Shown one piece after another: positions 1 to 64,000 of a DNA stretch of 64,000 nt. Numbering within the stretch: position 1 is the first letter of the stretch; each line of letters opens with the position of its first letter. The stretch is from contig JARGPD010000003.1 of the NCBI GenBank assembly GCA_029212845.1, positions 3,417 to 67,416 on the forward strand. Direction: 5' to 3'. The DNA comes from Planctomycetota bacterium. Lineage in GTDB: Bacteria > Planctomycetota > UBA1135 > GCA-002686595. The notes beneath the pieces are model-generated. The model had not been told where the DNA came from. It searched no databases and saw nothing but the letters and a program-made list of their open reading frames with translations. The position numbers and the translations under genes are program-made.

Positions 1-388
1 CGCAGTCGCCACAGATCTCGGAGTGCTCCTCGTGGGGCACGAAGTCGTGGATCTCGACGCCCGCCGCGAAGGTGCCCTGGGTCAGGCGCGTGGTCGCGGA
101 CAGGGCCACGAGGCCGGGGTAGACGCGCATGCCATGGGCGTCGACAGTCTCGCAGCCGTCGGGCAGGATCAGCTCGTAGCCGATCTCCTCGATCTTGCCG
201 TTCTTGGAGAGCAGGGTGGCGCCGCGCAGCACCTCGCCGGTGCCGGCGAAGATGTCTCCGCCGACGATGGCCAGGTAGCTGTCCTCTTCGTGGTCGTCGG
301 CAAGCAGGGCCAGGCTCGGCGCGGCGAAGGAGAGGGCGAGGCTGAGGCCGAGGGCCCCGCCGATGAGTTGCTTCTTCATGGTCTTCAT
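1..388 (-). CDS. Amidohydrolase-fold paralog, N-terminal part only (gene runs off left edge); secreted; HxH position degenerate
   Basis: Absent from the ORF track because there is no stop in the window. My reverse-complement translation from the ATG at 386-388 reads MKTMKKQLIGGALGLSLALSFAAPSLALLADDHEEDSYLAIVGGDIFAGTGEVLRGATLLSKNGKIEEIGYELILPDGCETVDAHGMRVYPGLVALSATTRL. This is a signal peptide followed by the same N-terminal pattern as the ten preceding genes. It starts 12 nt after the stop of 401..1681. Confidence 0.6.
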   Translation of the reverse strand, partial: MKTMKKQLIGGALGLSLALSFAAPSLALLADDHEEDSYLAIVGGDIFAGTGEVLRGATLLSKNGKIEEIGYELILPDGCETVDAHGMRVYPGLVALSATTRLTQGTFAAGVEIHDFVPHEEHSEICGDC

Positions 389-400
389 CACTGGTTCCAC

Positions 401-1681
401 CTACTGGGCCGAGGCCTCTTCCACGAAGTCGCCGGCGTGCATCACCGCCTTCAGGTTGGTCGATGCTTGGAAGGGATCGCCGTCGAAGAACAACATCGTC
501 GCCTCCTTGCCGGCGCCGAGGCTCCCGACGGTCTCGTCCACACCGAGCAGGACGGCCGGCTCGTGGGTCATCGCGGCCAGGGCCGCCTGGGGGTCCATGC
601 CGCGCTTGACGAGGTGCCCGACGTGCTGGCGCCACTTCTCCTGGTTGCCCAGGTCGTCGCCGTTGGGGATGAACACGACGCGCGCACCAGCGCGGTCGAG
701 CTCGGCCGGGATGTTGCGCTCGCGCGCGGTCCAGGGCATCAGGGTCAGGCGCGGCTCAACGACGACCTGGCGCTCGTCGGCACCGAGCTTCTCGGCGACC
801 TCGTACAGATCGATGTCGTTGCGCAGCGGCACGCGCATGGACCAGCTGATCTGCTCCTCGCCGAGGGCGTCGATCAGGTGCAGGTAGTCGCCCGCCTTGC
901 GGATCGAGAACATCGCGCTGAGCTCGCCTTCGCGAAGGTCGAGGAAGGCGGCGGCCTCGTCGCTGGGATCGGGCTCGACGAAGTCACCCGGGTCGACGGG
1001 CTCCTTCTTCTTGGCCTTCTCTTCGTCGTCGTACTTCTTCCACTTCTTCAGCTCGTCGTCGTACTTCTCCTTCGCCTTCTCGTGCTTCTCACGGGCTTCG
1101 GTGACCTTCTCGAGGTGCTTGTCAGCCTCCTCGAAACCATCGCGCAGGGTCTTCTTCGCCTTGCTGTTCGACTCCATCAAGATCTTGAGGTACGCGCCCT
1201 CGCGCACCAGCATGGACTCGCGCGAGTCGCCGGCGGTCGAGACCACCACCGCCTGCCCGGGAATCTGGTTGCCGGGGGGGTACAGACCGAGGGTCGTCAC
1301 GCCAGCCTCGAGCAGCTCGCCGTAGATCGGCTGGCGCGGGTACAGCTCGGTCGAGGCCTGCACACCGGGCTGGGTCCCGCTGCCGCCGCTGCTAGACATG
1401 CCAGCGCGGGAGTAGCAGTTGACGAAGCCCGGCGTCACCACCCAGTCAGGACGATCGATCACGCGGATGCCGCGCTCGATCTCGAGGTCCTGGCCGATCG
1501 TGATGATCTTGCCGTTCTCGATCAGGATGACCGCATGCTCGATCGTGCCCTGGGAGACCGTCTCGGCACGGCCCACGCGGAGGGCGAACAGGTCGGGGGT
1601 GGGGCTCGCCGGAGCGGCGAGGAGCGGTGCTTGCGTCCCAAGGACACAGGCCAAGCCAACAAGGAGGTTTCGCATCTTCAT
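401..1681 (-). CDS. Secreted amidohydrolase-fold protein, HxH lost (PGFVNCYSRAGM), with a Lys/Glu-rich insertion
   Basis: Signal peptide MKMRNLLVGLACVLGTQAPLLAAPA. N-terminal GKIITIG...PGFV entry motif and C-terminal GSLGAGKEATMLFF strand. Charged insertion EKHEKAKEKYDDELKKWKKYDDEEKAKKKE. Confidence 0.8.
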   Translation of the reverse strand: MKMRNLLVGLACVLGTQAPLLAAPASPTPDLFALRVGRAETVSQGTIEHAVILIENGKIITIGQDLEIERGIRVIDRPDWVVTPGFVNCYSRAGMSSSGGSGTQPGVQASTELYPRQPIYGELLEAGVTTLGLYPPGNQIPGQAVVVSTAGDSRESMLVREGAYLKILMESNSKAKKTLRDGFEEADKHLEKVTEAREKHEKAKEKYDDELKKWKKYDDEEKAKKKEPVDPGDFVEPDPSDEAAAFLDLREGELSAMFSIRKAGDYLHLIDALGEEQISWSMRVPLRNDIDLYEVAEKLGADERQVVVEPRLTLMPWTARERNIPAELDRAGARVVFIPNGDDLGNQEKWRQHVGHLVKRGMDPQAALAAMTHEPAVLLGVDETVGSLGAGKEATMLFFDGDPFQASTNLKAVMHAGDFVEEASAQ

Positions 1682-1696
1682 GGTCGAGTCAGGAAA

Positions 1697-2959
1697 TCAG
1701 AACCACTGACCATCGTGGGTCCGCTGGTATTGAACTTCGCCGTCGATGACGACGACCTCCGCGCGGGTGCGCGGGTCGAGAGGATCGCCGGTCCAGATCA
1801 CGAGGTCAGCATCCTTGCCGACCTCGAGGCTGCCGACGCGATCCTCGATCCCGAAGGTCCGGGCAGGGTGGATCGTGAGGGCCTTCAACATCGTGTACGC
1901 ATCCGCCCCGTGGTGGACCGAGACCGAACCCTGGAGGAAGAGCTCCTCCTGGGGGATCACGGGTGCGTCCGTGTTGAGTGAGAACAGAGGCACGCCGGCC
2001 TCCACGTAGGCCGCAGAGGTGCCGACGATGCGACCCTCCTTCATGCCTAGGTTGAAGTTGAACGTGCGCGGGCCGTGGTTGACGGGCACGCCCATCGACG
2101 CCACGTAGTCGGCCGTGTACCAGCCATCGAAGCTCCCGTGGCTGACGGCGCAGCGCGTGTCGTAGCGGCCCTTCCACATGCGCACGGTGCTGGCGACGCC
2201 CTCGTTGCCCGCACAGTGGATCAGCACCGGCAGCTCGCCGGCGTGGATGCGTGTCAGGTTGGCGAGGGCCGGGTCGAAGCTGCCGGTGTCACGCGCCTGC
2301 ACGGCGCGGTCGTTGACCTCTTCGAGCAGCCAGCCGAGGCCAGCGCGCGTGGCGCCGATGTCCCCGGCGCGCCGCTCGGGGTTGTGGGTCTGGGCGACCT
2401 TCATGCCGCCCGGATCGGCGAGCACGGCGCCCTCGTAGGTCGACTCGGTCTTGGTCTTCAGCAGCACGCCGAAGCCCGAGATGCTGGTGCCGCTGCCGGG
2501 GATGCCGAAGATCGTCGTCACGCCCGCCGCGCAGGCACGGCGCACGTTCGGGTTGCCGGCGACGATCGTCGGGCGCGTCGAGAACTCGTGGTTGGTCGGC
2601 ATCACCATGTCGTTGGTGTCGCCCCAGCCGCCGGCGTGGATGTGCGAGTGCAGGTCGATGAAGCCGGGCGTGACCCAGGCCTCATCGAGCTCGATCGACT
2701 CGAAGCCCGCGGGCACGTCGATCGGCGCGCCCACGTAGGTGATGTCGCCGTTCTCGACCAGCAGCATGCCCGGGTCGAGGATCGTGTCGCCGGCGTTCAT
2801 CGTCAGCACACGCCCACAGCGGATCGCCAGGGAGGGTGTCGCGACCGGCGCGTTGTGGATCTCGATCGGACGCACGTCGGCGTACGCATCGCCGGTGCCG
2901 GAGACGCCGGGGACCAAGGTGCTGGCGACCAGCAGGGTCAAGCTCGTGAGGGCTGCCAT
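1697..2959 (-). CDS. Secreted amidohydrolase (COG1228-like), metal ligands intact
   Basis: Signal peptide present. Motifs PGFIDLHSHIHAGG (HxH), VLIHCAG, VSHGSFDG, NTDAPV and GSLEVGKDADLVIW. Confidence 0.9.
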   Translation of the reverse strand: MAALTSLTLLVASTLVPGVSGTGDAYADVRPIEIHNAPVATPSLAIRCGRVLTMNAGDTILDPGMLLVENGDITYVGAPIDVPAGFESIELDEAWVTPGFIDLHSHIHAGGWGDTNDMVMPTNHEFSTRPTIVAGNPNVRRACAAGVTTIFGIPGSGTSISGFGVLLKTKTESTYEGAVLADPGGMKVAQTHNPERRAGDIGATRAGLGWLLEEVNDRAVQARDTGSFDPALANLTRIHAGELPVLIHCAGNEGVASTVRMWKGRYDTRCAVSHGSFDGWYTADYVASMGVPVNHGPRTFNFNLGMKEGRIVGTSAAYVEAGVPLFSLNTDAPVIPQEELFLQGSVSVHHGADAYTMLKALTIHPARTFGIEDRVGSLEVGKDADLVIWTGDPLDPRTRAEVVVIDGEVQYQRTHDGQWF

Positions 2960-4266
2960 TAGAAGAGGCGCTCCTCGCGGGCGTCGTAGGACAGCTCGCC
3001 GTTGACGTAGACGCGAGTGACCGCCGAGCGCGGGTCCGCCGGGTGGCCGTCGAGCACCACGATGTCGGCGTCCTTGCCGGCCTCGAGACTGCCCACGCGG
3101 TGGTCGATGCCAGCCACCTCGGCGGGCACGATCGTCAAGCCGCGGACCACCTCGCCCGCTTCATCGCGGAAGCCGAAGCGCGCGCCCATGGCGCCCTGCA
3201 GGGCCAGCTCCTCGGCCGGCACCACCGGGGCGTCGGTGTTGAAGCCGATGTCGGTCATGCCGCGGCGCTGGTACTCGGCCGCGACTCCCATGATCGCGCC
3301 GTCGGTGTCGATGCCGCGACCCTTGGTCTGCATGTTGATCGAGCGCGGGCCGAGGATCGCCGGGACGTCGAGCTCGAGCGCCCGGCCGGTGGCCTTGTAG
3401 CCGTCGAAGGTGCCGTGGTCGATGAACACGTCGAGACCGAACTCGCCCTTCATGATGTTCATCGAGGCCAGCACGACCTGGTGCACCTGGGTGTGCGTCG
3501 AGATCTGGGCCGCGCCCGAGTAGAGCGCGCGGAAAACCTCGAACTGCGGGTTCACCTCGGGGGCGGGCTCGTCCTTGCCCCAGTCGCCGGCCTCGTAGGC
3601 GGCCCAGGTCTTGGCGTAGGCGACGCCGCGGGTGAACGCCTCGCGCACGGTCCAGTTCAGCATGATGCGGTTCATGCCGTACCCCCAGCGCTTGGGGTTG
3701 TCTGCCTGGGCGACCTTGAGCGAGCCCGGGTCGCGCACGACCATGTCCTCGTAGCTGGTCGGAGCGGTCTTGAGCAGGATGCCCTCACCGCCGAGGTTCG
3801 TGGCGCTGCCGGGGATGTAGAGGATCGTGGTCACGCCGCCGGCCAGGGCGCGCCGCAGGTTGGCGTTGCCGGGGACGACGGTGCACTTCACGCGCAGGCC
3901 GGGGTTGGCCTGGTAGACCGCGTCGTTGTATCCGCGACCTGCGATGTGGCTGTGCAGGTCGATCATGCCGGGCATCAGCCAGCTGTCGCCGAGGTCCTCG
4001 AGCTCGTAGCCCTCGGGCACCTCGACGTCGCGCGGCAGGACCGCCTCGATGCGGCCGTCGCGGCTGAGCACGGTGCCGTGGTCAACGACGGTCTGCTCGC
4101 CGTCGCTGCTGCACACCAGCACCTTGGCGGCGCGCAGGGCGAGGCCCGGGGACGTGTCCCCCACCGGCTCCTGGGCGCCCATGCAGGTCCCCGCGCCCGC
4201 AGCCCAGAGGGCAGCGGCGCCGAAGACTCCGAGGGGCGCTCGGAGGATGGAGACGGTGGCGGTCAT
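2959..4266 (-). CDS. Secreted amidohydrolase, metal ligands intact
   Basis: Motifs PGMIDLHSHIAGRG, ISTHTQ, IDHGTFDG, NTDAPV and GSLEAGKDADIVVL. Signal peptide present. Its stop overlaps the next gene's start by 1 nt (TAATG at 2957-2961). Confidence 0.9.
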   Translation of the reverse strand: MTATVSILRAPLGVFGAAALWAAGAGTCMGAQEPVGDTSPGLALRAAKVLVCSSDGEQTVVDHGTVLSRDGRIEAVLPRDVEVPEGYELEDLGDSWLMPGMIDLHSHIAGRGYNDAVYQANPGLRVKCTVVPGNANLRRALAGGVTTILYIPGSATNLGGEGILLKTAPTSYEDMVVRDPGSLKVAQADNPKRWGYGMNRIMLNWTVREAFTRGVAYAKTWAAYEAGDWGKDEPAPEVNPQFEVFRALYSGAAQISTHTQVHQVVLASMNIMKGEFGLDVFIDHGTFDGYKATGRALELDVPAILGPRSINMQTKGRGIDTDGAIMGVAAEYQRRGMTDIGFNTDAPVVPAEELALQGAMGARFGFRDEAGEVVRGLTIVPAEVAGIDHRVGSLEAGKDADIVVLDGHPADPRSAVTRVYVNGELSYDAREERLF

Positions 4267-4273
4267 CGGGGCT

Positions 4274-5599
4274 CTAGTACTCGCGCTTCTCCTCGGCGTC
4301 GTAGACCAGGTGGCCTTCGATCCAGACGCGCTCGACGGCCGAGCGGGGGTCAGCGGGGTGGCCGGTGATCTGCAGGATGTCGGCGTGCTTGCCGACCTCG
4401 AGGCTGCCGGTCTCGTGGCTGATGTTGGCGATGCGCGCGGGGATGATCGTCAGCCCGCGCACGGCCTGCATGGCCTCATCGCGGAAGCCATGGCGCACGG
4501 CGACGGTCGCCTGCAGCTGCAGCTCCTCCTGGGGCATCACGGGGGCGTCGGTGTTGAAGCCGATGTCCTTCACGCCCGCGTCCTGATAGCCCACCGCGGT
4601 ACCGCGCCAGCCTTCGTGTTGGATGTTCTGGGACCAGCCCATGAAGCCGCGCGAGGGAGCGTCCACGTTGCGCGGGCCCAGCTGGGCGGCGACGTCGAGG
4701 CGCTTGATCTCGGAGCCGAGCCGCCAGGCGCCGATCGTGCCGTGGTCGATGAACAGGGGCAGGCTCAGCTCCTCCACGACCATCGAGAGGGACTCTGCGA
4801 CCACCTGGTAGATCTGGGTGTGGGCTGAGATCTGCGCCATGTGGGGCACAAGCCAGCGGAACACCTCGAACTGCAGGTCGATGTCCGGCTCGGGACCGGT
4901 GCCGTCCTCGAAGGCCTGCCAGAGCTGGGCGTAGGCGACGCCGCGCTTGAGGGTCTCGCGCGTGTGGTAGTTCATGAAGCTGCGGGCGACACCCCAGGCG
5001 TAGCGCTCGGGGTTGCCCGATTGCGCCAGCTTCATCGAGCCCGGGTTGCGGATCTCCATCGACTCGTAGTCGTGGAGCCCCGTCTTCAGCAGCACGCCCT
5101 GGCCACCGATGTTCGAGCCGGAGCCCGGGATGAACAGGATCGAGGTGACGCCGGCGGCGACGGCGCGGGTCAGGTTCGGGTTGCGCGGCACCACGGCGGT
5201 CGAAGCGCGCACGCCGGGGTTGGTCAGGTAGACCGTGTCGTTGATGTCGAAGCTGCCCGCGACGTGGGAGTGCAGGTCGATCATGCCCGGCATGAGCCAG
5301 TCGCTACCGAGGTCGTGGACCTCGTAGCCCTCGGGGACCTCGAGCGTGCCGCGGCGTCCGATCGCCTCGATGCGGCCGCCACTCAAGAGGATCACGCCAT
5401 GGTCGATCACCTCGGGACCCTGCTCGGCGCAGGTCAGGATCTTGGCGGCAAAGAGCGCCTGCTTGACCTCGGGCACGACCTCGTCGGCACGCGTGACCGG
5501 CTTCGCCGACGGCGGGTTCTGCACACCAACGGGCTCGTCTCCCAGAGCAATGGGAGCGACGAGACCTGCTAGGAGGAGTCCGGTAAGGGGGGCTTTCAT
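4274..5599 (-). CDS. Secreted amidohydrolase, metal ligands intact
   Basis: The track ORF 4274..6649 is over-extended. The plausible start is the ATG at 5597-5599, giving MKAPLTGLLLAGLVAPIALG (signal peptide). Motifs PGMIDLHSHVAGS, ISAHTQ, IDHGTIGA, NTDAPV and GSLEVGKHADILQI. Confidence 0.85.
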   Translation of the reverse strand: MKAPLTGLLLAGLVAPIALGDEPVGVQNPPSAKPVTRADEVVPEVKQALFAAKILTCAEQGPEVIDHGVILLSGGRIEAIGRRGTLEVPEGYEVHDLGSDWLMPGMIDLHSHVAGSFDINDTVYLTNPGVRASTAVVPRNPNLTRAVAAGVTSILFIPGSGSNIGGQGVLLKTGLHDYESMEIRNPGSMKLAQSGNPERYAWGVARSFMNYHTRETLKRGVAYAQLWQAFEDGTGPEPDIDLQFEVFRWLVPHMAQISAHTQIYQVVAESLSMVVEELSLPLFIDHGTIGAWRLGSEIKRLDVAAQLGPRNVDAPSRGFMGWSQNIQHEGWRGTAVGYQDAGVKDIGFNTDAPVMPQEELQLQATVAVRHGFRDEAMQAVRGLTIIPARIANISHETGSLEVGKHADILQITGHPADPRSAVERVWIEGHLVYDAEEKREY

Positions 5600-5628
5600 G
5601 GCGGAGGGCCCGATGGGGCCCGGCTGGG

Positions 5629-6924
5629 TCACTGGATGTGCCGGCCTTCGATGAAGACCTTGGAGATGCGCGAGCGCGGGTCGGCGGGGTGCCCGCTGAT
5701 CACCACGATGTCGGCGTGCTTGCCGACCTCGAGGCTCCCGACCACGTCGTCGATCCCGGCCGCGATGGCCGGGTTGATCGTCAGGCCACGGACGGCCTCC
5801 ATGTTCGAATCGTCGAGGCCGAAGTGGACCGCCATGGCGGCCTGCATCGTGTACTCCTCGTCCATGATCACCGGCGAGTCGGTGTTGAAGCCGATCACCT
5901 TGTGGCCCGCCTGCTGGTAGCCGGCGGCGACGCCGCGGAAGCCCTCGGCCTCGATGTGGCCAGCCCACTGCATGAAGCCGCGCGCGGGCGCGTCGACGTT
6001 GCGGGGACCGAGCATCGCGGGGACGCCCAGCTCCTGGGCCAGGCCGCCGAGGCGCCAGGCCCCGATCGTGCCGTGGTCGATGTACAGGTCGAGGCCAAAC
6101 TCCTGGGTCACCATGGTCAGCGACTCGAGCACGACCTGGTAGATCTGCGTGTGGGCCGACACCTGGGTACGCTTGGCCAAGAGGTCGCGGAACAGCTCCC
6201 ACTGGATGTCGATCTCGGGCTCCTCGCCGCCGTTCTTCTCGAAGTCGGCCCAGCGGTGCGCGTACTCGAGACCGCGCTCGAAGGTGTTGCGCGTGTGCCA
6301 GTTCATGAAGCTGCGGGCCACGCCCCAGGCGAAGCGCTCGGGGTTGCCCGACTGGGCCAGCTTCAAAGAGCCAGGGTTGCGAACCTCGCAGTCCTCGTAC
6401 TTGTCGAAGCCAGTCTTGAGCAGGACACCGGCGCCGCCCATGTTCGAGCCCGAGCCCGGGATGTAGAGCACGCTGGTCACACCAACCCGCGCTGCGCCCA
6501 TGGAGGACTTGTTGCCCGGCGTGACCGCCGAGGAGGCGCGCAGGCCGGGGTTGGTCAGGTAGACCGTGTCGTTCAGGTCGTTGACGCCCGAGTACAGGGA
6601 CTCGCCCGACTCGTGGGTGTGCAGGTCGATGAAGCCCGGCGATAGCCACCTCTCACCGAGGTCCTCGAACACCCGCCCACCCTCGGCGGGCGGCAGGTCG
6701 GCCAGCTTGCCGACGAAGGTGATGCGGCCGTCGCGGATGGCGAGGACGCCGTTGTCGACGACGCCCGCGGGGCCCTCGGCCGCAGTCAGGATCTTGCGCG
6801 CCTCGAGCACCAGCTCGGGCCCGCCGACTTCACCCGCGACCGGCGCGTCCACGGCCACCCCACCCAACGCCACGGGGGCGGCGAGCAGGAGTGCCGGGAA
6901 GAGCCCTGGAAGCAGCGGGGCCAT
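5629..6924 (-). CDS. Secreted amidohydrolase, metal ligands intact
   Basis: The track ORF 5629..7311 is over-extended. The start is the ATG at 6922-6924, giving MAPLLPGLFPALLLAAPVALG. Motifs PGFIDLHTHESGES, VSAHTQ, IDHGTIGA, NTDSPV and GSLEVGKHADIVVI. The start overlaps the upstream stop (TGATG). Confidence 0.85.
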   Translation of the reverse strand: MAPLLPGLFPALLLAAPVALGGVAVDAPVAGEVGGPELVLEARKILTAAEGPAGVVDNGVLAIRDGRITFVGKLADLPPAEGGRVFEDLGERWLSPGFIDLHTHESGESLYSGVNDLNDTVYLTNPGLRASSAVTPGNKSSMGAARVGVTSVLYIPGSGSNMGGAGVLLKTGFDKYEDCEVRNPGSLKLAQSGNPERFAWGVARSFMNWHTRNTFERGLEYAHRWADFEKNGGEEPEIDIQWELFRDLLAKRTQVSAHTQIYQVVLESLTMVTQEFGLDLYIDHGTIGAWRLGGLAQELGVPAMLGPRNVDAPARGFMQWAGHIEAEGFRGVAAGYQQAGHKVIGFNTDSPVIMDEEYTMQAAMAVHFGLDDSNMEAVRGLTINPAIAAGIDDVVGSLEVGKHADIVVISGHPADPRSRISKVFIEGRHIQ

Positions 6925-9740
6925 CAATCGACGATCTCCCGGCCGGCGACCCAGGTGCGCTGCACGCGGGCGTTGCCATCGAGCGGGCTGCCGTCCAGCA
7001 AGAGCACGTCGGCGTCGAGGCCCATGGCTAGGCGGCCGACGCGGTCGTCGATGTCGAGCATGTCGGCCGAGTCCGCGGTCAGGGCCCGCAGGGCACCGGC
7101 CGGGCTCATGCCCTCGACCATCGCGAAGGAGGCCAGGAGCAGCAGGTCCGCCGCGCCCTCCTCGGCCGCGCTGTAGAAGGCCACCGGAATCCCGGCTGCC
7201 TGCAGCTCGGCGAAGCGGTTGACGCTCTCGAGGCCGCTCGTCGAGCGGGTCGGCCAGCGGTCGGGCAGGATGCCCGCGATGCGGCCGGAGATCTGATCCT
7301 TCACGCGCCAAGCATCCTCGGCGCCCAAGAGCACCGGCTTGATGCCCACGGCCTCGAAGGCCGCGACGCAGTCGAGGATCTCATCGTCCCGGCTGGCCTG
7401 GACGATCACGGCGACCTCGCCCATCAGGGCGCGGCGCAGGGGCTCGAGGTTCGGGTCCAGGTTCGGCTCCTTGGGCATGCCCTTGGGGTCCTTCGGGTCC
7501 GGCTCGGGCTTGCGCACCTCGGGGCGGCTGGCGATGACGTACTCGCGGCTGGTCCGCTCGGCTTCGAACTCGAAGCTGGCACCACGCCACTCGATCTTGC
7601 CTTCGAGCTTCTCGTCGTCGAGCTCGCCGGTCACCACCAGCCCGACGTCACCCTTGACGCCGTGCACGGAGAGCTTGCCCTTCTTGTGGTCGAAGGTGCC
7701 CTCGAAGCGCATCAGGCGATCGGCGACGGCGGAGGCGCGCAGGGAGCCGCGCACCTCGGTGGTGCCCTCGGACGGACCGTCCGAGAACTGGAAGCGGGCC
7801 TTGCCCCAGTCGGAGGTCGACTCCCACACGCCGGTCAGCGGGTCGAGGTCCTTCTCCTTCTTCTTCTTCTTGCCGTCGTCCTCTTCGGACTCCTCGGCGT
7901 CCTCGGCCTTGTCCTCGTCCTTCCCCTCTTCGGCCTTCTCGACCTTCGGGGCGGGCGGGGTCCACTCGGCCATGGCGGCCTCGTACTCCTCCCAGGACTC
8001 CTTGTACTTGACCGCCTTCTCGAGCATCGAGGTCACGTTGGAGCCGATGCGGTAGCGGTCCGAGCTGCTCCAGATCATGCGGACGGCGGCATCGTCCTCG
8101 ACGACCATCGACTCGTAGTCGGCGCCGGCCGGCTTGTAGGCCAGCAGCGACGTCGCGCCACCACCGATCGAGTAGGGCGAGAGCATCACGGTCGTGACGC
8201 CCGCCTTGGCGATGCGGCGGCCGTCGGCGTCGTCGGGGGTCAGCACACGGGTCATCGAGAAGCCCGCCGGCGCCACCTTGCGGGAGCCGTCCATGCCGAA
8301 GTGACCGAGCGCGTCGATGATCCCGGGCATCGCGGCCTCGCCGCGGATCACGGTGGCACCCTTGGGGTGCGCGACGCGCTCGCCGACCTCGAGGATGCGG
8401 CCATCCTTCATCAGCAGCTGGCCGGGTCGCAGGACCTGGCCGTCGCCGACGAAGAGTTCTTCAACCTCGAGCACGACCACGCCCTCGGACTTGCCGAGGA
8501 AGCCCAGCTCGCCGTCAACCCAGGTGGCCCGCACGGAGCTGCCCAGGGTCATCGGCTCGCCGGAGAGGACCACGAAGTCGGCGTCCTTGCCACTGGCGAG
8601 GCTGCCCACCCGGCCGGCGGCCCCGATCAAGACGGCGGCGTCGGAGGTCACGGCGGCCAGGGCCGCCTGGGGCGAGAGGCCGCCCTGGGTGCAGAGGGTC
8701 GCGAGGGCCAGGAGGTTGGCCGGGTTGGTGTTGCTGCTCGGCGCGATGGCGAAGCGCACACCGGCCTTGGCGAGGGCAGCGGGCACGTCGAGGGTCGGCC
8801 ATTCGGCGTCCTCACCCTTGCCCCAGTTCGTCGCGGTGCCCAGGCGCTGGCGCGGCTGGAAGACCACGCCCACGTTGGCGGCAGCCAGGACGTCGGCCAC
8901 GTCCGCGGCACTATGGGCGCCGTCGACAACCACGGTCTGACCGTTCGCCGTGGCGAAGTTGGCAACGGCGCGCAGCTCCGACGCCGAGCCAGCGGTCAGG
9001 CGCCACGTGGCGCCCGCCTCGAGGGCCTTGGCCAGGTCCGCGGCGGCGTAGGGTCCGAAGTCCTCGTCCACCTCGGCGCCCGTGCTCGCGAGGAGCAGCT
9101 GGTCCAGGGCGCTGACGGCACCCTGCAGGCTGTGCGGCAGCTGGGGCATCTCGACGCCCATGCCGACGTCGACCGTGGCCGGGACCGGGGGCTCCCAGAA
9201 TCCCTGGGTGCGGTAGGCGTCGGAGGCGACCGAGCCGTCGACCGCCGCCATGGCGGAGACGATCGCGCGCTCCTTGGCACCACCGAGCTTGACCACACCA
9301 CCGAGGCCACCGAGCAGGCGCCCGCCGGCAGGGTCGATGTAGGCGCTCGTGACGCCGCTGGCGAGCATCGCCCGGCGATCGGCGAACAGGTCGAAGTTGT
9401 CGACGGCGGACAGGGCTGCGTCCGCGGTGCGGGGACCGGGCATGCCTCGGCCGAAGCCCGATTCGGCGACCACGAGGCCGGGGATCAGGTGTGCGTCTGG
9501 GCCGTAGTCGACGACCTGGGCGCCACTCGGGACGTCAAGGTCTGCGCCCACGGCAAGGATGCGGCCGTCCTGGACGACGATCGAGCCGTTCGTGATCGTG
9601 CCTGCGGCATCCATCGTGTGGATGTGGCCAGCGCGGATCACGACGGTGTCGCCACCGGCGGCTGCGAGGGGACTCGCAGACCAGGCGACCGTGCCAATGA
9701 GGGCGAGGCCGACTGCGGAGAGGGTGATGTGCTTGTTCAA
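6924..9740 (-). CDS. 938-aa secreted double amidohydrolase-fold protein; both modules lack HxH; the central region has a charged insertion and a small beta-rich domain
   Basis: Signal peptide MNKHITLSAVGLALIGTVAWSASPLAAAGG. Module 1 (about aa 1-415) has PGLVVAESGFGRG and GSLASGKDADFVVL. Module 2 (about aa 420-938) has PGIIDALGHFGMDG and GRLAMGLDADVLLL. The insertion spans about aa 575-765. Confidence 0.85.
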   Translation of the reverse strand: MNKHITLSAVGLALIGTVAWSASPLAAAGGDTVVIRAGHIHTMDAAGTITNGSIVVQDGRILAVGADLDVPSGAQVVDYGPDAHLIPGLVVAESGFGRGMPGPRTADAALSAVDNFDLFADRRAMLASGVTSAYIDPAGGRLLGGLGGVVKLGGAKERAIVSAMAAVDGSVASDAYRTQGFWEPPVPATVDVGMGVEMPQLPHSLQGAVSALDQLLLASTGAEVDEDFGPYAAADLAKALEAGATWRLTAGSASELRAVANFATANGQTVVVDGAHSAADVADVLAAANVGVVFQPRQRLGTATNWGKGEDAEWPTLDVPAALAKAGVRFAIAPSSNTNPANLLALATLCTQGGLSPQAALAAVTSDAAVLIGAAGRVGSLASGKDADFVVLSGEPMTLGSSVRATWVDGELGFLGKSEGVVVLEVEELFVGDGQVLRPGQLLMKDGRILEVGERVAHPKGATVIRGEAAMPGIIDALGHFGMDGSRKVAPAGFSMTRVLTPDDADGRRIAKAGVTTVMLSPYSIGGGATSLLAYKPAGADYESMVVEDDAAVRMIWSSSDRYRIGSNVTSMLEKAVKYKESWEEYEAAMAEWTPPAPKVEKAEEGKDEDKAEDAEESEEDDGKKKKKEKDLDPLTGVWESTSDWGKARFQFSDGPSEGTTEVRGSLRASAVADRLMRFEGTFDHKKGKLSVHGVKGDVGLVVTGELDDEKLEGKIEWRGASFEFEAERTSREYVIASRPEVRKPEPDPKDPKGMPKEPNLDPNLEPLRRALMGEVAVIVQASRDDEILDCVAAFEAVGIKPVLLGAEDAWRVKDQISGRIAGILPDRWPTRSTSGLESVNRFAELQAAGIPVAFYSAAEEGAADLLLLASFAMVEGMSPAGALRALTADSADMLDIDDRVGRLAMGLDADVLLLDGSPLDGNARVQRTWVAGREIVD

Positions 9741-9762
9741 GTGGGGTGCCTCCGAAAGGGGC

Positions 9763-11178
9763 TTACTTGGCGTCGTCCTTGCTCGGAAGCTCGGCCTCTT
9801 CGGTCTCTACCGCGGCGGCGCCGCGGGGCTCGACACCCTCGTACAGGTGCTTGTTGCGCACGTCCTTGGTGCGGTCGTAGATGACGCTACCCTCGACGAC
9901 GGCTTGCTCGACGAAGGAGGTCATGTCGAGCGGGTCGCCGGTCAGGAGCAGCACGTTGGCCAGCTTGCCGACCTCGAGGCTGCCGACCTGGTCACCGAGG
10001 CCGATGATCTCGGCGGCGGTGGTCGTCACGGCTGCCATCGCGTCCTTCGGGCTCATGCCGTGGCCGACACAGACGGCGGCCTGGAACCAGAGCGAGTTGG
10101 TCGAGCTGTTGGCCGAGCTCAGCGCGAAGGGGATGCCCTTCTCGGCGAAGACGCCGGGCACGAAGGTCTCGGTCTCCTCCTCGGTGACCACGTCGGTCTC
10201 GACGTGGACGAGGTTGGAGTCGAGCACGACCGACAGGCCCGACGCGGCGATGGCGTCGGCGGCCTTCCAGCAGCTGTTGTCCAGCACGAGGGTCGTGCGC
10301 GCCGTCAGACCGTTCTTCGCGGCGAAGTCGATCGCGGGCTGCACGTCCATCGGGGCGCCGCAGTAGAGGAAGACGTCGTGACGCCCCTCGACCATCTCGA
10401 GCAGCGGCAGGATCTTCTCGTCGATCTCGGCACGGTCGACGTTCTCGAGGCCTTCGACCTTCCAGCCGGTGCCCGTCATGGCGCGGCCGGGGGCCTTGCC
10501 CTCTTCCAGGTCGCGGCCCTGGGCGAGGGCCTCGCGGCGCTCGTAGTCCTTGGTCTCTTGGGCGTCGGTGGCCAGCTCTTCGAGCTCCGAGCGCAGGTCG
10601 CCGAAGGCGCGCTCCAGGGCCTGACGCTGGGTCGCGCGCGACTTGCCACCCTTGGGCGCGATCGAGATCTTGAACCCGTAGTTCGGGCGCATGGTCATCT
10701 CTTCGACGGTCATGCCGGTCGGCTTGACGATGCGACCGTTGCCGGCCACGACCGTGTTGTTGCCCTGCTGCACGTTGATGGTCGTGATGCCCCAGCGCTT
10801 GCAGTCCTCGAAGTAGAAGCTGACCGGATCGATCGAGTCGCGCACGTTCAGGAACGGCGTCACGTCGAGGTTCTCGTTCGAGCGGTCCATGCCGCTGTCC
10901 GAGTGGGCCTCGACGAAGCCGGGCGAGGCGACGAAGTCCGGGCCGCCCAGCACGGGCGCGTCCCAGGGCTTCTCGACGTCGGCGGCGGCGCCGATCGCGG
11001 TGATGCGACCGTTCTCGATGACGATGACGCCGTCCACGATGTCATCGCCCGCTTGGGTGATGATGCGGCCGGCCTCGATCACCAGCTTGTCGCCAGCGGC
11101 GGCGTCCGCCACTTGCAAGGATCCGAGGAGGAGCGAGGCGCAAAGGGCGCCTTGGACGAGGGTCCGGGGGATGGTCAT
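9763..11178 (-). CDS. Secreted amidohydrolase-fold protein, HxH degenerate (PGFVEAHSDSGMD)
   Basis: Signal peptide MTIPRTLVQGALCASLLLGSLQVADA. Motif GSLEVGKLANVLLL. Acidic C-terminal tail. Confidence 0.85.
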   Translation of the reverse strand: MTIPRTLVQGALCASLLLGSLQVADAAAGDKLVIEAGRIITQAGDDIVDGVIVIENGRITAIGAAADVEKPWDAPVLGGPDFVASPGFVEAHSDSGMDRSNENLDVTPFLNVRDSIDPVSFYFEDCKRWGITTINVQQGNNTVVAGNGRIVKPTGMTVEEMTMRPNYGFKISIAPKGGKSRATQRQALERAFGDLRSELEELATDAQETKDYERREALAQGRDLEEGKAPGRAMTGTGWKVEGLENVDRAEIDEKILPLLEMVEGRHDVFLYCGAPMDVQPAIDFAAKNGLTARTTLVLDNSCWKAADAIAASGLSVVLDSNLVHVETDVVTEEETETFVPGVFAEKGIPFALSSANSSTNSLWFQAAVCVGHGMSPKDAMAAVTTTAAEIIGLGDQVGSLEVGKLANVLLLTGDPLDMTSFVEQAVVEGSVIYDRTKDVRNKHLYEGVEPRGAAAVETEEAELPSKDDAK

Positions 11179-11240
11179 GATCCGTCGGGGAATGGGGGCT
11201 TGTTGGATGTTCGGTTGGGGCGGCGCTTTGCAGCAGGCCG

Positions 11241-12509
11241 CTAGTTCGAGCTGGTGAAGACGACCTCGCCGTTCAGCACGACGCCGACGACGCGGGAGGT
11301 CGCGGCGAAGGGCTCGCCGCTCCAGAGGATCAGGTCAGCGTCCTTGCCGACCTCGATGCTGCCCACGCGGTCGTCGACTCCAGCGAGGCGGGCAGGGGTG
11401 ATGGTCACGGCCGCGATGGCCTCGTCGCGGGTCAACCCGCCACGCATGGCGTAGCCGGCCTGGGCGCCGAGTTGTCCGGTCACGCTGCTCTGCCCGTGGC
11501 TCGAGAGGGCCACCGGAACGCCCAGGTCGACCAGGGTCTTGGCCGTGTTCCAGGCCAAGAAGCCGTTGTCGATCGCCGTGCGCCCCTGGGGCGCGTGGGG
11601 CGGCAGCACCGCAGCGGTGCCGGAGCGCACGAGCAGGCCGGGCTCTTTCCACGCCTCGGCAGCGGCGTCCACGACGAGCAGCGGCAGGCCGACCTCTTCC
11701 TTGAGGTAGATCGCCGTGCGGATGTCCTGGGTGGCCGAAGCCTGGACGAAGTAGGGACGCTCGCCCTCGAGCACCGAGGCCAGGATCTCCCAGCCTTCGA
11801 ACTGGCGCTCCTCGTTCTTCATCGCCGCGAGGGCGTCGTAGAAGCTCTTGCGGTGGACCCACTCGGTGCCCATGCGGGTCGTGGGACGGCGCGAGAAGTG
11901 ATCGGTCGGGCGGCCGTAGACGGGGTGGTTGCCGCGGCTCGCGTGGGAGCCGAAGGCGCCGCGCAGGGCCACGTCGGCCTCGACGAGGCGGTCCTCGATC
12001 GAGGGCTCGCCGCCGGTCTTGAGGACCGCCATCATGCCGCCGATGCAGGCCTCGTCGGCCGGGGTGTACATCACCGAGGTGACTCCGGTGCGCAGGAGCC
12101 GCTCCCAGCGCTTGTCGAACAGGTCGATGCCGTCCGTCGTGCTCAGGTACGGGATCGTCTCGGAGGACTCCTCGACCGACAGGTCGGCGAGGTGGATCCG
12201 GGGGCTGAGGTCGACCATGCCGGGCGTGATCGCGCCGACGTGGAGGCCCTCGTGGTCGCCCGAGGCGCCCGGCACGACGGCCGCGATCTTGGAGCCCGCG
12301 ATGGCGATCGTGCCGCCGTCGATGACGTCACCGGCAGCGGTGTAGATCTTGTCGGCCGACAGCAGCAGCTTGACGACCGGGGCGGAGGCCTCGACCGGCT
12401 CGGCGGTCTCGACCACCTCCCAGGTGATCTCGCCCGCGTTCGCGGTCAGGGACAGGGCGCCGAAGAGCAGCGGGGCGCCGAGCTGGAACAGGGTTCGGTC
12501 GGACATCAC
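11241..12509 (-). CDS. Secreted amidohydrolase-fold protein, HxH degenerate (PGMVDLSPRIHLAD)
   Basis: Signal-peptide-like N-terminus. Motif GSIEVGKDADLILW. ATGA overlap with the upstream gene. Confidence 0.8.
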   Translation of the reverse strand: MMSDRTLFQLGAPLLFGALSLTANAGEITWEVVETAEPVEASAPVVKLLLSADKIYTAAGDVIDGGTIAIAGSKIAAVVPGASGDHEGLHVGAITPGMVDLSPRIHLADLSVEESSETIPYLSTTDGIDLFDKRWERLLRTGVTSVMYTPADEACIGGMMAVLKTGGEPSIEDRLVEADVALRGAFGSHASRGNHPVYGRPTDHFSRRPTTRMGTEWVHRKSFYDALAAMKNEERQFEGWEILASVLEGERPYFVQASATQDIRTAIYLKEEVGLPLLVVDAAAEAWKEPGLLVRSGTAAVLPPHAPQGRTAIDNGFLAWNTAKTLVDLGVPVALSSHGQSSVTGQLGAQAGYAMRGGLTRDEAIAAVTITPARLAGVDDRVGSIEVGKDADLILWSGEPFAATSRVVGVVLNGEVVFTSSN

Positions 12510-13672
12510 TTGGCGTCTCCTTCGGTCGCTTCGACCTGGGCGCCGTCCACGTAGACGGCCTCGAGGGTGGTGGTGAGCTCGAGCGGGTCACCGCTCCAGA
12601 GGACCAGGTCGGCGTCCAAGCCAGCGGCCACGCGGCCGACTCGGCCGGACACGCCCAGCATCGCCGCCGGGCTGGCGGTCAGGGAGTTCCAGAGGGCGCC
12701 TCGGTCGATGCCTTCGCGGGCGGCGAGGGCCGCGCCGAAGCGCAGGCAGTCCGCGCCACTACCGGTGTCGGCCAGTCCGAAGGCGAAGGGCACGCCGGCC
12801 TCGACCAGCGCGGTGATCGACTCGTAGCGCCAGGGCGAAGTGCCCATGCCGAGCGGGCTGAGGGCGACCGCGTGGCCGGCCTCGGCGAGCTCGGGGGCGA
12901 AGTCCCCGGCGCGGTCCGCACCGCGCAGGGTGGCCTTGAGGCCGGTCCGCTTGAGCAGGTCGAGCGCGCGGCGGATCTCGTGGCGCGCCGAGACGGCAAC
13001 CTCGAGGCCGAGCTCGCCCGCCACGACCTTGCCGAAGGCGCCTTGGCCCTCGGTGAAGCGCGCCTCGACCGCGTGGACCGCGCCGGCGTAGCTGGTCGGG
13101 AAGCGGTTGCCGCGCAGGGCCGGCGGTGCCAGGCACAGGGCCAGGTGGGAGCTCTCGTTCAGCATCGTGCCGCCGCTCGTCTTGACGACCGCGCCGGTGC
13201 CGCCGGCCACGTTGCCGCGGCCGGAGGTCAGCCCGAAGCTGGTCACGCCAGCGCCGGTGGCCTTGGCCAGGCTCGAGTCGTCGGGGTCGAAGCCGTCGCG
13301 CAGCTCCAGGTCGCCCAGGAAGGCGCGCGTCGAGTCGTCGGCACCGGAGACCATGCCATAGGTGCCGTTGGCGGCCACGATGCCAGCCGTCAGCCAGCCC
13401 TCGTGTTCGATCACCCGGATCGTGTCGGCGAGGGTGCCCTGCAAGTCGGCCGCGGGGCCGACTGCGAGGATCTTGCCGCCATCCACGAGCACGAGGCCGT
13501 TCTCGATCACCGTGCCGCCGTCGACGGCCACGTGATCGGCGATCAGGGCGAAGGCCTCGGCCGAGGGGGTCTCGGCGGCCGCCGGAGCGGCCAGGAGCAG
13601 GGCACCCGCGAGGGCGCTGGTCAGGGTGGAGATGCCCATGGGAAGCTTGGTTCGGTTCTTGGTGTTCCTCAC
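12506..13672 (-). CDS. Secreted amidohydrolase-fold protein, HxH lost (AGIVAANGTYGMV)
   Basis: GTG start at 13670-13672 overlapping the upstream stop (GTGA). An alternative start is the internal MGISTLTSALAGALLLAAPAAA. Motif GRVAAGLDADLVLW. Confidence 0.75.
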   Translation of the reverse strand: MRNTKNRTKLPMGISTLTSALAGALLLAAPAAAETPSAEAFALIADHVAVDGGTVIENGLVLVDGGKILAVGPAADLQGTLADTIRVIEHEGWLTAGIVAANGTYGMVSGADDSTRAFLGDLELRDGFDPDDSSLAKATGAGVTSFGLTSGRGNVAGGTGAVVKTSGGTMLNESSHLALCLAPPALRGNRFPTSYAGAVHAVEARFTEGQGAFGKVVAGELGLEVAVSARHEIRRALDLLKRTGLKATLRGADRAGDFAPELAEAGHAVALSPLGMGTSPWRYESITALVEAGVPFAFGLADTGSGADCLRFGAALAAREGIDRGALWNSLTASPAAMLGVSGRVGRVAAGLDADLVLWSGDPLELTTTLEAVYVDGAQVEATEGDAK

Positions 13673-15093
13673 AGCTCGACGACCTCGCCAGCGGTGAAGA
13701 CGTGGGTCGGGCGGCCCTGCAGGGGGGCGCCGTCGAGGACGAGCAGCTCGGCGACCTTGCCGACCTCGACGCTGCCGAAGCGGTCGGCGAGGTCGAAGGT
13801 CCGGGCGGCGCCAAGGGTCAGGGCTTCGAAGGCTGCCTCGCGCTCGAGGCCGCCGGCGATCGCCAGGTGCGCCAGGATCGGGAGGTCCGCCGCGCGGTCG
13901 CCGCCGGTCCCGATGAGGACCTCGACGCCAGCCTCGGCCAGGGTGCCGAAGAGGCTGTTGTCGAAGCCGCTGCGCTCGCCGTTGGCGCGGGCGCCGGGAG
14001 CGAGGGGCTGCAGCAGGACGGCGATGTCGCGCTCGGCCAGCTGCTTGGCGAAGGGCGCGGCGCCGGTCGCGCCGCTGATCACGAGGCGCAGGCGACCGAA
14101 CCCTTCGGTCGCGGCGAGCAGGGCACGCAGCTCGGCGGCGCCATGGGCTTCGACGACGAGCGGCAGCTCACCGTGGGCGACGCGGGCGAAGACCTCGCTG
14201 TCGGCGTCGTAGCGCGGCGTCCGGGGGCGCTTGTCTTCCTTATATCGCTCCTCCTTGAACTCCTTGTCCTTCTCCTCCGCCTTCTCGATCTCCTTCTCGC
14301 GGTCCTTCTTCGCCTTCTTGAAGTCCTTCTCGAGCTCAGCCTCCTTCTCGGCGATGGCCGCCTCCCACTCCTTGAGCTCGTAGGCGTACTCGACCTGGGC
14401 CTCGCGGTAGGAGAGGCCACCGGAGATCATCGAGCCGATGCGGTCGGCCTCCATCACGCGATCGAAGACGTCCCCGCGGCCACCGCGGGACACGCCACAG
14501 GTCACGTTGAGGTTGGCGTCGTCGAGCACCACCAGGTGCTCAGCGGAGGCGGACGGGCGCAGGATCGCGCCGAGGCCACCGACGAACGCGTTCTGACCGA
14601 CCTGGGTGCGGGTCATCAAAACCCCGGCCTCCCGGGCCCACTGCCGCGCGTACTTCTCGCCGAAGGGGCTGGCCGCCTTGGCCGTGGCCGTCGAGGCCTC
14701 GGTCCCGAGGTCGCTCGCGCTGGCGGAGTCGATGCCCAGGGTCGACCAGGGGTCGATGAAGCCGGCGCAGACCTCCTTACCCTCGACGATGATCGTGTCC
14801 TCGTCGACCTCGAGGCCCTGGCCGACGGCGACGATGAAGCCGCCACGGATGAGCACCTCGGCGTTCTCGAGGACCTCACCGGGACGCACGTGGACGCGCT
14901 CGGCGCGCAGCAGCGTGGCGGGCTCGGCAGGGGCGACGACCTCGACCGGCTCCTCCTCGACGGGTTCCTCGGGGGCGGGGGTCTCCTCAGGGGTCTCGAC
15001 GGGCGCAGGCGCCGGGTCGTCGGTGAGGGCCCAGAGGGGCGCTCCCACCGCCAGGAGGAGAGTAAGGCTTCGGGTTAGGCTTGTCGGCAACAT
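13669..15093 (-). CDS. First gene of the array: secreted amidohydrolase-fold protein, HxH lost (AGFIDPWSTLGID), with a Pro/Glu linker and a Lys/Glu-rich insertion
   Basis: Signal peptide MLPTSLTRSLTLLLAVGAPLWA followed by a PAPAPVETPEETPAPEEPVEEEP linker. Insertion KEWEAAIAEKEAELEKDFKKAKKDREKEIEKAEEKDKEFKEERYKEDK. Motif GSVEVGKVAELLVL. Confidence 0.8.
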   Translation of the reverse strand: MLPTSLTRSLTLLLAVGAPLWALTDDPAPAPVETPEETPAPEEPVEEEPVEVVAPAEPATLLRAERVHVRPGEVLENAEVLIRGGFIVAVGQGLEVDEDTIIVEGKEVCAGFIDPWSTLGIDSASASDLGTEASTATAKAASPFGEKYARQWAREAGVLMTRTQVGQNAFVGGLGAILRPSASAEHLVVLDDANLNVTCGVSRGGRGDVFDRVMEADRIGSMISGGLSYREAQVEYAYELKEWEAAIAEKEAELEKDFKKAKKDREKEIEKAEEKDKEFKEERYKEDKRPRTPRYDADSEVFARVAHGELPLVVEAHGAAELRALLAATEGFGRLRLVISGATGAAPFAKQLAERDIAVLLQPLAPGARANGERSGFDNSLFGTLAEAGVEVLIGTGGDRAADLPILAHLAIAGGLEREAAFEALTLGAARTFDLADRFGSVEVGKVAELLVLDGAPLQGRPTHVFTAGEVVEL

Positions 15094-15425
15094 GAAGAAG
15101 AGGCGGGGTCGAGGTGGGCGCTGGAGTTTCGCCAGCGACCGAACGCCATTTTTCGAAGGGGTTTCCGAGGGTCGCGATCGCGGGAAGATCGAACGCCCGC
15201 GTTACCGCAAGGGCGTAGATGTGCTGATCCTAGGACAGGTTGCCAACTTCCGACATCCCTCCAAAGGGCCCGCTGCACTTCCTTTGCAATTGGAAGCCGG
15301 GCTCCTCACGAGGCCCTAGGGGAGGGCGAGACGACCGCCGGCCCGCCCTCGTCGACGCGCTAGCCCCAACTCCGGAGGGGAAACACCGATTCCGGACGTT
15401 CGGTCCCTGCCTCGATCCGGCTCGC
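15094..15425. promoter_or_regulatory. Divergent intergenic region; presumed promoter and 5' leader of the amidohydrolase array
   Basis: About 330 bp without convincing coding signal, visibly less GC-rich. It lies between the minus-strand array start (15093) and plus-strand genes. It contains small palindromes cgctgg-N7-ccagcg (15119-15137) and cgcgatcgcg (15173-15182). I could not identify a confident -35/-10 pair. Confidence 0.3.
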
Positions 15426-15950
15426 GTGCCCGTGAACAGTACTCCCACGAACCTGTTCCATCCCCTCCTGTTCGAGCCCAGCTATTGGCAGGAACGCCTG
15501 GCCAAGCTCAGCGGGCGTGCTCGGAGGATGATGATCGTCCCCAGGCCCGACCTCGGTCATGGGGGCCTGGAGGTGGTTGAGCTGCTGCTGCGCTCCCACG
15601 ATGATGTCCGCCTGCGCGGCATCGTGGCCTTCTGGCCCATCGCCGGGCCGCCGCGGCGCGTCCGCCTCCACTGGCCGCTCCAGACGGATGCTTCCGAGCT
15701 CGACCTCGACTCGGTCACCGTTGAGGCTGCTGACCTCTACCTGTACAGGGACCCGGACCGCCGCTTGGAGGACCGGGTCCTCGACTTCCTGTGCCTGATC
15801 TGCGGCGCCAAGGGCATGCCCGGGGTGCGCGGCACGGTCCCGACGATCTGCCTGGCGGCCGGCCAGGAGACGCCGGACGAGTACCGCATCGGCAAGGCTC
15901 TGCTCGAGCGCGGCTGGTGCTCCTCGATCGAGGTCGAAGAGGGCCCATAG
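15426..15950 (+). CDS. Hypothetical protein
   Basis: High third-position GC in this frame. Non-repetitive sequence ...RLRGIVAFWPIAGPPRRVRLHWPLQTDASELDLDSVTVEAADLYLYRDPDRRLEDRVLDFLCLICGAKG... with no motif I recognise. The start is uncertain: GTG at 15426 or ATG at 15525. The track start at 15240 is unlikely. Confidence 0.45.
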   Translation: MPVNSTPTNLFHPLLFEPSYWQERLAKLSGRARRMMIVPRPDLGHGGLEVVELLLRSHDDVRLRGIVAFWPIAGPPRRVRLHWPLQTDASELDLDSVTVEAADLYLYRDPDRRLEDRVLDFLCLICGAKGMPGVRGTVPTICLAAGQETPDEYRIGKALLERGWCSSIEVEEGP

Positions 15951-16089
15951 GGAAGACTTTGATGGGTGTTTCGTTGCCCTTTAGGGGTCACCCTCGGGCG
16001 GGCGGGCCGACCCCGTCCGTCCGCGTCACGTGGTGAAGGCTCCAAAGCAGCCCTCGGGTTCGGTGCTTGCCGTAGTAAACTCCCGCGCG

Positions 16090-16899
16090 ATGGCCTTCGA
16101 CCCCAGGCAGGTCGCCCAGCGGGCGACACGGCGCGCCCTGGCCGACACGGCGCGCACGGACCGGCCCAGCCCGGCCATGGGAGGGGTGCATGTTGCGATC
16201 CGGGGCCAAGCGGGCCTGGACGCGCGCCCCGAGGCCCCCGACTCGCCCCCGGTGGACGGGCCCGAGCGCCAGCTGATCACCGCCGAAGCCCTGCTGCTCG
16301 TGCGCGACGGCACCGACTTCCAGCTGCCCCCCGGCGCCCTGGTCACGGACCTCGCCCGGGACGAAGCCGCCAGCCGGGGCATCCGCTTGGTGCGCCCCGC
16401 CGCCGCCCCGGTGCGCACCCACGCCAGCCCCCTGAAGGTCGCCGTGGGCTCTGACCATGGGGGCTTCCCGCTCAAGCGCGAGCTGCTCGACTGGGTGCGC
16501 GCCCTCGGGCACCAGCCGATCGACTTCGGCACCACCGGGACCCAGGCCGTCGACTACCCGGACTTCGCCGCGGCCGTCGCCGAGGCTGTGGCCGCCGGCA
16601 CCTGCGACGTGGGGGTCTGCATCGACGGCGCCGGCATCGGCTCGGCAATGGCCGCCAACAAGGTGCCCGGCATCCGGGCCGCCAACTGCTGGAACATCGC
16701 CTCGGCCAGCAACGCCCGCGAGCACAACTATGCCAACGTGCTGTGCCTCGGGGGCCCCAAGCTCGAGGCGCCCCTGGCCCTCGAGATCCTGCAGACCTTC
16801 CTGGGCACCCCCTTCGGCGCGGACCGGCACGGTCGCCGCGTCGACAAGATCACCCGCATTGAAGAGCGCTACGCGCGCCGGACAGAGACGCGACGATGA
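16090..16899 (+). CDS. rpiB: Ribose-5-phosphate isomerase B (RpiB/LacAB family) with an N-terminal extension of about 115 aa
   Basis: The C-terminal 150 aa read KVAVGSDHGGFPLKRELLDWVRALGHQPIDFGT...VCIDGAGIGSAMAANKVPGIRAANCW...REHNYANVLCLGG...GADRHGRRVDKI, the classic RpiB pattern. The start is uncertain: ATG at 16090 is preferred, GTG at 16030 is in the track. ATGA overlap with deoC. Confidence 0.85.
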   Translation: MAFDPRQVAQRATRRALADTARTDRPSPAMGGVHVAIRGQAGLDARPEAPDSPPVDGPERQLITAEALLLVRDGTDFQLPPGALVTDLARDEAASRGIRLVRPAAAPVRTHASPLKVAVGSDHGGFPLKRELLDWVRALGHQPIDFGTTGTQAVDYPDFAAAVAEAVAAGTCDVGVCIDGAGIGSAMAANKVPGIRAANCWNIASASNAREHNYANVLCLGGPKLEAPLALEILQTFLGTPFGADRHGRRVDKITRIEERYARRTETRR

Positions 16900-17771
16900 G
16901 CCAGCTCACCGAGAAGGAACTCGAGGACCTCCTGACCGAGATCGGTCGCCAGATCCTGGACCAGGGCGTCGGCTCGATCGGCCGCCTCGGCCAGTGGGGT
17001 TGCAGCACGGTCTCGGTGGAGATCTGCCCGGACCGGATCAACGCCGTCATCGATGCGGGCGCCTGCCGCTTCGGGGTGGCGAGCACCAGCGCGCCCAGCC
17101 TCGCCAACGTCGCCGGCTACATCGACCACACCCTGCTGAAGGCGGACGCGACCCTCTCCGACATCGACGCGCTCTGCTCGGACGCCCTGCGCCACAGCTT
17201 CGCTTCGGTCTGCGTCAACGGCGTCCACGTTCGTCGCTGCGCCGAGATCCTGGCCGGCTCGCCGGTCAAGGTGTGCACCGTGGTCGGCTTCCCGCTCGGC
17301 GCCATGGCCCCCGAGGTCAAGGTCTACGAAGCGCGTCGCGCGATCGAGGACGGCGCCACCGAGATCGACATGGTGATGAACATCGGCGCGCTCAAGTCCG
17401 GCGACAACGACTTCGTGCGCCGCGACATCGCCGGGCTCGCCGAGACCTGCCACCGCATGGGCGCGAAGCTCAAGGTGATCCTCGAGACCTGCCTCCTGAA
17501 CGACGAGGAGAAGCGCCGCGCGTCGATCCTGTGCAAGGAGGCCAACGCCGACTTCGTCAAGACGTCGACCGGCTTCTCGTCCGGTGGCGCGACCTTGCAC
17601 GACGTCGAGCTGATGCGCCGCGCCGTCGGCCCCGAGATGGGCGTCAAGGCCTCGGGCGGCGTGCGCGATGCGGCCGACCTGAAGGCGATGGTCGAGGCCG
17701 GCGCGACGCGCATCGGCGCCTCGGCCTCGGTCGAGATCGTCAGCGGCGGGACCTCGAGCGGCGGCTACTGA
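16896..17771 (+). CDS. deoC: Deoxyribose-phosphate aldolase (DERA) with an N-terminal extension of about 75 aa
   Basis: Motifs GYIDHTLLKADAT, VCVNG, TVVGFPLG, TEIDMV, and the Schiff-base Lys context DFVKTSTGF. The N-terminus MSQLTEKELEDLLTEIGRQILDQG is an amphipathic-helix candidate. Confidence 0.9.
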   Translation: MSQLTEKELEDLLTEIGRQILDQGVGSIGRLGQWGCSTVSVEICPDRINAVIDAGACRFGVASTSAPSLANVAGYIDHTLLKADATLSDIDALCSDALRHSFASVCVNGVHVRRCAEILAGSPVKVCTVVGFPLGAMAPEVKVYEARRAIEDGATEIDMVMNIGALKSGDNDFVRRDIAGLAETCHRMGAKLKVILETCLLNDEEKRRASILCKEANADFVKTSTGFSSGGATLHDVELMRRAVGPEMGVKASGGVRDAADLKAMVEAGATRIGASASVEIVSGGTSSGGY

Positions 17772-17790
17772 GCCCCGCCCGGGACCATCA

Positions 17791-18177
17791 CTAGGCGCTG
17801 TCGCTCTGGTGGTCGAAGCCGACCCGGTAGGTCGCGCGCACGACCCCCTTGCTGGTCTCGACCTCCTTCACGAAGTCCGCACCATTCTTGGTGAGGTAGC
17901 GATCGCGCTCGCAGACCCAGCGATGGGTGATCGGGTTGTAGTGGTAGGACTGCCGCATGGTGAGCTCGGCCCCGCGGCCCCATCCGTTCCCGGCTTGCTG
18001 CAGCTGGGTGGCAAGCAGCGCCTCGGGGTCGTCCGTCTCTTCGCTGATCATGAAGGGCAAGAGCGGAGCGACCGCACCGAAGAGCGCCTGCCTCAGGCCA
18101 TCCAGCTCCTGAGAGTTCAACCCTGCATAGGTCGGGGACAGGTCGATGTCGAACGAGACGCGAAGCGTGTAAATCAT
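17791..18177 (-). CDS. Hypothetical protein (128 aa)
   Basis: ATG at 18175-18177 gives MIYTLRVSFDIDLSPTYAGLNSQELDGLRQALF... Non-repetitive, with slightly lower GC3 than its neighbours. The track ORF 17791..19116 is over-extended. Confidence 0.5.
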   Translation of the reverse strand: MIYTLRVSFDIDLSPTYAGLNSQELDGLRQALFGAVAPLLPFMISEETDDPEALLATQLQQAGNGWGRGAELTMRQSYHYNPITHRWVCERDRYLTKNGADFVKEVETSKGVVRATYRVGFDHQSDSA

Positions 18178-18326
18178 GGCGGGGGGAGGGGATCGATGTA
18201 CGAGCGCGGACCCGCCCCTACTTCGGCACCAAGCTCCGGTGAGTTCAGCTGGTTCTCTGAAACCCGGTAAGACGCCCGGCGGCCCAGGAGGCTGGCACCT
18301 GCCCCAGCTCCAGCCCGATCCCCCCG

Positions 18327-20537
18327 CTACTCCAGGCTTCTGGCACAGCGGAACCCGAAGGAGACGCTGCCCAGGGTGCCGCCGAAATCCAGGATCTCCA
18401 TGCTCGGGAGGATGCCACCACGACGCCCGTGGGTGTAAGTCCCACCTGCCACGACGGAGTACTTGACCTCCGCGGACTGCCAGTCCATGAGGTCGGGTGG
18501 CGCGACCAGACTCTCGGTCAGCTCGGCGACGTTCCCGAGCATGTGGTGCAGGCCGGTCGGCGTGTCGCCCTCCGGCCGCGAGTCCACGGGCTCGACGTTG
18601 AGCAGGTAGGTGGCGACCTTGTCGGCGAGGTCGAGCCCCGGCACGGACTCGTAGCCCTCGATGTTCGCGCTGCCCCCCTCGGGGTCGGGTCCCCAGGGGT
18701 AGCGCGCGAAGGACGGACCCCGGCCCGCGTACTCGAGCTCCGTCGAGAAGGGCAGGCGCAGTCCGTACCACTCCGCGTAGGCGCGCGCCTCCTTCAGGGT
18801 GACCAGCATCACCGGCAGCTCGTCGGGGATGCTGTCCACCACTTCGCTGCTCCAGCCCGCAGGCCTCGGCGCGCCGCTCTCCTTCAAGTAGCGGCGGTAC
18901 TGACCGAACGAGACCTCGTGGACATCCAGGGCGAAGGGCGCCAGGTGGATGACCCGCTCTCGATCGGGGTCGCCCGCGGCATTGGTGTAGCCGACCAGGA
19001 TGCCCTCCTGCTCGTTCTCCCAGGGGGCGGGCTCGGGCCGGAACTCCACCATCTCGTGCTGCTCGGGCAGCCCCGTCCAGAGCCGTACTCCCAGCTCCAA
19101 GTCCGGACCCTCCCACCGGATGTTCCGGATCAGGTCCTGGCGGATCCCCTCGTCCGACTCGGCCCGGATGCGCCAGGTCCCCGTACCGGGGCGGAAGCCG
19201 TCCCCGGCCGTCGCGCCGACCTCACGCGACTCCCCGAGCGGCTCCCCGGTGTACTCGTCGAGCTGCACGACCGAGATCCGCACCGACCCCAGGGCACCCC
19301 CCTCGGCCAGCTCGGCCGTGAGCCGCACGAGCGGCAGCGACATGCGCTCCTGGTAGGACTGGAACGCGAGCACCGCCAGCACGGTCGCCGCGCCTGCGGT
19401 GACCCCCGCCGTCACTGCCCGGTTGCGCCCGGCCTTCCGCGCCAGGAGGCGCAGGGGGCTTGGCCTGCGGGCGAGGATGGGCTCCTTGCGGAGGTAGCGG
19501 CCGAGGTCCGCGGCGAACTCGGCCGCCGACGCATAGCGATCCGAAGCACGCTTCTCCATCGCCTTGCCGCAGATCACGCGCAGGTCCCGGGGCACATCGC
19601 CGGCGACCTTGGCCAGCGGCTTGGGGTCGCGGACGATGATCTTGTCGATGACCTCCTTCGAGGTTCGACCCGAGAAGGGCTTGGTGAAGGCCAGGAGCTC
19701 GTACAGCACGACCCCGAGCGAGTAGACGTCGGTGCGCGCGTCGACCTTGCCCTTCACCGCGCGGGCCTGCTCGGGGCTCATGTAGTGGGGCGTCCCTTCG
19801 ACCTTGTCCGTGATCGTGATGCTGCCGAGGCGCTCGTCCTTGGCCAGGCCGAAGTCGACGATGCGCGGCCGGGCGTCCGGCTCGAGGATGATGTTGTTGG
19901 GCTTGATGTCCCGGTGCACGACGCCGGCATCGTGGGCGTGGGCCAAGGACTCGGCGCAGCTCATCACGACGGCCGCCACCGCTCGGAAGTAGAGCTCGCC
20001 GCGGCCGCCGCCGAGGATCCCGCCGCCCGCGAGCTGCAGCTCGATCTCGCGCGCGAGGTCGTGGCCCGGCACGAGCTCCATCGAGAAGTAGTGGTGGCTG
20101 CCGGTCGAGTCCTCGTGGCTGCCCACCTCGAAGACCTGCACGATGCCCGTGTGGCGCAGCCCAGCAGCCGCCTTGGCCTCGCGCACGAAGCGCTTGACGC
20201 GCTGCTCGCTGAGGGCGAAGTGGTGCGGCATGACCTTGATCGCCACCTCGCGATCGAGGCTGACCTGGAGCGCGCGGTAGACGATGCCCGTGCCGCCGCT
20301 GCCGAGCTCTTCGAGCAGGCGGTAGTCCCCGAACAGCTGGCCGACTGCCGAGGGCGCGACCTTGGCGTGCTCGAGGAAGTCGTCCTCGCGGTCGGACGCG
20401 AGCAGCTCGAGGACCTCGGCCAGGACCTCCGGCTCGGCCGCACACTCCCCTTCTAGGAATGCCTGGCGCTCGCCGTCGGGCAGCTCGACCGCCTGGTCGA
20501 ACAGCTGCTTGACCCGTGTCCAGCGGTCGGGGCTCAT
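18327..20537 (-). CDS. Ser/Thr protein kinase with one TM helix and a C-terminal FGE/SUMF1-type (formylglycine-generating-enzyme-like) domain
   Basis: Kinase motifs GSGGTGIVYRA, VAIKV, HRDIKPNNIIL, DFGLAK and SPEQ. TM helix AVTAGVTAGAATVLAVLAF. FGE-like motifs ARAYAEWYGLRLPFSTELEYAGRG...YPWG...GLHHMLGNVAELTE. Confidence 0.9.
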   Translation of the reverse strand: MSPDRWTRVKQLFDQAVELPDGERQAFLEGECAAEPEVLAEVLELLASDREDDFLEHAKVAPSAVGQLFGDYRLLEELGSGGTGIVYRALQVSLDREVAIKVMPHHFALSEQRVKRFVREAKAAAGLRHTGIVQVFEVGSHEDSTGSHHYFSMELVPGHDLAREIELQLAGGGILGGGRGELYFRAVAAVVMSCAESLAHAHDAGVVHRDIKPNNIILEPDARPRIVDFGLAKDERLGSITITDKVEGTPHYMSPEQARAVKGKVDARTDVYSLGVVLYELLAFTKPFSGRTSKEVIDKIIVRDPKPLAKVAGDVPRDLRVICGKAMEKRASDRYASAAEFAADLGRYLRKEPILARRPSPLRLLARKAGRNRAVTAGVTAGAATVLAVLAFQSYQERMSLPLVRLTAELAEGGALGSVRISVVQLDEYTGEPLGESREVGATAGDGFRPGTGTWRIRAESDEGIRQDLIRNIRWEGPDLELGVRLWTGLPEQHEMVEFRPEPAPWENEQEGILVGYTNAAGDPDRERVIHLAPFALDVHEVSFGQYRRYLKESGAPRPAGWSSEVVDSIPDELPVMLVTLKEARAYAEWYGLRLPFSTELEYAGRGPSFARYPWGPDPEGGSANIEGYESVPGLDLADKVATYLLNVEPVDSRPEGDTPTGLHHMLGNVAELTESLVAPPDLMDWQSAEVKYSVVAGGTYTHGRRGGILPSMEILDFGGTLGSVSFGFRCARSLE

Positions 20538-20619
20538 GGGTGTCTCTGGGTCCTTTTACCTGTCATGGAGCAAACTCCATGGGCACCACGCATTCGCTGT
20601 GGCCGCACCGCCAGGATTT

Positions 20620-21180
20620 TCAAACGTCCCCGAGTTCCTTGCGCAGCTTGGCCTTGGCCAGGCGCCACTCGCGCTGGGCCGTGCGCGTGGACATCCCCAG
20701 GGACTTGGCGGCATCCTCCATCGAGCAGCCCCCGAAGAAGCACAGCTCGACCAGGGATGCCATGCGCCGGTCGGTCTTGGCCAGCAGCTCGAGGGCGTCG
20801 TCGAGGGCCAGGATGTCCCCCGCACTGGCCTCGACCACGTTGACGGCCGAGTCCAGGGCCACGCGCTCCCCCTCCGCGTTGCGCTTCTGGCTGCCCTTCT
20901 TGCGGGCGTGATCGACCAGGATCGAGCGCATCGCTCGAGAGGCCAGCCCCAGGAAGTGCTCCCGGCTGTCCCAGGCAGCGGCCTCGCCGGCCAGCTTCAT
21001 GCGGCTGGAGAGCTTGAGGTAGACCTCGTTCACGAGCGCCGTGGCCTGGAGCGTGTGCCCCGCCGATTGGCGCGACATCTGGCGCCGCGCGAGGCCGTGC
21101 AGCTCGTCGTACACCGACGCGAAGAGCTCCTCGGAAGCCAGGTCCGGCTCGTGCGTGGTTTCGGGTTGTTCGTCCTGCAA
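20620..21180 (-). CDS. ECF-type RNA polymerase sigma factor (Sigma70_ECF / TIGR02999-like, kinase-associated type)
   Basis: Motifs LFASVYDELHGLARRQM...GHTLQATALVNEVYLKL...HFLGLASRAMRSILVDHARKKGSQKR...LVELCFFGGCSMEDAAKSLGMSTRTAQREWRLAKAKLRKEL. The proposed start is TTG at 21178-21180, preceded by GGAGAGG five nt upstream. The track start at 21405 is probably too long. Confidence 0.8.
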   Translation of the reverse strand: MQDEQPETTHEPDLASEELFASVYDELHGLARRQMSRQSAGHTLQATALVNEVYLKLSSRMKLAGEAAAWDSREHFLGLASRAMRSILVDHARKKGSQKRNAEGERVALDSAVNVVEASAGDILALDDALELLAKTDRRMASLVELCFFGGCSMEDAAKSLGMSTRTAQREWRLAKAKLRKELGDV

Positions 21181-21244
21181 AAATGCCTCTCCCGGCAGAC
21201 CGGGCGTGGGAACTAGGCGGCCGATCGCCCGTCCTGGAAGCTTG

Positions 21245-21268
21245 GAAGACTCCTCCCTCGGAGTCTTC
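21245..21268 (-). terminator. Perfect 9-bp stem / 6-nt loop hairpin between the VOC-cupin gene and the ECF sigma gene
   Basis: gaagactcc-tccctc-ggagtcttc read directly from the sequence. There is no U-tract, so it could be a terminator or insulator, or a regulatory hairpin upstream of the sigma gene. Confidence 0.3.
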
Positions 21269-21401
21269 ACGTTCCAAACGATCGACTGAGCCCAGCTCGA
21301 ACCTACGTCTAGTCTAACCGGAAGAGACTTGGAACCGGACCCGGGGGCCTGCTCCGTGAGACCCCACGCAAAGCCAAGGCACTCGCCGCCCGGAAATTGG
21401 A

Positions 21402-22343
21402 TCATTCCTCGAGAACCTTCGGCCAGGGCGAGTCGCAGGGCTCGCTCGGCGGCGTGCCGACGTAGGCCTCGGGGGGCGCAGGCGTGTCGATGGCGGAGCT
21501 CGCGCCGACGGTCCCGGCCAGGTCGTCAACCGGGTAGAACAGCCGCCTGGCGCCGTCCCGACGACCGATCATGAGGATCGAGCAGGGACCCTCGCCCGCC
21601 CCGACCAAGACGTGGGTCACCCCCGGGGGGCAGTGGAAGTAGTCCCAGCGCGAGAGGGACCGGTCCTGGCCGTCGACGAGCACGCGGGCCGCTCCCGAGA
21701 GCACCAGGAAGCCCTCCTGGAGGTCCTCGCGGTGGTAGAGGCAGGCCGGCTGGCCGGGCTCGAGCACATGCACGTGCAGCCCGAAGCCCGTGAAGCGCTC
21801 GCCGGCCTCGAAGGAGTTGGCCGTTCCGAAGCGCGGGTTCTTCGTCCAGGGCAGGTCCGCCAGGTTGGCGATGTACCAGCCGGGCCCCGTGGGCCTCGGC
21901 CCGCCGGCTGGGCCGACCTCGCTGGGCGCCTCGGGCACGGCGTGGCCCGCCATCGGATCGCCCTCCACGGTCGCGAGGGCCAGCACCTGGCCGTCGGGAT
22001 CGGCGACGTAGGCGACGCGCTCGCCCCAGGAGCGCCGCTCGAAGGGCAGGAGGGCCCGGCCGCCGGCGGCGACGGCACGCTCGAGGGCGGCCTCGGCGTC
22101 CCCGAGGCGCAGGTAGACCTCGGCCTTGGGCAGGGTGCGCTCGTCGAGCACCTCGGGCAGGGCCTCGCCCAGGATCGGGCCGATCGAGCTTTGCGGCATC
22201 AGCCCCAGGTTGCCCCCACCGGGCAGGGGGAACTCGGTCATGCCGGGCACGTCCGTGCGCGGAGGGCCCTGGAGCACGGCGCCGTAGAAGGCCTTGGCGC
22301 GGTCTTGGTCGGCCACGTAGAGGATGAAGATTCCGTCGGTCAT
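21402..22343 (-). CDS. VOC (glyoxalase/bleomycin-resistance fold) plus cupin fusion protein
   Basis: Start ATG at 22341-22343 (MTDGIFILYVADQDRAKAFYGAVL...RVAYVADPDGQVLAL). C-terminal cupin region GFGLHVHVLEPGQPACLYHREDLQEGFLVLSGAARVLVDGQD...HCPPGVTHVLV. The track ORF 21402..23393 is over-extended. Confidence 0.75.
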   Translation of the reverse strand: MTDGIFILYVADQDRAKAFYGAVLQGPPRTDVPGMTEFPLPGGGNLGLMPQSSIGPILGEALPEVLDERTLPKAEVYLRLGDAEAALERAVAAGGRALLPFERRSWGERVAYVADPDGQVLALATVEGDPMAGHAVPEAPSEVGPAGGPRPTGPGWYIANLADLPWTKNPRFGTANSFEAGERFTGFGLHVHVLEPGQPACLYHREDLQEGFLVLSGAARVLVDGQDRSLSRWDYFHCPPGVTHVLVGAGEGPCSILMIGRRDGARRLFYPVDDLAGTVGASSAIDTPAPPEAYVGTPPSEPCDSPWPKVLEE

Positions 22344-22360
22344 GGCGAGGCTCGGGGGGC

Positions 22361-23221
22361 TCAGGGCCGCTGGAGCACGGCGCAGAGGGGTGGGGTCGCG
22401 TCGGTAAGCAGCTGCTGGAAGCGGGCGGCGACTGCGGCACCCGCCTCCATGACCTCGTCGTGGGAGAGGGGCACGGGGCTGATGCCGGCGGCGAGGTTGG
22501 TGATGCAGGAGATGGCGACGACGCGCATGCCCGCGGCGGCGGCGGCCGAGGCCTCGAGCACGGTGCTCATGCCGACCGCGTCGCCGCCGAAGCGGCGCGC
22601 CATCTCGACCTCGGCGGGGGTCTCGTAGGCCGGGCCGAGGTTGCCGACGTAGACGCCGACCTCGAGCGGGTTCCGGGTCTCGGCCGCGACCCGATCGAGC
22701 ACCGCGCCGAGCTCGAGGTCGTGGACGACGCCGCTCGAGCCGGGGCCTTGGTAGGCCGACTCGCCCGCGAAGAGCGGCGACACGCCCTGCCAGTTGAGCT
22801 GGTCGCTCAGCCGCATCAGGGTGCCCGGCTCGAAGGCCGCGTTCGCACCGCCGGCGGCGTTGGTCAGGAGCAGCCCTGGGATCCCGCAGGCGGCGAAGGC
22901 GCGCACGGCGCGGGTCACCTCGAAGGCCGTCCAGCCCTCGTACAGGTGCACGCGCCCCTGCTGCACCAGGACGCGTCGGCCCCCGAGGGTGCCGGCCACC
23001 AGGCGGCCCGCATGGCCCGGCACCGCGCTGGTTGGCATGCCGGGGATCTCGTCGTAGGAGACGGCAAAGGAGTCCTCGAGCGCGTCCGCGAAGACGCCCA
23101 AGCCGGAGCCGAGCACCATCGCTAGCTCGACCTCCTCGATGCCGAGGCCCGCGATCCCCCGCAGGGAGCCCGCGAGTGCCTCGACCGCGTCGATCGCGGC
23201 CCGATCTTGGGTGTCCACCAT
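22361..23221 (-). CDS. punA: Purine nucleoside phosphorylase, trimeric PNP/MTAP family
   Basis: Motifs GSGLG, GHAGRLVAG, HLYEG, GPAYETPAEVEMARRFGGDAVGMSTVLEA and ISCITNLAAG. Confidence 0.85.
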   Translation of the reverse strand: MVDTQDRAAIDAVEALAGSLRGIAGLGIEEVELAMVLGSGLGVFADALEDSFAVSYDEIPGMPTSAVPGHAGRLVAGTLGGRRVLVQQGRVHLYEGWTAFEVTRAVRAFAACGIPGLLLTNAAGGANAAFEPGTLMRLSDQLNWQGVSPLFAGESAYQGPGSSGVVHDLELGAVLDRVAAETRNPLEVGVYVGNLGPAYETPAEVEMARRFGGDAVGMSTVLEASAAAAAGMRVVAISCITNLAAGISPVPLSHDEVMEAGAAVAARFQQLLTDATPPLCAVLQRP

Positions 23222-23230
23222 GGTCGGATC

Positions 23231-25036
23231 CTACAGGAAGGCGCCGGCCACGGTCGCGGTCATCCAGCTGGCGAAGGCGCCGCCGAGCATCGCGCGCACG
23301 GCCAGCTTGGCCAGGTCGCTCTTGCGCTCGGGCGCCAGGGCCGCGATGCCGCCCAGCTGGATCCCGATCGAGCCGAAGTTGGCGAAGCCGCACAGGGCGT
23401 AGGCCGCCATGATCGCCGAGCGGCTCGAGTGGAAGCCGTCCTTGCCGCCGCCGGCGAGGGCGGTCAGGTCGCCCATGGCGACGAACTCGTTGATCGCGAT
23501 CTTGATGCCGAGCAAGGAACCGAACAGCTCGCAGTCGTGCCAGCCCTCGACCCCCATCGCCCAGGCCACCGGCGAGAAGACCCAGCCGAAGATGCGCGAC
23601 AGGGACAGGCCGCCCGAGTCCGCGAGCCAGGCGTCGCCGATCGCCCCGAGCGGCCAGTCGATCAGGGCGACGAGACCGACAAAGGCGATCAGCATCGCGA
23701 TCACGTTCAGGTACAGCTTGAGCCCGTCGGTGGTGCCGTTGGCCGCGGCCTCGACCAGGTTCGAGGCGTTCTTGTCCATGCGCAGCTCGACGCTGCCGCC
23801 GGTCGCGGAGACCTCGCGCTCGGGCAGCATGATCTTCGCGATCAGGAAGGCGGCCGGCGCCGACATGACCGACGCGGTCAAGAGGTGCGGGCCGATCTGG
23901 GGGCCGAGGAAGCCCATGTAGACCGCCAGCACCGAGCCGGCGATCGTCGCGAAGCCGCCGGTCATCAGGGCGTTGAGCTCCGACTGGGTCATCTTGTCGA
24001 TGTACGGCTTGACCACCAGCGGCGCTTCGGTCTGGCCGACGAAGACGTTGGCCGCCATCGCCATCGACTCGGCCCCCGACACGCCGAGCAGCTTGCTCAT
24101 CACCTTGGCCAGGGCGTAGATCAGGACCTGCATCACACCGAGGTGGTACAGCACGCTCATCATCGCGCTGAAGAAGATGATCACCAGGAGGCCAGAGCCA
24201 GCGAAGGCGAAGATGAAGCCCGAGGTCCCTGGGTCGGCCAGCGGGCCGAAGACGAGCTCGGCGCCGGCGGCGGCCTTGCTGACCAGGGTCGCGAAGAAGG
24301 TCGCGAGGACCTCGAAGAAGGCGCGGCCGAGGTCGGTGCCAAGGATCAGACCAGCCAGGCCGAACTGCAGCACGAGGCCGAAGCCGACCACGCGCCAGGG
24401 GAAGTGCTGCTTGTAGCTCGACATCAGCCAGGCGACGAAGCAGAAGAAGCCTAGGCCGAGCCCGGCGCGCAGGACGCGGTAGAGCAAGAGCATCAGGTCG
24501 AAGGGCGCGACCTGCACCGACACCATCAGCACGCTCGCGTCCGCGCCTGCCGTCTCGCTGTAGAAGTAGGTGATGCCGCGGTAGCCGAGGGCCTCGGTGC
24601 TCGCCAGCTTGGGCGCGCCGGCGCCAGCCTCGGCGGCCTCACTTTCGGGCTCGCCGTGCAGCTGGCGCACCTCGGCGATCGGACTGCCGACGGCCAGCCC
24701 GGTCATGGTCTGGAAGCCCGCCCCGACCACCGCGATTCCGCTGAGCACCTGCTCCTCGTCGAAGGTCAGGAACAGCCCAGCCGCCTCGAACGGCCGGCGC
24801 GCTTCGGCGGTGAGTGAGCCGAGCACCTTGTCCAGGGTCGCGGTCCCGATGCGCAGGTTGCCGACGCGCTCGCCGGGGACGATGACGCGGTCGCCGAGCC
24901 AGGTATCGAGCTCGCTGAACTCAGCGCTCCCGCCGCCGCCCTGGAGCGCGGGCTGGGCGTCCGCCGAGGGTGCGGCGGCGAGCAGGAGGAGGCCGGTGAG
25001 GAGCGCGAGGAGTCGGGTCACGAGGGGGGGTCGCAT
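23231..25036 (-). CDS. nupC: Concentrative nucleoside transporter (NupC/CNT family) fused to an N-terminal signal peptide and an extracytoplasmic domain of about 170 aa
   Basis: The C-terminal approximately 410 aa are polytopic, ending GFANFGSIGIQLGGIAALAPERKSDLAKLAVRAMLGGAFASWMTATVAG, as in CNTs. The N-terminus is MRPPLVTRLLALLTGLLLLAAAPSADA followed by a soluble-looking segment. Confidence 0.8.
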   Translation of the reverse strand: MRPPLVTRLLALLTGLLLLAAAPSADAQPALQGGGGSAEFSELDTWLGDRVIVPGERVGNLRIGTATLDKVLGSLTAEARRPFEAAGLFLTFDEEQVLSGIAVVGAGFQTMTGLAVGSPIAEVRQLHGEPESEAAEAGAGAPKLASTEALGYRGITYFYSETAGADASVLMVSVQVAPFDLMLLLYRVLRAGLGLGFFCFVAWLMSSYKQHFPWRVVGFGLVLQFGLAGLILGTDLGRAFFEVLATFFATLVSKAAAGAELVFGPLADPGTSGFIFAFAGSGLLVIIFFSAMMSVLYHLGVMQVLIYALAKVMSKLLGVSGAESMAMAANVFVGQTEAPLVVKPYIDKMTQSELNALMTGGFATIAGSVLAVYMGFLGPQIGPHLLTASVMSAPAAFLIAKIMLPEREVSATGGSVELRMDKNASNLVEAAANGTTDGLKLYLNVIAMLIAFVGLVALIDWPLGAIGDAWLADSGGLSLSRIFGWVFSPVAWAMGVEGWHDCELFGSLLGIKIAINEFVAMGDLTALAGGGKDGFHSSRSAIMAAYALCGFANFGSIGIQLGGIAALAPERKSDLAKLAVRAMLGGAFASWMTATVAGAFL

Positions 25037-25108
25037 GGCCGAATCTTACGGGACGCGCGGACGTGGGCGGACGGACGGCGTCCGAGCAATCTCAGGGTCT
25101 CCCCGGCC

Positions 25109-26407
25109 CTAGTCGAGCAGCAGCGGCGTCGGCTCGATCGGCTCGTCGCACAGCTCGAAGCTCGCCTGCAGCTTGGCGCGGGCCGCGTCGAGCCCACGAC
25201 CGGCGCGGTGGTGGACCCGCAGGATCGGGTCGCCGGCGCCGAGCTGGCAGCCCTCGTCCGCCAGGATCGTCAGGCCGACGCCCGGGTCGATCTCGTCGCC
25301 GAGCTGCTTGCGGCCGCCGCCGAGCTCGCCGACGGCGAGGCCCATGGCGCGCAGGTCGCACCAGGCCAGGTAGCCCGCACGATCCGCGCACAGGGTCTCG
25401 GTCTTGCCGGTTAGATCTAGGCCACCCTCGAGGCAGGCTGCGTCGCCGCCCTGCTCGGCGGTCAGCTGAACGAAGCGCTCGAAGGCCCGGCCGTCGTCGA
25501 GGCTGGCCGCGACCTTGGCCTCACCCTCCGCGCGATCGTCCGCGAGGCCGACGAGGCGCAGCAGCTCGCCGCCCTGCAAGCACACGAGCTCGCGCAGGTC
25601 GGCCGGACCCTCGCCGCGCAGGCAGGCCAGGCTCTCGTTGATCTCGCTCGCGTTGCCGATCTCGCGCCCGAGCGGACGCGCCATGTTGGTCTGGAAGGCC
25701 GTCGCGCGCACGCCGCACTCGCCGGCGATGCGCACCATCGTGCGCGCCAGCTCGGCGCCGCGCGCGGGGTCGGTCAGGAAGGCACCCGAGCCGAACTTCA
25801 CGTCGAGCACGAGCGCGTCGATGCCCTCGGCCAGCTTCTTCGAGAGGATCGAGCTGGTGATCAGCGGGATCGACTCGATCAGCCCGGTCACGTCGCGCAG
25901 GGCGTAGAGCTTGCGGTCCGCGGGCACCAGGTCCGCGGTCTGGCCGCCGAGCGCCAGGCCGGTCTTCACCAGCACGCGCCGGAACTCGGCGGGCTCGAGG
26001 CCGGTGCGGAAGCCGGGGATCGCCTCGAGCTTGTCGAGGGTGCCGCCGGTGTGGCCGAGCCCGCGGCCGCTGATCATCGGCACGAACGCGCCGCAGGCCG
26101 CCACGGCCGGGGCCAGCGGGATCGAGACCTTGTCGCCGATGCCACCGGTCGAGTGCTTGTCGACCTTCGGCCCGTCGAGCTCGCTGAAGTCGAACACGTC
26201 CCCCGAGTGCAGCATCGCGCGGGTCAGCACGGCCAGCTCGGCGTCCTCCATCCCATGGATGAAGATCGCCATCAAGAGCGCCGAGGCCTGGTAGTCCGGC
26301 ACCTCGCCGGCGGTGTAGGCCGCGACGAAGGCCTCGACATCGGCGTCGGCGATGCGCCCCCCGTCGCGCTTGGTCGCGAGCAGGGCGCGCACGTCGAGCC
26401 GACTCAC
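25109..26407 (-). CDS. deoA: Thymidine / pyrimidine-nucleoside phosphorylase
   Basis: GTG start at 26405-26407 overlapping the deoB stop (GTGA). Motifs KRDGGRIADADVEAFVAAY, SALLMAIFIHGM, VDKHSTGGIGDK and GRGLGHTGGTLDKLE. The track ORF is over-extended. Confidence 0.9.
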   Translation of the reverse strand: MSRLDVRALLATKRDGGRIADADVEAFVAAYTAGEVPDYQASALLMAIFIHGMEDAELAVLTRAMLHSGDVFDFSELDGPKVDKHSTGGIGDKVSIPLAPAVAACGAFVPMISGRGLGHTGGTLDKLEAIPGFRTGLEPAEFRRVLVKTGLALGGQTADLVPADRKLYALRDVTGLIESIPLITSSILSKKLAEGIDALVLDVKFGSGAFLTDPARGAELARTMVRIAGECGVRATAFQTNMARPLGREIGNASEINESLACLRGEGPADLRELVCLQGGELLRLVGLADDRAEGEAKVAASLDDGRAFERFVQLTAEQGGDAACLEGGLDLTGKTETLCADRAGYLAWCDLRAMGLAVGELGGGRKQLGDEIDPGVGLTILADEGCQLGAGDPILRVHHRAGRGLDAARAKLQASFELCDEPIEPTPLLLD

Positions 26408-27627
26408 TCGCCGAGCTCCGACAGGAACGAGCGGCCCTCGGTCGGCGTGGTCCCGAACAGCTCCTCGACCGTCGCGCCGATGTCGGCGAAGCTCGAGCGT
26501 GTGCCCAGCTCGACGCCCCTCGCGCCGGTCAGGCCGTGGCGCCAGGCGACCACAGGAACGTACTCGCGCGTGTGGTCGGTGCCGACCGGGTGGCTGGGGT
26601 CGTTGCCGTGGTCGGCGGTCAGGATCACCAGGTCGCCCGTCCGAAGCTCGGCCTCGAGGGCCGGGAAGTCCGCGTCGAACTCCTCGAGCGCGCGCCCGTA
26701 GCCGGCGACGTCGCGGCGATGACCGAACAGCATGTCGAAGTCGACCAGGTTCACGAAGGCGAGGCCGCTCTCGAGCTCGCGCGCCACCGCGGTCGTGTGC
26801 AGCATGCCGTCGCGGTTGCCCTCGGTGTGGACCGAGCGCGTGACCCCGCGGCCCGCGAAGATGTCCTCGATCTTGCCCACGCCGACCACCTCGACGCCGG
26901 CCGCCACCAGGCGGTCGAGGGAGGTCTGTCGCGGCGGCACCATGGAGAAGTCGCGGCGGTCGTAGGTGCGCTGGAAGCGGTGCGGACCGCCCGGCTCGGC
27001 GTCGATGAAGGGTCGCGCGATGACACGCCCGACGCCGTAGGGATCGAGGATGTCGCGCGCGATGCGGCAGTGCTCGTACAAGCGCTCGAGCCCATAGGTC
27101 GGGACGTGGACCGCGACCTGGAAGACGCTGTCGGCGCTGGTGTAGACGATCGGCTTGCCGGTCTCGATGTGCTCCTGGCCGAGGCGCTCGATGACCTCGG
27201 TGCCCGAGGCGGCCGCGTTGCACAGCACGCCGGCGAGGCCGGTGCGCTCGAGGAAGGGATCGAGGATCTCCGCCGGGAAGCCCTCGGGGTAGACCGGGAA
27301 GGGTGCGTCGAGGGTGCAGCCCATCAGCTCCCAGTGGCCGGTCGAGGTGTCCTTGCCGGGTGAGCGCTCGGTGCAGCGACCCACGGCGGCGCGGTGGGCG
27401 ACGTCCGCGGGCGGACGCTCGACCGCCTCGACACCGGGCACGCAGCCGAGGCCGAGCTCGACCAGGTTGGGGATCTTCCAGCCCCCCGCTTGCTCGTGCA
27501 TGTGGCCGGCGATGTGGTCGAGGGTGTGCGCCCCGACGTCGCCGAAGGCTTCGGCGTCGGGCAGGGCGCCGACCCCGAGGGAGTCGAGCACGATCACGAA
27601 AGCGCGTGGCATGGGTCCGGTTGGCAA
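26404..27627 (-). CDS. deoB: Phosphopentomutase
   Basis: Motifs RAFVIVLDSLGVGALPDAEAFGDVGAHTLDHI, VNLVDFDMLFGHRRD and LTADHGNDP. The start is the ATG at 27627 or 27612. Confidence 0.9.
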   Translation of the reverse strand: MPTGPMPRAFVIVLDSLGVGALPDAEAFGDVGAHTLDHIAGHMHEQAGGWKIPNLVELGLGCVPGVEAVERPPADVAHRAAVGRCTERSPGKDTSTGHWELMGCTLDAPFPVYPEGFPAEILDPFLERTGLAGVLCNAAASGTEVIERLGQEHIETGKPIVYTSADSVFQVAVHVPTYGLERLYEHCRIARDILDPYGVGRVIARPFIDAEPGGPHRFQRTYDRRDFSMVPPRQTSLDRLVAAGVEVVGVGKIEDIFAGRGVTRSVHTEGNRDGMLHTTAVARELESGLAFVNLVDFDMLFGHRRDVAGYGRALEEFDADFPALEAELRTGDLVILTADHGNDPSHPVGTDHTREYVPVVAWRHGLTGARGVELGTRSSFADIGATVEELFGTTPTEGRSFLSELGE

Positions 27628-27640
27628 GGGGGAGGGTGGC

Positions 27641-28102
27641 CTAGATGTTCGGCTGGAAGCGCTTGTGGCAAGCGACGCAGGACTGCTGGGTGCGGATGAA
27701 GCCGGCGCGCATGCCGTCGACGTCGCTGGCCTCGGCCGAGGTGGCCAGCTGCTCGACCCCGGCGCGCAGCCAGCCGAGGTAAGCCTCGAACAAGGCGCGA
27801 TCGCCGAGGAAGGCGGGCTCGTCGTAGTAGGCCTGCCAGGCGGGGTCCATCGCCCAGGACTGCATCGAGCGCGCCGCCGAGGCCACGACCGGCGTCTGGT
27901 TCGGCGCGCGCAGGATCGGCTCGATCGTGCGGTTCAGGGCGTCGACCTCGAACATGACGTGGCGCAGGGCGGGCGGAGTGCCGAGCTCGAGGGTCCCAAA
28001 GGCGTCCTCGCCGGGCGCCTGGTCGCAGGCGGCGGGGACGAGGGCCAGGATGGCGGCGGCGAGGGCTAGGGGGAGGCGCATGGGTCGTCTGGGGGGCGGC
28101 AA
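27641..28102 (-). CDS. Class II cytochrome c (cytochrome c'/c556-like) lipoprotein
   Basis: Lipobox-like LALVPAAC. A single CxxCH near the C-terminus (SCVACHKRF) and a length of about 150 aa fit the four-helix-bundle cytochrome c' family. It ends 13 nt upstream of deoB. Confidence 0.6.
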   Translation of the reverse strand: MPPPRRPMRLPLALAAAILALVPAACDQAPGEDAFGTLELGTPPALRHVMFEVDALNRTIEPILRAPNQTPVVASAARSMQSWAMDPAWQAYYDEPAFLGDRALFEAYLGWLRAGVEQLATSAEASDVDGMRAGFIRTQQSCVACHKRFQPNI

Positions 28103-28225
28103 GGGTCCGTTTCGGATCCACCCGGCGTTCGGCTTGGGTTCGCCCGATCGGTGGACCGGGCACGCCCCGCGGATCTCTCGGGGGCGGGACCGCCGGGGTG
28201 CTATGGTAATCGGGTGTACGGCGAT

Positions 28226-29476
28226 GTGTTCCCTCTTGCCGGACGAGCTCCGCGAAGGTCGCGGCTCGTTCTAGCCCTGCTGGCTGCTCTCCTGGCGAGC
28301 TGCTCCAGCTGGCGTGAGGTCTCCAGCCACGAGGACTGGAGCCTGTACGTCAAGCCGGGCGGCGGTGTTGACGTGCAGTCCTTCGAGGAGCTACTCGGAC
28401 CCGCCGTGGCGGCCGTCGAGGGCCAGTTCGGCCCCTTCGAGGCCCCCGTCCGCATCCATGCCTGGTCTGGGGGTGTCGACCTCGAGACCGGCAACCGCGG
28501 GCGCATCGCCGACGGCGACGATGCCGGCCTGATCAACGCCAAGGCCGGCACGGCCCGGGTGCGCGCCTTCCACGTGCGCGCCGACCCCTTCGGACCTGGC
28601 GGCGTCTTCCTGGGCGAAGCCTCCGCGGGCTCGGCCGTGCACGAGCTGGTCCACGCGCGCTTCGCCGAGACCGACGTCGAGCTGCCCCTGTGGTTCGAGG
28701 AAGGCCTCGCGATGCACTTCGCCGACGGCGTGCTGACCGAGTCCACCCCCGTCTGGGCGGCCCCCGAGGGAGTGCCCCCCGCGGCCCCGAGCGCCCTCGA
28801 TGCAGCCACCCCCAGCGGTCCCCGCTGGGTCCGCGACGGCCTCTGCGCCTGGCCCCTCTCGCGCCTGCGTGAGCTCGAGTTCACGGACGACGAGCTCACC
28901 AGCCTGCTCGCCCTGCGCGCCGAGGACGGGCACTCGATCGAGGAGAACCTGGTCGTCCACTTCCTGGGCTGGGCCTTGGTCTTCGACCTGTACCGCGAGC
29001 ACCCGAACGGCGACTGGCGCGACTGGCTGGCGGTCCACAAGGCCGACCCCTCGATCGCCACCGTGCGCGCGCGGATCGCGCGCAGCATCGATCCCGAGAC
29101 CGTGCGCCTGTGGCTGCACACCGGCCTGACCAGCGACGACCCCGCCGTGCGTCGGGCCACGGCCCGCGGCAGCTGGCGTGTCGCGGACTCGGCCTCCCTT
29201 CAATTGATGTCGTCGGCCCTGCGCAAGGAGACCGACGAGGCCGTCCGGGCGACCCTGGTCATCAACATCCTGGCCGCCGCCGGCGAGGGCCGCTACCCGG
29301 GCATGGGCCGCTGGAACGGCCTGCGCCTGCCCCTGCGCCTGCTCAGCAGCCTGGTCTTCACCGACGCCGCCGAGGCCGCCGCGGCCGGGATCCTCGACGA
29401 GGGCTACCGCCGGGGTGCGACCCGGGAAGAGATCAGCGCGGCGTTCGAGGTGCTCGAGAAGTACTGGCAGGAGTAG
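28226..29476 (+). CDS. Lipoprotein with a gluzincin-type HExxH peptidase-like domain (Peptidase_MA-like) and C-terminal HEAT-like repeats
   Basis: Motifs RSRLVLALLAALLASC (lipobox) and AVHELVHARFAETDVELPLWFEEGLAMHF. The start is uncertain: GTG at 28214 or 28226. The track start at 28151 is less likely. Confidence 0.6.
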   Translation: MFPLAGRAPRRSRLVLALLAALLASCSSWREVSSHEDWSLYVKPGGGVDVQSFEELLGPAVAAVEGQFGPFEAPVRIHAWSGGVDLETGNRGRIADGDDAGLINAKAGTARVRAFHVRADPFGPGGVFLGEASAGSAVHELVHARFAETDVELPLWFEEGLAMHFADGVLTESTPVWAAPEGVPPAAPSALDAATPSGPRWVRDGLCAWPLSRLRELEFTDDELTSLLALRAEDGHSIEENLVVHFLGWALVFDLYREHPNGDWRDWLAVHKADPSIATVRARIARSIDPETVRLWLHTGLTSDDPAVRRATARGSWRVADSASLQLMSSALRKETDEAVRATLVINILAAAGEGRYPGMGRWNGLRLPLRLLSSLVFTDAAEAAAAGILDEGYRRGATREEISAAFEVLEKYWQE

Positions 29477-29625
29477 CTTCCGCGTGCTCGCTAGGACCGG
29501 TCCAAGTCCTTCAATTCCCCGACTCTAGGCCCCGTTGGTCCGGATCCGCCCCGTTCGGCCGGCGGCGGAGCGCTAGAATGCTCGCCCGCCCTTCCCCAGT
29601 GAACTCCACCCCCCTGCCCGTGGCC

Positions 29626-31974
29626 ATGCAGACGCTCCCCAAGCCGTCCTTCGAAACCCTCTCCAAGAGCTTCCACCACTGGGAGGTCGTCGGCGACCTC
29701 ATCGACCAGTTCCTGGACCTGGCGCTGAACCTGCGCCAGAGCGGGCACCCCGGCGGCTCGCGCTCGAAGGTGCCGATGATGGTGGCGAACACCCTCGGCG
29801 CCGGCATGCGCTGGGACATCCGCCATCCCGAGGCCGCCTTCGGCGATCGCTTCGTGCTGGTGGCGGGCCACGCGGTGCCCGTGGTCTACGCGACCCTCGC
29901 GGTCTACAACGAGGCCATGCGCCTGCGCTACGAGCGCACCGGCGACGCGCGCTTCAAGCTGTCCGACGACCCCAACCGCGTGCTGGTCTGGGAGGACCTC
30001 TTGACCCTGCGCCACAACAAGGGCCTCGCCGGCCACGCCGAGATGGAAGGCAAGACGCTCTTCCTCAAGTTCAACACCGGCCCCTCGGGCCACGGCGCCC
30101 CAGCGGCGCTCGGTGAGGCGGTCGCCCTGAAGCACGCCGGCGCCGGCGAGGTCAAGGTCTTCGCCGTCGAGGGCGAGGGCGGCCACTCGGCCGGCTGCCA
30201 CCACGAGGTCAAGAACTCGGCCTACGGGCTGGGCCTCGACAACCTGATCTACCTGTTCGACTGGAACGACCACGGCATCGACAGCTTCGCCAACAGCGAG
30301 GTCATGCACGGCACCCCGAAGGAGTGGTTCGAGTCCTACGGCTGGCGCGTCGCGGGCGCCGAGGACGGGCACGACTACGCCCAGGTCACCAAGGCGATGC
30401 TCGAGATCGTGCACAGCGATGACACCGGCGGCCGCCCGGGCATGGTCTGGTTCAAGACCCGTAAGGGCCGCGGCTACCACAAGTTCGACGCGGCCAGCCA
30501 CGGCGCCGCCCACAAGCGCAACAGCGACCTGTTCTGGAAGTGCCGCGAGGAGTTCGCCGACAAGTACGGCGTCAAGTTCGAGGGCCACGGCGACACCACC
30601 GACCCCGGTGAGGACGCCTGCCGCGACCAGACCCGCGGCTGGATGGAGACCGTGCTCTCGGTCCTGCGCCGCGACGAGGCGCTCGTCGACCACATCACCG
30701 ACACCCTGGCCGAGCTGGCCGAGTCCGTGCCCGCCACCGCGACCGGCCCCGAGGGCTACAACCTGACCTCCAAGGTCAACCTGGCGGCCGACACCTCCTG
30801 GCTGAGCGTCGACACCCTGCCCGACGAGCTGTTCGCGGCCCCCGGCGAGGTCGTCCCCAACCGCGCCGGCTTCGCGAAATTCGGCGCCTGGGTCAACAGC
30901 AAGGCGAAGCAGGCCATGGGCCGCCCGCTGGTCATCGCGAGCTCGGCCGACCTGGCCGACTCGACGTCGATCAGCGGCTTCGCGAAGGGCTTCGGCGACG
31001 CTGATGGCTTCGAGGGCTTCGGCTGGTACCAGCGCGACACCAACCCCGGCGGCTCGCTGCTGCCCCAGCAGATCACCGAGTTCACCAACGCGGGCCTCGG
31101 CGTGGGCATGGCGACGGTCAACTTCGCGGAGGACCCCGAGGCCGAGTTCAAGGGCTACTGGGGCACGTTCAGCACCTACGGCTCGTTCTCGTACCTCAAG
31201 TACGGGATGATCCGCCTGTTCAGCCAGCTGGCCCAGGACTGCGAGCTGAAGGTCGGCAAGGTGATCTGGGTCGTCGGCCACTCGGGGCCCGAGACGGCCG
31301 AGGACAGCCGCACCCACTTCGGCATCTTCTCGCCCGGCGTGACCCAGCTGTTCCCGGCCAACCACGTCATCAACGTGACGCCCTGGAGCCACAACGAGGT
31401 CGCGCCGATGCTGGCCGCCGCCCTGCAGATGGACCAGCCGATCGTCGCCCTGCACCTGACGCGTCCCGGCATCACCGAGCCCGACCGCGCCGCCCTCGGC
31501 ATGCCCAGCCACAAGGAAGCCGCCAAGGGCGCCTACGTCATGCACGACTACGACCCGGCGCGCCCGAAGGAGGGCACGCTCTTGGTCCAGGGCACCTCGA
31601 CGACCGACTCGATGATGCAGATCCTGCCGCGCCTGAACGCCGGCGAGGGTCCCAACGTCAAGGTCATCATGGCCGGCTCCTGGGAGCTGTTCCAAGCCCA
31701 GAGCCCCGAGTACCGCGAGAAGGTGCTGAGCCGCGAGGACTTCCTCGACTCGACCGTGATCACCAACGGCGGGCGCCGCGTGATGCACGACTGGCTCAGC
31801 TCGAAGGTCGCCGAGCGCTACGCGATGAGCTCCGACTGGGACGACCGCTGGCGCACGGGCGGCAGCATGGAGGAGATCAAGCGCGAGGCGCGCATCGACC
31901 CCGAGTCCCTCTGGGAAGGCATCTGCAAGTTCGCCGAAGAGCGCGAGTCGCGCCTGGCCGAGCTGCGCTTCTAG
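29626..31974 (+). CDS. Transketolase-family ThDP enzyme, long form (about 782 aa)
   Basis: Motifs SGHPGGS, GHAVPVVYA, GPSGHGAPAALGEAVA, VEGEGGHSAGCHHEVKNSAYGLGLDNLIYLFDWNDHGID and GHSGPETAEDSRTHFG. The start is the ATG at 29626 or 29578. The track ORF starts too early. Confidence 0.8.
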   Translation: MQTLPKPSFETLSKSFHHWEVVGDLIDQFLDLALNLRQSGHPGGSRSKVPMMVANTLGAGMRWDIRHPEAAFGDRFVLVAGHAVPVVYATLAVYNEAMRLRYERTGDARFKLSDDPNRVLVWEDLLTLRHNKGLAGHAEMEGKTLFLKFNTGPSGHGAPAALGEAVALKHAGAGEVKVFAVEGEGGHSAGCHHEVKNSAYGLGLDNLIYLFDWNDHGIDSFANSEVMHGTPKEWFESYGWRVAGAEDGHDYAQVTKAMLEIVHSDDTGGRPGMVWFKTRKGRGYHKFDAASHGAAHKRNSDLFWKCREEFADKYGVKFEGHGDTTDPGEDACRDQTRGWMETVLSVLRRDEALVDHITDTLAELAESVPATATGPEGYNLTSKVNLAADTSWLSVDTLPDELFAAPGEVVPNRAGFAKFGAWVNSKAKQAMGRPLVIASSADLADSTSISGFAKGFGDADGFEGFGWYQRDTNPGGSLLPQQITEFTNAGLGVGMATVNFAEDPEAEFKGYWGTFSTYGSFSYLKYGMIRLFSQLAQDCELKVGKVIWVVGHSGPETAEDSRTHFGIFSPGVTQLFPANHVINVTPWSHNEVAPMLAAALQMDQPIVALHLTRPGITEPDRAALGMPSHKEAAKGAYVMHDYDPARPKEGTLLVQGTSTTDSMMQILPRLNAGEGPNVKVIMAGSWELFQAQSPEYREKVLSREDFLDSTVITNGGRRVMHDWLSSKVAERYAMSSDWDDRWRTGGSMEEIKREARIDPESLWEGICKFAEERESRLAELRF

Positions 31975-31987
31975 GGCGCAAGACCTG

Positions 31988-32026
31988 GCGGCGCGGGCTC
32001 CGGAAATCCCCGAGGGCCCGCGCCGC
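31988..32026 (+). terminator. Strong GC hairpin (11-bp perfect stem) after the transketolase-family gene
   Basis: gcggcgcgggc (31988-31998) pairs with gcccgcgccgc (32016-32026) around a 17-nt loop. There is no U-tract. Confidence 0.4.
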
Positions 32027-32036
32027 ATCCTAAGCC

Positions 32037-32534
32037 ATGCTCCACCTGCTGAAGAACGTCCTGCTCGCCACCAGCCTGGCGCTGGTCCCCGCCTGCTACT
32101 CGGGCTACTTCTACTCCGACAACCCCTACTCGCAGCTGCTCGACCACGAGGCCGTCCTGCGCCAGTCGTCGGACCTGGGCACCAACTGGAACATCGGGGC
32201 GTCCAGCTGGAGCGGCTACAGCGACGAGGACGGCTTCCACAACGTCGTGTCGCTCGCGGCCGAGTTCGAGTGCCAGCCGGCGCAGCTCGAGGCCTTCGCC
32301 CAGGCCCTGCACGCCTACCTGGAGGAGGACATCTTCGGCTCCGGATTCCACCTGACCCCCGAGGCGTCCAAGGTCGAAGCCCTGGCCTCGAGCGGCGGGC
32401 TCGGGCCGCGCGCGACGATCGACCTAGAGTGGGAGTCCGCCAACAGCCGCGGCTCGCTGAACGTCACGATCACGACGGGCGCGCGCAGTGGGCTCTTCGA
32501 CCTGGCCTTGCGGATCGACGAGCGAGCGCTCTAG
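32037..32534 (+). CDS. Small lipoprotein, unknown function
   Basis: MLHLLKNVLLATSLALVPAC lipobox. Shares the motif EEDIFGSGFHL with the next gene. Confidence 0.6.
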   Translation: MLHLLKNVLLATSLALVPACYSGYFYSDNPYSQLLDHEAVLRQSSDLGTNWNIGASSWSGYSDEDGFHNVVSLAAEFECQPAQLEAFAQALHAYLEEDIFGSGFHLTPEASKVEALASSGGLGPRATIDLEWESANSRGSLNVTITTGARSGLFDLALRIDERAL

Positions 32535-32547
32535 TCCGGCGCACACC

Positions 32548-33039
32548 ATGGCTCTCCGCCTACTGCTCGCGCTGGCGCTGCTCTTCGCCTGCTCCTGCGG
32601 CCGCGGCTTCAGCAGTCACGGCCAGGCCTACGCGGGCCTCGCCGACCCCCAGGAGCTGATGCTGGCCCTCGATGACGAGGTGCTGGCGGTGGGCTCGCGC
32701 GGCACGAGCGGTGGCTCGAGCGTGGGCCCTAGTGGCTGGAACAGCTCCTACCGCACGACCGCCTGGTTCACCTGCGAGCCGAAGGACCGCGCTGCGATCG
32801 AGGACGAGCTCTTCGAGCTGGTCCAAGAGGACATCTTCGGCGCCGGCTTCTTCCTGGTGGAGGACGCTGCCGCCCTGCAGCGCTACCCGACCAGCGACCC
32901 GCTCCGCAAGGGCGCCACCGTGATGACCTTCGCCTGGGAGGCGACCGGCAGCCAGGGCGGCTTGGTGCTCAGCGTCAACGCCGGCTCGAGCCCGGAAGAG
33001 TTCATCACCACCTGGGACTTCGAAGAGTCCAGCCTCTAG
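32548..33039 (+). CDS. Small lipoprotein, paralog of 32037..32534
   Basis: MALRLLLALALLFACSC lipobox. Motif QEDIFGAGFFL. The two proteins have similar length and a similar C-terminal pattern (SANSRGSLNVTITTG versus ATGSQGGLVLSVNAG). Confidence 0.6.
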   Translation: MALRLLLALALLFACSCGRGFSSHGQAYAGLADPQELMLALDDEVLAVGSRGTSGGSSVGPSGWNSSYRTTAWFTCEPKDRAAIEDELFELVQEDIFGAGFFLVEDAAALQRYPTSDPLRKGATVMTFAWEATGSQGGLVLSVNAGSSPEEFITTWDFEESSL

Positions 33040-33101
33040 CCCGGCGAAGTAGCCCGCGGCACGGTGGAATCCGGGCGCCGGAGTTCGCAAGATCCGGGTC
33101 C

Positions 33102-34256
33102 ATGAAGCTCCTCGGAACCCTGCTCCTGTTCGGCCTCGCGGCCTGTGTCTCGAACCCCAACTACGACCGCGCCCTCGAGGAGGGTGCGCCGGCCCTGCTC
33201 GAGGTGCCTAGCGATGAGGTCCCCGACTTCGCCATGGACTGGTCCCTGCGCGAGGAGATCCTGCCGGCCCTCGACCGCTCGATCGACTGGATCCATCGCG
33301 GTCACGCGAAGAACCACTTCCCGATCGAGGGCGTCGACATCCAGCGCGCCCGCGCCAGCCTGGAGCGCTTCCGCGAGCTCTTGACCACGTCCACGAGCCG
33401 CAAGGACTTCGACCGCTCGGTCCGCGAGGAGTTCACCTGGTACAAGAGCGCCGGCTGGAACGGCCGAGGCGGAGGGGTCCTGTTCACAGGCTACTGCACG
33501 CCCCTGCTCGAGGGCAGCCTGACCCAGGGTGGCGGGTACGACTACCCGCTGTACGCCCTGCCCGACGACCTGATCAAGCACGACCAGGGCACGCGCGTGA
33601 CCTGGGCCGTGGGCGGCGGCGAGCTGCCCTACCCCAGCCGCTCGGCGATCGAGGCTGGCGCCATGCTGGAGGGCAAGGGCCTCGAGCTCGCCTGGCTCAA
33701 GGACCCGGTAGACGCCTTCATCGCCCACGTCAACGGCTCGGCCTTCATCCGCCTGCCCGACGGCGGCATCCACCGCCTCGGCTACGCCGGCAAGAACGGC
33801 GCGCCCTACCACAGCCTGGGCAAGGAGCTGATCAACGACGGCATCCTGCCGCGCGACGGCCTGAACCTGCAGCGCATCCGCCAGTGGGCCCAGGACGCGC
33901 CGCCGAGCCAGGTCACCGAGTACCTGCACCGCAACCCGTCCTACGTCTTCTTCCAGCCGATCGAGGGCACGCCCCACGGCAGCCTCGACGTGCCCGTCAC
34001 GGCCAAGCGCTCGGTCGCCACCGACAAGACGCTCTTCCCGCGCGCCTCGATCCTGTTCGTCGATGCCGACCTGCCCGGCGCGCACGACGGCGAGCGCATC
34101 CCCATGCACCAATTCCTGTTCGACCAGGACACCGGCGGAGCGATCCGCACCGCCGGGCGCGCCGACCTGTACATGGGCATCGGCCCGGCCGCCGAGGAGC
34201 TCGCCGGTCGCATCAAGACCGAAGGCCAGATGTACTACCTCTTCCTGAAGGAGTAG
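33102..34256 (+). CDS. mltA: Membrane-bound lytic murein transglycosylase A
   Basis: Lipobox LFGLAAC. Motifs FTGYCTPLLEGS, AFIAHVNGSAFIRLPDG, YHSLGKELI, NPSYVFF and DQDTGGAIR..GRADLYMG (3D domain). Confidence 0.85.
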   Translation: MKLLGTLLLFGLAACVSNPNYDRALEEGAPALLEVPSDEVPDFAMDWSLREEILPALDRSIDWIHRGHAKNHFPIEGVDIQRARASLERFRELLTTSTSRKDFDRSVREEFTWYKSAGWNGRGGGVLFTGYCTPLLEGSLTQGGGYDYPLYALPDDLIKHDQGTRVTWAVGGGELPYPSRSAIEAGAMLEGKGLELAWLKDPVDAFIAHVNGSAFIRLPDGGIHRLGYAGKNGAPYHSLGKELINDGILPRDGLNLQRIRQWAQDAPPSQVTEYLHRNPSYVFFQPIEGTPHGSLDVPVTAKRSVATDKTLFPRASILFVDADLPGAHDGERIPMHQFLFDQDTGGAIRTAGRADLYMGIGPAAEELAGRIKTEGQMYYLFLKE

Positions 34257-34292
34257 CGCCGGGTGGCGTAGAGTCCGGGCCCAGCTCCCCCC

Positions 34293-34844
34293 ATGACCCC
34301 CCCTGCGAACAATCCCGCTAGCGCGCCCACCGCGACCCCAGATCGACCGAGCTCCATCGGTCGCCTGGTCGCCGTCTGCATCGGCCCCGGCGGGATCCCC
34401 AAGCGCACGGTCGAGCGCGCCAAGCTGACGACCGCGGGGCTGGAGGGCGATCGCCACCGGCACCCCAAGCATGGCGGCGAGGCGCGCGCCCTGTGCCTCT
34501 TGTCCGCGGCCGAGAAGCAGAGCCTGGCCGAGGACGGGGTCGTCGGTGCGCTCGAGCCCGGCACCTTCGGCGAGAACCTCCTGATCGACGGGCTGGACTT
34601 CGCGGACCTGCGCCCAGGGGACCGGCTGTCCTTCGCGCGCGTGCCCGGTGCGGGGGTGGCCGGCGGGCGTGTGGTGTGTGAGCTCAGCGACCTGCGCGCA
34701 CCTTGCATCACGCTCGAGTCCGTCGACGTGCGCCTGCCCGACCTGATGTGCGGCCGCAGCGGCTTCGTCGCGCGCGTGGTCGAGGTGGGCGGGACGGGCG
34801 AGCTGATCGCCGGCATGGCCGTCGAGGTCCTCGGCTCGGCATGA
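34293..34844 (+). CDS. MOSC domain protein
   Basis: Motifs GIPKRTVERAKLTTAGLEGDRHRHPKHGG..RALCLLS and GTFGENLLIDGLDFADLRPGDRL. Confidence 0.8.
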   Translation: MTPPANNPASAPTATPDRPSSIGRLVAVCIGPGGIPKRTVERAKLTTAGLEGDRHRHPKHGGEARALCLLSAAEKQSLAEDGVVGALEPGTFGENLLIDGLDFADLRPGDRLSFARVPGAGVAGGRVVCELSDLRAPCITLESVDVRLPDLMCGRSGFVARVVEVGGTGELIAGMAVEVLGSA

Positions 34845-35815
34845 GCACCCACCCCGAGGCCCCCACCACGGACGTGCTCGAGGTCCAGTGCGACGACTGC
34901 GGCGCGACCCTGACCATGCCGCGTCACCGCTTCGCCGCGGTGTGTCCCTACTGCGCCTCGGGCTCGGTCATCGATCGCCCCGTCGATCCGAACGGCGAGG
35001 CCAGCGCACGCCGGGAGGCCCCCGACTTCATCCTCGGCTTCGACGTCACCCGCGCCGAGGCCGAGCGCCGGGTGGCAGGCTGGCTCGGACGCAGGCGCCT
35101 GTTCGCCCCCGGCGCGGTGCGCAACGCGAAGGTCACCGACACCCAGGGCATCTACCTGCCCGCCTGGCTCTACGGGTCGGTGGCCGACGCCCGCTACGAG
35201 GCCAGCATCGGCGAGAACTACACGGTCACCGAGACCTACACGACCACCGACGCCAAGGGCAAGACGACCACCCACACCCGCACGCGCACCGAGACCGAGT
35301 GGCGGCCCCTCTCCGGTCCCTACCACAGCTACGTGCTGGACGTGCTGGTCACCGCCAGCGCAGGCCTCGGCAACGACGAGCTCGAGTCGATCGAGCCCTT
35401 CGACCTGCGCGCCCTGCGGCGCTACGACCCGGCCGTCGTCTCGGGCTTTGCCGCGGAGGAGGCGACCCTCGACGCGGACACCGGCTTCGAGCGCGCACGC
35501 GACGAAGCGATGGGCATCTTGAAGCATCAGGTGAAGCAGTTCCTGCCCGGGGACAGCTCGCAGCTCAAGCACCTCGACGCCGAGTTCGCCGAGGAGAACA
35601 CCGACCTGGTGCTGCTGCCGATCTGGGTCTTTGCCGCGCGCTACCAAGTCGGCTCCGAGGAGCGCAGGCTGCGCATCCTGGTCAACGGCCAGACCGGCGA
35701 GGTGCAGGGCGAGGTGCCGAACTCGAAGATCAAGATCGCGATCTTCACCCTGGCCATGGTCGCCTTGGTCGCCCTGCTCGTGCTGGTCGGCTTCGCGATC
35801 GGAGGCATGTCGTGA
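34841..35815 (+). CDS. Tail-anchored zinc-ribbon protein, unknown function
   Basis: The ATG at 34841 overlaps the MOSC stop (ATGA). Zinc ribbon CDDCG-N13-CPYC, then about 270 aa of soluble region, then a single C-terminal TM helix IAIFTLAMVALVALLVLVGFAIG. Confidence 0.7.
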   Translation: MSTHPEAPTTDVLEVQCDDCGATLTMPRHRFAAVCPYCASGSVIDRPVDPNGEASARREAPDFILGFDVTRAEAERRVAGWLGRRRLFAPGAVRNAKVTDTQGIYLPAWLYGSVADARYEASIGENYTVTETYTTTDAKGKTTTHTRTRTETEWRPLSGPYHSYVLDVLVTASAGLGNDELESIEPFDLRALRRYDPAVVSGFAAEEATLDADTGFERARDEAMGILKHQVKQFLPGDSSQLKHLDAEFAEENTDLVLLPIWVFAARYQVGSEERRLRILVNGQTGEVQGEVPNSKIKIAIFTLAMVALVALLVLVGFAIGGMS

Positions 35816-36789
35816 GCGCCGGTGAGCGCATCGGCTCGTGCGAGCGCTGCCAGAGCCCGCTCGAGCGCGGCGACCTGCGCTGCGCGATCTGCGGCAAGAC
35901 GACCCCCGATGTGGGGCCGGCGCTCGAGGCCGTCCGGGTCCAGGTCCTGCGCTGCGAGGGCTGCGGCGCGGCGGTCCAGTACGACCCCGCCGTCGGAGCT
36001 CCGGCCTGTGCCTTCTGCGCCTCGGTCACCCACCTCGAGGAGCTGGTCGATCCCGTCGAGCAGACCGGCGCCTTCGCCCCGTTCACCGTCGCGCGCGCCG
36101 ACGCCACCGCGGCCCTGAAGCAGTGGCTCGGCGGCCAGGGCTTCTTCCGCCCAGCCGACCTCGCCTCGCGCGCCAGCCTCGAGAAGCTGCAGCCGATCCT
36201 GTGGGTCGCCTGGGTCTTCGACGCGCGCTGCCAGGTGACCTGGGCGGCGGACTCCAACAAGGGCTCCCTGCGCTCGGCTTGGGCGCCCCACTCGGGCGAG
36301 ACCCACCTGACCTTCCAGGACGTCTTGGTCTCGGCCTCGCGCGGTCTTTCCGACGACGAGGTCGATGCGCTCGTCGACAGCTACTCGCTCGACGGGCTGA
36401 CGCCAGAGCCCGCGGCCGAGGTCGAGCTGGACCTGGCGAGCGTGCACGTCGAGAGCTTCGACGTGCAGCGCTCGGCCGCCCGCCGGCGCATCGTCGCCGG
36501 CGTCGAGTCCGCCGCCGCGCGCCGCATCGAGGCCGACCACATCCCCGGAAGTCGCTTCCGCAACGTGCACACGTCGATCCTGCTCGAGGGCCTCGAGACC
36601 CGCCGCCTGGCCTTCCCCGCGTGGGTCCTGGCCTACCGCTACAAGCAGAAGCTCTACCGCGCGGTCATCTCGGGCCAGGACGCGAGCGTCATCACCGGCA
36701 AGGCACCCTGGGCGATCGGCCGGATCCTGATGGTGGTGCTGCTGGCCCTCGCCGCCATCGCCCTGGTGGCCGTCGCAGCTGCGATCTGA
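35812..36789 (+). CDS. Tail-anchored double zinc-ribbon protein, paralog of 34841..35815
   Basis: The GTG at 35812 overlaps the upstream stop (GTGA). Zinc ribbons CERC-N10-CAIC and CEGC-N15-CAFC. Shared pattern after the ribbon (F.V.RA.A......W). C-terminal TM helix ILMVVLLALAAIALVAVAAAI. Confidence 0.7.
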   Translation: MSAGERIGSCERCQSPLERGDLRCAICGKTTPDVGPALEAVRVQVLRCEGCGAAVQYDPAVGAPACAFCASVTHLEELVDPVEQTGAFAPFTVARADATAALKQWLGGQGFFRPADLASRASLEKLQPILWVAWVFDARCQVTWAADSNKGSLRSAWAPHSGETHLTFQDVLVSASRGLSDDEVDALVDSYSLDGLTPEPAAEVELDLASVHVESFDVQRSAARRRIVAGVESAAARRIEADHIPGSRFRNVHTSILLEGLETRRLAFPAWVLAYRYKQKLYRAVISGQDASVITGKAPWAIGRILMVVLLALAAIALVAVAAAI

Positions 36790-36876
36790 CCTGCGCCGGA
36801 AGCCTCCGCCCACTGACCCAGCCCCCGAGTTCGGTCAGCGCTTCGTGGGACACCTCGAGCTGGGTTCCAGGGCTGT

Positions 36877-37119
36877 CTAGGCGGGGTGGAGCTGCCTGGG
36901 ACGGGGCGTTCGGGCTTCAGTCAGCGATGCGAAGTGATGCTGGTTCAGGCACTCCTCGCGGACGCGGCCGTTGAAGCTCTCGGCGTAGGCGTTCTCCGTC
37001 GGCTTCCCGGGACGGATGAAGTGCAGCGTGATGCCTTGGCTTTGGGCCCAGGCGTCGAGGGCCTTGCTCATGGAGTCCATCGACCACCGCTCCAGCGGTG
37101 CGGTCACCTCCGCGAGCAC
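36877..37119 (-). pseudogene. Fragment of an IS3-family transposase (C-terminal part of the rve integrase core)
   Basis: WAQSQGITLHFIRPGKPTENAYAESFNGRVREECLNQHHFASLTEAR matches the conserved IS3/IS2/IS407-type OrfB end, including the catalytic E region. Upstream and downstream continuations in all frames lose similarity. No OrfA, no N-terminal DD residues and no recognisable terminal repeats. Confidence 0.65.
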
Positions 37120-37218
37120 CTCTCCTGCGATTGGAAGCCGAGAAGCCCCTGAAGTGCCGTGCTGCGGATCAGCGAACGGGGGGCCAGCTTCAGGACCGGT
37201 CGACGCCGACCCGTGGCG

Positions 37219-37782
37219 CTACAGGACCTCGGCGAAGAGGTTCGACTCGGGGTTCGGGATCACGACCTTCGAGACGAGCAGGCCGCGGCGGCCGATCTCG
37301 TGGGCGCCGGCTTCGACGCCTGCGCGCACCTGGCTGACCTCGCCGGTCAGCATCAGGTAGCCCTTGCCGCCGATCGCCATGGCGACGTGGATGCGGAAGA
37401 GCTTCACGTCGGCGGCCTTCACCGCCGCGTCCGCGCCCTCGACGATGGCCGTCACGCTGAAGGCCTCGAGGATGCCGAGGGCGTTCTTGTCGTCCTCGGT
37501 CAGGGAGACCGCGCCGGAGATGGCCGGAAAGATGCGCTCGTCCACGTCCGGGATCATCAGGTCGTCGATCAGCGCCTCGCGCGAGCAGCCCTTGCCGGCA
37601 TCGACGCTGGCCTGCACGGCCGCGACCGCTCCGCCGACCATGATCATGTACTTGCCCGAGCAGATCGTGCGCGCGACCAAGAGCTCGACGTCGGACGCCT
37701 TCAGCATCGCGTCCTGGACCTGGTAGGCGACCGCGATCGACGACAGCTCGAGCATGCCGAGCGCTTCCATCTTGAAACTCAT
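37219..37782 (-). CDS. pduT: Tandem-domain BMC shell protein, PduT-like (BMC-T)
   Basis: MEALGMLELSSIAVAYQVQDAMLKASDVELLVARTICSGKYMIMVGG... and a second BMC domain ALGILEAFSVTAIVEGADAAVKAADVKLFRIHVAMAIGGKGYLMLTG. Colinear with Salmonella PduT as I remember it, including the Cys in TIC(S/P)GK. ATGA overlap with pduS. Confidence 0.9.
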   Translation of the reverse strand: MSFKMEALGMLELSSIAVAYQVQDAMLKASDVELLVARTICSGKYMIMVGGAVAAVQASVDAGKGCSREALIDDLMIPDVDERIFPAISGAVSLTEDDKNALGILEAFSVTAIVEGADAAVKAADVKLFRIHVAMAIGGKGYLMLTGEVSQVRAGVEAGAHEIGRRGLLVSKVVIPNPESNLFAEVL

Positions 37783-39089
37783 TGATCTCTCCGGATGACG
37801 ATGTGGTCGCCGACCTCGGTCACGGTGCCGTCGATCGAGGCGTGGATCGCGACGCCGAGCCCGTCGGGGGCGGCGCCGATCTCGTCGCCGACGCGCACCA
37901 GGGCGCCGACGGCCACGCGCGCCACTGCCGGCGCGCCGATGTGCTGCTGCAAGGGGATGCGGACCTCCGCCGGCTCCCAGCGCACGTCGACCAGCGGGCC
38001 GACGTTCTGGAAGCGCAAGAGGTCGAGCTTCTTCATCAGGCTCGAGACCGGCACGTGGCGGTAGTCCTGCATGGAGTGGGGCTTGGTGGGCTTGCCCTTG
38101 GCCGGGTGCTCGAGGCCCCTGAGCTTCATCATGACCTTGTTGTCGGCGCAGGCGTCCTTGGGGAACAGGTCCTCGGGGCACGCGTAGAGCGTGCACAGGT
38201 TGCACTCGCAGCAGAAGGAGCTGCCGAGGATCATAGCGTCGCCGACCATGTTGAACTCGAGCCCGCGCATCGCGAGGTGCGGCTCGACCGGGTGGCCCAG
38301 GAGGTAGCGCGGGCACAGCTCGGTGCAGAAGCTGCACTGGTCGCAGGCCGACTTGGCGATGATGTCGCGGGCCGGCTTCTCGACCTCGTAGCGCGTCACC
38401 AGACCGTGGCCCTCGGGGAAGCACAGGAGGCCACCGGTCGTGCGCGTGACCACGGTCGAGTAGTCCTTGACCAGCTTGCCCATCATCACGCCGCCATCGA
38501 GCACACCGCCCAGGGTCGAGACGTCGACGCCGACAGCGGCAAGGACCTCGGCGTAGCTGATGCCGACCGGGGCGCGCACGGTGACCGGCTCGGGCACCAT
38601 GCCGCCGATGGTCAGGAACTTGTGGGTGACCGGCGCCGCCAAGGAGATGTTCAGCAGGGTCTCGACGTTGGTCACCACGCAGCCCACATCGAGGGGCAGG
38701 CCGCCGGGCGGCACCACGCGGCCGGTGGCCTCGTAGATCGTGATGAACTCGTCGCCGGCGGGGTAGAAGTCGCCCAGGGCGAACACCGTCAGGTGGTCCT
38801 CGGCGGCCAGGGCCTCCTCGAGCGCGGCGATGCGGTCGACGTACTTCTCCTTGATCGCGACGATGCCACGCGTGGCGCCGACCTCGTCCATCATGGAGCG
38901 CAGCCCGGCCAGGACGTGGTCCTGGTAGTGGTGCAGCAGCTCCTTGTCCTTGTGCAGCAGGGGCTCGCACTCGGCCGCGTTGACGATCACGATCTCGGCC
39001 GTGGCTTGGGCCTTCACGTAGGTCGGGAAGCCAGCGCCGCCGGCGCCGACCACGCCGTGGGAGCGCAGGCGATCAGTGAGGGTCGTCAT
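37779..39089 (-). CDS. pduS: PduS-like RnfC/Nqo1-family flavo-iron-sulfur oxidoreductase
   Basis: Start ATG at 39087-39089. Motifs GVVGAGGAGFPTYVK and VNAAECEPLLHKD. Two 4Fe-4S motifs, CDQCSFCTELCP and CCECNLCTLYACP. The track ORF is over-extended. Confidence 0.9.
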   Translation of the reverse strand: MTTLTDRLRSHGVVGAGGAGFPTYVKAQATAEIVIVNAAECEPLLHKDKELLHHYQDHVLAGLRSMMDEVGATRGIVAIKEKYVDRIAALEEALAAEDHLTVFALGDFYPAGDEFITIYEATGRVVPPGGLPLDVGCVVTNVETLLNISLAAPVTHKFLTIGGMVPEPVTVRAPVGISYAEVLAAVGVDVSTLGGVLDGGVMMGKLVKDYSTVVTRTTGGLLCFPEGHGLVTRYEVEKPARDIIAKSACDQCSFCTELCPRYLLGHPVEPHLAMRGLEFNMVGDAMILGSSFCCECNLCTLYACPEDLFPKDACADNKVMMKLRGLEHPAKGKPTKPHSMQDYRHVPVSSLMKKLDLLRFQNVGPLVDVRWEPAEVRIPLQQHIGAPAVARVAVGALVRVGDEIGAAPDGLGVAIHASIDGTVTEVGDHIVIRRDQ

Positions 39090-39130
39090 AGGGGGGAGGT
39101 GTCCGGGGTCCGGGCCGAGAGTATACGCCC

Positions 39131-39913
39131 TCAGAAGCCCTTGGCGAGGAAGCCCCCGTCGACCGCGAGCACCTGGCCCGTCACGTACGATGCCGCCGGG
39201 GAAGCCAGGAACGCGATCGGGGCCGCGACCTCGACGGGCTCGGCGATGCGGCCGAGGGGCGTCGCCTCCAGCACGCGCTCCAGGTAGGCCGGATCGCCAA
39301 GGACGCCCTCGACCAGCGGCGTGCGGGTGTACCAGGGCGAGACCGCGTTGACCCGCACCGGGCAGGCGGCCCACTCGACCGCTAGGTTGCGCACCAGCTG
39401 GGCCAGGGCCGCCTTGGTCATCGCGTAGGGGGCGCCGGTCGGGATGTGGGTGTGGCCCGCGACGGAAAGGACGTAGACGAGCGCGCTGTCCTGACCCCGG
39501 GCCAAGAGCGGGTAGGCGCCCATCGAGAGGGCGAAGGAGGCGTGCAGGTTGGTATCCAGGATGCCGGCATACTCTGCTGGGGAGTACTCCACGGCGGCCT
39601 TGCGCAGGTTGGTGCCGACGTTCGAGACGAGCGCGTCCAGTGCGCCCCCAAAGTGCCCATCGAGCCGCTCGAAGAGCGCCGCCCTGGCCCCCGGGTCGGT
39701 CACGTCCATGGCCAGCCCCTCGACGCGCCCCCCGGCGTCCGGGCCCAGGTCGCGACGCCACTCCGCGAGGCGCCGCTCGAGCCGCCCAGCGTCCCGCGCG
39801 ACGGTGAAGACCCGCGCCCCCTCGCCCAGCAAGAGCTCGACCACCGCCCGGCCGATGCCGCGCGTGCCGCCGGTCACGAGGACGCGGCGACCTGCCCAGC
39901 CCTTGGCCCCCAT
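39131..39913 (-). CDS. Short-chain dehydrogenase/reductase (tropinone-reductase-like)
   Basis: Motifs TGGTRGIGRA, NVGTN, YAMTKAAL and GQVLAVDGG. Start ATG at 39911-39913. Confidence 0.85.
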   Translation of the reverse strand: MGAKGWAGRRVLVTGGTRGIGRAVVELLLGEGARVFTVARDAGRLERRLAEWRRDLGPDAGGRVEGLAMDVTDPGARAALFERLDGHFGGALDALVSNVGTNLRKAAVEYSPAEYAGILDTNLHASFALSMGAYPLLARGQDSALVYVLSVAGHTHIPTGAPYAMTKAALAQLVRNLAVEWAACPVRVNAVSPWYTRTPLVEGVLGDPAYLERVLEATPLGRIAEPVEVAAPIAFLASPAASYVTGQVLAVDGGFLAKGF

Positions 39914-40581
39914 CACCAGGGCAGCTCGCGCCCGTCCTGGTGCCAGAAGCGGCCGGTGTTCTCGGGGCCGAGCTCCTCGATGCGCGCCAGGAGCCCGCGC
40001 ACGCTCTCCTCGACCGAGATGCCCCGGCCGCCGGTCATGTCCGTAGCGACCATGCCCGGGTGCAGCATGCCGACTGAGATGGTCCGGCTGGCCAGGTCGC
40101 GCGCCAGGCTCACGCCGGCCGCGTTGACCGCCGCCTTGGACATGCGGTAGCCGTAGGAGCCGCCCGAGCCGTTGTCCGTCATCGAGCCCATCAGGCTGGT
40201 GATGATCGCGATCTTGGAGTTCTCGTACAGGTTGTCGCGGAAGGCGCGCGTCAGGCGCAGCGGCCCCAGCGCGTTGGTGCGGAACATGCGCTCGGCCGCC
40301 GCGAAGGCCTCCTCGTCGAGCTCGTCCCAGTCCGCTCGCTCGTAGGACCCCGCGTTGTGGATCAGGACGTCGATGTCGATGCAGTCGAGCTCGAGCGCCA
40401 GGGGCTCGAGGGCGACCGGGTCGTTGACGTCGATGCCGTCGTAGACCGTCACGTCGAGGGCCGCGAGCTCGTCGCTGGAGGTGCGGCAGACGGCGAAGAT
40501 CTCTTCGTTGCGCGCGGCGAGCTGCCGGCAGAATTCGAGGCCGATGCCGCGGTTGGCGCCGGTGACCAGGTAGGACTGCAT
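39913..40581 (-). CDS. Short-chain dehydrogenase/reductase (C-factor/CsgA-like subgroup)
   Basis: Motifs TGANRGIGLE, NAGS, YRMSKAAVN and LHPGMVATDM. Its stop overlaps the next gene's start by 1 nt. Confidence 0.85.
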   Translation of the reverse strand: MQSYLVTGANRGIGLEFCRQLAARNEEIFAVCRTSSDELAALDVTVYDGIDVNDPVALEPLALELDCIDIDVLIHNAGSYERADWDELDEEAFAAAERMFRTNALGPLRLTRAFRDNLYENSKIAIITSLMGSMTDNGSGGSYGYRMSKAAVNAAGVSLARDLASRTISVGMLHPGMVATDMTGGRGISVEESVRGLLARIEELGPENTGRFWHQDGRELPW

Positions 40582-40694
40582 GGATCGGATCGGAGGCTGG
40601 GGTCAAAGGAGGTGCCCATGATGCCCTCGACCCCCCGCTCTGTGCCACCTGGTCGGCGACAATAGGGTGCCCCTAGCCTCCGGCTGCGCCCGAA

Positions 40695-41074
40695 TCAGCT
40701 CGGCCATGCGCCTAGGATCAGCCCAAAGAGCAAGAACTGGGTCCCGTGGTAGCCGCCATCGATCAAGAGCAGCGGCAGCCCGCGGTTCGCGAACTGGTAG
40801 TCGATCCCGAAGCTCGCCGCCACGCATCCCAGCCCGACCAGCAGCCCGAGGCGCAAGCCGCGGCCGAGGCTCGCGTCCTGGCCCATCGCCTGGCCCATGA
40901 CCAGGGCCGCGAGAACACGAGGACCTTGGTCGGATGGCCGTTGTCGGCCTTCGGGTCGCTACCAGAAGCCTCGCACTAGAGCTTCCCGAAGGGCGGCTGC
41001 GAGCACCACAGGCCACCGAGCACGAAGGCCCAGAGGGTAGCGACGAGAGGACCCCAGAGGTTGATGTCGGTCAT
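40695..41074 (-). pseudogene. DUF1761-like small membrane protein gene with an in-frame TAG and a 1-nt frameshift
   Basis: MTDINLWGPLVATLWAFVLGGLWCSQPPFGKL-TAG(40976-40978)-CEASGSDPKADNGHPTKVLVFS, after which the reading frame must shift by 1 nt near 40905-40915 to continue as AALVMGQAMGQDASLGRGLRLGLLVGLGCVAASFGIDYQFANRGLPLLLIDGGYHGTQFLLFGLILGAW. Confidence 0.45.
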
Positions 41075-41172
41075 GGGCCCCGTCTGGGGCTTGCTGCGAC
41101 CAAGGCGTCCCGGTGGAATGCGTCGCCAGCTGGTGCGCCCAGGGCGGGACCGGTAGCCCCGGACGGGAGCTG

Positions 41173-41994
41173 CTAGGCCGGGCCGCGCACGGCGCGCGAG
41201 CTGAAGCAAAGGGGCAGGAACTCGCCCAAGAGCCGGCCTGGCTCGGTGTCCTCGTACAGGTCGGTCAGCACCAGGCCGGCGCGCAGCTGGCCGCCCAGCT
41301 GGTCGACCAGGCTGTGGCTGTGCTGGATCGGCCCCTCGGCGGCCAGGTGCGCCTCCAGCTCGGCCCGGCTGCGGCCACTTGCGTCGCTGTACGGCAGGCG
41401 GTGGGCGACGCGGAACTCCGACGGCGAAGTCGCCGCCTCTTCGCCGGCCGCGTCGAACAGGAACAGGTCGGGGTTCATGAAGCCCGCAAGCAGCACCCCC
41501 CCGGGACGCAGCACGCGCCGGAGCTCACGCCAGACCGGCTCGAGCTCCGGCGCGAAGGTGTTCGAGACCGGGTGGAAGCACAGGTCGAAGCTCGCGTCGT
41601 CGAAGGCGCCCAGGTCGTCCATGTAGCCCTGGACCGTGCGGATGCCGAGGTCATGGGCCAGCGAGCGCTCGGCGTCCCGGGCCAGCTGCTCGGCGGAGGC
41701 GTCGAAGGAGGTCACCTCGGCCCCGGCCGCCGCGAGCACCGGCGCCTGCTGACCACCGCCCGACGCCAGGCACAGGAGCCGCGTCCCGGCGAGCCCGGCG
41801 CTTGGATCGGGGGCGGCTGGGTTGGCGAACCACTCGCGCGGCACCGGCTTGGCATAGGTCAGGACCACCGACCAAGCGCCCCGCCGGGCCGCGTCGAGGA
41901 CCTCGTCCCCCACCGGGGTCGACCAGGGGCTCCCGCCCGCCGCCTCGCGGTCCCAGGCGGCGCGGTTCTGGCGCTTGATCCAGTCGGCGTCCAT
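41173..41994 (-). CDS. Class I SAM-dependent methyltransferase
   Basis: Motif I RLLCLASGGGQQAPVLAAAGAEVTSFD, plus LRPGGVLL. Confidence 0.8.
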   Translation of the reverse strand: MDADWIKRQNRAAWDREAAGGSPWSTPVGDEVLDAARRGAWSVVLTYAKPVPREWFANPAAPDPSAGLAGTRLLCLASGGGQQAPVLAAAGAEVTSFDASAEQLARDAERSLAHDLGIRTVQGYMDDLGAFDDASFDLCFHPVSNTFAPELEPVWRELRRVLRPGGVLLAGFMNPDLFLFDAAGEEAATSPSEFRVAHRLPYSDASGRSRAELEAHLAAEGPIQHSHSLVDQLGGQLRAGLVLTDLYEDTEPGRLLGEFLPLCFSSRAVRGPA

Positions 41995-42021
41995 GCCTCG
42001 AGTCTAGCCGGCGGATGCGGG

Positions 42022-43701
42022 CTAGACCGGCACCAGCTCGCGGTAGGCGGGCTCCCACATGGCCCGGTCGAGCTTCTCGGCGACACCTTCGGGCGACAGC
42101 AGGTCGGCGGTGCCATCGGCCTGGGCGGCCAGGGCGACGGCCTTGGCGACCGAGAGGCTGACCTCGCGGATCGCGGTCAAGGGGGGCAGCAGGACGGCGG
42201 TCGGGTCGTCGATCGCCGGGCTGTGCTCGGCCAGGGCCCGGGCGGCGGCCAGGAACATGTGCTCGCTGATGCGGCGCGCGTTGACCGCGCTCACCGCCAG
42301 GCCGATCGCGGGGAAGATGTACACGTTGTTGCACTGGGCGATCGTGCGCTCTTGGCCCTCGAAGTCCACGGCGCCGAAGGGGCTGCCGGTGGCCACCAAG
42401 GCGCGGCCATCGGTCCATGCCAGGAGCTCGGCCGGGGTCGCCTCGGCCCGGGACGTGGGGTTCGAGAGGGGCAGGATCACGGGCCGGTCGGTGAACTCGA
42501 GCAGCGGCCGCACCAGCTCTTCGGTGAAGGTGCCGGGCTGACCGGTGGTGCCGATCATCACGGTCGGGCGCGCGGCCGCGATCACCTCTTCGGTGGTCAC
42601 GCGGCCCGAGCCGTCCCCCCAGAGTGCGAGCTCCGCGTCGGCCTGCATGCGCTGCTTCAGGGGCGTCAGGTCGTCGCGCCCCGCGTGCACCAGCCCGCGC
42701 GAGTCGCAGACCAGGACCCGCTGCATGGCCTCGTCCCGGGTCAGCCCCTCCTCCTCCAGCGCCATCAGGAGCAGCTTGAAGGCTCCGAATCCCGCCGAGC
42801 CGGCACCGACGCTCAGGAAGACCTGGTCGACGAGCCGCTCGCCCTTTGCGGCCAGGGCCGACAGGATCGTGCCCAGGATCACCGCGGCCGTGCCTTGGAT
42901 GTCGTCGTTGAAGGTGCACAGGCGGTTGCGGTACCGCGCCAGGAGCGGCTCGGCGTTGGCCGAGGCGAAGTCCTCCCACTGCAGCAGCACCCGCGGGAAG
43001 CGCCGGGTCGTCGCCTGCACGAAGCGCTCGACGAACTTGTCGTACTCCTCGCCGCGCACGCGCTTGCTGCGCCAGCCCTGGTAGCGCGGGCTCGCCAGGC
43101 GATCCTCGTTGTCGGTGCCGAGATCGAGCAGCACCGGCAGGGTGCGCGCCGGGTCGATGCCGCCGCACAGGCTGTAGAGGGTCAGCTTGCCGATCGGGAT
43201 GCCCATGCCGCCGGCGCCCTGGTCGCCGAGGCCCAGGATGCGCTCACCGTCGGTCACCACGATCACGTCCACGTCGCCCTCGACGTTGGCCAGGACCTCG
43301 TCCATCTCGTCGCGGTTCGGGTAGCTGATGTACACGCCCCGCGGCCGCCGGAAGATGCTCCCGAAGTTCTCGCACGCCTTGCCGACGACCGGGGTGTAGA
43401 CGATCGGCGTCATCTCTTCGATGTGCTCCATCAAGAGTCGGTAGAAGACCGTCTCGTTCTCGTCCTGGATCTGGCGCAGGAAGATGTGCCGCTCGAGGTC
43501 GTGACCCTTGCGCTTGTACTCCCGGTAGATGCGCGAGACCTGGTCCTCGAGGGAGTTCACGTGGGGCGGCAGCAGGCCGCGCAGGCGGAAGATGTGGCGC
43601 TCCTCGCTCGTGAAGGCCGTGCCCTTGTTCAGCAGCGGGTTCTCGAGCAGGGCGCGTCCGCGCTGGGTCACGGGGATCGGGGGAGGCGTGCTGCTAGTCA
43701 T
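42022..43701 (-). CDS. NAD(P)-dependent malic enzyme
   Basis: Start ATG at 43699-43701. Motifs LLNKGTAFT, IVYTPVVG, VVTDGERILGLGDQG, GIPIGKL, FNDDIQGTA and GAGSAG. The track ORF is over-extended. Confidence 0.9.
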   Translation of the reverse strand: MTSSTPPPIPVTQRGRALLENPLLNKGTAFTSEERHIFRLRGLLPPHVNSLEDQVSRIYREYKRKGHDLERHIFLRQIQDENETVFYRLLMEHIEEMTPIVYTPVVGKACENFGSIFRRPRGVYISYPNRDEMDEVLANVEGDVDVIVVTDGERILGLGDQGAGGMGIPIGKLTLYSLCGGIDPARTLPVLLDLGTDNEDRLASPRYQGWRSKRVRGEEYDKFVERFVQATTRRFPRVLLQWEDFASANAEPLLARYRNRLCTFNDDIQGTAAVILGTILSALAAKGERLVDQVFLSVGAGSAGFGAFKLLLMALEEEGLTRDEAMQRVLVCDSRGLVHAGRDDLTPLKQRMQADAELALWGDGSGRVTTEEVIAAARPTVMIGTTGQPGTFTEELVRPLLEFTDRPVILPLSNPTSRAEATPAELLAWTDGRALVATGSPFGAVDFEGQERTIAQCNNVYIFPAIGLAVSAVNARRISEHMFLAAARALAEHSPAIDDPTAVLLPPLTAIREVSLSVAKAVALAAQADGTADLLSPEGVAEKLDRAMWEPAYRELVPV

Positions 43702-44044
43702 GGGGGAGCTCGAGATTCGGGCGTGGAGCAGGTCGCGCTCGGGGGCGACCGGGCCTTTGACGGGTGGGGCCGCGTCGGAGTACGAGCCGTCCACAGTAGC
43801 GGGGTCGCGCCCAAGTCGATGCGCCCCTGGGCCGCTTGCTGCACCAGCGGCAGGATCCGTACCTCCAGGCCACGCAGCCGCCGAGAGCTGGCTGGGCCCA
43901 TCGCCTCCGCGAGGGAATGTCCAGGGGTGCGAGCCGCGCCTTGCCTGGGGCCTCGGATGGCGGAGAATGGAAGCGGAGCCCCCGTCCCCCTCGACGACCG
44001 CCTCCCACGGGCACGACTCGGCCCAAGACCCAACCGCAACGACC

Positions 44045-44839
44045 ATGTCCGCACCCTCCACCCGCGCCCTCGCCGGGGTCGTCCTGGCCCTGACCGCCCT
44101 CGCCTGCCAGGCACCCCGTTCCGGGAGCCTCGAGCCCAGCCAACCCGCGGCCACAGAGCAGGCCGAGGCTCCCGTCGAGCTGCACCACGCCGAGCCCGCG
44201 GCGCAGGCCGAGCCGACCACCGGGGCCCCCAACCGCGACCTGCACGGCCCGGCGGACACCGAGCGCTACATCTCGATGCTAGCCAGCGACCGCCGCATCG
44301 AGGAGCTCAAGCCCGACCTCGTCGCGCGCCGCATCTACGAGCGCGCGAACCTGACGCCGGCCTCCGTCGTCGCCGACATCGGCTGCGGTCCCGGCGTCTT
44401 CGACTGGCCCCTCGCCGCCCTCCTGCCCGCCGGCCACGTGCTCGCGATCGACGTCGAGCCGCGCCAGCTCGACACCCTGCGCGCCGGCATCCTGGAGCGC
44501 GGGCTCACCAACGTCATCCCGGTGCTCGCGTCCTACGAGACGCCGCACATCCCGCCGGCCGGCGCCGACGTGATCTTCATCGCCGACACCTACCACCACT
44601 TCGAGGACCGCGTCGCCTACTTCCGCGGCCTGCGCTCGGCGCTCAAGCCCGGCGGCTCGCTGGTGCTGCTCGAGTACAAGGATGGCGACCTGCCGATCGG
44701 CCCGCCGGCCGCCCACAAGGTGCCCCTGGTCGAGCGCCACGCCGAGCTGGACGAGGCCGGCTACGAGCTCGTCGAGACCCTCGGCACCCACATCTGGCAC
44801 GACTTCGAGTTCTGGCGCCTGCGCAGGGCCGAGCGCTAG
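44045..44839 (+). CDS. Class I SAM-dependent methyltransferase with a lipoprotein-type signal peptide
   Basis: MSAPSTRALAGVVLALTALAC, then motif I VADIGCGPGVF, then LKPGGSLVLLE. Confidence 0.75.
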   Translation: MSAPSTRALAGVVLALTALACQAPRSGSLEPSQPAATEQAEAPVELHHAEPAAQAEPTTGAPNRDLHGPADTERYISMLASDRRIEELKPDLVARRIYERANLTPASVVADIGCGPGVFDWPLAALLPAGHVLAIDVEPRQLDTLRAGILERGLTNVIPVLASYETPHIPPAGADVIFIADTYHHFEDRVAYFRGLRSALKPGGSLVLLEYKDGDLPIGPPAAHKVPLVERHAELDEAGYELVETLGTHIWHDFEFWRLRRAER

Positions 44840-44856
44840 CCCCGCTCCTAGCTGCC

Positions 44857-45612
44857 ATGTACGTCGCCGCGCTGCTGCTGATCGTCCTGCTCTCGATCTT
44901 CGTCGTACGAGCGGGGGCCGTGGCGCTCGCGATGACCGGTCTCTCCCCCGACGTCGCCCGCTTCCAGGCCCTCTCGGCCTTCACCGGCACGGGCTTCACC
45001 ACGAGCGAGGCCGAGTCCCTCGTCGGCCATCCCGCGCGGCGCAACATCATCAGCCTGCTCATGCTGCTGGGCAACGCCGGCCTGTTCAGCGCCCTCGCCG
45101 CGGTCATCCTGAGCTTCTCCCAGGCCCAGGACGACGAGGTCCTCACCAGCATCCTCGGCATCATCGTCGGGCTCCTGGTGCTGCTCGGCCTCTCCAACGT
45201 CAGGCTGCTCAACGTGCTGCTCAACCGCGTCCTGCAGCGCCTCTTCGGCCGCTTCTCGACCCTGCGCATCCGGGACTACGAGGAGCTCCTGCGTGTCGAC
45301 CGTGGCTACTCGATCAGCCACGTGATGGTCGATCGCGGCGGCTGGCTCGAGGACCGGTCCCTGCGCGAGCTCGCGATGGTCTCCGAGGGCATCCTGGTGC
45401 TCAGTATCCGGCGATCGACCGGCACCACCCTGGACACCCCCGGACCCATGACGCGCCTCTTCGCCGGGGACCAGCTCCTGGTCTACGGGCGCGAGCGCGA
45501 TCTCGAGGCCCTCCCCACGCGACCCGCGGGCGCGCCCGGCGACCGGATCCACGCGACCGCCGTCGAGCAGCAGCGCCTGCGCCGGGCCGAAGAGAGCGCG
45601 GAGGGCGCCTGA
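44857..45612 (+). CDS. Small membrane protein with one pore-loop-like unit and a C-terminal TrkA-C (RCK_C) domain
   Basis: TM helices flank SAFTGTGFTTSE, which resembles the KtrB/TrkH-type pore loop. The C-terminus GYSISHVMVDRGGWLEDRSLRELAMVSEGILVLSIRR...GDQLLVYG resembles RCK_C. This is only the last 251 codons of track ORF 41113..45612. Confidence 0.7.
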   Translation: MYVAALLLIVLLSIFVVRAGAVALAMTGLSPDVARFQALSAFTGTGFTTSEAESLVGHPARRNIISLLMLLGNAGLFSALAAVILSFSQAQDDEVLTSILGIIVGLLVLLGLSNVRLLNVLLNRVLQRLFGRFSTLRIRDYEELLRVDRGYSISHVMVDRGGWLEDRSLRELAMVSEGILVLSIRRSTGTTLDTPGPMTRLFAGDQLLVYGRERDLEALPTRPAGAPGDRIHATAVEQQRLRRAEESAEGA

Positions 45613-45660
45613 TTCCAAGGCCTCCGACAGCAACAAGCGGGCCCCCGGCCCGTAGTTCGC
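45613..45660 (+). terminator. Weak GC hairpin after the TrkA-C gene
   Basis: cgggcc-ccc-ggcccg at 45638-45652 (6-bp stem, 3-nt loop), followed by tagtt. Confidence 0.25.
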
Positions 45661-45715
45661 CCAGTCCCACCCCCTAGGGAGGGCGTCCACCCCCACCGCC
45701 ACTCACCGATCTCCC

Positions 45716-48118
45716 ATGTGCTCGCTTCGCACGGCCTTCCTGGCCGCCACGCTGCTCACGTCCCTGTCCACCACCGCGCTAGCCAGCGACCTCGCCGATC
45801 ACCCGGTCCTCGGCAAGCTGACCTTCGACGAGCTCGAGCCCACCCGGGGCACGATCATCCAGGTCCAGCTGAGCGCCTCCGGCGACACCGAGCGCCTCGA
45901 CACGATCGGCGCCGAGCTGGCCGAGATCTTCACCGAGCTCGAACTTCGCTTCGACGAGGTCCTCGGCGGTCCGGCCGGCCTGGGGTCGAGCGACGACCGC
46001 GAGCCGATCGAGGCCGTCGTCCTCCTGGACAACGACACCTGGAACAAGGTCCGCCCCAGCACGCCGACCCCGCCCGGCGCCCACTTTGATCCCGAGCTCG
46101 GCGCGATCGTCACCTACGACCTGGCCTGGCCCGGCAGCCCGCGCTCCAAGCGCATCCGCGGCCTCCGCCGGGCGCTGGTCGCGGCGCTCTTCGACGCCCA
46201 CGGCGCCTCCCCGCCAGCCTGGCTTGCTCTGGGTGCCGAGCAGCACCTCCTGGCCGACCTCGGCGACGAGGACGCGGCCCCCGAGGCGCGCACCGAGCGC
46301 CTCTTGGCCGAGCTGCTCGAGGGCGGCTTCGAGCACGGCTTCCTCCTGCCCGTGCTCGAGCTCATGAACCTCGGTGGCAGGGCGGCCCTCTTCGAGTTCG
46401 CCAGCGCGCACACGACCGAGGTGCGCGACACCGAGCGCTGGACCGAGCGCCGCGTCGAGACCCTAGGCGAGCTCGGCGGAGCGCTCTTCGACTTCCTGGT
46501 GACCAGCGAGACCTACCGCGAGCCGCTGCTCGAGCACCTCGGTGCGAGCGTGCGCGGCGAGGCCCCCGGGCCGATGGTCACGGACCTCGAGGCGACCGAC
46601 CTCGAGGCCGCCTTCTGGGACGACCTCTTGGGCGCGGAGCGCAAGCGACGCAAGGACTTCGACCCCCGCGGGCTGGTCGCACCGGAGCTCTTCACCGAGG
46701 CGGTCGGGCGCCTCGGGCTGGACTCGGGATCGGCGGACGCGGGCGAGGAGGTCGACCCGAAGGCGAACCTGGAGATGGCCCTCTGGCAGGCCGGCCAAGG
46801 CAACCTCAAGAGCGCCCGCGCCCTGCTCGAGGCTGCCGCCGGTGATCCGGACTGCGACCGCCACCTCGTCGGCATCGCGGCCCTCGAGGACCTGCGCATG
46901 GCCTACCTCGAGCACCTCTGCAGCGCGCTCGGCGATGCCGGCAAGCTGCGCGTCGAGCACGAGGGCCGCACGGTCTCCGCCGACGTCACGCGCGTCGGCC
47001 TGCGCAGCGTGTTCCTGGCCGACAACTCGCGCGGGCTCGAGCGCGTGGCGATCGACGACCTGCCGATCGGCGACCTCGTCGAGCGCATGGAGAAGGAGAA
47101 GCCCGCCTTCGGGGACCCCGCCGCCCGGGCCTGGGCCATCGCCCTGGTCGGCGGCAAGTGGAAGCGCAGCCTGACCAACGAGCAGAAGCGCGACAAGGCG
47201 CTGAACGCCGACCTCGACGCCATCGCGGGCCTGCTCGATCGCGGCCGCATCCTCAGCGGCATCGCCACCGTCTGCGACACGCAGACCAGCACCGATGAGG
47301 TGCGCCTCGCGACGGCGGCCGAGCTGCTCGCGAGCGACGCCGACCACGAGCTGCTGCAGGCCGAGCTGTGGCGCATGACCGCCGCCTGCAAGACCCTCTT
47401 GGAGGAGACCTTCGACGCCGGGGACCCGCTCGACCTGCTGGCCGTGACACCCAAGCGCGACGGCGATCGCTTGAGCCTGACCTACGACTTCGACGAGGAG
47501 CAGCAGCTGCTCGACTGGCCGCTCGTGGCCGAGTACTCGCCCGAGTTCGTCACGCTCCTGCCCGCGCTCGAGGACAGCGCGCCCCTGCGCGAGCTCGAGC
47601 GCAAGAAGGGCGTCGGCCTCGAGGGCTCCCAGGCCTTCCAGCACCTGCTCTCGTTCGGCGGGCCCATGACCCTGACCTACGAGTTCTCCTTCGAGCGCAC
47701 CAAGAAGAAGCGCGACGCGGGCAACTACGAGGTCGACTTCCTGTTCGCCTCGATCTGCGACGACCTGGGCTACAACCACCTGCGCACCGGCCAGTTCGGC
47801 GAGCTCGACGTGGTCGACGTCGAGTCCAAGGGCAACGTGCACCTCGCCCACCCCGAGCCGCTCGACTACAAGCTCGGCCAGACCTACCGCATCGAGCTCG
47901 AGCTGCTCGGCAACGACGAGGTCGAGACGCGGCTCGACGGCAAGCGCATCTTCAACACCTCGGCCCACGGCCGCAGCCAGGGACGCGTCGCCTTCCTCCT
48001 GCACAGCGATCGCCGCGTGCACCTGCAGTCGGTCACGATCGAGGGCGTCCTGCTCGAGGACCAGAGCTCCACCCGCCGCCTGTACGTCGAGAGCCGCATG
48101 GCCGCGCTCGGCTTCTAG
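45716..48118 (+). CDS. Large secreted protein (800 aa), unknown function, with a jelly-roll-like C-terminal domain
   Basis: Signal peptide MCSLRTAFLAATLLTSLSTTALA. High GC3. The C-terminal approximately 200 aa start LSLTYDFDEEQQLLDW and end RMAALGF-stop. Paralogous to the next gene. Confidence 0.75.
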   Translation: MCSLRTAFLAATLLTSLSTTALASDLADHPVLGKLTFDELEPTRGTIIQVQLSASGDTERLDTIGAELAEIFTELELRFDEVLGGPAGLGSSDDREPIEAVVLLDNDTWNKVRPSTPTPPGAHFDPELGAIVTYDLAWPGSPRSKRIRGLRRALVAALFDAHGASPPAWLALGAEQHLLADLGDEDAAPEARTERLLAELLEGGFEHGFLLPVLELMNLGGRAALFEFASAHTTEVRDTERWTERRVETLGELGGALFDFLVTSETYREPLLEHLGASVRGEAPGPMVTDLEATDLEAAFWDDLLGAERKRRKDFDPRGLVAPELFTEAVGRLGLDSGSADAGEEVDPKANLEMALWQAGQGNLKSARALLEAAAGDPDCDRHLVGIAALEDLRMAYLEHLCSALGDAGKLRVEHEGRTVSADVTRVGLRSVFLADNSRGLERVAIDDLPIGDLVERMEKEKPAFGDPAARAWAIALVGGKWKRSLTNEQKRDKALNADLDAIAGLLDRGRILSGIATVCDTQTSTDEVRLATAAELLASDADHELLQAELWRMTAACKTLLEETFDAGDPLDLLAVTPKRDGDRLSLTYDFDEEQQLLDWPLVAEYSPEFVTLLPALEDSAPLRELERKKGVGLEGSQAFQHLLSFGGPMTLTYEFSFERTKKKRDAGNYEVDFLFASICDDLGYNHLRTGQFGELDVVDVESKGNVHLAHPEPLDYKLGQTYRIELELLGNDEVETRLDGKRIFNTSAHGRSQGRVAFLLHSDRRVHLQSVTIEGVLLEDQSSTRRLYVESRMAALGF

Positions 48119-48173
48119 CCCACCCTCCCCCTGCTATCCTGGCGCACCGCCCCACGGCTCCCTGGAAGACCCG

Positions 48174-49652
48174 ATGCTCCGATCCATCCGCCTCGTCACC
48201 CTCTCCCTGCTGCTGGTCGTCACGGCCGCCCTCGCGGCCACCACTCCCCAAGAGGACACCCCGACGATCGCCCGCAGCGGCCCCGCCGCCGACCTCGACC
48301 TTGCCCGCCAGCTCGTGTCCAGCTCGCGCTTCGAGGACGCCCTCGAGCTGCTCGACAAGGTCGGCGCAGGGAACGCCTTGCTGCAGCGCGAGCGCGACCG
48401 GGTCGCGGGACTGATCGACCTGCGCGAGTCCTTCCTCACCAGCCTCGCCAAGGAGGCCGGGCGCTTGCGCGTTCCGATCGAGGGCAAGCATCGCAACCTC
48501 AAGGTCGAGGCCTACGAGGGTGGCGTGATCACCTTCGTGAAGAACAAGTACGAGCTCGAGTTCCTGACCATCGACGAGCTCGCCTTCGAGGACCTCGCGG
48601 GCGCCTGGAAGAGCGCCAAGGTCGAGCCGCTCGAGCTCCGCTCCTACGCCCTCGCTCTGACCGGCGACAAGTCCTGGAGCAAGCTCTGGGGTAAGGACGT
48701 GGAGCCGCCCGCCACCCACGTCGCCGACCTCGAGGATGCCGACGAGTCCGTCGCGCGCGGCGCCCGCGTCGAGGCCCTGCGCGAGCTCGAGGGTTACCTC
48801 GGCAAGGACCTCACGGCCGACGAGGGGCGCCGCGTGGTCGAGCGCTTCGAGGCGGTCTTCCAAGGCGGCAAGGTCGAGCTGGCCGAGGACGAAGACCTGC
48901 GGCGCTTCCGCACCCTGCGCGACCTGGTCACCGCCAGCCTCGAGGCTGGCTTCGGCCTGGCCGACCTCCCCAGGGTGCTGCACGCGACCAGCTCGGAGAT
49001 GCGCGGCAAGGAGCTGCTGCTGCGCTACGAGTTCGACAAGGAGAGCGAGCTCGAGGACTGGCTGCGCGACGAGGAGCACCTGGCCGACGTGCGCATGATG
49101 GGCATCCTCCAGACGCCCGAGGACCAGCACCGCATCGGCCTCGCCAACGGGGCCCTCGAGCTGCTCGGCACCAAAGGCGTGCGCTACACCCTGCCCTACC
49201 GCGGGCCGATCCGCCTGCGCTACGGCATGCAGCTGCCCGAGGTCGGCGAGGAGGGCCTCCTGTGGCAGATCCTGGTCTACCTGAACGACGACTTCGATCG
49301 GAACCACTTCGCGGTGCACTGCTTCGGCTACTGGCTCGAGCTGCTCGAGCTCGACTTCGAGTCCGAGGTCGAGCGCGACCAGGCCTACTACGAGATCGGC
49401 ACCGACTACTTCACCGAGGTCGTCGTCGACCAGAAGAGCGACATGACCGTGCGCCGCGAGGACCTGGCGGACGACCAGGCCCTGACCCTGCCCGCTCGCC
49501 GCGTGAACAAGGGCCACATCAGCATCGTCAGCCACACCGACTACGTGACCCGGGTCTCCAGCTTCGAGATCCAGGGCACCCCGGACCTCGACCAGACCCC
49601 CATCCACCGCCAGACCTGGGTCGACCTGCGCCTGGCCGAGCTCGGCTTCTAG
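48174..49652 (+). CDS. Secreted protein (492 aa), paralog of 45716..48118
   Basis: Signal peptide MLRSIRLVTLSLLLVVTAALA. The C-terminal domain starts LLLRYEFDKESELEDW and ends RLAELGF-stop. Confidence 0.75.
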   Translation: MLRSIRLVTLSLLLVVTAALAATTPQEDTPTIARSGPAADLDLARQLVSSSRFEDALELLDKVGAGNALLQRERDRVAGLIDLRESFLTSLAKEAGRLRVPIEGKHRNLKVEAYEGGVITFVKNKYELEFLTIDELAFEDLAGAWKSAKVEPLELRSYALALTGDKSWSKLWGKDVEPPATHVADLEDADESVARGARVEALRELEGYLGKDLTADEGRRVVERFEAVFQGGKVELAEDEDLRRFRTLRDLVTASLEAGFGLADLPRVLHATSSEMRGKELLLRYEFDKESELEDWLRDEEHLADVRMMGILQTPEDQHRIGLANGALELLGTKGVRYTLPYRGPIRLRYGMQLPEVGEEGLLWQILVYLNDDFDRNHFAVHCFGYWLELLELDFESEVERDQAYYEIGTDYFTEVVVDQKSDMTVRREDLADDQALTLPARRVNKGHISIVSHTDYVTRVSSFEIQGTPDLDQTPIHRQTWVDLRLAELGF

Positions 49653-49737
49653 GGCCGCCAGGCCCGCGCACGGCTCCCCAAGGGCCCATGGTCCGGTTAG
49701 ACTCTGCGCGCACCGCTCCCCCCCCAACCCACGCGTC

Positions 49738-49989
49738 ATGTCCGATCCCAGCTACAAAGCTCTCTCCCACAAGGTCGTCAAGGTCGAGGATGCCGACCAG
49801 GTCGAGCTCGTCATCGAGGGCGACAACGGCCTCACTTGGTCGTTCGGCATCCCCTTCAGCCGGGCCACCGGCCGCATCGACTTCGACGAGGTCGACGTGG
49901 TCGAGCTCGACTTCGGTGCGGAGTTCACCGAGATGGCCACCGAAGAGATCGAAGCGCTGGTCGAGAAGCTGATCGAAGAGGGCGAGTAG
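49738..49989 (+). CDS. Small acidic hypothetical protein (83 aa)
   Basis: MSDPSYKALSHKVVKVEDADQVELVIEGDNGLTWSFGIPF...EEIEALVEKLIEEGE. Good GC3 and no motif I recognise. Confidence 0.5.
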   Translation: MSDPSYKALSHKVVKVEDADQVELVIEGDNGLTWSFGIPFSRATGRIDFDEVDVVELDFGAEFTEMATEEIEALVEKLIEEGE

Positions 49990-50010
49990 CCCCCCTCGGC
50001 CCCTAGCGCC

Positions 50011-50898
50011 ATGGACCTGCGCCTCTCGATCGCCCAGACCAACCCGGTCCTGGGGGACATCTCCAAGAACCTCGAGGAGCACCTGCGCTTGGCCCGGGCC
50101 GCTGCAGCCGATGGCGCTGACCTCGTCCTGTTCCCCGAGCTGTCCCTGACCGGGTACTTCCTGCGCGACCAGGTCTTCGACCTGGCCATGTACCTGGACG
50201 CCCCCGAGCTGAAGCCCCTGCTCGAGCTCTCGAAGGCGGTCTCGATCGTCTTTGGCATGGCCGAGCGCCACCCCGACGGGCGCTGCTTCAACAGCCTGGT
50301 GTTCCTCGAGGACGGTGAGGTGCTCGGAGTCCACCGCAAGGTGCACCTGGTCTCCTACGGCATGTTCGATGAGTCCCGCGACTTCGCCCCCGGCGAGGAG
50401 TGGAACACCATCGAGAGCCGCCTCGGTCGCTTCGGCCTGTTCCTGTGCGAGGACCTCTGGCACCTCGGCGGTCAGTACGTGCGCATCCTCGACCGCGTCG
50501 ACGCGCTCTTGGTCGCCAGCGCTGGGCCCGGCCGCGGCGTCGGGCCCCAGGACGGCGTCCAGGGCTTCGAGTCCCTCGGGACCTGGCGCACCCTGCTCTC
50601 GGCCGCCGCCATGCACAGCCTGAGCTACGTGGCCTGGGCCAACCGCGTCGGCTTCGAGGACGGCGTCGCCTTCAGCGGCGGCTCGGCCCTCTTCGGCCCC
50701 GACGGCCGCCTGCGCACCACCCTCGACGGCCTCGAGGAAGGCGAGCTGAGCGTCAGCCTGACCTCGGCCGAGCTGCACCGCGCCCGCCAGCGCACCCCAC
50801 TGTTGCGCGACGGGCGCCCCGAGCTGGTGCGCCGGGCCCTGGGCTGTGCCGGATCAACGGGCTCGGCCGACCTCGGGGCCGACACCCCCGCGAGCTAG
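50011..50898 (+). CDS. Carbon-nitrogen hydrolase (nitrilase superfamily); probable glutaminase partner of NadE
   Basis: E-K-C triad contexts LVLFPELSLTGY, HRKVHLV and LFLCEDLWH. Its stop lies 2 nt before the nadE start. Confidence 0.85.
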   Translation: MDLRLSIAQTNPVLGDISKNLEEHLRLARAAAADGADLVLFPELSLTGYFLRDQVFDLAMYLDAPELKPLLELSKAVSIVFGMAERHPDGRCFNSLVFLEDGEVLGVHRKVHLVSYGMFDESRDFAPGEEWNTIESRLGRFGLFLCEDLWHLGGQYVRILDRVDALLVASAGPGRGVGPQDGVQGFESLGTWRTLLSAAAMHSLSYVAWANRVGFEDGVAFSGGSALFGPDGRLRTTLDGLEEGELSVSLTSAELHRARQRTPLLRDGRPELVRRALGCAGSTGSADLGADTPAS

Positions 50899-50900
50899 TC

Positions 50901-51725
50901 GTGAGCAACCCGCTCGACATCGACCCGGCCTTCACGACCGAGGTCCTGGTGCGCTTCCTGCGCGAGGAGCTGGCCTCGGCGGGCTTCTCCCGCGCCCTCG
51001 TCGGCCTCTCCGGCGGCATCGACTCCGCCGTCAGCCTGGCCCTGGCCGCGCGCGCCTTCGGACCCGACGAGGTCCTGGGCGTGATGATGCCCTACCGCAC
51101 CTCGAACCCCGACAGCGAGGCCCACGCGCGGCTGGTCGCCCGGGAGCTGCACGTGCCCACCCGCCGGGTCGACATCAGCGCCATGGTCGACGGCTACCTC
51201 GACCAAGAGTCCGTTCCAAGCGGCATGCGCCGCGGCAATGTGATGGCCCGCATGCGCATGGTCGTGCTCTACGACCTCTCGGAGGAGTGGCGCGGCCTCG
51301 TCATCGGCACCTCCAACAAGACCGAGATGCTGCTGGGCTACTCGACCCTGTGGGGCGACTCGGCCCACGCGGTCAACCCGCTCGGGGACCTCTACAAGCA
51401 CCAGGTCTACCAGCTCGCGCGCCACCTCGAGATCCCGACCGAGGTCGTCGACAAGCCGCCCTCGGCCGACCTCTTCGAGGGCCAGACCGACGAGGACGAG
51501 CTCGGCTTCAGCTACGCCGAGGCCGACCGCCTCTTGTACCCGATGATCGACGAGCGCCACACCGAGGACGAGCTCGTCGGGAGCGGCTTCGACCGCGACT
51601 TCATCCGCCTCGTCGCCGGTCGCATCGTCCGCAACCAGTACAAGCGCGTCATGCCCGTGATCGCCAAGCTCTCGCACCGCACGATCAACCAAGACTTCCG
51701 CTACCTGCGCGACTGGAAGTCCTGA
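50901..51725 (+). CDS. nadE: NAD+ synthetase (single-domain NadE)
   Basis: GTG start at 50901. PP-loop GLSGGIDSAV. Motifs TSNKTEMLLGYSTLWGD and KPPSADL. Confidence 0.9.
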   Translation: MSNPLDIDPAFTTEVLVRFLREELASAGFSRALVGLSGGIDSAVSLALAARAFGPDEVLGVMMPYRTSNPDSEAHARLVARELHVPTRRVDISAMVDGYLDQESVPSGMRRGNVMARMRMVVLYDLSEEWRGLVIGTSNKTEMLLGYSTLWGDSAHAVNPLGDLYKHQVYQLARHLEIPTEVVDKPPSADLFEGQTDEDELGFSYAEADRLLYPMIDERHTEDELVGSGFDRDFIRLVAGRIVRNQYKRVMPVIAKLSHRTINQDFRYLRDWKS

Positions 51726-51742
51726 GCGGCTGAGAACAAGGC

Positions 51743-51775
51743 GCGGGGAGGTGACCGGCATGGCCACCTCCCCGC
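51743..51775. terminator. Bidirectional GC hairpin between convergent genes (11-bp perfect stem)
   Basis: gcggggaggtg (51743-51753) pairs with cacctccccgc (51765-51775) around an 11-nt loop. It lies between the nadE stop (51725) and the stop of 51802..52329. Confidence 0.5.
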
Positions 51776-51801
51776 ACTCCAGGACGGATGTTCGTCGGGC
51801 T

Positions 51802-52329
51802 CTACTCGGCTTGCAGCTGGGCGGCGAGGGCGTCGAAGTCGACGGTCGCCAGCTCGCCCTCTTGGATCGGGCCGAGGCTCTTGAACTTCTGGGCCTCCGA
51901 GTTGGAGGTCATCTCGATGTACGCACCGGTTGGCATCGAGGCCTTGACCGGGGTCGCCTTGGCGCCGAGGCCCATGTCGCCGACCACATTGGTGAGGCTG
52001 GCGGGCAGGTCCTCGGGCAGGGCCTCGCGACGCTCGAGGGCCAGCTTGGCCTTGCGGCAGACCTTCAGGGTCTTGGTCAGGTTGGCCTGGATGCGGGTCA
52101 ACCGCTCGATGTCCGGGTCGGGGCCGGCGAGGGAGCGCCGCACCTTGGTGCACGCCACGTCCAGAACGGCGATCAAGCAGTTCAGCTTGCGCATCACCTT
52201 CTCGCGGTACTCGGGGGAGTCGATCGGGTTCGACCCTTCGGGCTGCGAATGGAAGTCAGGATTCGAAGTCATGGGACTGCTCTCTTCGAGGATGGATGGC
52301 TCGATGTGGGCGGGGTCCCACGAGGCCAA
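51802..52329 (-). CDS. Hypothetical protein
   Basis: Non-repetitive sequence ...EYREKVMRKLNCLIAVLDVACTKVRRSLAGPDPDIERLTRIQANLTKTLKVCRKAKLALERREALPEDL... Somewhat lower GC than its neighbours. The start is uncertain (52329 or the ATG at 52272). Confidence 0.5.
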   Translation of the reverse strand: MASWDPAHIEPSILEESSPMTSNPDFHSQPEGSNPIDSPEYREKVMRKLNCLIAVLDVACTKVRRSLAGPDPDIERLTRIQANLTKTLKVCRKAKLALERREALPEDLPASLTNVVGDMGLGAKATPVKASMPTGAYIEMTSNSEAQKFKSLGPIQEGELATVDFDALAAQLQAE

Positions 52330-52442
52330 TGAAGAGTACCCCGGATTCCTCGTGCGGTCGGGCTAGCCCGGGGAAAGGACCGGAAACGCCGAATTGGGTC
52401 AAGTCCGGGCCCCCACCTGGGCCCAGGGGCCCAAGAACGGGA

Positions 52443-53519
52443 CTACTTGCCCAGCTGGAGGGTCGGCAGGGCCGACTGGAGCATCCCGGAGAGCTCGGAC
52501 TGGGTCGCCTTGCCCAGGAGGATCATCCGGTGCTCGAGGACCTCGCCCCACACCACGGTCAAGGGACCGTCGACGAAGCAGCGCACGCCATCCTGGAGCT
52601 CCGGCGCGGTGCCGTCAGGGCCGCCGCTCAGGCCTCCCGTACCCGGAGGCGAGGAGGAGCTCTTGACGCCGACGCCTAGGGCGGACTCGGGCAGGCGGGG
52701 TCCGGCGTCCAGGAAGAACACGGTCTCGATCCCGTCGGTGTAGCTCAACTTGGCCCAGGTGGTCCCCAGCGCGTCGACCACCGAGGAGGCCTCGACGAAG
52801 AAGAAGCCGGACGAAGGCAGCAGCTTGGGGATGAAGGGCTGGAAGCCGAGCTGGGCCAGGGCGGGCGTGCTCGGGTCGAGCGGCTGCTCCTGGTTGCTGG
52901 GCTGATGCAGGGTCACGCCGGTCAGGTCGGGAGCCGGGTCGAAGCTCTCGTACTCCATCTTGGAGTAGGTGTGGCCCGAGGCGTCCAGCTCCCGGTAGCG
53001 CAGCACGAGCCCGGTCTCGACGTCCATGGCCAGGTCGAAGGACAGGCTGGCGTCCTTGCGCTCGATGCTGAGCTCCAGGCAGTCGCGCCCGGCCACCTGC
53101 ACCACCTGGCCGAAGCTGGTCAGCTTGTAGTTCTGCAGGAAGGCGGCCAGGTCGCGCACCAGGAAGTCCCGGTAGCGGAAGTGGAAGCCCTCGCGCGCCT
53201 TCTGCAGCAGCTGGAAGTCGCCAGCTGGCAGGGTCGCGCCCGTGATCGCGCCGAGGGGGTTGATCGCAAAGCCGCCTTGACCGTCGGTGAAGACCTCCTC
53301 GCGGTAGACGAGGTGATCGTTCTGGCCGTCGAGGTTGTAGTTGGACTCGACCCGGCGCACGCCCGAGTGGCTGACCAGGTAGGGGGCCTGCTGGATCTGG
53401 GTGATCAGGTCGACCGCACCGGAGGTGCCGTCGGTCAGGCCCGCTGACGAGCCGCAGGAGATCGAAAGGATCCCCAGGCCGAGCGCCCCGAAGAGGGCTC
53501 CCAAGCTACGCCGGATCAT
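52443..53519 (-). CDS. Periplasmic lipoprotein, possibly MucB/RseB-like partner of the adjacent anti-sigma factor
   Basis: Lipobox LGILSISC. ATGA overlap with the anti-sigma gene. The assignment rests on position in the sigma/anti-sigma operon and a loose resemblance (VRRVESNY...HLVYREEVFTDG...CLELSIERKD). It has not been checked. Confidence 0.5.
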   Translation of the reverse strand: MIRRSLGALFGALGLGILSISCGSSAGLTDGTSGAVDLITQIQQAPYLVSHSGVRRVESNYNLDGQNDHLVYREEVFTDGQGGFAINPLGAITGATLPAGDFQLLQKAREGFHFRYRDFLVRDLAAFLQNYKLTSFGQVVQVAGRDCLELSIERKDASLSFDLAMDVETGLVLRYRELDASGHTYSKMEYESFDPAPDLTGVTLHQPSNQEQPLDPSTPALAQLGFQPFIPKLLPSSGFFFVEASSVVDALGTTWAKLSYTDGIETVFFLDAGPRLPESALGVGVKSSSSPPGTGGLSGGPDGTAPELQDGVRCFVDGPLTVVWGEVLEHRMILLGKATQSELSGMLQSALPTLQLGK

Positions 53520-54265
53520 CGCCCACCCCCGTCGTTGACGGAGCCCGGCGGCTGGTCGCTCGCGGGTTGCACAGGGTTGACCCTGCCACCGGCGAGGCCT
53601 TCGACCAAAGACCTTGCAAAAGGATCCAGATCGTCCAGGTTCGTGACCTGGACCACCGTGAAGCTCAGGCGCTGCTCCGTGGGCGAGCCATCGAGCAGCG
53701 GCGTCACCCCCCAGACGAGCAGGACGGCGGCGGCGAGCCCCCCCAGGGAGAGGGTCAGGCGGCGGCCGCCGAGCCGGCTGGGACGCAGGTCGCGCTCGAT
53801 GCGATCGGCCAGGCCCCGCGGTCCGCGGGCACGGAACAGCCCCCCGACGAAGCGCCGCGTGACGGCGGCCTCGGGATCGGAGAGCTCCTCGTCGACGAGG
53901 CGGTCGAGCACGCTGGGCGCAGCCTTGGGGGCCAGGCTCCCGACGATTCCGGCCCAGCTAGGGCGCGGGTCGGCGGCCAGCTCGGCGGCCAGGCGGGCGC
54001 CTAGGGCAGGCGGCGCGCTCTGGCGCTCGAGACCGCGGAGCAGGGCCTCCTGGCCCGCAGCGCCGACTTCGAGGGCGTCCGCGAGCGCTGCGTCCAGCGC
54101 CAAGGGCGCCGGGTGGCGCTCGAGGCTACCGAGCAGGCCGAGCTGCAGGTCCGAACGCCGGATCCAACCACGGCAGTCCCCACAAGCGGGCGCCTCTGCA
54201 GTCCGCGAGCTCGCGAGGAGGTGCTCCTCTCGGAAGGACTCGCAGTTGTGGGGGCTTGTGGACAT
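53516..54265 (-). CDS. Putative anti-sigma factor (single-pass membrane protein)
   Basis: Lies immediately downstream of the ECF sigma gene. Has an N-terminal Cys/His-containing segment, repeated P-x-x-L-x-x-R-L motifs, and the TM helix LSLGGLAAAVLLVWGV. Confidence 0.55.
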   Translation of the reverse strand: MSTSPHNCESFREEHLLASSRTAEAPACGDCRGWIRRSDLQLGLLGSLERHPAPLALDAALADALEVGAAGQEALLRGLERQSAPPALGARLAAELAADPRPSWAGIVGSLAPKAAPSVLDRLVDEELSDPEAAVTRRFVGGLFRARGPRGLADRIERDLRPSRLGGRRLTLSLGGLAAAVLLVWGVTPLLDGSPTEQRLSFTVVQVTNLDDLDPFARSLVEGLAGGRVNPVQPASDQPPGSVNDGGGR

Positions 54266-54279
54266 CGGTACGGGGAGGA

Positions 54280-54891
54280 CTAGCCCAGGTAGTGCTTGTG
54301 GAGGACCGGAGAGAGCTCCCGGTCCATGGCTGCGTGGGCGCGCGACAGGCGGGACTTGACCGTCCCGAGGCTGATCTGGAGGGTCTCGGCGACCTCTTCG
54401 TAGGAGAGGTTCTCGATGTAGCGCAGCACGGTGATCGTTCGCAACTTAGGCGAGAGGCGAGAGATAGCGCGCTGAACCTCGGCCTCGAGCTCGTGGCGGG
54501 AGGCGGCCTCGGGGGGCATCTCCAGGCGCTCGTCCTCGAGGTCGAAGCGGCTGCCGTCGGAGCCCTCACCGATGGCGTCGAGGGAGGCCAGGCGACGGGA
54601 GGACTGGCGCCGCTTCAGGTCGATGCTCGCGTTGATCGCGATGCGGTAGACCCAGCTGGAGAAGCGCGACTGGAAGCGGAAGTCGCCGACCTTGCGGAAG
54701 AGGATCCCGAAGGTCTCCTGGGAGGCGTCCAGGGCATCCGACGCGTTGCCGGTCACCCGGTAGCAGACGTTGTAGACCCGGTCCTTGTAGCGGTCGTAGA
54801 GGTCCCGGAACGGGCCCTCGAGCCCCGTGAGGGGGGCTTCTTGGCACGAGCGGACCAAGGTCTGGTCGGGATCTAGCTTGGGGGCAGCCAT
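54280..54891 (-). CDS. ECF RNA polymerase sigma factor
   Basis: Region 2 motifs FRDLYDRYKDRVYNVCYRVTGNASDALDASQETF and WVYRIAINASID. Region 4 motif LRYIENLSYEEVAETLQISLGTVKSRLSRA. The preferred start is the ATG at 54889-54891. Confidence 0.85.
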   Translation of the reverse strand: MAAPKLDPDQTLVRSCQEAPLTGLEGPFRDLYDRYKDRVYNVCYRVTGNASDALDASQETFGILFRKVGDFRFQSRFSSWVYRIAINASIDLKRRQSSRRLASLDAIGEGSDGSRFDLEDERLEMPPEAASRHELEAEVQRAISRLSPKLRTITVLRYIENLSYEEVAETLQISLGTVKSRLSRAHAAMDRELSPVLHKHYLG

Positions 54892-55009
54892 GTTCGCGTC
54901 TAGGACGCAGCATTCCGGGTGCGAGTTCCGGCCATGTGCCCAAACAATGCCATTAATGAACAAGTGCCCCTGCTGGGGCACTTCGGGGCGGCCCTGGTAG
55001 ACCGCGGGC

Positions 55010-55912
55010 TCATCCCCCGATCAAGGCGAGGGGGTCCACGATCTCCTGGATCGTGCCGGTCAGGTTGGCACAGTCCGGCGGGCAGTAGGAGTCCGCGGAG
55101 ATGGGATCGCAGTAGGAGCTGTCGACCTGCTGTTGGAGCACTGCACCAACGACACCCACGGTGCTCAGGTTCTGGACGCAGACCTGGGCGGGCGCCCAGG
55201 TGACGGGGATGTCCGGTTCATCGACGAGCGGGCGGTAGATCCCGCCGCCCGTGGCGACGTTCGAGACGACCTGGCTGACGACGCCATTGATGCCCTGCAT
55301 GTTGAGGGCCGAGGCGTTGGCCACCACGGCGCCGCCGGGCGGCGTGTAGGTCGCGAAGAGGCCGGTGCTGCCGAGGGACAGGATCAACGACTCGGGGATC
55401 GGGGTCTCCAGGAGGTAGACCGCATCACCGGGGTTCGAGCCAGGATGGACCGTCAAGCTGGCGCCGACGAAGAACAGCATCGGATCCAGGTGCAGCATGG
55501 TGCCCCCGACGAGGGCGCCAAAGGTCACCGTCGAGCCCGTGAGGTCACCACCGGGCACGTAGAGGGCGGTGACGGCCCGGAACACGCCGGCCTGGGCGCG
55601 GCCGGTCATGGCGACCATGTTCCCACCGACTTGGGGAACGTCCGCGAAGGTCTGGGGATCGCTGCCGCGTGCAAACTCTTCGAGGTCCGAGAAGCCGTCG
55701 AGGTCCGAGTCGGCGCTCAAAAGGTCGGTGTTCAGGATCGACTCTTGGACGTCGACGAGACCGTCGTTGTCCATGTCAGCGCTGCCGAGCGGGCTCGCGA
55801 GGAGGCCCGAGTCGTCCGCGAGGCCGTGACCAAGCAGGAAGCCACCGGCCGTCAAGGCCAGGGCGGGAAGCACGAGTGGCTTCCAGTTGCTGCGGGGGGT
55901 CACGTCAGGCAT
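55010..55912 (-). CDS. Membrane-anchored or secreted protein with thrombospondin-type-3-like Ca-binding repeats and a Cys-rich C-terminus
   Basis: Start ATG at 55910-55912. TM or signal segment WKPLVLPALALTAGGFLLG. Repeats DMDNDGLVDVQE and DSDLDGFSDLEEF. Four C-terminal Cys residues. Confidence 0.6.
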   Translation of the reverse strand: MPDVTPRSNWKPLVLPALALTAGGFLLGHGLADDSGLLASPLGSADMDNDGLVDVQESILNTDLLSADSDLDGFSDLEEFARGSDPQTFADVPQVGGNMVAMTGRAQAGVFRAVTALYVPGGDLTGSTVTFGALVGGTMLHLDPMLFFVGASLTVHPGSNPGDAVYLLETPIPESLILSLGSTGLFATYTPPGGAVVANASALNMQGINGVVSQVVSNVATGGGIYRPLVDEPDIPVTWAPAQVCVQNLSTVGVVGAVLQQQVDSSYCDPISADSYCPPDCANLTGTIQEIVDPLALIGG

Positions 55913-56210
55913 GGGGATCCATCTAGGGTCAGTGGGCGAGCGGCCAGAGTGGCTGCTCACCCTGCTATACACGCGTCGATCATAAGGGTAACCCGCGATT
56001 GCGGTCAACGAGTCTTGGCTGGCCCCCAGGCCAGGCCCCCTCACAGGCTTAGAGAGGGACCTGGCGGCGTCACCGAAGCCCCTTAGGGTCAAAAACTTAC
56101 GAAGGAATGCCTGGTTCCGGTCGAATCCGCCCCGCCCCCCGGCCGGGACGGGTTCCGGGCGCGCCCCTTGCCCTCCGAGTCCGGCAACCACAAACTAGCC
56201 GCCCCTCGGC

Positions 56211-56287
56211 GCGCCCGTAGCTCAGCTGGATAGAGTGCTTGCCTCCGGAGCAAGAAGTCACAGGTTCGAATCCTGTCGGGCGCACCA
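56211..56287 (+). tRNA. tRNA-Arg (anticodon CCG), with CCA encoded
   Basis: Hand-folded cloverleaf. Acceptor stem GCGCCCG/CGGGCGC, D arm GCTC-AGCTGGATA-GAGT, anticodon arm CTTGC-CTCCGGA-GCAAG (U33, CCG, G37), variable loop AAGTC, T arm ACAGG-TTCGAAT-CCTGT, discriminator A, then CCA. Confidence 0.9.
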
Positions 56288-56315
56288 CCCCCCCTCCGAC
56301 GCCCCTGGGGCCGTC

Positions 56316-57491
56316 TCAGGCCGACTTGCCGGCCGCCTCGGCCAGGATGTCGAGGACCTGGGGGAAGGTCGCCTCGCGGGTGAACCCGCGCATCTTCTCG
56401 AGGCCACTTCGGCGGAAGCGCTCCGCGAGCTCCGGATCGGCGAGCACCTTGCCCATGGCCTCGGCCAGGGGCTCCGGACTCTTGGGCGGCACCAGGAAGC
56501 CGTTGACGCCGTCCTCGACCACCTCCGGATTGCCACACACCCCGGTGCACACGATCGGCGTGCCCAAGGAGGCCACCTCGAGCAGGGTGTGCGAGAGCCC
56601 CTCGTACTCGCTGTTGAGCACGAACAGGTCCGCTGCCCGGATGTACAGCGGGATGCGCGCGTGGGGCACGTTGCCGAGGAAGGTCACCCGGTCCGTGAGC
56701 CCGAGCTGCTCCGAGAGCTGCTCCCACTCGGTCTGCATCTCGCCGTCGCCGGCGATCAGGAGGTGCACGTCGCTGGGCAGGTGCTGGAGGGCGCGCATGA
56801 TGAAGTCGACGCCCTTCCAGACGACCAGACGACAGATCGTCAGCACGTAGCGTCGGCCGCCCTCGAGGGGCTCCAGACCCAGCTCGGCGCGCGCCTCGGC
56901 CTGGGTCTCGGACACGTCCTCGACGCTCGGGCCGTTGTAGGCGTTGTGCACGCGCACGCACTTCTGCTCCGAGATGCCGTAGCGCTTGATCGGGATCCAG
57001 CGCAGGAAGTCCGAGCAGGCGATGATGCGCTTGACCCGGTTCCACCAGAACAGCTGGGCCTTGCGGATCAGCTTGACCTTCCAGCCATAGTCCTTGGTCT
57101 CGAAGACGTTGATGTCGTCCTCGCCGATCAACCCGAAGCGGTGGGAGATCTCCCAGGCGCCGTCGACCATGATGCGGATCACCACGGGGCGCCGCGCGAA
57201 CCAGGCGCCCAGCACGTGGAACAGCGCGATGTGCTCTTGGACGTAGACCACGTCGAAGTTGCGGGCCTCACGGAAGACCAGCCACATCGCCTTGAGGTAG
57301 CGCACGGCGAGGTTGCCCCGGCTGATCGTGCGGACCTCGAAGGGGAAGCCCGAGACCTCGCGCTCGGAGCAGAACGCCAGCACCTTCACTTCGTGGCCGC
57401 GCTCGACGAAGAAGCGCGCGGCCGAGGGGACATACACCGCGGGGCCGCCGAGGTCCGGTGGAAAGACCGGGCTCGTGATCAGGATTCGCAT
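56316..57491 (-). CDS. Glycosyltransferase family 4
   Basis: MRILITSPVFPPDLGGPAVY at the N-terminus. C-terminal EX7E-type region NSEYEGLSHTLLEVASLGTPIV. Confidence 0.85.
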   Translation of the reverse strand: MRILITSPVFPPDLGGPAVYVPSAARFFVERGHEVKVLAFCSEREVSGFPFEVRTISRGNLAVRYLKAMWLVFREARNFDVVYVQEHIALFHVLGAWFARRPVVIRIMVDGAWEISHRFGLIGEDDINVFETKDYGWKVKLIRKAQLFWWNRVKRIIACSDFLRWIPIKRYGISEQKCVRVHNAYNGPSVEDVSETQAEARAELGLEPLEGGRRYVLTICRLVVWKGVDFIMRALQHLPSDVHLLIAGDGEMQTEWEQLSEQLGLTDRVTFLGNVPHARIPLYIRAADLFVLNSEYEGLSHTLLEVASLGTPIVCTGVCGNPEVVEDGVNGFLVPPKSPEPLAEAMGKVLADPELAERFRRSGLEKMRGFTREATFPQVLDILAEAAGKSA

Positions 57492-58981
57492 GGCGCGGGT
57501 CTACCGCTGAACTCCAGCTGGCCCTGGTTCGCGGCACGCTCGCCACCGATCGCCTCGAGCACCTCGGGCGTGATGTCGCCGGTCGGGTACTCGCCATTGA
57601 AGCAGGCGTTGCAGAAGCCCGGCACGCTCGGGTTGCCCTCGCTCGCGGCCGCGTTCAGACGCTCGCGGTCGAGGTACATCATGTAGTCGGCCTCGAGCAC
57701 CGCTGCGACCTGGGCTGCGTTGCGGCCCGCCGCGACGAACTCGGTCTTGGTCGCCATGTCGATGCCGTAGGGGCAGGGCGAGACCAGCGGCGGGCTGCAG
57801 GAGGCCAGGTAGACCTCCTTGGCGCCGGCCGCCCGGGCCATGTTGACGATGCGCTTGGCCGTGTTGCCGCGCACCACCGAGTCGTCGACGAGCAGCACGC
57901 GCTTGCCCTCGAACTCGAGCGGGATCGTGTTCAGCTTGCGCCGCACCGAGCTCTGGCGCGAGTCCTGGCTGGGCATGATGAAGGTCCGCCCGATGTAGCG
58001 GTTCTTCACCAGGCCCTCGCGATAGGGCACGCCGAGGCCGTCAGCCATCGCCATCGCGGCCTCGCGGGAGGAGTCCGGGATCGGGATCACGACGTCGGGC
58101 TCGGGGGCGCCCTGCTCGCGCCACTGCTCGGCCATCGCCTTGCCGCTGCGCAGGCGCGTCTTGTAGACCGAGATGCCGTCGATCATCGAGTCGGGCCGCG
58201 CGAAGTAGACGAACTCGAAGATGCACGGCGAGTGGGGCTTGTCGACGACCTTGCGGCGCACGACCTGGCGGTCGCGGCCGACGAAGATGACCTCGCCCGG
58301 ACCGACGTCGATCGTGCGCTCGTAGCCGATCACGTCCAGCACGACGCTCTCGGAGGCGACCGCATAGGAGACGCCGTTCTCTCCCTGGCGCTCGCCGAAG
58401 ACGATCGGCTTGATGCCGTAGGGATCACGGAAGGCGATCATGCCGACGTCCGGCAGGGAGGCGACCACCGAGTAGGCGCCGCGCACCTTGCGGTAGACCT
58501 CGCGCACCGCATGGAACGCGTCGTCGAGGTCGACCCGGTGCCCGGGTCGCACGCGCTCGCGCAGGGCGGTCGCGAAGACGAACAGGATCACCTCGAGGTC
58601 ACAGGAGGAGTTCAAGCGCGTGCCCGAGCTCTCGAAGTGCATCTCCTTCAGCTCGATGAAGTTCGTGACGTTGCCGTTGTGGGCCATCGCGATGCCCACC
58701 GGGAAGGTCAGGTGGAAGGGCTGCGCGTCGTCGCCCGAGCCGCCGCCGACCGTGGGGTAGCGAACGTGGCCGATGCCGAGGTTGCCCTGCAGCTTCGCCA
58801 TGTTCGACTCGTTGAACACGTCCCGGACCATGCCGTTGCCCTTCTCGACGTGGAATTGGTCCGTGAAGGTGGTGATGCCTGCGGCGTCTTGGCCGCGGTG
58901 CTGGATCGCGAGGAGGCCCTCGTAGATCTCGCCAGCCACATCGGTGCCCTCAGGCCCGTAGATTCCGATGAATCCGCACAT
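57479..58981 (-). CDS. purF: Amidophosphoribosyltransferase
   Basis: Start ATG at 58979-58981 with MCGFIGIYG (Ntn Cys). Motifs RGQDAAGI, HVRYPT, and the PRTase loop VLLVDDSVVRGNT. The track ORF is over-extended. Confidence 0.9.
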   Translation of the reverse strand: MCGFIGIYGPEGTDVAGEIYEGLLAIQHRGQDAAGITTFTDQFHVEKGNGMVRDVFNESNMAKLQGNLGIGHVRYPTVGGGSGDDAQPFHLTFPVGIAMAHNGNVTNFIELKEMHFESSGTRLNSSCDLEVILFVFATALRERVRPGHRVDLDDAFHAVREVYRKVRGAYSVVASLPDVGMIAFRDPYGIKPIVFGERQGENGVSYAVASESVVLDVIGYERTIDVGPGEVIFVGRDRQVVRRKVVDKPHSPCIFEFVYFARPDSMIDGISVYKTRLRSGKAMAEQWREQGAPEPDVVIPIPDSSREAAMAMADGLGVPYREGLVKNRYIGRTFIMPSQDSRQSSVRRKLNTIPLEFEGKRVLLVDDSVVRGNTAKRIVNMARAAGAKEVYLASCSPPLVSPCPYGIDMATKTEFVAAGRNAAQVAAVLEADYMMYLDRERLNAAASEGNPSVPGFCNACFNGEYPTGDITPEVLEAIGGERAANQGQLEFSGRPAPCES

Positions 58982-59172
58982 GCTCTTGTCGCCTTCTGGG
59001 TGTTCTCGGGGGAGTGCGCCGGCGGCCAGCCGACGACGAAGCGCCAAGCTGCAGAAGATAACCCATGCCGGCCCGAGCTGGCCCCGCGGCGCCAGAGGAA
59101 TGGCTCGATGGTCCCAGCTAGAGGCCGCCGAGCGAGACCCGTGGAGCGACCCAGGCGGGCGGGCACAGGCCC

Positions 59173-60363
59173 CTAGTCCGAGAGCCCGTCGAGGAAGCCC
59201 GCCAGCTCCGCGGCCGCCTGCTGGGGATCTTGCATCTCGATCGTCTGCGCGTAGTCGTGGCCGCGCTCGGAGTGGGTGTACAGGGGATCGTAGTAGTGCT
59301 CGAGCAGGGTCCGCACCAGCTCGCGGTCCTCGCCGGCGTCGAGCAGGCCGGTCAGGCGGCCCTTCCAAGCCACCGGTCCGAGGCGCTTCTCGATGAAGGG
59401 CAGCTGCGTGCGCAGCTCGGCCCGGCTGCCATCCCGGTCCAGGTAGTCCTCGATCAGGACGTCGACCCGGCGCTCGAGGTCCGCGACCAGCTGCACGTTG
59501 ATCCCCGCCTGCAGCCCCTGCCACACGGAGGCCGGCTGGATCCGGTCACCGATCTTGCGGCTCTCCCCCTCGACCACGAGGCGCCCGCCTGGGTTCAGGC
59601 GCCCGAGCCGACGCAGGCGGGTGGCGAGGCGCGACTCGAAGCGCTTCTGGGACACGGGCTCGAGCCCGACCATGCCGAGGATCGACGAGCGGTGGCCGGC
59701 GAACTCCTCGAGGTCCAGGGTCGAGTTCGGGCGTAGCTCCTCGAGGGTGCGCAGGACGAGGGTCTTGCCGGTGCCGGTGAAGCCTCGGATCACGACCATG
59801 CCCGGCGCCTCGAAGGCCTCCAGCTCGGTGATGACGCGCCGGCGGTACTGGGTGTACCCACCCGAGAGGCACAGGGCGCGGTCGAAGCCGCAGACGGCCA
59901 GGAGCGCCACGACGCTGCGCGAGCGCAGGCCGCCGCGCCAGCAATGGAAGATCACCGGGCGCTCGGGCAGGGCCTCGGCCAGCACCTCGACGAGGCCCCC
60001 CTCGAGGCCCGCGATGCCTTCCGAGGTCATCTCGAGCACGCGGGCCGGCAGGTCCACCTCCGGCAGGTCCCAGCTGGCCGCCTCGGCGATGCCCTCGAAC
60101 AGGGTCACGATGCGCTCGGCGACGAGCTCGCGTCCGACCTCGAAGGCGCGGTCAGGGGACTCGCGCTTGTACAGGGTCCCCACAAGGGCGCGCTCCTCGT
60201 TGCGGAAGATCGGCAGGTTGACCGCACCTGGCAGGTGGTCCTGGGCGTACTCCTTCGGCGTGCGCAGGTCGATCACCACCGGTGGATCCTCCGACTCGAG
60301 CGCCTCCAGCACCTGGTGGACCCCGGCCGAGGGCACCTGGTGGTTCTTGGTTCCAGCGCTCAT
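59173..60363 (-). CDS. selU: tRNA 2-selenouridine synthase
   Basis: Rhodanese domain IDLRTPKEYAQDHLPGAVNLP and HCWRGGLRSRS. P-loop GFTGTGKT. Confidence 0.8.
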   Translation of the reverse strand: MSAGTKNHQVPSAGVHQVLEALESEDPPVVIDLRTPKEYAQDHLPGAVNLPIFRNEERALVGTLYKRESPDRAFEVGRELVAERIVTLFEGIAEAASWDLPEVDLPARVLEMTSEGIAGLEGGLVEVLAEALPERPVIFHCWRGGLRSRSVVALLAVCGFDRALCLSGGYTQYRRRVITELEAFEAPGMVVIRGFTGTGKTLVLRTLEELRPNSTLDLEEFAGHRSSILGMVGLEPVSQKRFESRLATRLRRLGRLNPGGRLVVEGESRKIGDRIQPASVWQGLQAGINVQLVADLERRVDVLIEDYLDRDGSRAELRTQLPFIEKRLGPVAWKGRLTGLLDAGEDRELVRTLLEHYYDPLYTHSERGHDYAQTIEMQDPQQAAAELAGFLDGLSD

Positions 60364-60459
60364 CGCGGGATTATCCCCGCTGGACGGTGCACCGCTGCGG
60401 GAGGTCTGCCTTTTTGCTCGGCGCCGTCCCTTCGGTCGCGGCAGCGAGGGCCGTCGGGC

Positions 60460-61725
60460 CTACCTAGGGGGACCGCTGGGGCCCTCGCCCGGGGGCAGTC
60501 CGAAGCGCTGGGGTGGACCCTCCGCATCACCCTTCTGGCCCGGGCGTCCGCCCGGTCGCTGGCGCCCGTCCGGACCACCATCGGGACCAGGACCTTGGTG
60601 CCCACCCCGCGGCTCGCCACGGGGTCGAGCCCCGCGTTCGTGCCAGCTTCGGCGCCCGCCGGCGCTGAAGACCGTCTCCTCGAGGAACTCCTCGAGGCTC
60701 TCGATCAGGGCGCTGTCGTCGAGCTCGGCCAGCTGGGACCGGCGCTCGGCCGGGAACCAGTCCTTGTCGGCCAGGTAGCCGCGCATGCGACTGGCGACCT
60801 GGGCATCCATGGCCGCCTTGCGCTCGCTGTGCTCGAGGTCGCGGACCTCGATGCGATCGCGCAGGGTCGGGCGCATGGCCTCGAGGAAGCCCGGCGCCCA
60901 GGCGGGAGCGTTGGGTGCCAAGCCCATCTTCGCGTGGCCGCCTCGATCTTCCCCCTTGCGGGGCGGCCCATCGAAGAGGGTCAAGCCGAGCCGGCCGGCG
61001 CGCTTCATGAAGCGCTCGTCCTCGGGCTCGGTCTGGAGCTTGGTCCACTGCTTCTCCGTGACACCTTCGGGCAGGCCCTCAGCGGTGACGCGGACGACGA
61101 GGCGCTCGCGCTCGATCGAGAGGAAGCGCTGCATGCGCTCGGGACCCTCGAGGCGTTCGAGCTCGTCGAGCTGGGTGGCGTCGAGCTGTCCCTCGATGCG
61201 CATGCGCTCGATCAGCTCGTCGCCGAAGTGACCGCGCAGTCGGTGGCGCACGTCGTCGGGATGCGGCGGGCGGCCGCCCTCGACCAAGCCCTCGACGAAC
61301 TCGCGGTGCTGGGGAGCGAGGCTACGTCGCAGGCTAGAGCCACGGCGCTTGGAGTCGGTGAGCTGCTGCTCGCGCAGGATGCGCTCGCGCTCCCAGGGCG
61401 GCAGGCCGCCAAGGCGCTGTTGGAGCTCAGGGCTGAGCCCGCGCTGCAGCTCGCGACGCTCGGCCTCGAGACCGCGGGCCCGCTCGCGCAGGGCCTCGCG
61501 CTGCTCGGGGGTCAGGGCCCGCAGGGTCTCGAAGCGCTCGCGTAGCAGCTGTTGCTCTTCGGGCGTCTTGGCCTTCCAGCGGTCGAGGCCCTCGGGCGAA
61601 CCCTTGGTCAGGCCGGTCTCCTTGGAGCTCGACTCCGCCGGCGCGCGCTTGACGTCCGGCCCGTCCTGGGCCACCACCAACGGAGCGACCAGGGAGAGGG
61701 CCAGGATCAGTAGGAGGGACTTCAT
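60460..61725 (-). CDS. Secreted protein with DUF3106-like helical repeats and a Gly/Pro/Arg-rich tail; third gene of an ECF sigma/anti-sigma operon
   Basis: Signal peptide MKSLLLILALSLVAPLVVA. Repeats TPEEQQLLRERFETLRALTPEQREALRERARGL. Its start overlaps the anti-sigma stop by 1 nt. Confidence 0.6.
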   Translation of the reverse strand: MKSLLLILALSLVAPLVVAQDGPDVKRAPAESSSKETGLTKGSPEGLDRWKAKTPEEQQLLRERFETLRALTPEQREALRERARGLEAERRELQRGLSPELQQRLGGLPPWERERILREQQLTDSKRRGSSLRRSLAPQHREFVEGLVEGGRPPHPDDVRHRLRGHFGDELIERMRIEGQLDATQLDELERLEGPERMQRFLSIERERLVVRVTAEGLPEGVTEKQWTKLQTEPEDERFMKRAGRLGLTLFDGPPRKGEDRGGHAKMGLAPNAPAWAPGFLEAMRPTLRDRIEVRDLEHSERKAAMDAQVASRMRGYLADKDWFPAERRSQLAELDDSALIESLEEFLEETVFSAGGRRSWHERGARPRGEPRGGHQGPGPDGGPDGRQRPGGRPGQKGDAEGPPQRFGLPPGEGPSGPPR

Positions 61726-62618
61726 CAGCCCTGCTCCTCCTCGACGCCGCCGGCGAGCAGCAGCTCGAGGTCGACATCGTCGAGGGATCCGAGCAGGAGG
61801 TCGACGTCCTCGGACATCAACAGCTCCCAGTCCTCCAGCACGTCGAGGGACTCGAGCAGCTCCAGGTCGGGCAGGCTGCCTTGGGCCCCGGCCAGCTCGG
61901 AGGTGCCCGCAGCGGGGGCCGTCGGCCCGTCGATGCTGGCCGGTGACTCGACGTCGCTGCGCGCGACGTTGAGCTCGGTGTTCTGGGTCTGGCCGCCGAA
62001 GAAGCGAGTGCCGGCGAAGACCACCACGAGGGCTGCGGCGGCCGCGGCGGCCCAGCGACCGAACTGGGGACGCAGGACAGGCGTCGGCCGGGTGGCGGCG
62101 AGGGTCCGCGCGGCCAGGCCGGCGGGGACCGCGGGCTCGGGCTGCTGGTCCAGCAGCTGGTCCAGACGCACCCCGGCCAGCACCCGGTCGGCCAGGCCTT
62201 GGGGCACGCTGGGCTCGGGCAGGACCTCGAGTAGGTTGTCCAGGCGGCGCTCCGCCTCGGCCTCGTCGCGGGCCTCCTCCAGGCCGGCGAGCACGCGACC
62301 CGCCAGGCCGACCGGAACGCTCGCCTCGTCGGCAAGCTCCAGGACGGCGTCCAGGCTCAGGTCGCCCAGCTCACCCTGGCGCGCCAGGCGCGACAGGACG
62401 CGCTGGGCCAGGGCCAGGGGCAGACGCGGTTCCGGCAGACTAGCCAGGAGCTCGTCGAGGGCCTGCTCGGATTCGAGCAGCTCGCGGCAGCCGGCGCAGT
62501 GGTGCAGGTGGTCGTGCCAGGCGAGCGGGCGGCCGTCGTGGGACAGGCCGTGCTCGGCGGTCACCCCGCCTTCGAGGGCCGCGCGCAGGTGGGCGCGGAA
62601 AGTCGTGCAGGTGTCCAT
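61725..62618 (-). CDS. Anti-sigma factor, zf-HC2 type, with four tandem PEP-x-VP-x-GLA-x-RVLA repeats
   Basis: zf-HC2 signature H-x3-C-x2-C (HLHHCAGCRELL). TM helix AAAAAALVVVFAGTRFF. Overlaps the sigma gene stop by 1 nt. Confidence 0.75.
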   Translation of the reverse strand: MDTCTTFRAHLRAALEGGVTAEHGLSHDGRPLAWHDHLHHCAGCRELLESEQALDELLASLPEPRLPLALAQRVLSRLARQGELGDLSLDAVLELADEASVPVGLAGRVLAGLEEARDEAEAERRLDNLLEVLPEPSVPQGLADRVLAGVRLDQLLDQQPEPAVPAGLAARTLAATRPTPVLRPQFGRWAAAAAAALVVVFAGTRFFGGQTQNTELNVARSDVESPASIDGPTAPAAGTSELAGAQGSLPDLELLESLDVLEDWELLMSEDVDLLLGSLDDVDLELLLAGGVEEEQG

Positions 62619-63253
62619 CAGGCGACCTCCTCACGCAGGAAGGGTCCGAGGGCCTCGCGCAGGTTCTCGCGCGCGCGGTGGACCATCGACTTGATCGCCT
62701 TCTCGGACGAGTCGAGCACCTCGGCGATCTCGACATAGGGCAGCTCGTCGTACTTGGCCAGGATCAGGGCCATGCGCTGCTTCTCAGGCAGGGCCTCGAT
62801 GGCAGCGCGCACGGCGTCGACGACGTCGGCCCGGGCCAGGGTCACGTCGGGGGTCTCCCCGCGGTGGTCCTCGACCGACTCCCCGAGGCTGCCACCCTCG
62901 CCCTCTTCCCCCATGGCAAGGTCCAGGGACAGGTGCTTGCGGGGCGCTTGGCGCACGCGCTCGTTGGCGGAGAGGTTGAAGACGATGCGGTACAACCAGG
63001 TCGAGAAGCGCGCCGTCGGCTGGTAGCGCGGGGCCGATCGCAGGACCCGCAGGAAGACGTCCTGGACCAGGTCCTCGCGGTTCGAGACCGGCCCGAGGAA
63101 GCGCGTCAAGAGCGAATAGACCCGGCCCGAGTAGCCCTCGACGAGCCCAGCGAAGGCGGCCTGGTCGCCGGCCTGGAAGGCCAGCATGAGACGCACGCCC
63201 TCGTCGTCGTCGTAGGTGGCCGGAGCCTGGGGTTCTTCCTGGGAGCCTGTCAT
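62618..63253 (-). CDS. ECF RNA polymerase sigma factor
   Basis: Motifs AFAGLVEGYSGRVYSLLTRFLG...EDLVQDVFLRV, STWLYRIVFNLSANE and LILAKYDELPYVEIAEVLDSSEKAIKSMVHRAR. Confidence 0.9.
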   Translation of the reverse strand: MTGSQEEPQAPATYDDDEGVRLMLAFQAGDQAAFAGLVEGYSGRVYSLLTRFLGPVSNREDLVQDVFLRVLRSAPRYQPTARFSTWLYRIVFNLSANERVRQAPRKHLSLDLAMGEEGEGGSLGESVEDHRGETPDVTLARADVVDAVRAAIEALPEKQRMALILAKYDELPYVEIAEVLDSSEKAIKSMVHRARENLREALGPFLREEVA

Positions 63254-63345
63254 GGGGCCTGCAACCTCCCAGCCCCTGTCGGGTTCCGGGGGAGGGCTGT
63301 TTCGTTCCTCTTCCTATTAATACAGATCGCGCCGGGGCCTGGCCC

Positions 63346-64000
63346 TCAGCGCAGCGCGCGGCGCCGCGCCCAGGGCCCAACGATGGCCCTCGGCCGGCCA
63401 ATCAGGCTGCTGGCCTGGACCGGACCCCACAGGCGACTGTCGGCGCTGTCGGCCGAGTTGTCACCCAGGAGGAAGTACTCGCTGGGTCCGAGGTCGAGGG
63501 ATTCGGCCACCGCGTAGGTCCCGAGGGGCAGCCAGAGCCGGTCGCGGGTCACCCGCAGGTGGCGCAAGGAGAGGTCTCCCGACGCGCCGCCCACCGCGAC
63601 CCGGGCGGCCACGCTGCTGCGGTCCTCGGGCAGGATGCCGTTGTAGGGCAGGTTCGCCTGGTAGGTCGCCACCAGCTCGACCAGGGACTTGCCCGTCGAT
63701 GGGGCGCTGACCGCAGCCATCAGGTGGTTGTCGATGTTCGAGAAGTCCAGTCGAAGCCAGTCCCCGCGCTCTTCGGCCGTCGCGGTGAAAGGCACCCTGG
63801 CCAGCTCCTCGCCGCCGGGGTCGCGCACCAGCAGCAGCTCGAGCGCGCCGGTCTCGGTCGTGCCCAAGCTCAGCTCGAACAGGTCGCCCTCTTCGACGAG
63901 GCGCGCGCGCAGGAGCGAGGCCGGCTCTTCGAGGCGAAACTCGACCGAGACTCCGCCGTCGTTGGCCGCCTGGGTCCCCGGATCCAGGCTGCCGTCGGCC
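63346..64000 (-). CDS. lepB: Signal peptidase I, C-terminal part (gene continues beyond the right edge)
   Basis: Box E FLLGDNSADSADSRLWGPV near the C-terminus. My translation continues without a stop upstream of the track start (…ADGSLDPGTQAANDGGVSVEFRLEEPASLLRARLVEEGDLFELSLGTTE…). Confidence 0.65.
   Translation of the reverse strand, partial: ADGSLDPGTQAANDGGVSVEFRLEEPASLLRARLVEEGDLFELSLGTTETGALELLLVRDPGGEELARVPFTATAEERGDWLRLDFSNIDNHLMAAVSAPSTGKSLVELVATYQANLPYNGILPEDRSSVAARVAVGGASGDLSLRHLRVTRDRLWLPLGTYAVAESLDLGPSEYFLLGDNSADSADSRLWGPVQASSLIGRPRAIVGPWARRRALR

Follow-up and report, generated by a model that had tools for sequence, protein, structure and literature searches.

Why would a bacterium keep, in one row of genes, four amidohydrolases with a complete metal site and eight relatives that have lost it? 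The question is raised by positions 1–15093 of the window (the whole stretch of 64,000 nucleotides of Planctomycetota DNA that was analysed), where 11 head-to-tail minus-strand genes encode 12 modules, G6 being a two-module fusion. Modules with the metal ligands are called live here and those without them dead. The features are listed below.

<1–388, minus strand: G0, last gene of the array, dead module; N-terminal 129 aa only, the remainder lying beyond the window; signal-peptide-like N-terminus
401..1681, minus strand: G1, dead module (FVNCYSRAGM), by Pfam match and alignment; the strand-4 Lys is the sole ligand kept; K/E-rich insert; 50% identical to its orthologue in the relative L004
1697..2959, minus strand: G2, live module (DLHSHIHAGG) with the full set of six ligands; represents the G2-type lineage, which has orthologues in L002, L004 and L005
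2959..4266, minus strand: G3, live, an additional copy within the G5-type lineage; six ligands in the alignment, match to PDB 3OOQ
4274..5599, minus strand: G4, live by Pfam match and ligand alignment; a further additional copy within the G5-type lineage
5629..6924, minus strand: G5, live by ligand alignment (DLHTHESGES); belongs to the G5-type lineage
6924..8486, minus strand: G6b, second module of G6 (gene 6924–9740, 938 aa), dead (IIDALGHFGMDG); K/E-rich linker; dN/dS 0.25
8487..9740, minus strand: G6a, first module of G6, dead (LVVAESGFGRG); TTG start at 9740; dN/dS 0.13
9763..11178, minus strand: G7, dead module (FVEAHSDSGMD); first His replaced by Glu, Lys kept; dN/dS 0.21
11241..12509, minus strand: G8, dead module (MVDLSPRIHLAD); top PDB sequence match 3OOQ
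12506..13672, minus strand: G9, dead module (IVAANGTYGMV) whose start codon shares bases with the stop of G10 (GTGA)
13669..15093, minus strand: G10, dead module (FIDPWSTLGID) that opens the array, as it does in L002, L004 and L005; K/E-rich insert
15094..15422, no strand: intergenic region upstream of G10, common to a divergent small ORF; presumed operon promoter region by position only, a sigma-70 consensus site not being found
15423..15950, plus strand: small cytoplasmic ORF divergent from the array, start uncertain; no Pfam match

Gene coordinates bear out the original prediction of 11 consecutive minus-strand genes spaced by −4 to +62 nt; from G0 to G10 the intergenic gaps are, in turn, 12, 15, −1, 7, 29, −1, 22, 62, −4 and −4 nt. 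The junctions TAATG (2961–2957), TGATG (6926–6922) and GTGA (13672–13669) stand as described, while positions 12509–12506, given earlier as ATGA, read GTGA. As TG follows directly, an ATG at 12506–12504 is an alternative start. The overlaps of stop and start codons suggest translational coupling. Consensus promoter- or terminator-like sites, sigma-70 sites included, do not exceed shuffle expectation in 1–15400. We infer that the 11 genes make up one operon read as a single transcript; its description as four probable metallo-hydrolases plus eight exported pseudoenzyme paralogues is supported by the ligand alignment, the tight spacing, the promoter and terminator scan and the signal-peptide-like N-termini. 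It had been thought that the array might run on past the left flank. This is not the case: G0 orthologues (483–548 aa) end the array in three relatives (L003, L004 and L005), and the part of L003 that was covered ends alike, with G1 followed by G0. A search for more paralogues elsewhere within the window found none.

All 11 genes match Pfam Amidohydro_1 or Amidohydro_3 (PF01979/PF07969). Specifically, all 10 complete products score above the Amidohydro_1 gathering threshold (29–61 bits against a cut-off of 25), as expected from the predicted membership of the amidohydrolase superfamily. The truncated G0 (129 aa) is 52% identical to a full-length L003 orthologue of 483 aa, which matches Amidohydro_1 at 37 bits and has none of the ligands. 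AF2 models of G6 (pLDDT 86, pTM 0.73) and G7 (pLDDT 84.6, pTM 0.80) match amidohydrolase structures only, with 320–324 PDB chains at E ≤ 0.001 (barrel plus small beta-sandwich). The pTM of the G6 model gives only a hint that its two modules may pack together. Inserted into G6b is a beta-rich domain of ~100 aa (roughly residues 637–731 of G6), for which a Pfam search gave no match.

The closest structure is PDB 3OOQ, a structural-genomics entry for an uncharacterised amidohydrolase of Thermotoga maritima MSB8. It is the top fold match of the G6 model, and the G6 and G7 models reach TM-scores of 0.80–0.82 against it compared with at most 0.59 for other amidohydrolases. In sequence searches it is matched by live G3 (E = 4e-47), dead G8 (5e-33) and the profile of dead G7 (1.8e-36), the next matches being 1e-11 or weaker. 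Judged by sequences and models, the nearest group to the live and dead modules tested is the 3OOQ-like subfamily and not the Cc2672-type dipeptidases, which corrects the earlier comparison with COG1228-type dipeptidases. NF051886 (Xaa-Pro dipeptidase/carboxypeptidase, Caulobacter type) is the top NCBIfam match for 9 of the 10 complete products, yet at 24–83 bits against a curated cut-off of 500, and this assignment was rejected. Enzymes of the Cc2672/Sgx9260 type are described as single-gene homo-oligomers. These COG1228 carboxypeptidases and Xaa-Pro dipeptidases (PDB 3MTW, 3MKV, 3N2C, 2QS8) share the superfamily and the ligand set with the array, but the likeness (E ~1e-8, TM-score 0.5–0.56) is much weaker than that to 3OOQ.

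The 3OOQ family is found in Thermotogota, Dictyoglomi and Clostridia as single genes for proteins of 380–390 aa, placed amid housekeeping genes with no paralogue nearby; the homologues in Thermotoga sp. KOL6 and in a Dictyoglomaceae MAG are lone genes. At this length the Thermotogota proteins are too short to carry an N-terminal extension like that of the array products. In contrast, the arrays comprise 9–12 exported modules in each genome. Eight of these have no metal site, some contain sizeable inserts, and two are joined in a single gene. A single-copy cytoplasmic arrangement of the 3OOQ type was rejected for the present locus, where 12 modules with signal-peptide-like N-termini lie in one operon.

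To score the metal ligands, all 12 modules were aligned to 3OOQ with MAFFT, the set being H-x-H (strand 1), Lys (strand 4), His (strand 5), His (strand 6) and Asp (strand 8). In related amidohydrolases these six residues form a two-metal site with a carboxylated Lys as the bridge. G2–G5 have all six, matching the set of 3OOQ, and the six are invariant across 12 catalytic orthologues from four genomes. In G0, G1, G6a, G6b, G7, G8, G9 and G10 neither His of H-x-H is present, nor either of the two later His, nor the Asp, and the Lys survives in G1 and G7 alone; the substitutes are mostly small or non-ligand residues that vary between paralogues. The alignment with 3OOQ indicates that the ligands are lost and not shifted. 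Thus the predicted split of four modules with the metal motif and eight without it holds, and the concern that ligands in the degenerate copies might merely be displaced is answered by their true absence from the alignment. It appears that the eight dead modules are amidohydrolases by fold and descent, and not metalloenzymes. One sequence feature needs correction: the PG entry motif ascribed to every product is replaced by AG in G9 and G10.

Signal peptides were called by eye and from hydrophobicity. All 11 N-termini are signal-peptide-like, in line with the prediction for every product: they have a hydrophobic stretch of at least 12 residues and no acidic residue in the first 20–33 residues, the exception being G8 with Asp4 in its n-region. 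G2 and G5 have no basic n-region with the starts chosen. The N-termini of the L004 orthologues are likewise hydrophobic and signal-peptide-like, and a Tat-like motif, SRRAFVG, is present in one fused relative. The array products are probably exported to the periplasm.

The dead copies are under purifying selection and have intact reading frames. Their dN/dS values of 0.13–0.25 resemble that of catalytic G5, which is 0.21 over its N-terminal part, and the neutral decay for which the degenerate copies were to be checked is not seen. The dead modules must be ancient, since they are only 23–30% identical to one another, and hundreds of dead-module orthologue clusters are found at 45–60% identity. 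G7 is the most conserved protein of the array, ~60% identical to distant orthologues; it has >500 homologues, with ~60% identity among the matches listed. Five relatives were compared: the cultured Engelhardtia mirabilis, L003 (part only), L004, L005 and L012. The same eight dead modules occur in the same order, one for one, in Engelhardtia mirabilis, L004, L005 and L012, so that synteny of the array in related genomes is confirmed. There are four live paralogues here and in Engelhardtia, two in L004 and L005 and one in L012, while the dead set of eight is constant. A live-to-dead ratio of four to eight is true of this genome but confined to it and Engelhardtia.

In our estimate there is an even chance that the array encodes an exported hetero-oligomeric amidohydrolase in which the dead paralogues are obligate partners of the live subunits. 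G2–G5 would be the hydrolytic subunits, each with a two-metal site and a carboxylated Lys. The eight dead modules would keep the fold, bind no metals and serve the live ones as fixed partners, not interchangeable with one another, in structure or in the handling of substrate. Physical association is suggested by the codon overlaps, by the G6a–G6b fusion (kept in homologues of 930–1034 aa among the matches listed), by a relative, P0415, in which G1-like and G0-like modules, separate neighbouring genes in the window, are fused, and by multi-module proteins and an array in other phyla. More specifically, an exhaustive search with the G7 profile found many exported multi-module proteins, ~40 of ~55 long ones being dead-live-dead and others live-dead. 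Multi-module fusions and smaller arrays were found in Armatimonadota and Acidobacteriota, and in the Acidobacteriota array live and dead modules alternate. The multi-module proteins of these phyla (e.g. NUL82615.1, MCH2279074.1 and MCD6450809.1; all uncharacterised) score 220–340 bits against the G7 profile, likewise mix live and dead 3OOQ-like modules and have signal peptides. They differ in scale, with 2–3 modules per polypeptide or six modules in five genes, against the 11 genes of the window with their 12 modules and eight differentiated dead types. The hetero-oligomer suggested in the original prediction gains support from the fusions within the array, in P0415 and in other phyla. It is important to note that conserved order and gene fusion would also fit proteins that act sequentially without a stable complex. 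With one, two or four live paralogues according to the genome, a single obvious stoichiometry is lacking.

Dead subunits of this fold have precedents. CRMP/DPYSL dihydropyrimidinase-like proteins have lost catalysis and serve as structural partners in a hetero-oligomer. In the ATCase/pseudo-dihydroorotase dodecamer of Pseudomonas aeruginosa the inactive amidohydrolase-fold subunit is structurally required (PMC7053772). The array shows the trait of such pseudoenzyme partners, i.e. catalytic residues gone and purifying selection kept. The pseudo-dihydroorotase, however, is one dead subunit joined to an unrelated cytoplasmic enzyme, while here eight dead paralogues would be partnered with live paralogues of the same fold, dead and live alike being exported. 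Duplicated homomers often turn into paralogous heteromers (PMC1895999), and the most likely origin of the array would be an ancestral homo-oligomer that was duplicated, its copies then diverging. 3OOQ has 10 chains in its one entry and is classed as having dihedral symmetry. It is possible, if doubtful, that a homo-decamer of the 3OOQ type gave rise to a large periplasmic hetero-oligomer in which each of the eight dead paralogues has a fixed place around 1–4 live subunits, and that the dead subunits gate or shape the way into the few active sites. If true, this would be a bacterial enzyme with subunits differentiated like those of proteasome or CCT rings and a self-compartmentalised hydrolase outside the cytoplasm, and the dead-live-dead fusions of other phyla would be a simpler form of the same principle. 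No paper or characterised pathway matching the array was found in the literature or in the family searches, in agreement with the original prediction; dead copies conserved one for one among relatives and, in other phyla, fused to live ones point to an undescribed multi-subunit enzyme. As for its substrate, the nearest characterised relatives cleave C–N bonds in dipeptides, C-terminal residues and N-acyl amino acids. By analogy, scavenging of small amide compounds outside the cytoplasm could be a function, which is only a guess.

The dead modules could instead be independent exported binding proteins, receptors or chaperones for small amide or peptide ligands, that reuse the old pocket and are loosely linked to the live enzymes, e.g. 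for substrate delivery or sensing. Each dead orthologue group has its own strongly conserved polar residues near the former H-x-H loop, and around this loop G7 orthologues have many invariant ones (E90, D98, R99, N101, E102, D114, S115 and D117). Moreover, G7 is better conserved than the live subunits (60% against 53–55% identity to L004), which is more than a passive scaffold needs. Nevertheless we consider this explanation unlikely, because tight physical coupling fits better with eight distinct proteins that keep a fixed order and are fused to live modules elsewhere, and a transporter or sensor gene consistently adjacent to the arrays was looked for at the loci and none was found.

It is improbable that all twelve modules are separate enzymes, forming a battery of hydrolases of differing specificities in which the eight without ligands work metal-free or through other residues. 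Each orthologue group does conserve the positions at which ligands were replaced, and metal-independent members of the superfamily do exist (LigI). To our knowledge, however, such enzymes retain the His and Asp set, whereas in the dead modules H-x-H, the later His and the Asp are all replaced, differently from paralogue to paralogue. The recurring live-plus-dead fusions would be left unexplained.

Slightly less probable still is a tie to the neighbouring nucleoside-catabolism genes, by which the array would deaminate or ring-open nucleobases or nucleosides outside the cytoplasm before uptake. Upstream lie rpiB, deoC, a purine-nucleoside-phosphorylase-family gene, a CNT nucleoside transporter gene and a phosphopentomutase-like gene, subsets of which adjoin the array in Engelhardtia, L004 and L005, and nucleobase deaminases and cyclic amidohydrolases belong to the superfamily. 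These genes are, however, on the opposite strand with a kinase and a sigma-factor gene inserted among them, and there are no nucleoside genes close to the distant arrays or fusions L012, L013 and L014. Against the NCBIfam models for deaminases and hydantoinases, the live modules also score far below every cut-off. The adjacency probably reflects common descent in a single clade. Finally, decay of functionless duplicates would likewise remove all catalytic ligands, and the chance of this is negligible as it is refuted by the intact frames, the low dN/dS, the hundreds of orthologue clusters, the one-for-one synteny in distant genomes and the confident structure models.

The small ORF at 15423..15950, across the intergenic region from G10, has a counterpart in the corresponding place in L004, with 42% identity across 116 aa (E = 3e-22). 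In L002 and L005 an ORF of similar size, also without a Pfam match, occupies this position, matched by place and size and not by sequence.

The run of eleven consecutive amidohydrolase-fold genes (G0-G10) proposed in the original prediction is confirmed by gene coordinates, intergenic gaps, family matches and ligand alignment. The genes lie on the minus strand at 1-15093 of the window, which has a G+C content of ~70%, and encode twelve modules, two of them (G6a and G6b) in G6:

Genes of the array (window coordinates, strand)
G0: <1-388, minus; only the first 129 codons are inside the window
G1: 401-1681, minus
G2: 1697-2959, minus
G3: 2959-4266, minus
G4: 4274-5599, minus
G5: 5629-6924, minus
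G6: 6924-9740, minus; 938 aa, TTG start, two modules
G7: 9763-11178, minus
G8: 11241-12509, minus
G9: 12506-13672, minus
G10: 13669-15093, minus

From G0 to G10 the successive gaps are 12, 15, −1, 7, 29, −1, 22, 62, −4 and −4 nt. The junction strings quoted previously are present save one, 12509-12506, which reads GTGA and not ATGA. A scan of 1-15400 for sigma-70 promoters and intrinsic terminators gave none above chance; this is compatible with an operon and is weak evidence for one, because planctomycete promoters may differ. The rest of the 64-kb window contains no further paralogue. All eleven products have hydrophobic, signal-peptide-like N-termini, in which Asp4 of G8 is the sole acidic residue, and the N-termini of the orthologues at a related locus (L004) are likewise hydrophobic and signal-peptide-like; the assignment is based on hydrophobicity and inspection by eye. 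Exact look-up returned no record for the G6 product (TTG read as Leu) and a single 2.5-kb contig for G7.

Each of the ten complete products scores above the threshold of Pfam Amidohydro_1 and none reaches an NCBIfam model. The best NCBIfam model for nine of the ten is NF051886 (Caulobacter-type Xaa-Pro dipeptidase); its cut-off is 500 bits and the scores are 24-83, which rules out membership in the Cc2672-type dipeptidases. In PDB searches 3OOQ, an uncharacterised Thermotoga maritima amidohydrolase, is far ahead of all other matches: E = 4e-47 for G3, which has the metal ligands, E = 5e-33 for G8, which lacks them, and E = 1.8e-36 for the family profile of G7, which also lacks them. AlphaFold2 models of G6 (pLDDT 86, pTM 0.73) and G7 (pLDDT 84.6, pTM 0.80) align to 3OOQ with TM-scores of 0.80-0.82, as compared to at most 0.59 for other amidohydrolases. 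These matches and predicted structures point to a 3OOQ-like ancestor for all twelve modules. Thus, by sequence and fold, the nearest family is 3OOQ-like and not the COG1228 (Cc2672-type) dipeptidases named earlier. The 3OOQ family has more than 8000 matches; those listed belong to Thermotogota, Dictyoglomi and Clostridia and are 377-404 aa long, most of them 380-390 aa. In the two genomes examined its genes stand alone amid housekeeping genes, whereas the window has twelve modules in one array. The 3OOQ crystal contains ten chains and is classed as dihedral.

The twelve modules were aligned with 3OOQ, the full-length L003 orthologue standing in for the truncated G0. G2-G5 have all six metal-ligand residues (hereafter live modules): H-x-H, the strand-4 Lys (L/M-K-V/L-A-Q), a His (e.g. 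ISTHTQ), a second His (IDHGT or SHGS) and an Asp (NTDAPV or NTDSPV). In an alignment of 12 live sequences, orthologues and paralogues taken from four genomes, these residues are invariant. The other eight modules (G0, G1, G6a, G6b and G7-G10; hereafter dead) lack all four His as well as the Asp, and only G1 and G7 have kept the Lys. As proposed, the ligands are lost and not displaced. The replacements vary between paralogues and yet are conserved inside each orthologue group, e.g. PGFVEAH(T/S)xGMDRxNE at the lost H-x-H of the G7 group and PGMIDALGHLGLEGS in the G6b group.

Long K/E-rich, partly helical inserts are found between barrel strands 4 and 5 in G1 (~950-1140), G6b, G7 and G10 (~14150-14400), and the G0 orthologues have a Lys/Glu-rich C-terminal tail. 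In G7 the insert is a single 39-residue helix (residues 181-219). 3OOQ also has a helical excursion at this position, although shorter than in the dead modules. In G6b a disordered K/E-rich linker is followed by an inserted beta-rich domain of ~100 aa (window 7547-7831, minus strand; G6 residues ~637-731) with eight predicted strands and pLDDT mostly >90, for which Pfam gave no match at E <= 1. Beta-rich segments with a G-x-W...G-x-L-x-G pattern that look similar by eye occur between or inside the modules of P0382 and P0410, two three-module relatives from other phyla.

A G1 search of genome contigs gave one locus; further loci came from protein searches and exact look-ups.

Arrays in relatives
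L002 (Engelhardtia mirabilis): 11 genes as in the window, in identical order
L003: identity of 46% in G1; coverage limited to the G1-G0 end; the array stops after a 483-aa G0 orthologue and is followed by unrelated genes
L004 and L005: identity of 57-61% in G7; nine genes (G10, G9, G8, G7, G6ab, one G5-type live, one G2-type live, G1, G0)
L012: identity of 30-43%; four dead genes of one module each, one dead gene of two modules and one live gene, followed by a G1+G0 fusion

The array is complete at 11 genes and does not extend further past the left flank, as had been considered possible. The eight dead modules are constant across related arrays and the live paralogues number one, two or four, G3 and G4 being additional G5-type duplicates in the window. 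The split of four live to eight dead modules holds in the window; its ratio is lineage-specific, while the dead eight are the constant core. Just downstream of the array, L003 (14306-15370) and L004 (19852-20913) have a Glycos_transf_3 (TrpD or nucleoside-phosphorylase-like) gene of ~354 codons, which in L004 lies on the array strand, 55 nt past G0.

Two explanations of the dead copies can be dismissed. Recent tandem duplication is ruled out, since identity between a dead module and any other one is only 23-30%; the dead modules are ancient paralogues. Among live modules G3, G4 and G5 are 49-60% identical to each other and G2 is 35-37% identical to them. Neutral decay is ruled out by dN/dS and by the homologue clusters of G7 and G6. 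Specifically, dN/dS is 0.21 for G7, 0.13 for G6a and 0.25 for G6b (all dead), and 0.21 for the N-terminal part of live G5, values that are indicative only, as they come from the Nei-Gojobori method on one close pair (window and L007, a relative with ~90-93% amino-acid identity in G6 and G7) at a GC3 of ~90%. G7 has 561 homologue clusters, with at least 56% identity among the 120 listed. G6 has 407; apart from one 650-aa partial, the listed ones have two modules and a length of 930-1034 aa. Named matches of both are from Planctomycetota, including the cultured Engelhardtia mirabilis.

Fusions that combine live and dead modules are found in other phyla. When 1.84 billion representatives were searched exhaustively with the profile of the G7 family, 1116 clusters matched at E <= 1e-30, and among the best 150 there are many multi-module proteins, which bear signal peptides. 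Their architecture was assigned by regular expressions that missed some modules, so counts are approximate. On this basis, the order dead-live-dead, in which the middle module alone has H-x-H, prevails in proteins of ~1260-1590 aa (Armatimonadota, Vicinamibacterales/Acidobacteriota and unclassified MAGs), and proteins of ~800-980 aa have the order live-dead, dead-live or dead-dead. In Armatimonadota the three-module protein is encoded by a lone gene. An Acidobacteriota locus has six modules in five genes: live, dead, live, dead and then a live-dead fusion. One three-module relative, P0379 (RYX80267.1), begins with MTNSRRAFVG..., where SRRAFVG is Tat-like; the window proteins look Sec-type. If the Tat signal is true, a folded and possibly metal-loaded protein would be exported.

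The fixed set of eight dead paralogues, the conserved gene order, the overlapping stop and start codons, the G6 fusion in listed homologues with the occasional G1+G0 fusion, and the recurrence of dead-live fusions in other phyla speak for an exported hetero-oligomer in which the live modules would have the dead ones as obligate physical partners. The interpretation given in the original prediction is supported, and fusions and synteny strengthen it. Duplication of homomers often leads to paralogous heteromers (PMC1895999). In the Pseudomonas ATCase/pseudo-dihydroorotase complex a dead amidohydrolase-fold subunit is structurally required (PMC7053772). Within the array conservation is highest in G7, where many polar residues near the former active site are invariant; its role may therefore be in ligand binding or gating and not in scaffolding alone.

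Pseudoenzymes usually occur singly. Eight distinct dead paralogues of a single enzyme fold, in one operon beside one to four live ones, make this an extreme case; purifying selection acts on all of them, and their order does not change among the related genomes examined. The array would encode an amidohydrolase with pseudoenzyme partners, in an unusually extreme and evidently widespread form. The literature searched, on amidohydrolases, planctomycetes, pseudoenzymes, 3OOQ, Engelhardtia/Saltatorellus, periplasmic COG1228 proteins and imidazolonepropionase-like amidohydrolases, has no description of such a system, and NCBIfam, PDB names and gene neighbourhood give no clue to the substrate. Because the live-plus-dead arrangement recurs as fusions in other phyla, a sizeable set of exported proteins whose annotation is merely 'amidohydrolase family protein' probably works as multi-module assemblies. 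The array offers a natural system in which a homo-oligomeric enzyme may have become a hetero-oligomer with mostly non-catalytic subunits, and a reason to establish what the 3OOQ family, which is widespread, does. With Engelhardtia mirabilis in culture and sharing the 11-gene array, the system is open to experiment.

Upstream of the array, at 16030-17771 (plus), 22361-25036 (minus) and 26404-27627 (minus), there are nucleoside-catabolism genes for an RpiB-like isomerase, a DeoC aldolase, a PNP_UDP_1 phosphorylase, a CNT-type nucleoside transporter and a phosphopentomutase-like 'Metalloenzyme' protein. In Engelhardtia, L004 and L005 some of these genes adjoin the array. They are absent at distant arrays, and a functional tie is therefore unlikely. 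Divergent from the first gene of the array is a small ORF (~15423-15950, plus) of ~165-200 aa in the window and relatives, with no Pfam match at E <= 1. ORFs of similar size occupy the equivalent position in L002 (5111-5602), L004 (5184-5789) and L005 (5401-5901); the sole sequence comparison, window with L004, gave 42% identity (E = 3e-22). This upstream neighbourhood of small ORF and nucleoside genes is common to the clade and missing from the distant arrays. Further upstream, a 736-aa protein with a Ser/Thr protein-kinase domain and a C-terminal FGE-sulfatase (formylglycine-generating-enzyme-like) domain (18327-20537, minus) is encoded next to an ECF sigma factor (20620-21405, minus), and L004 has an ECF sigma and kinase pair in the equivalent place.
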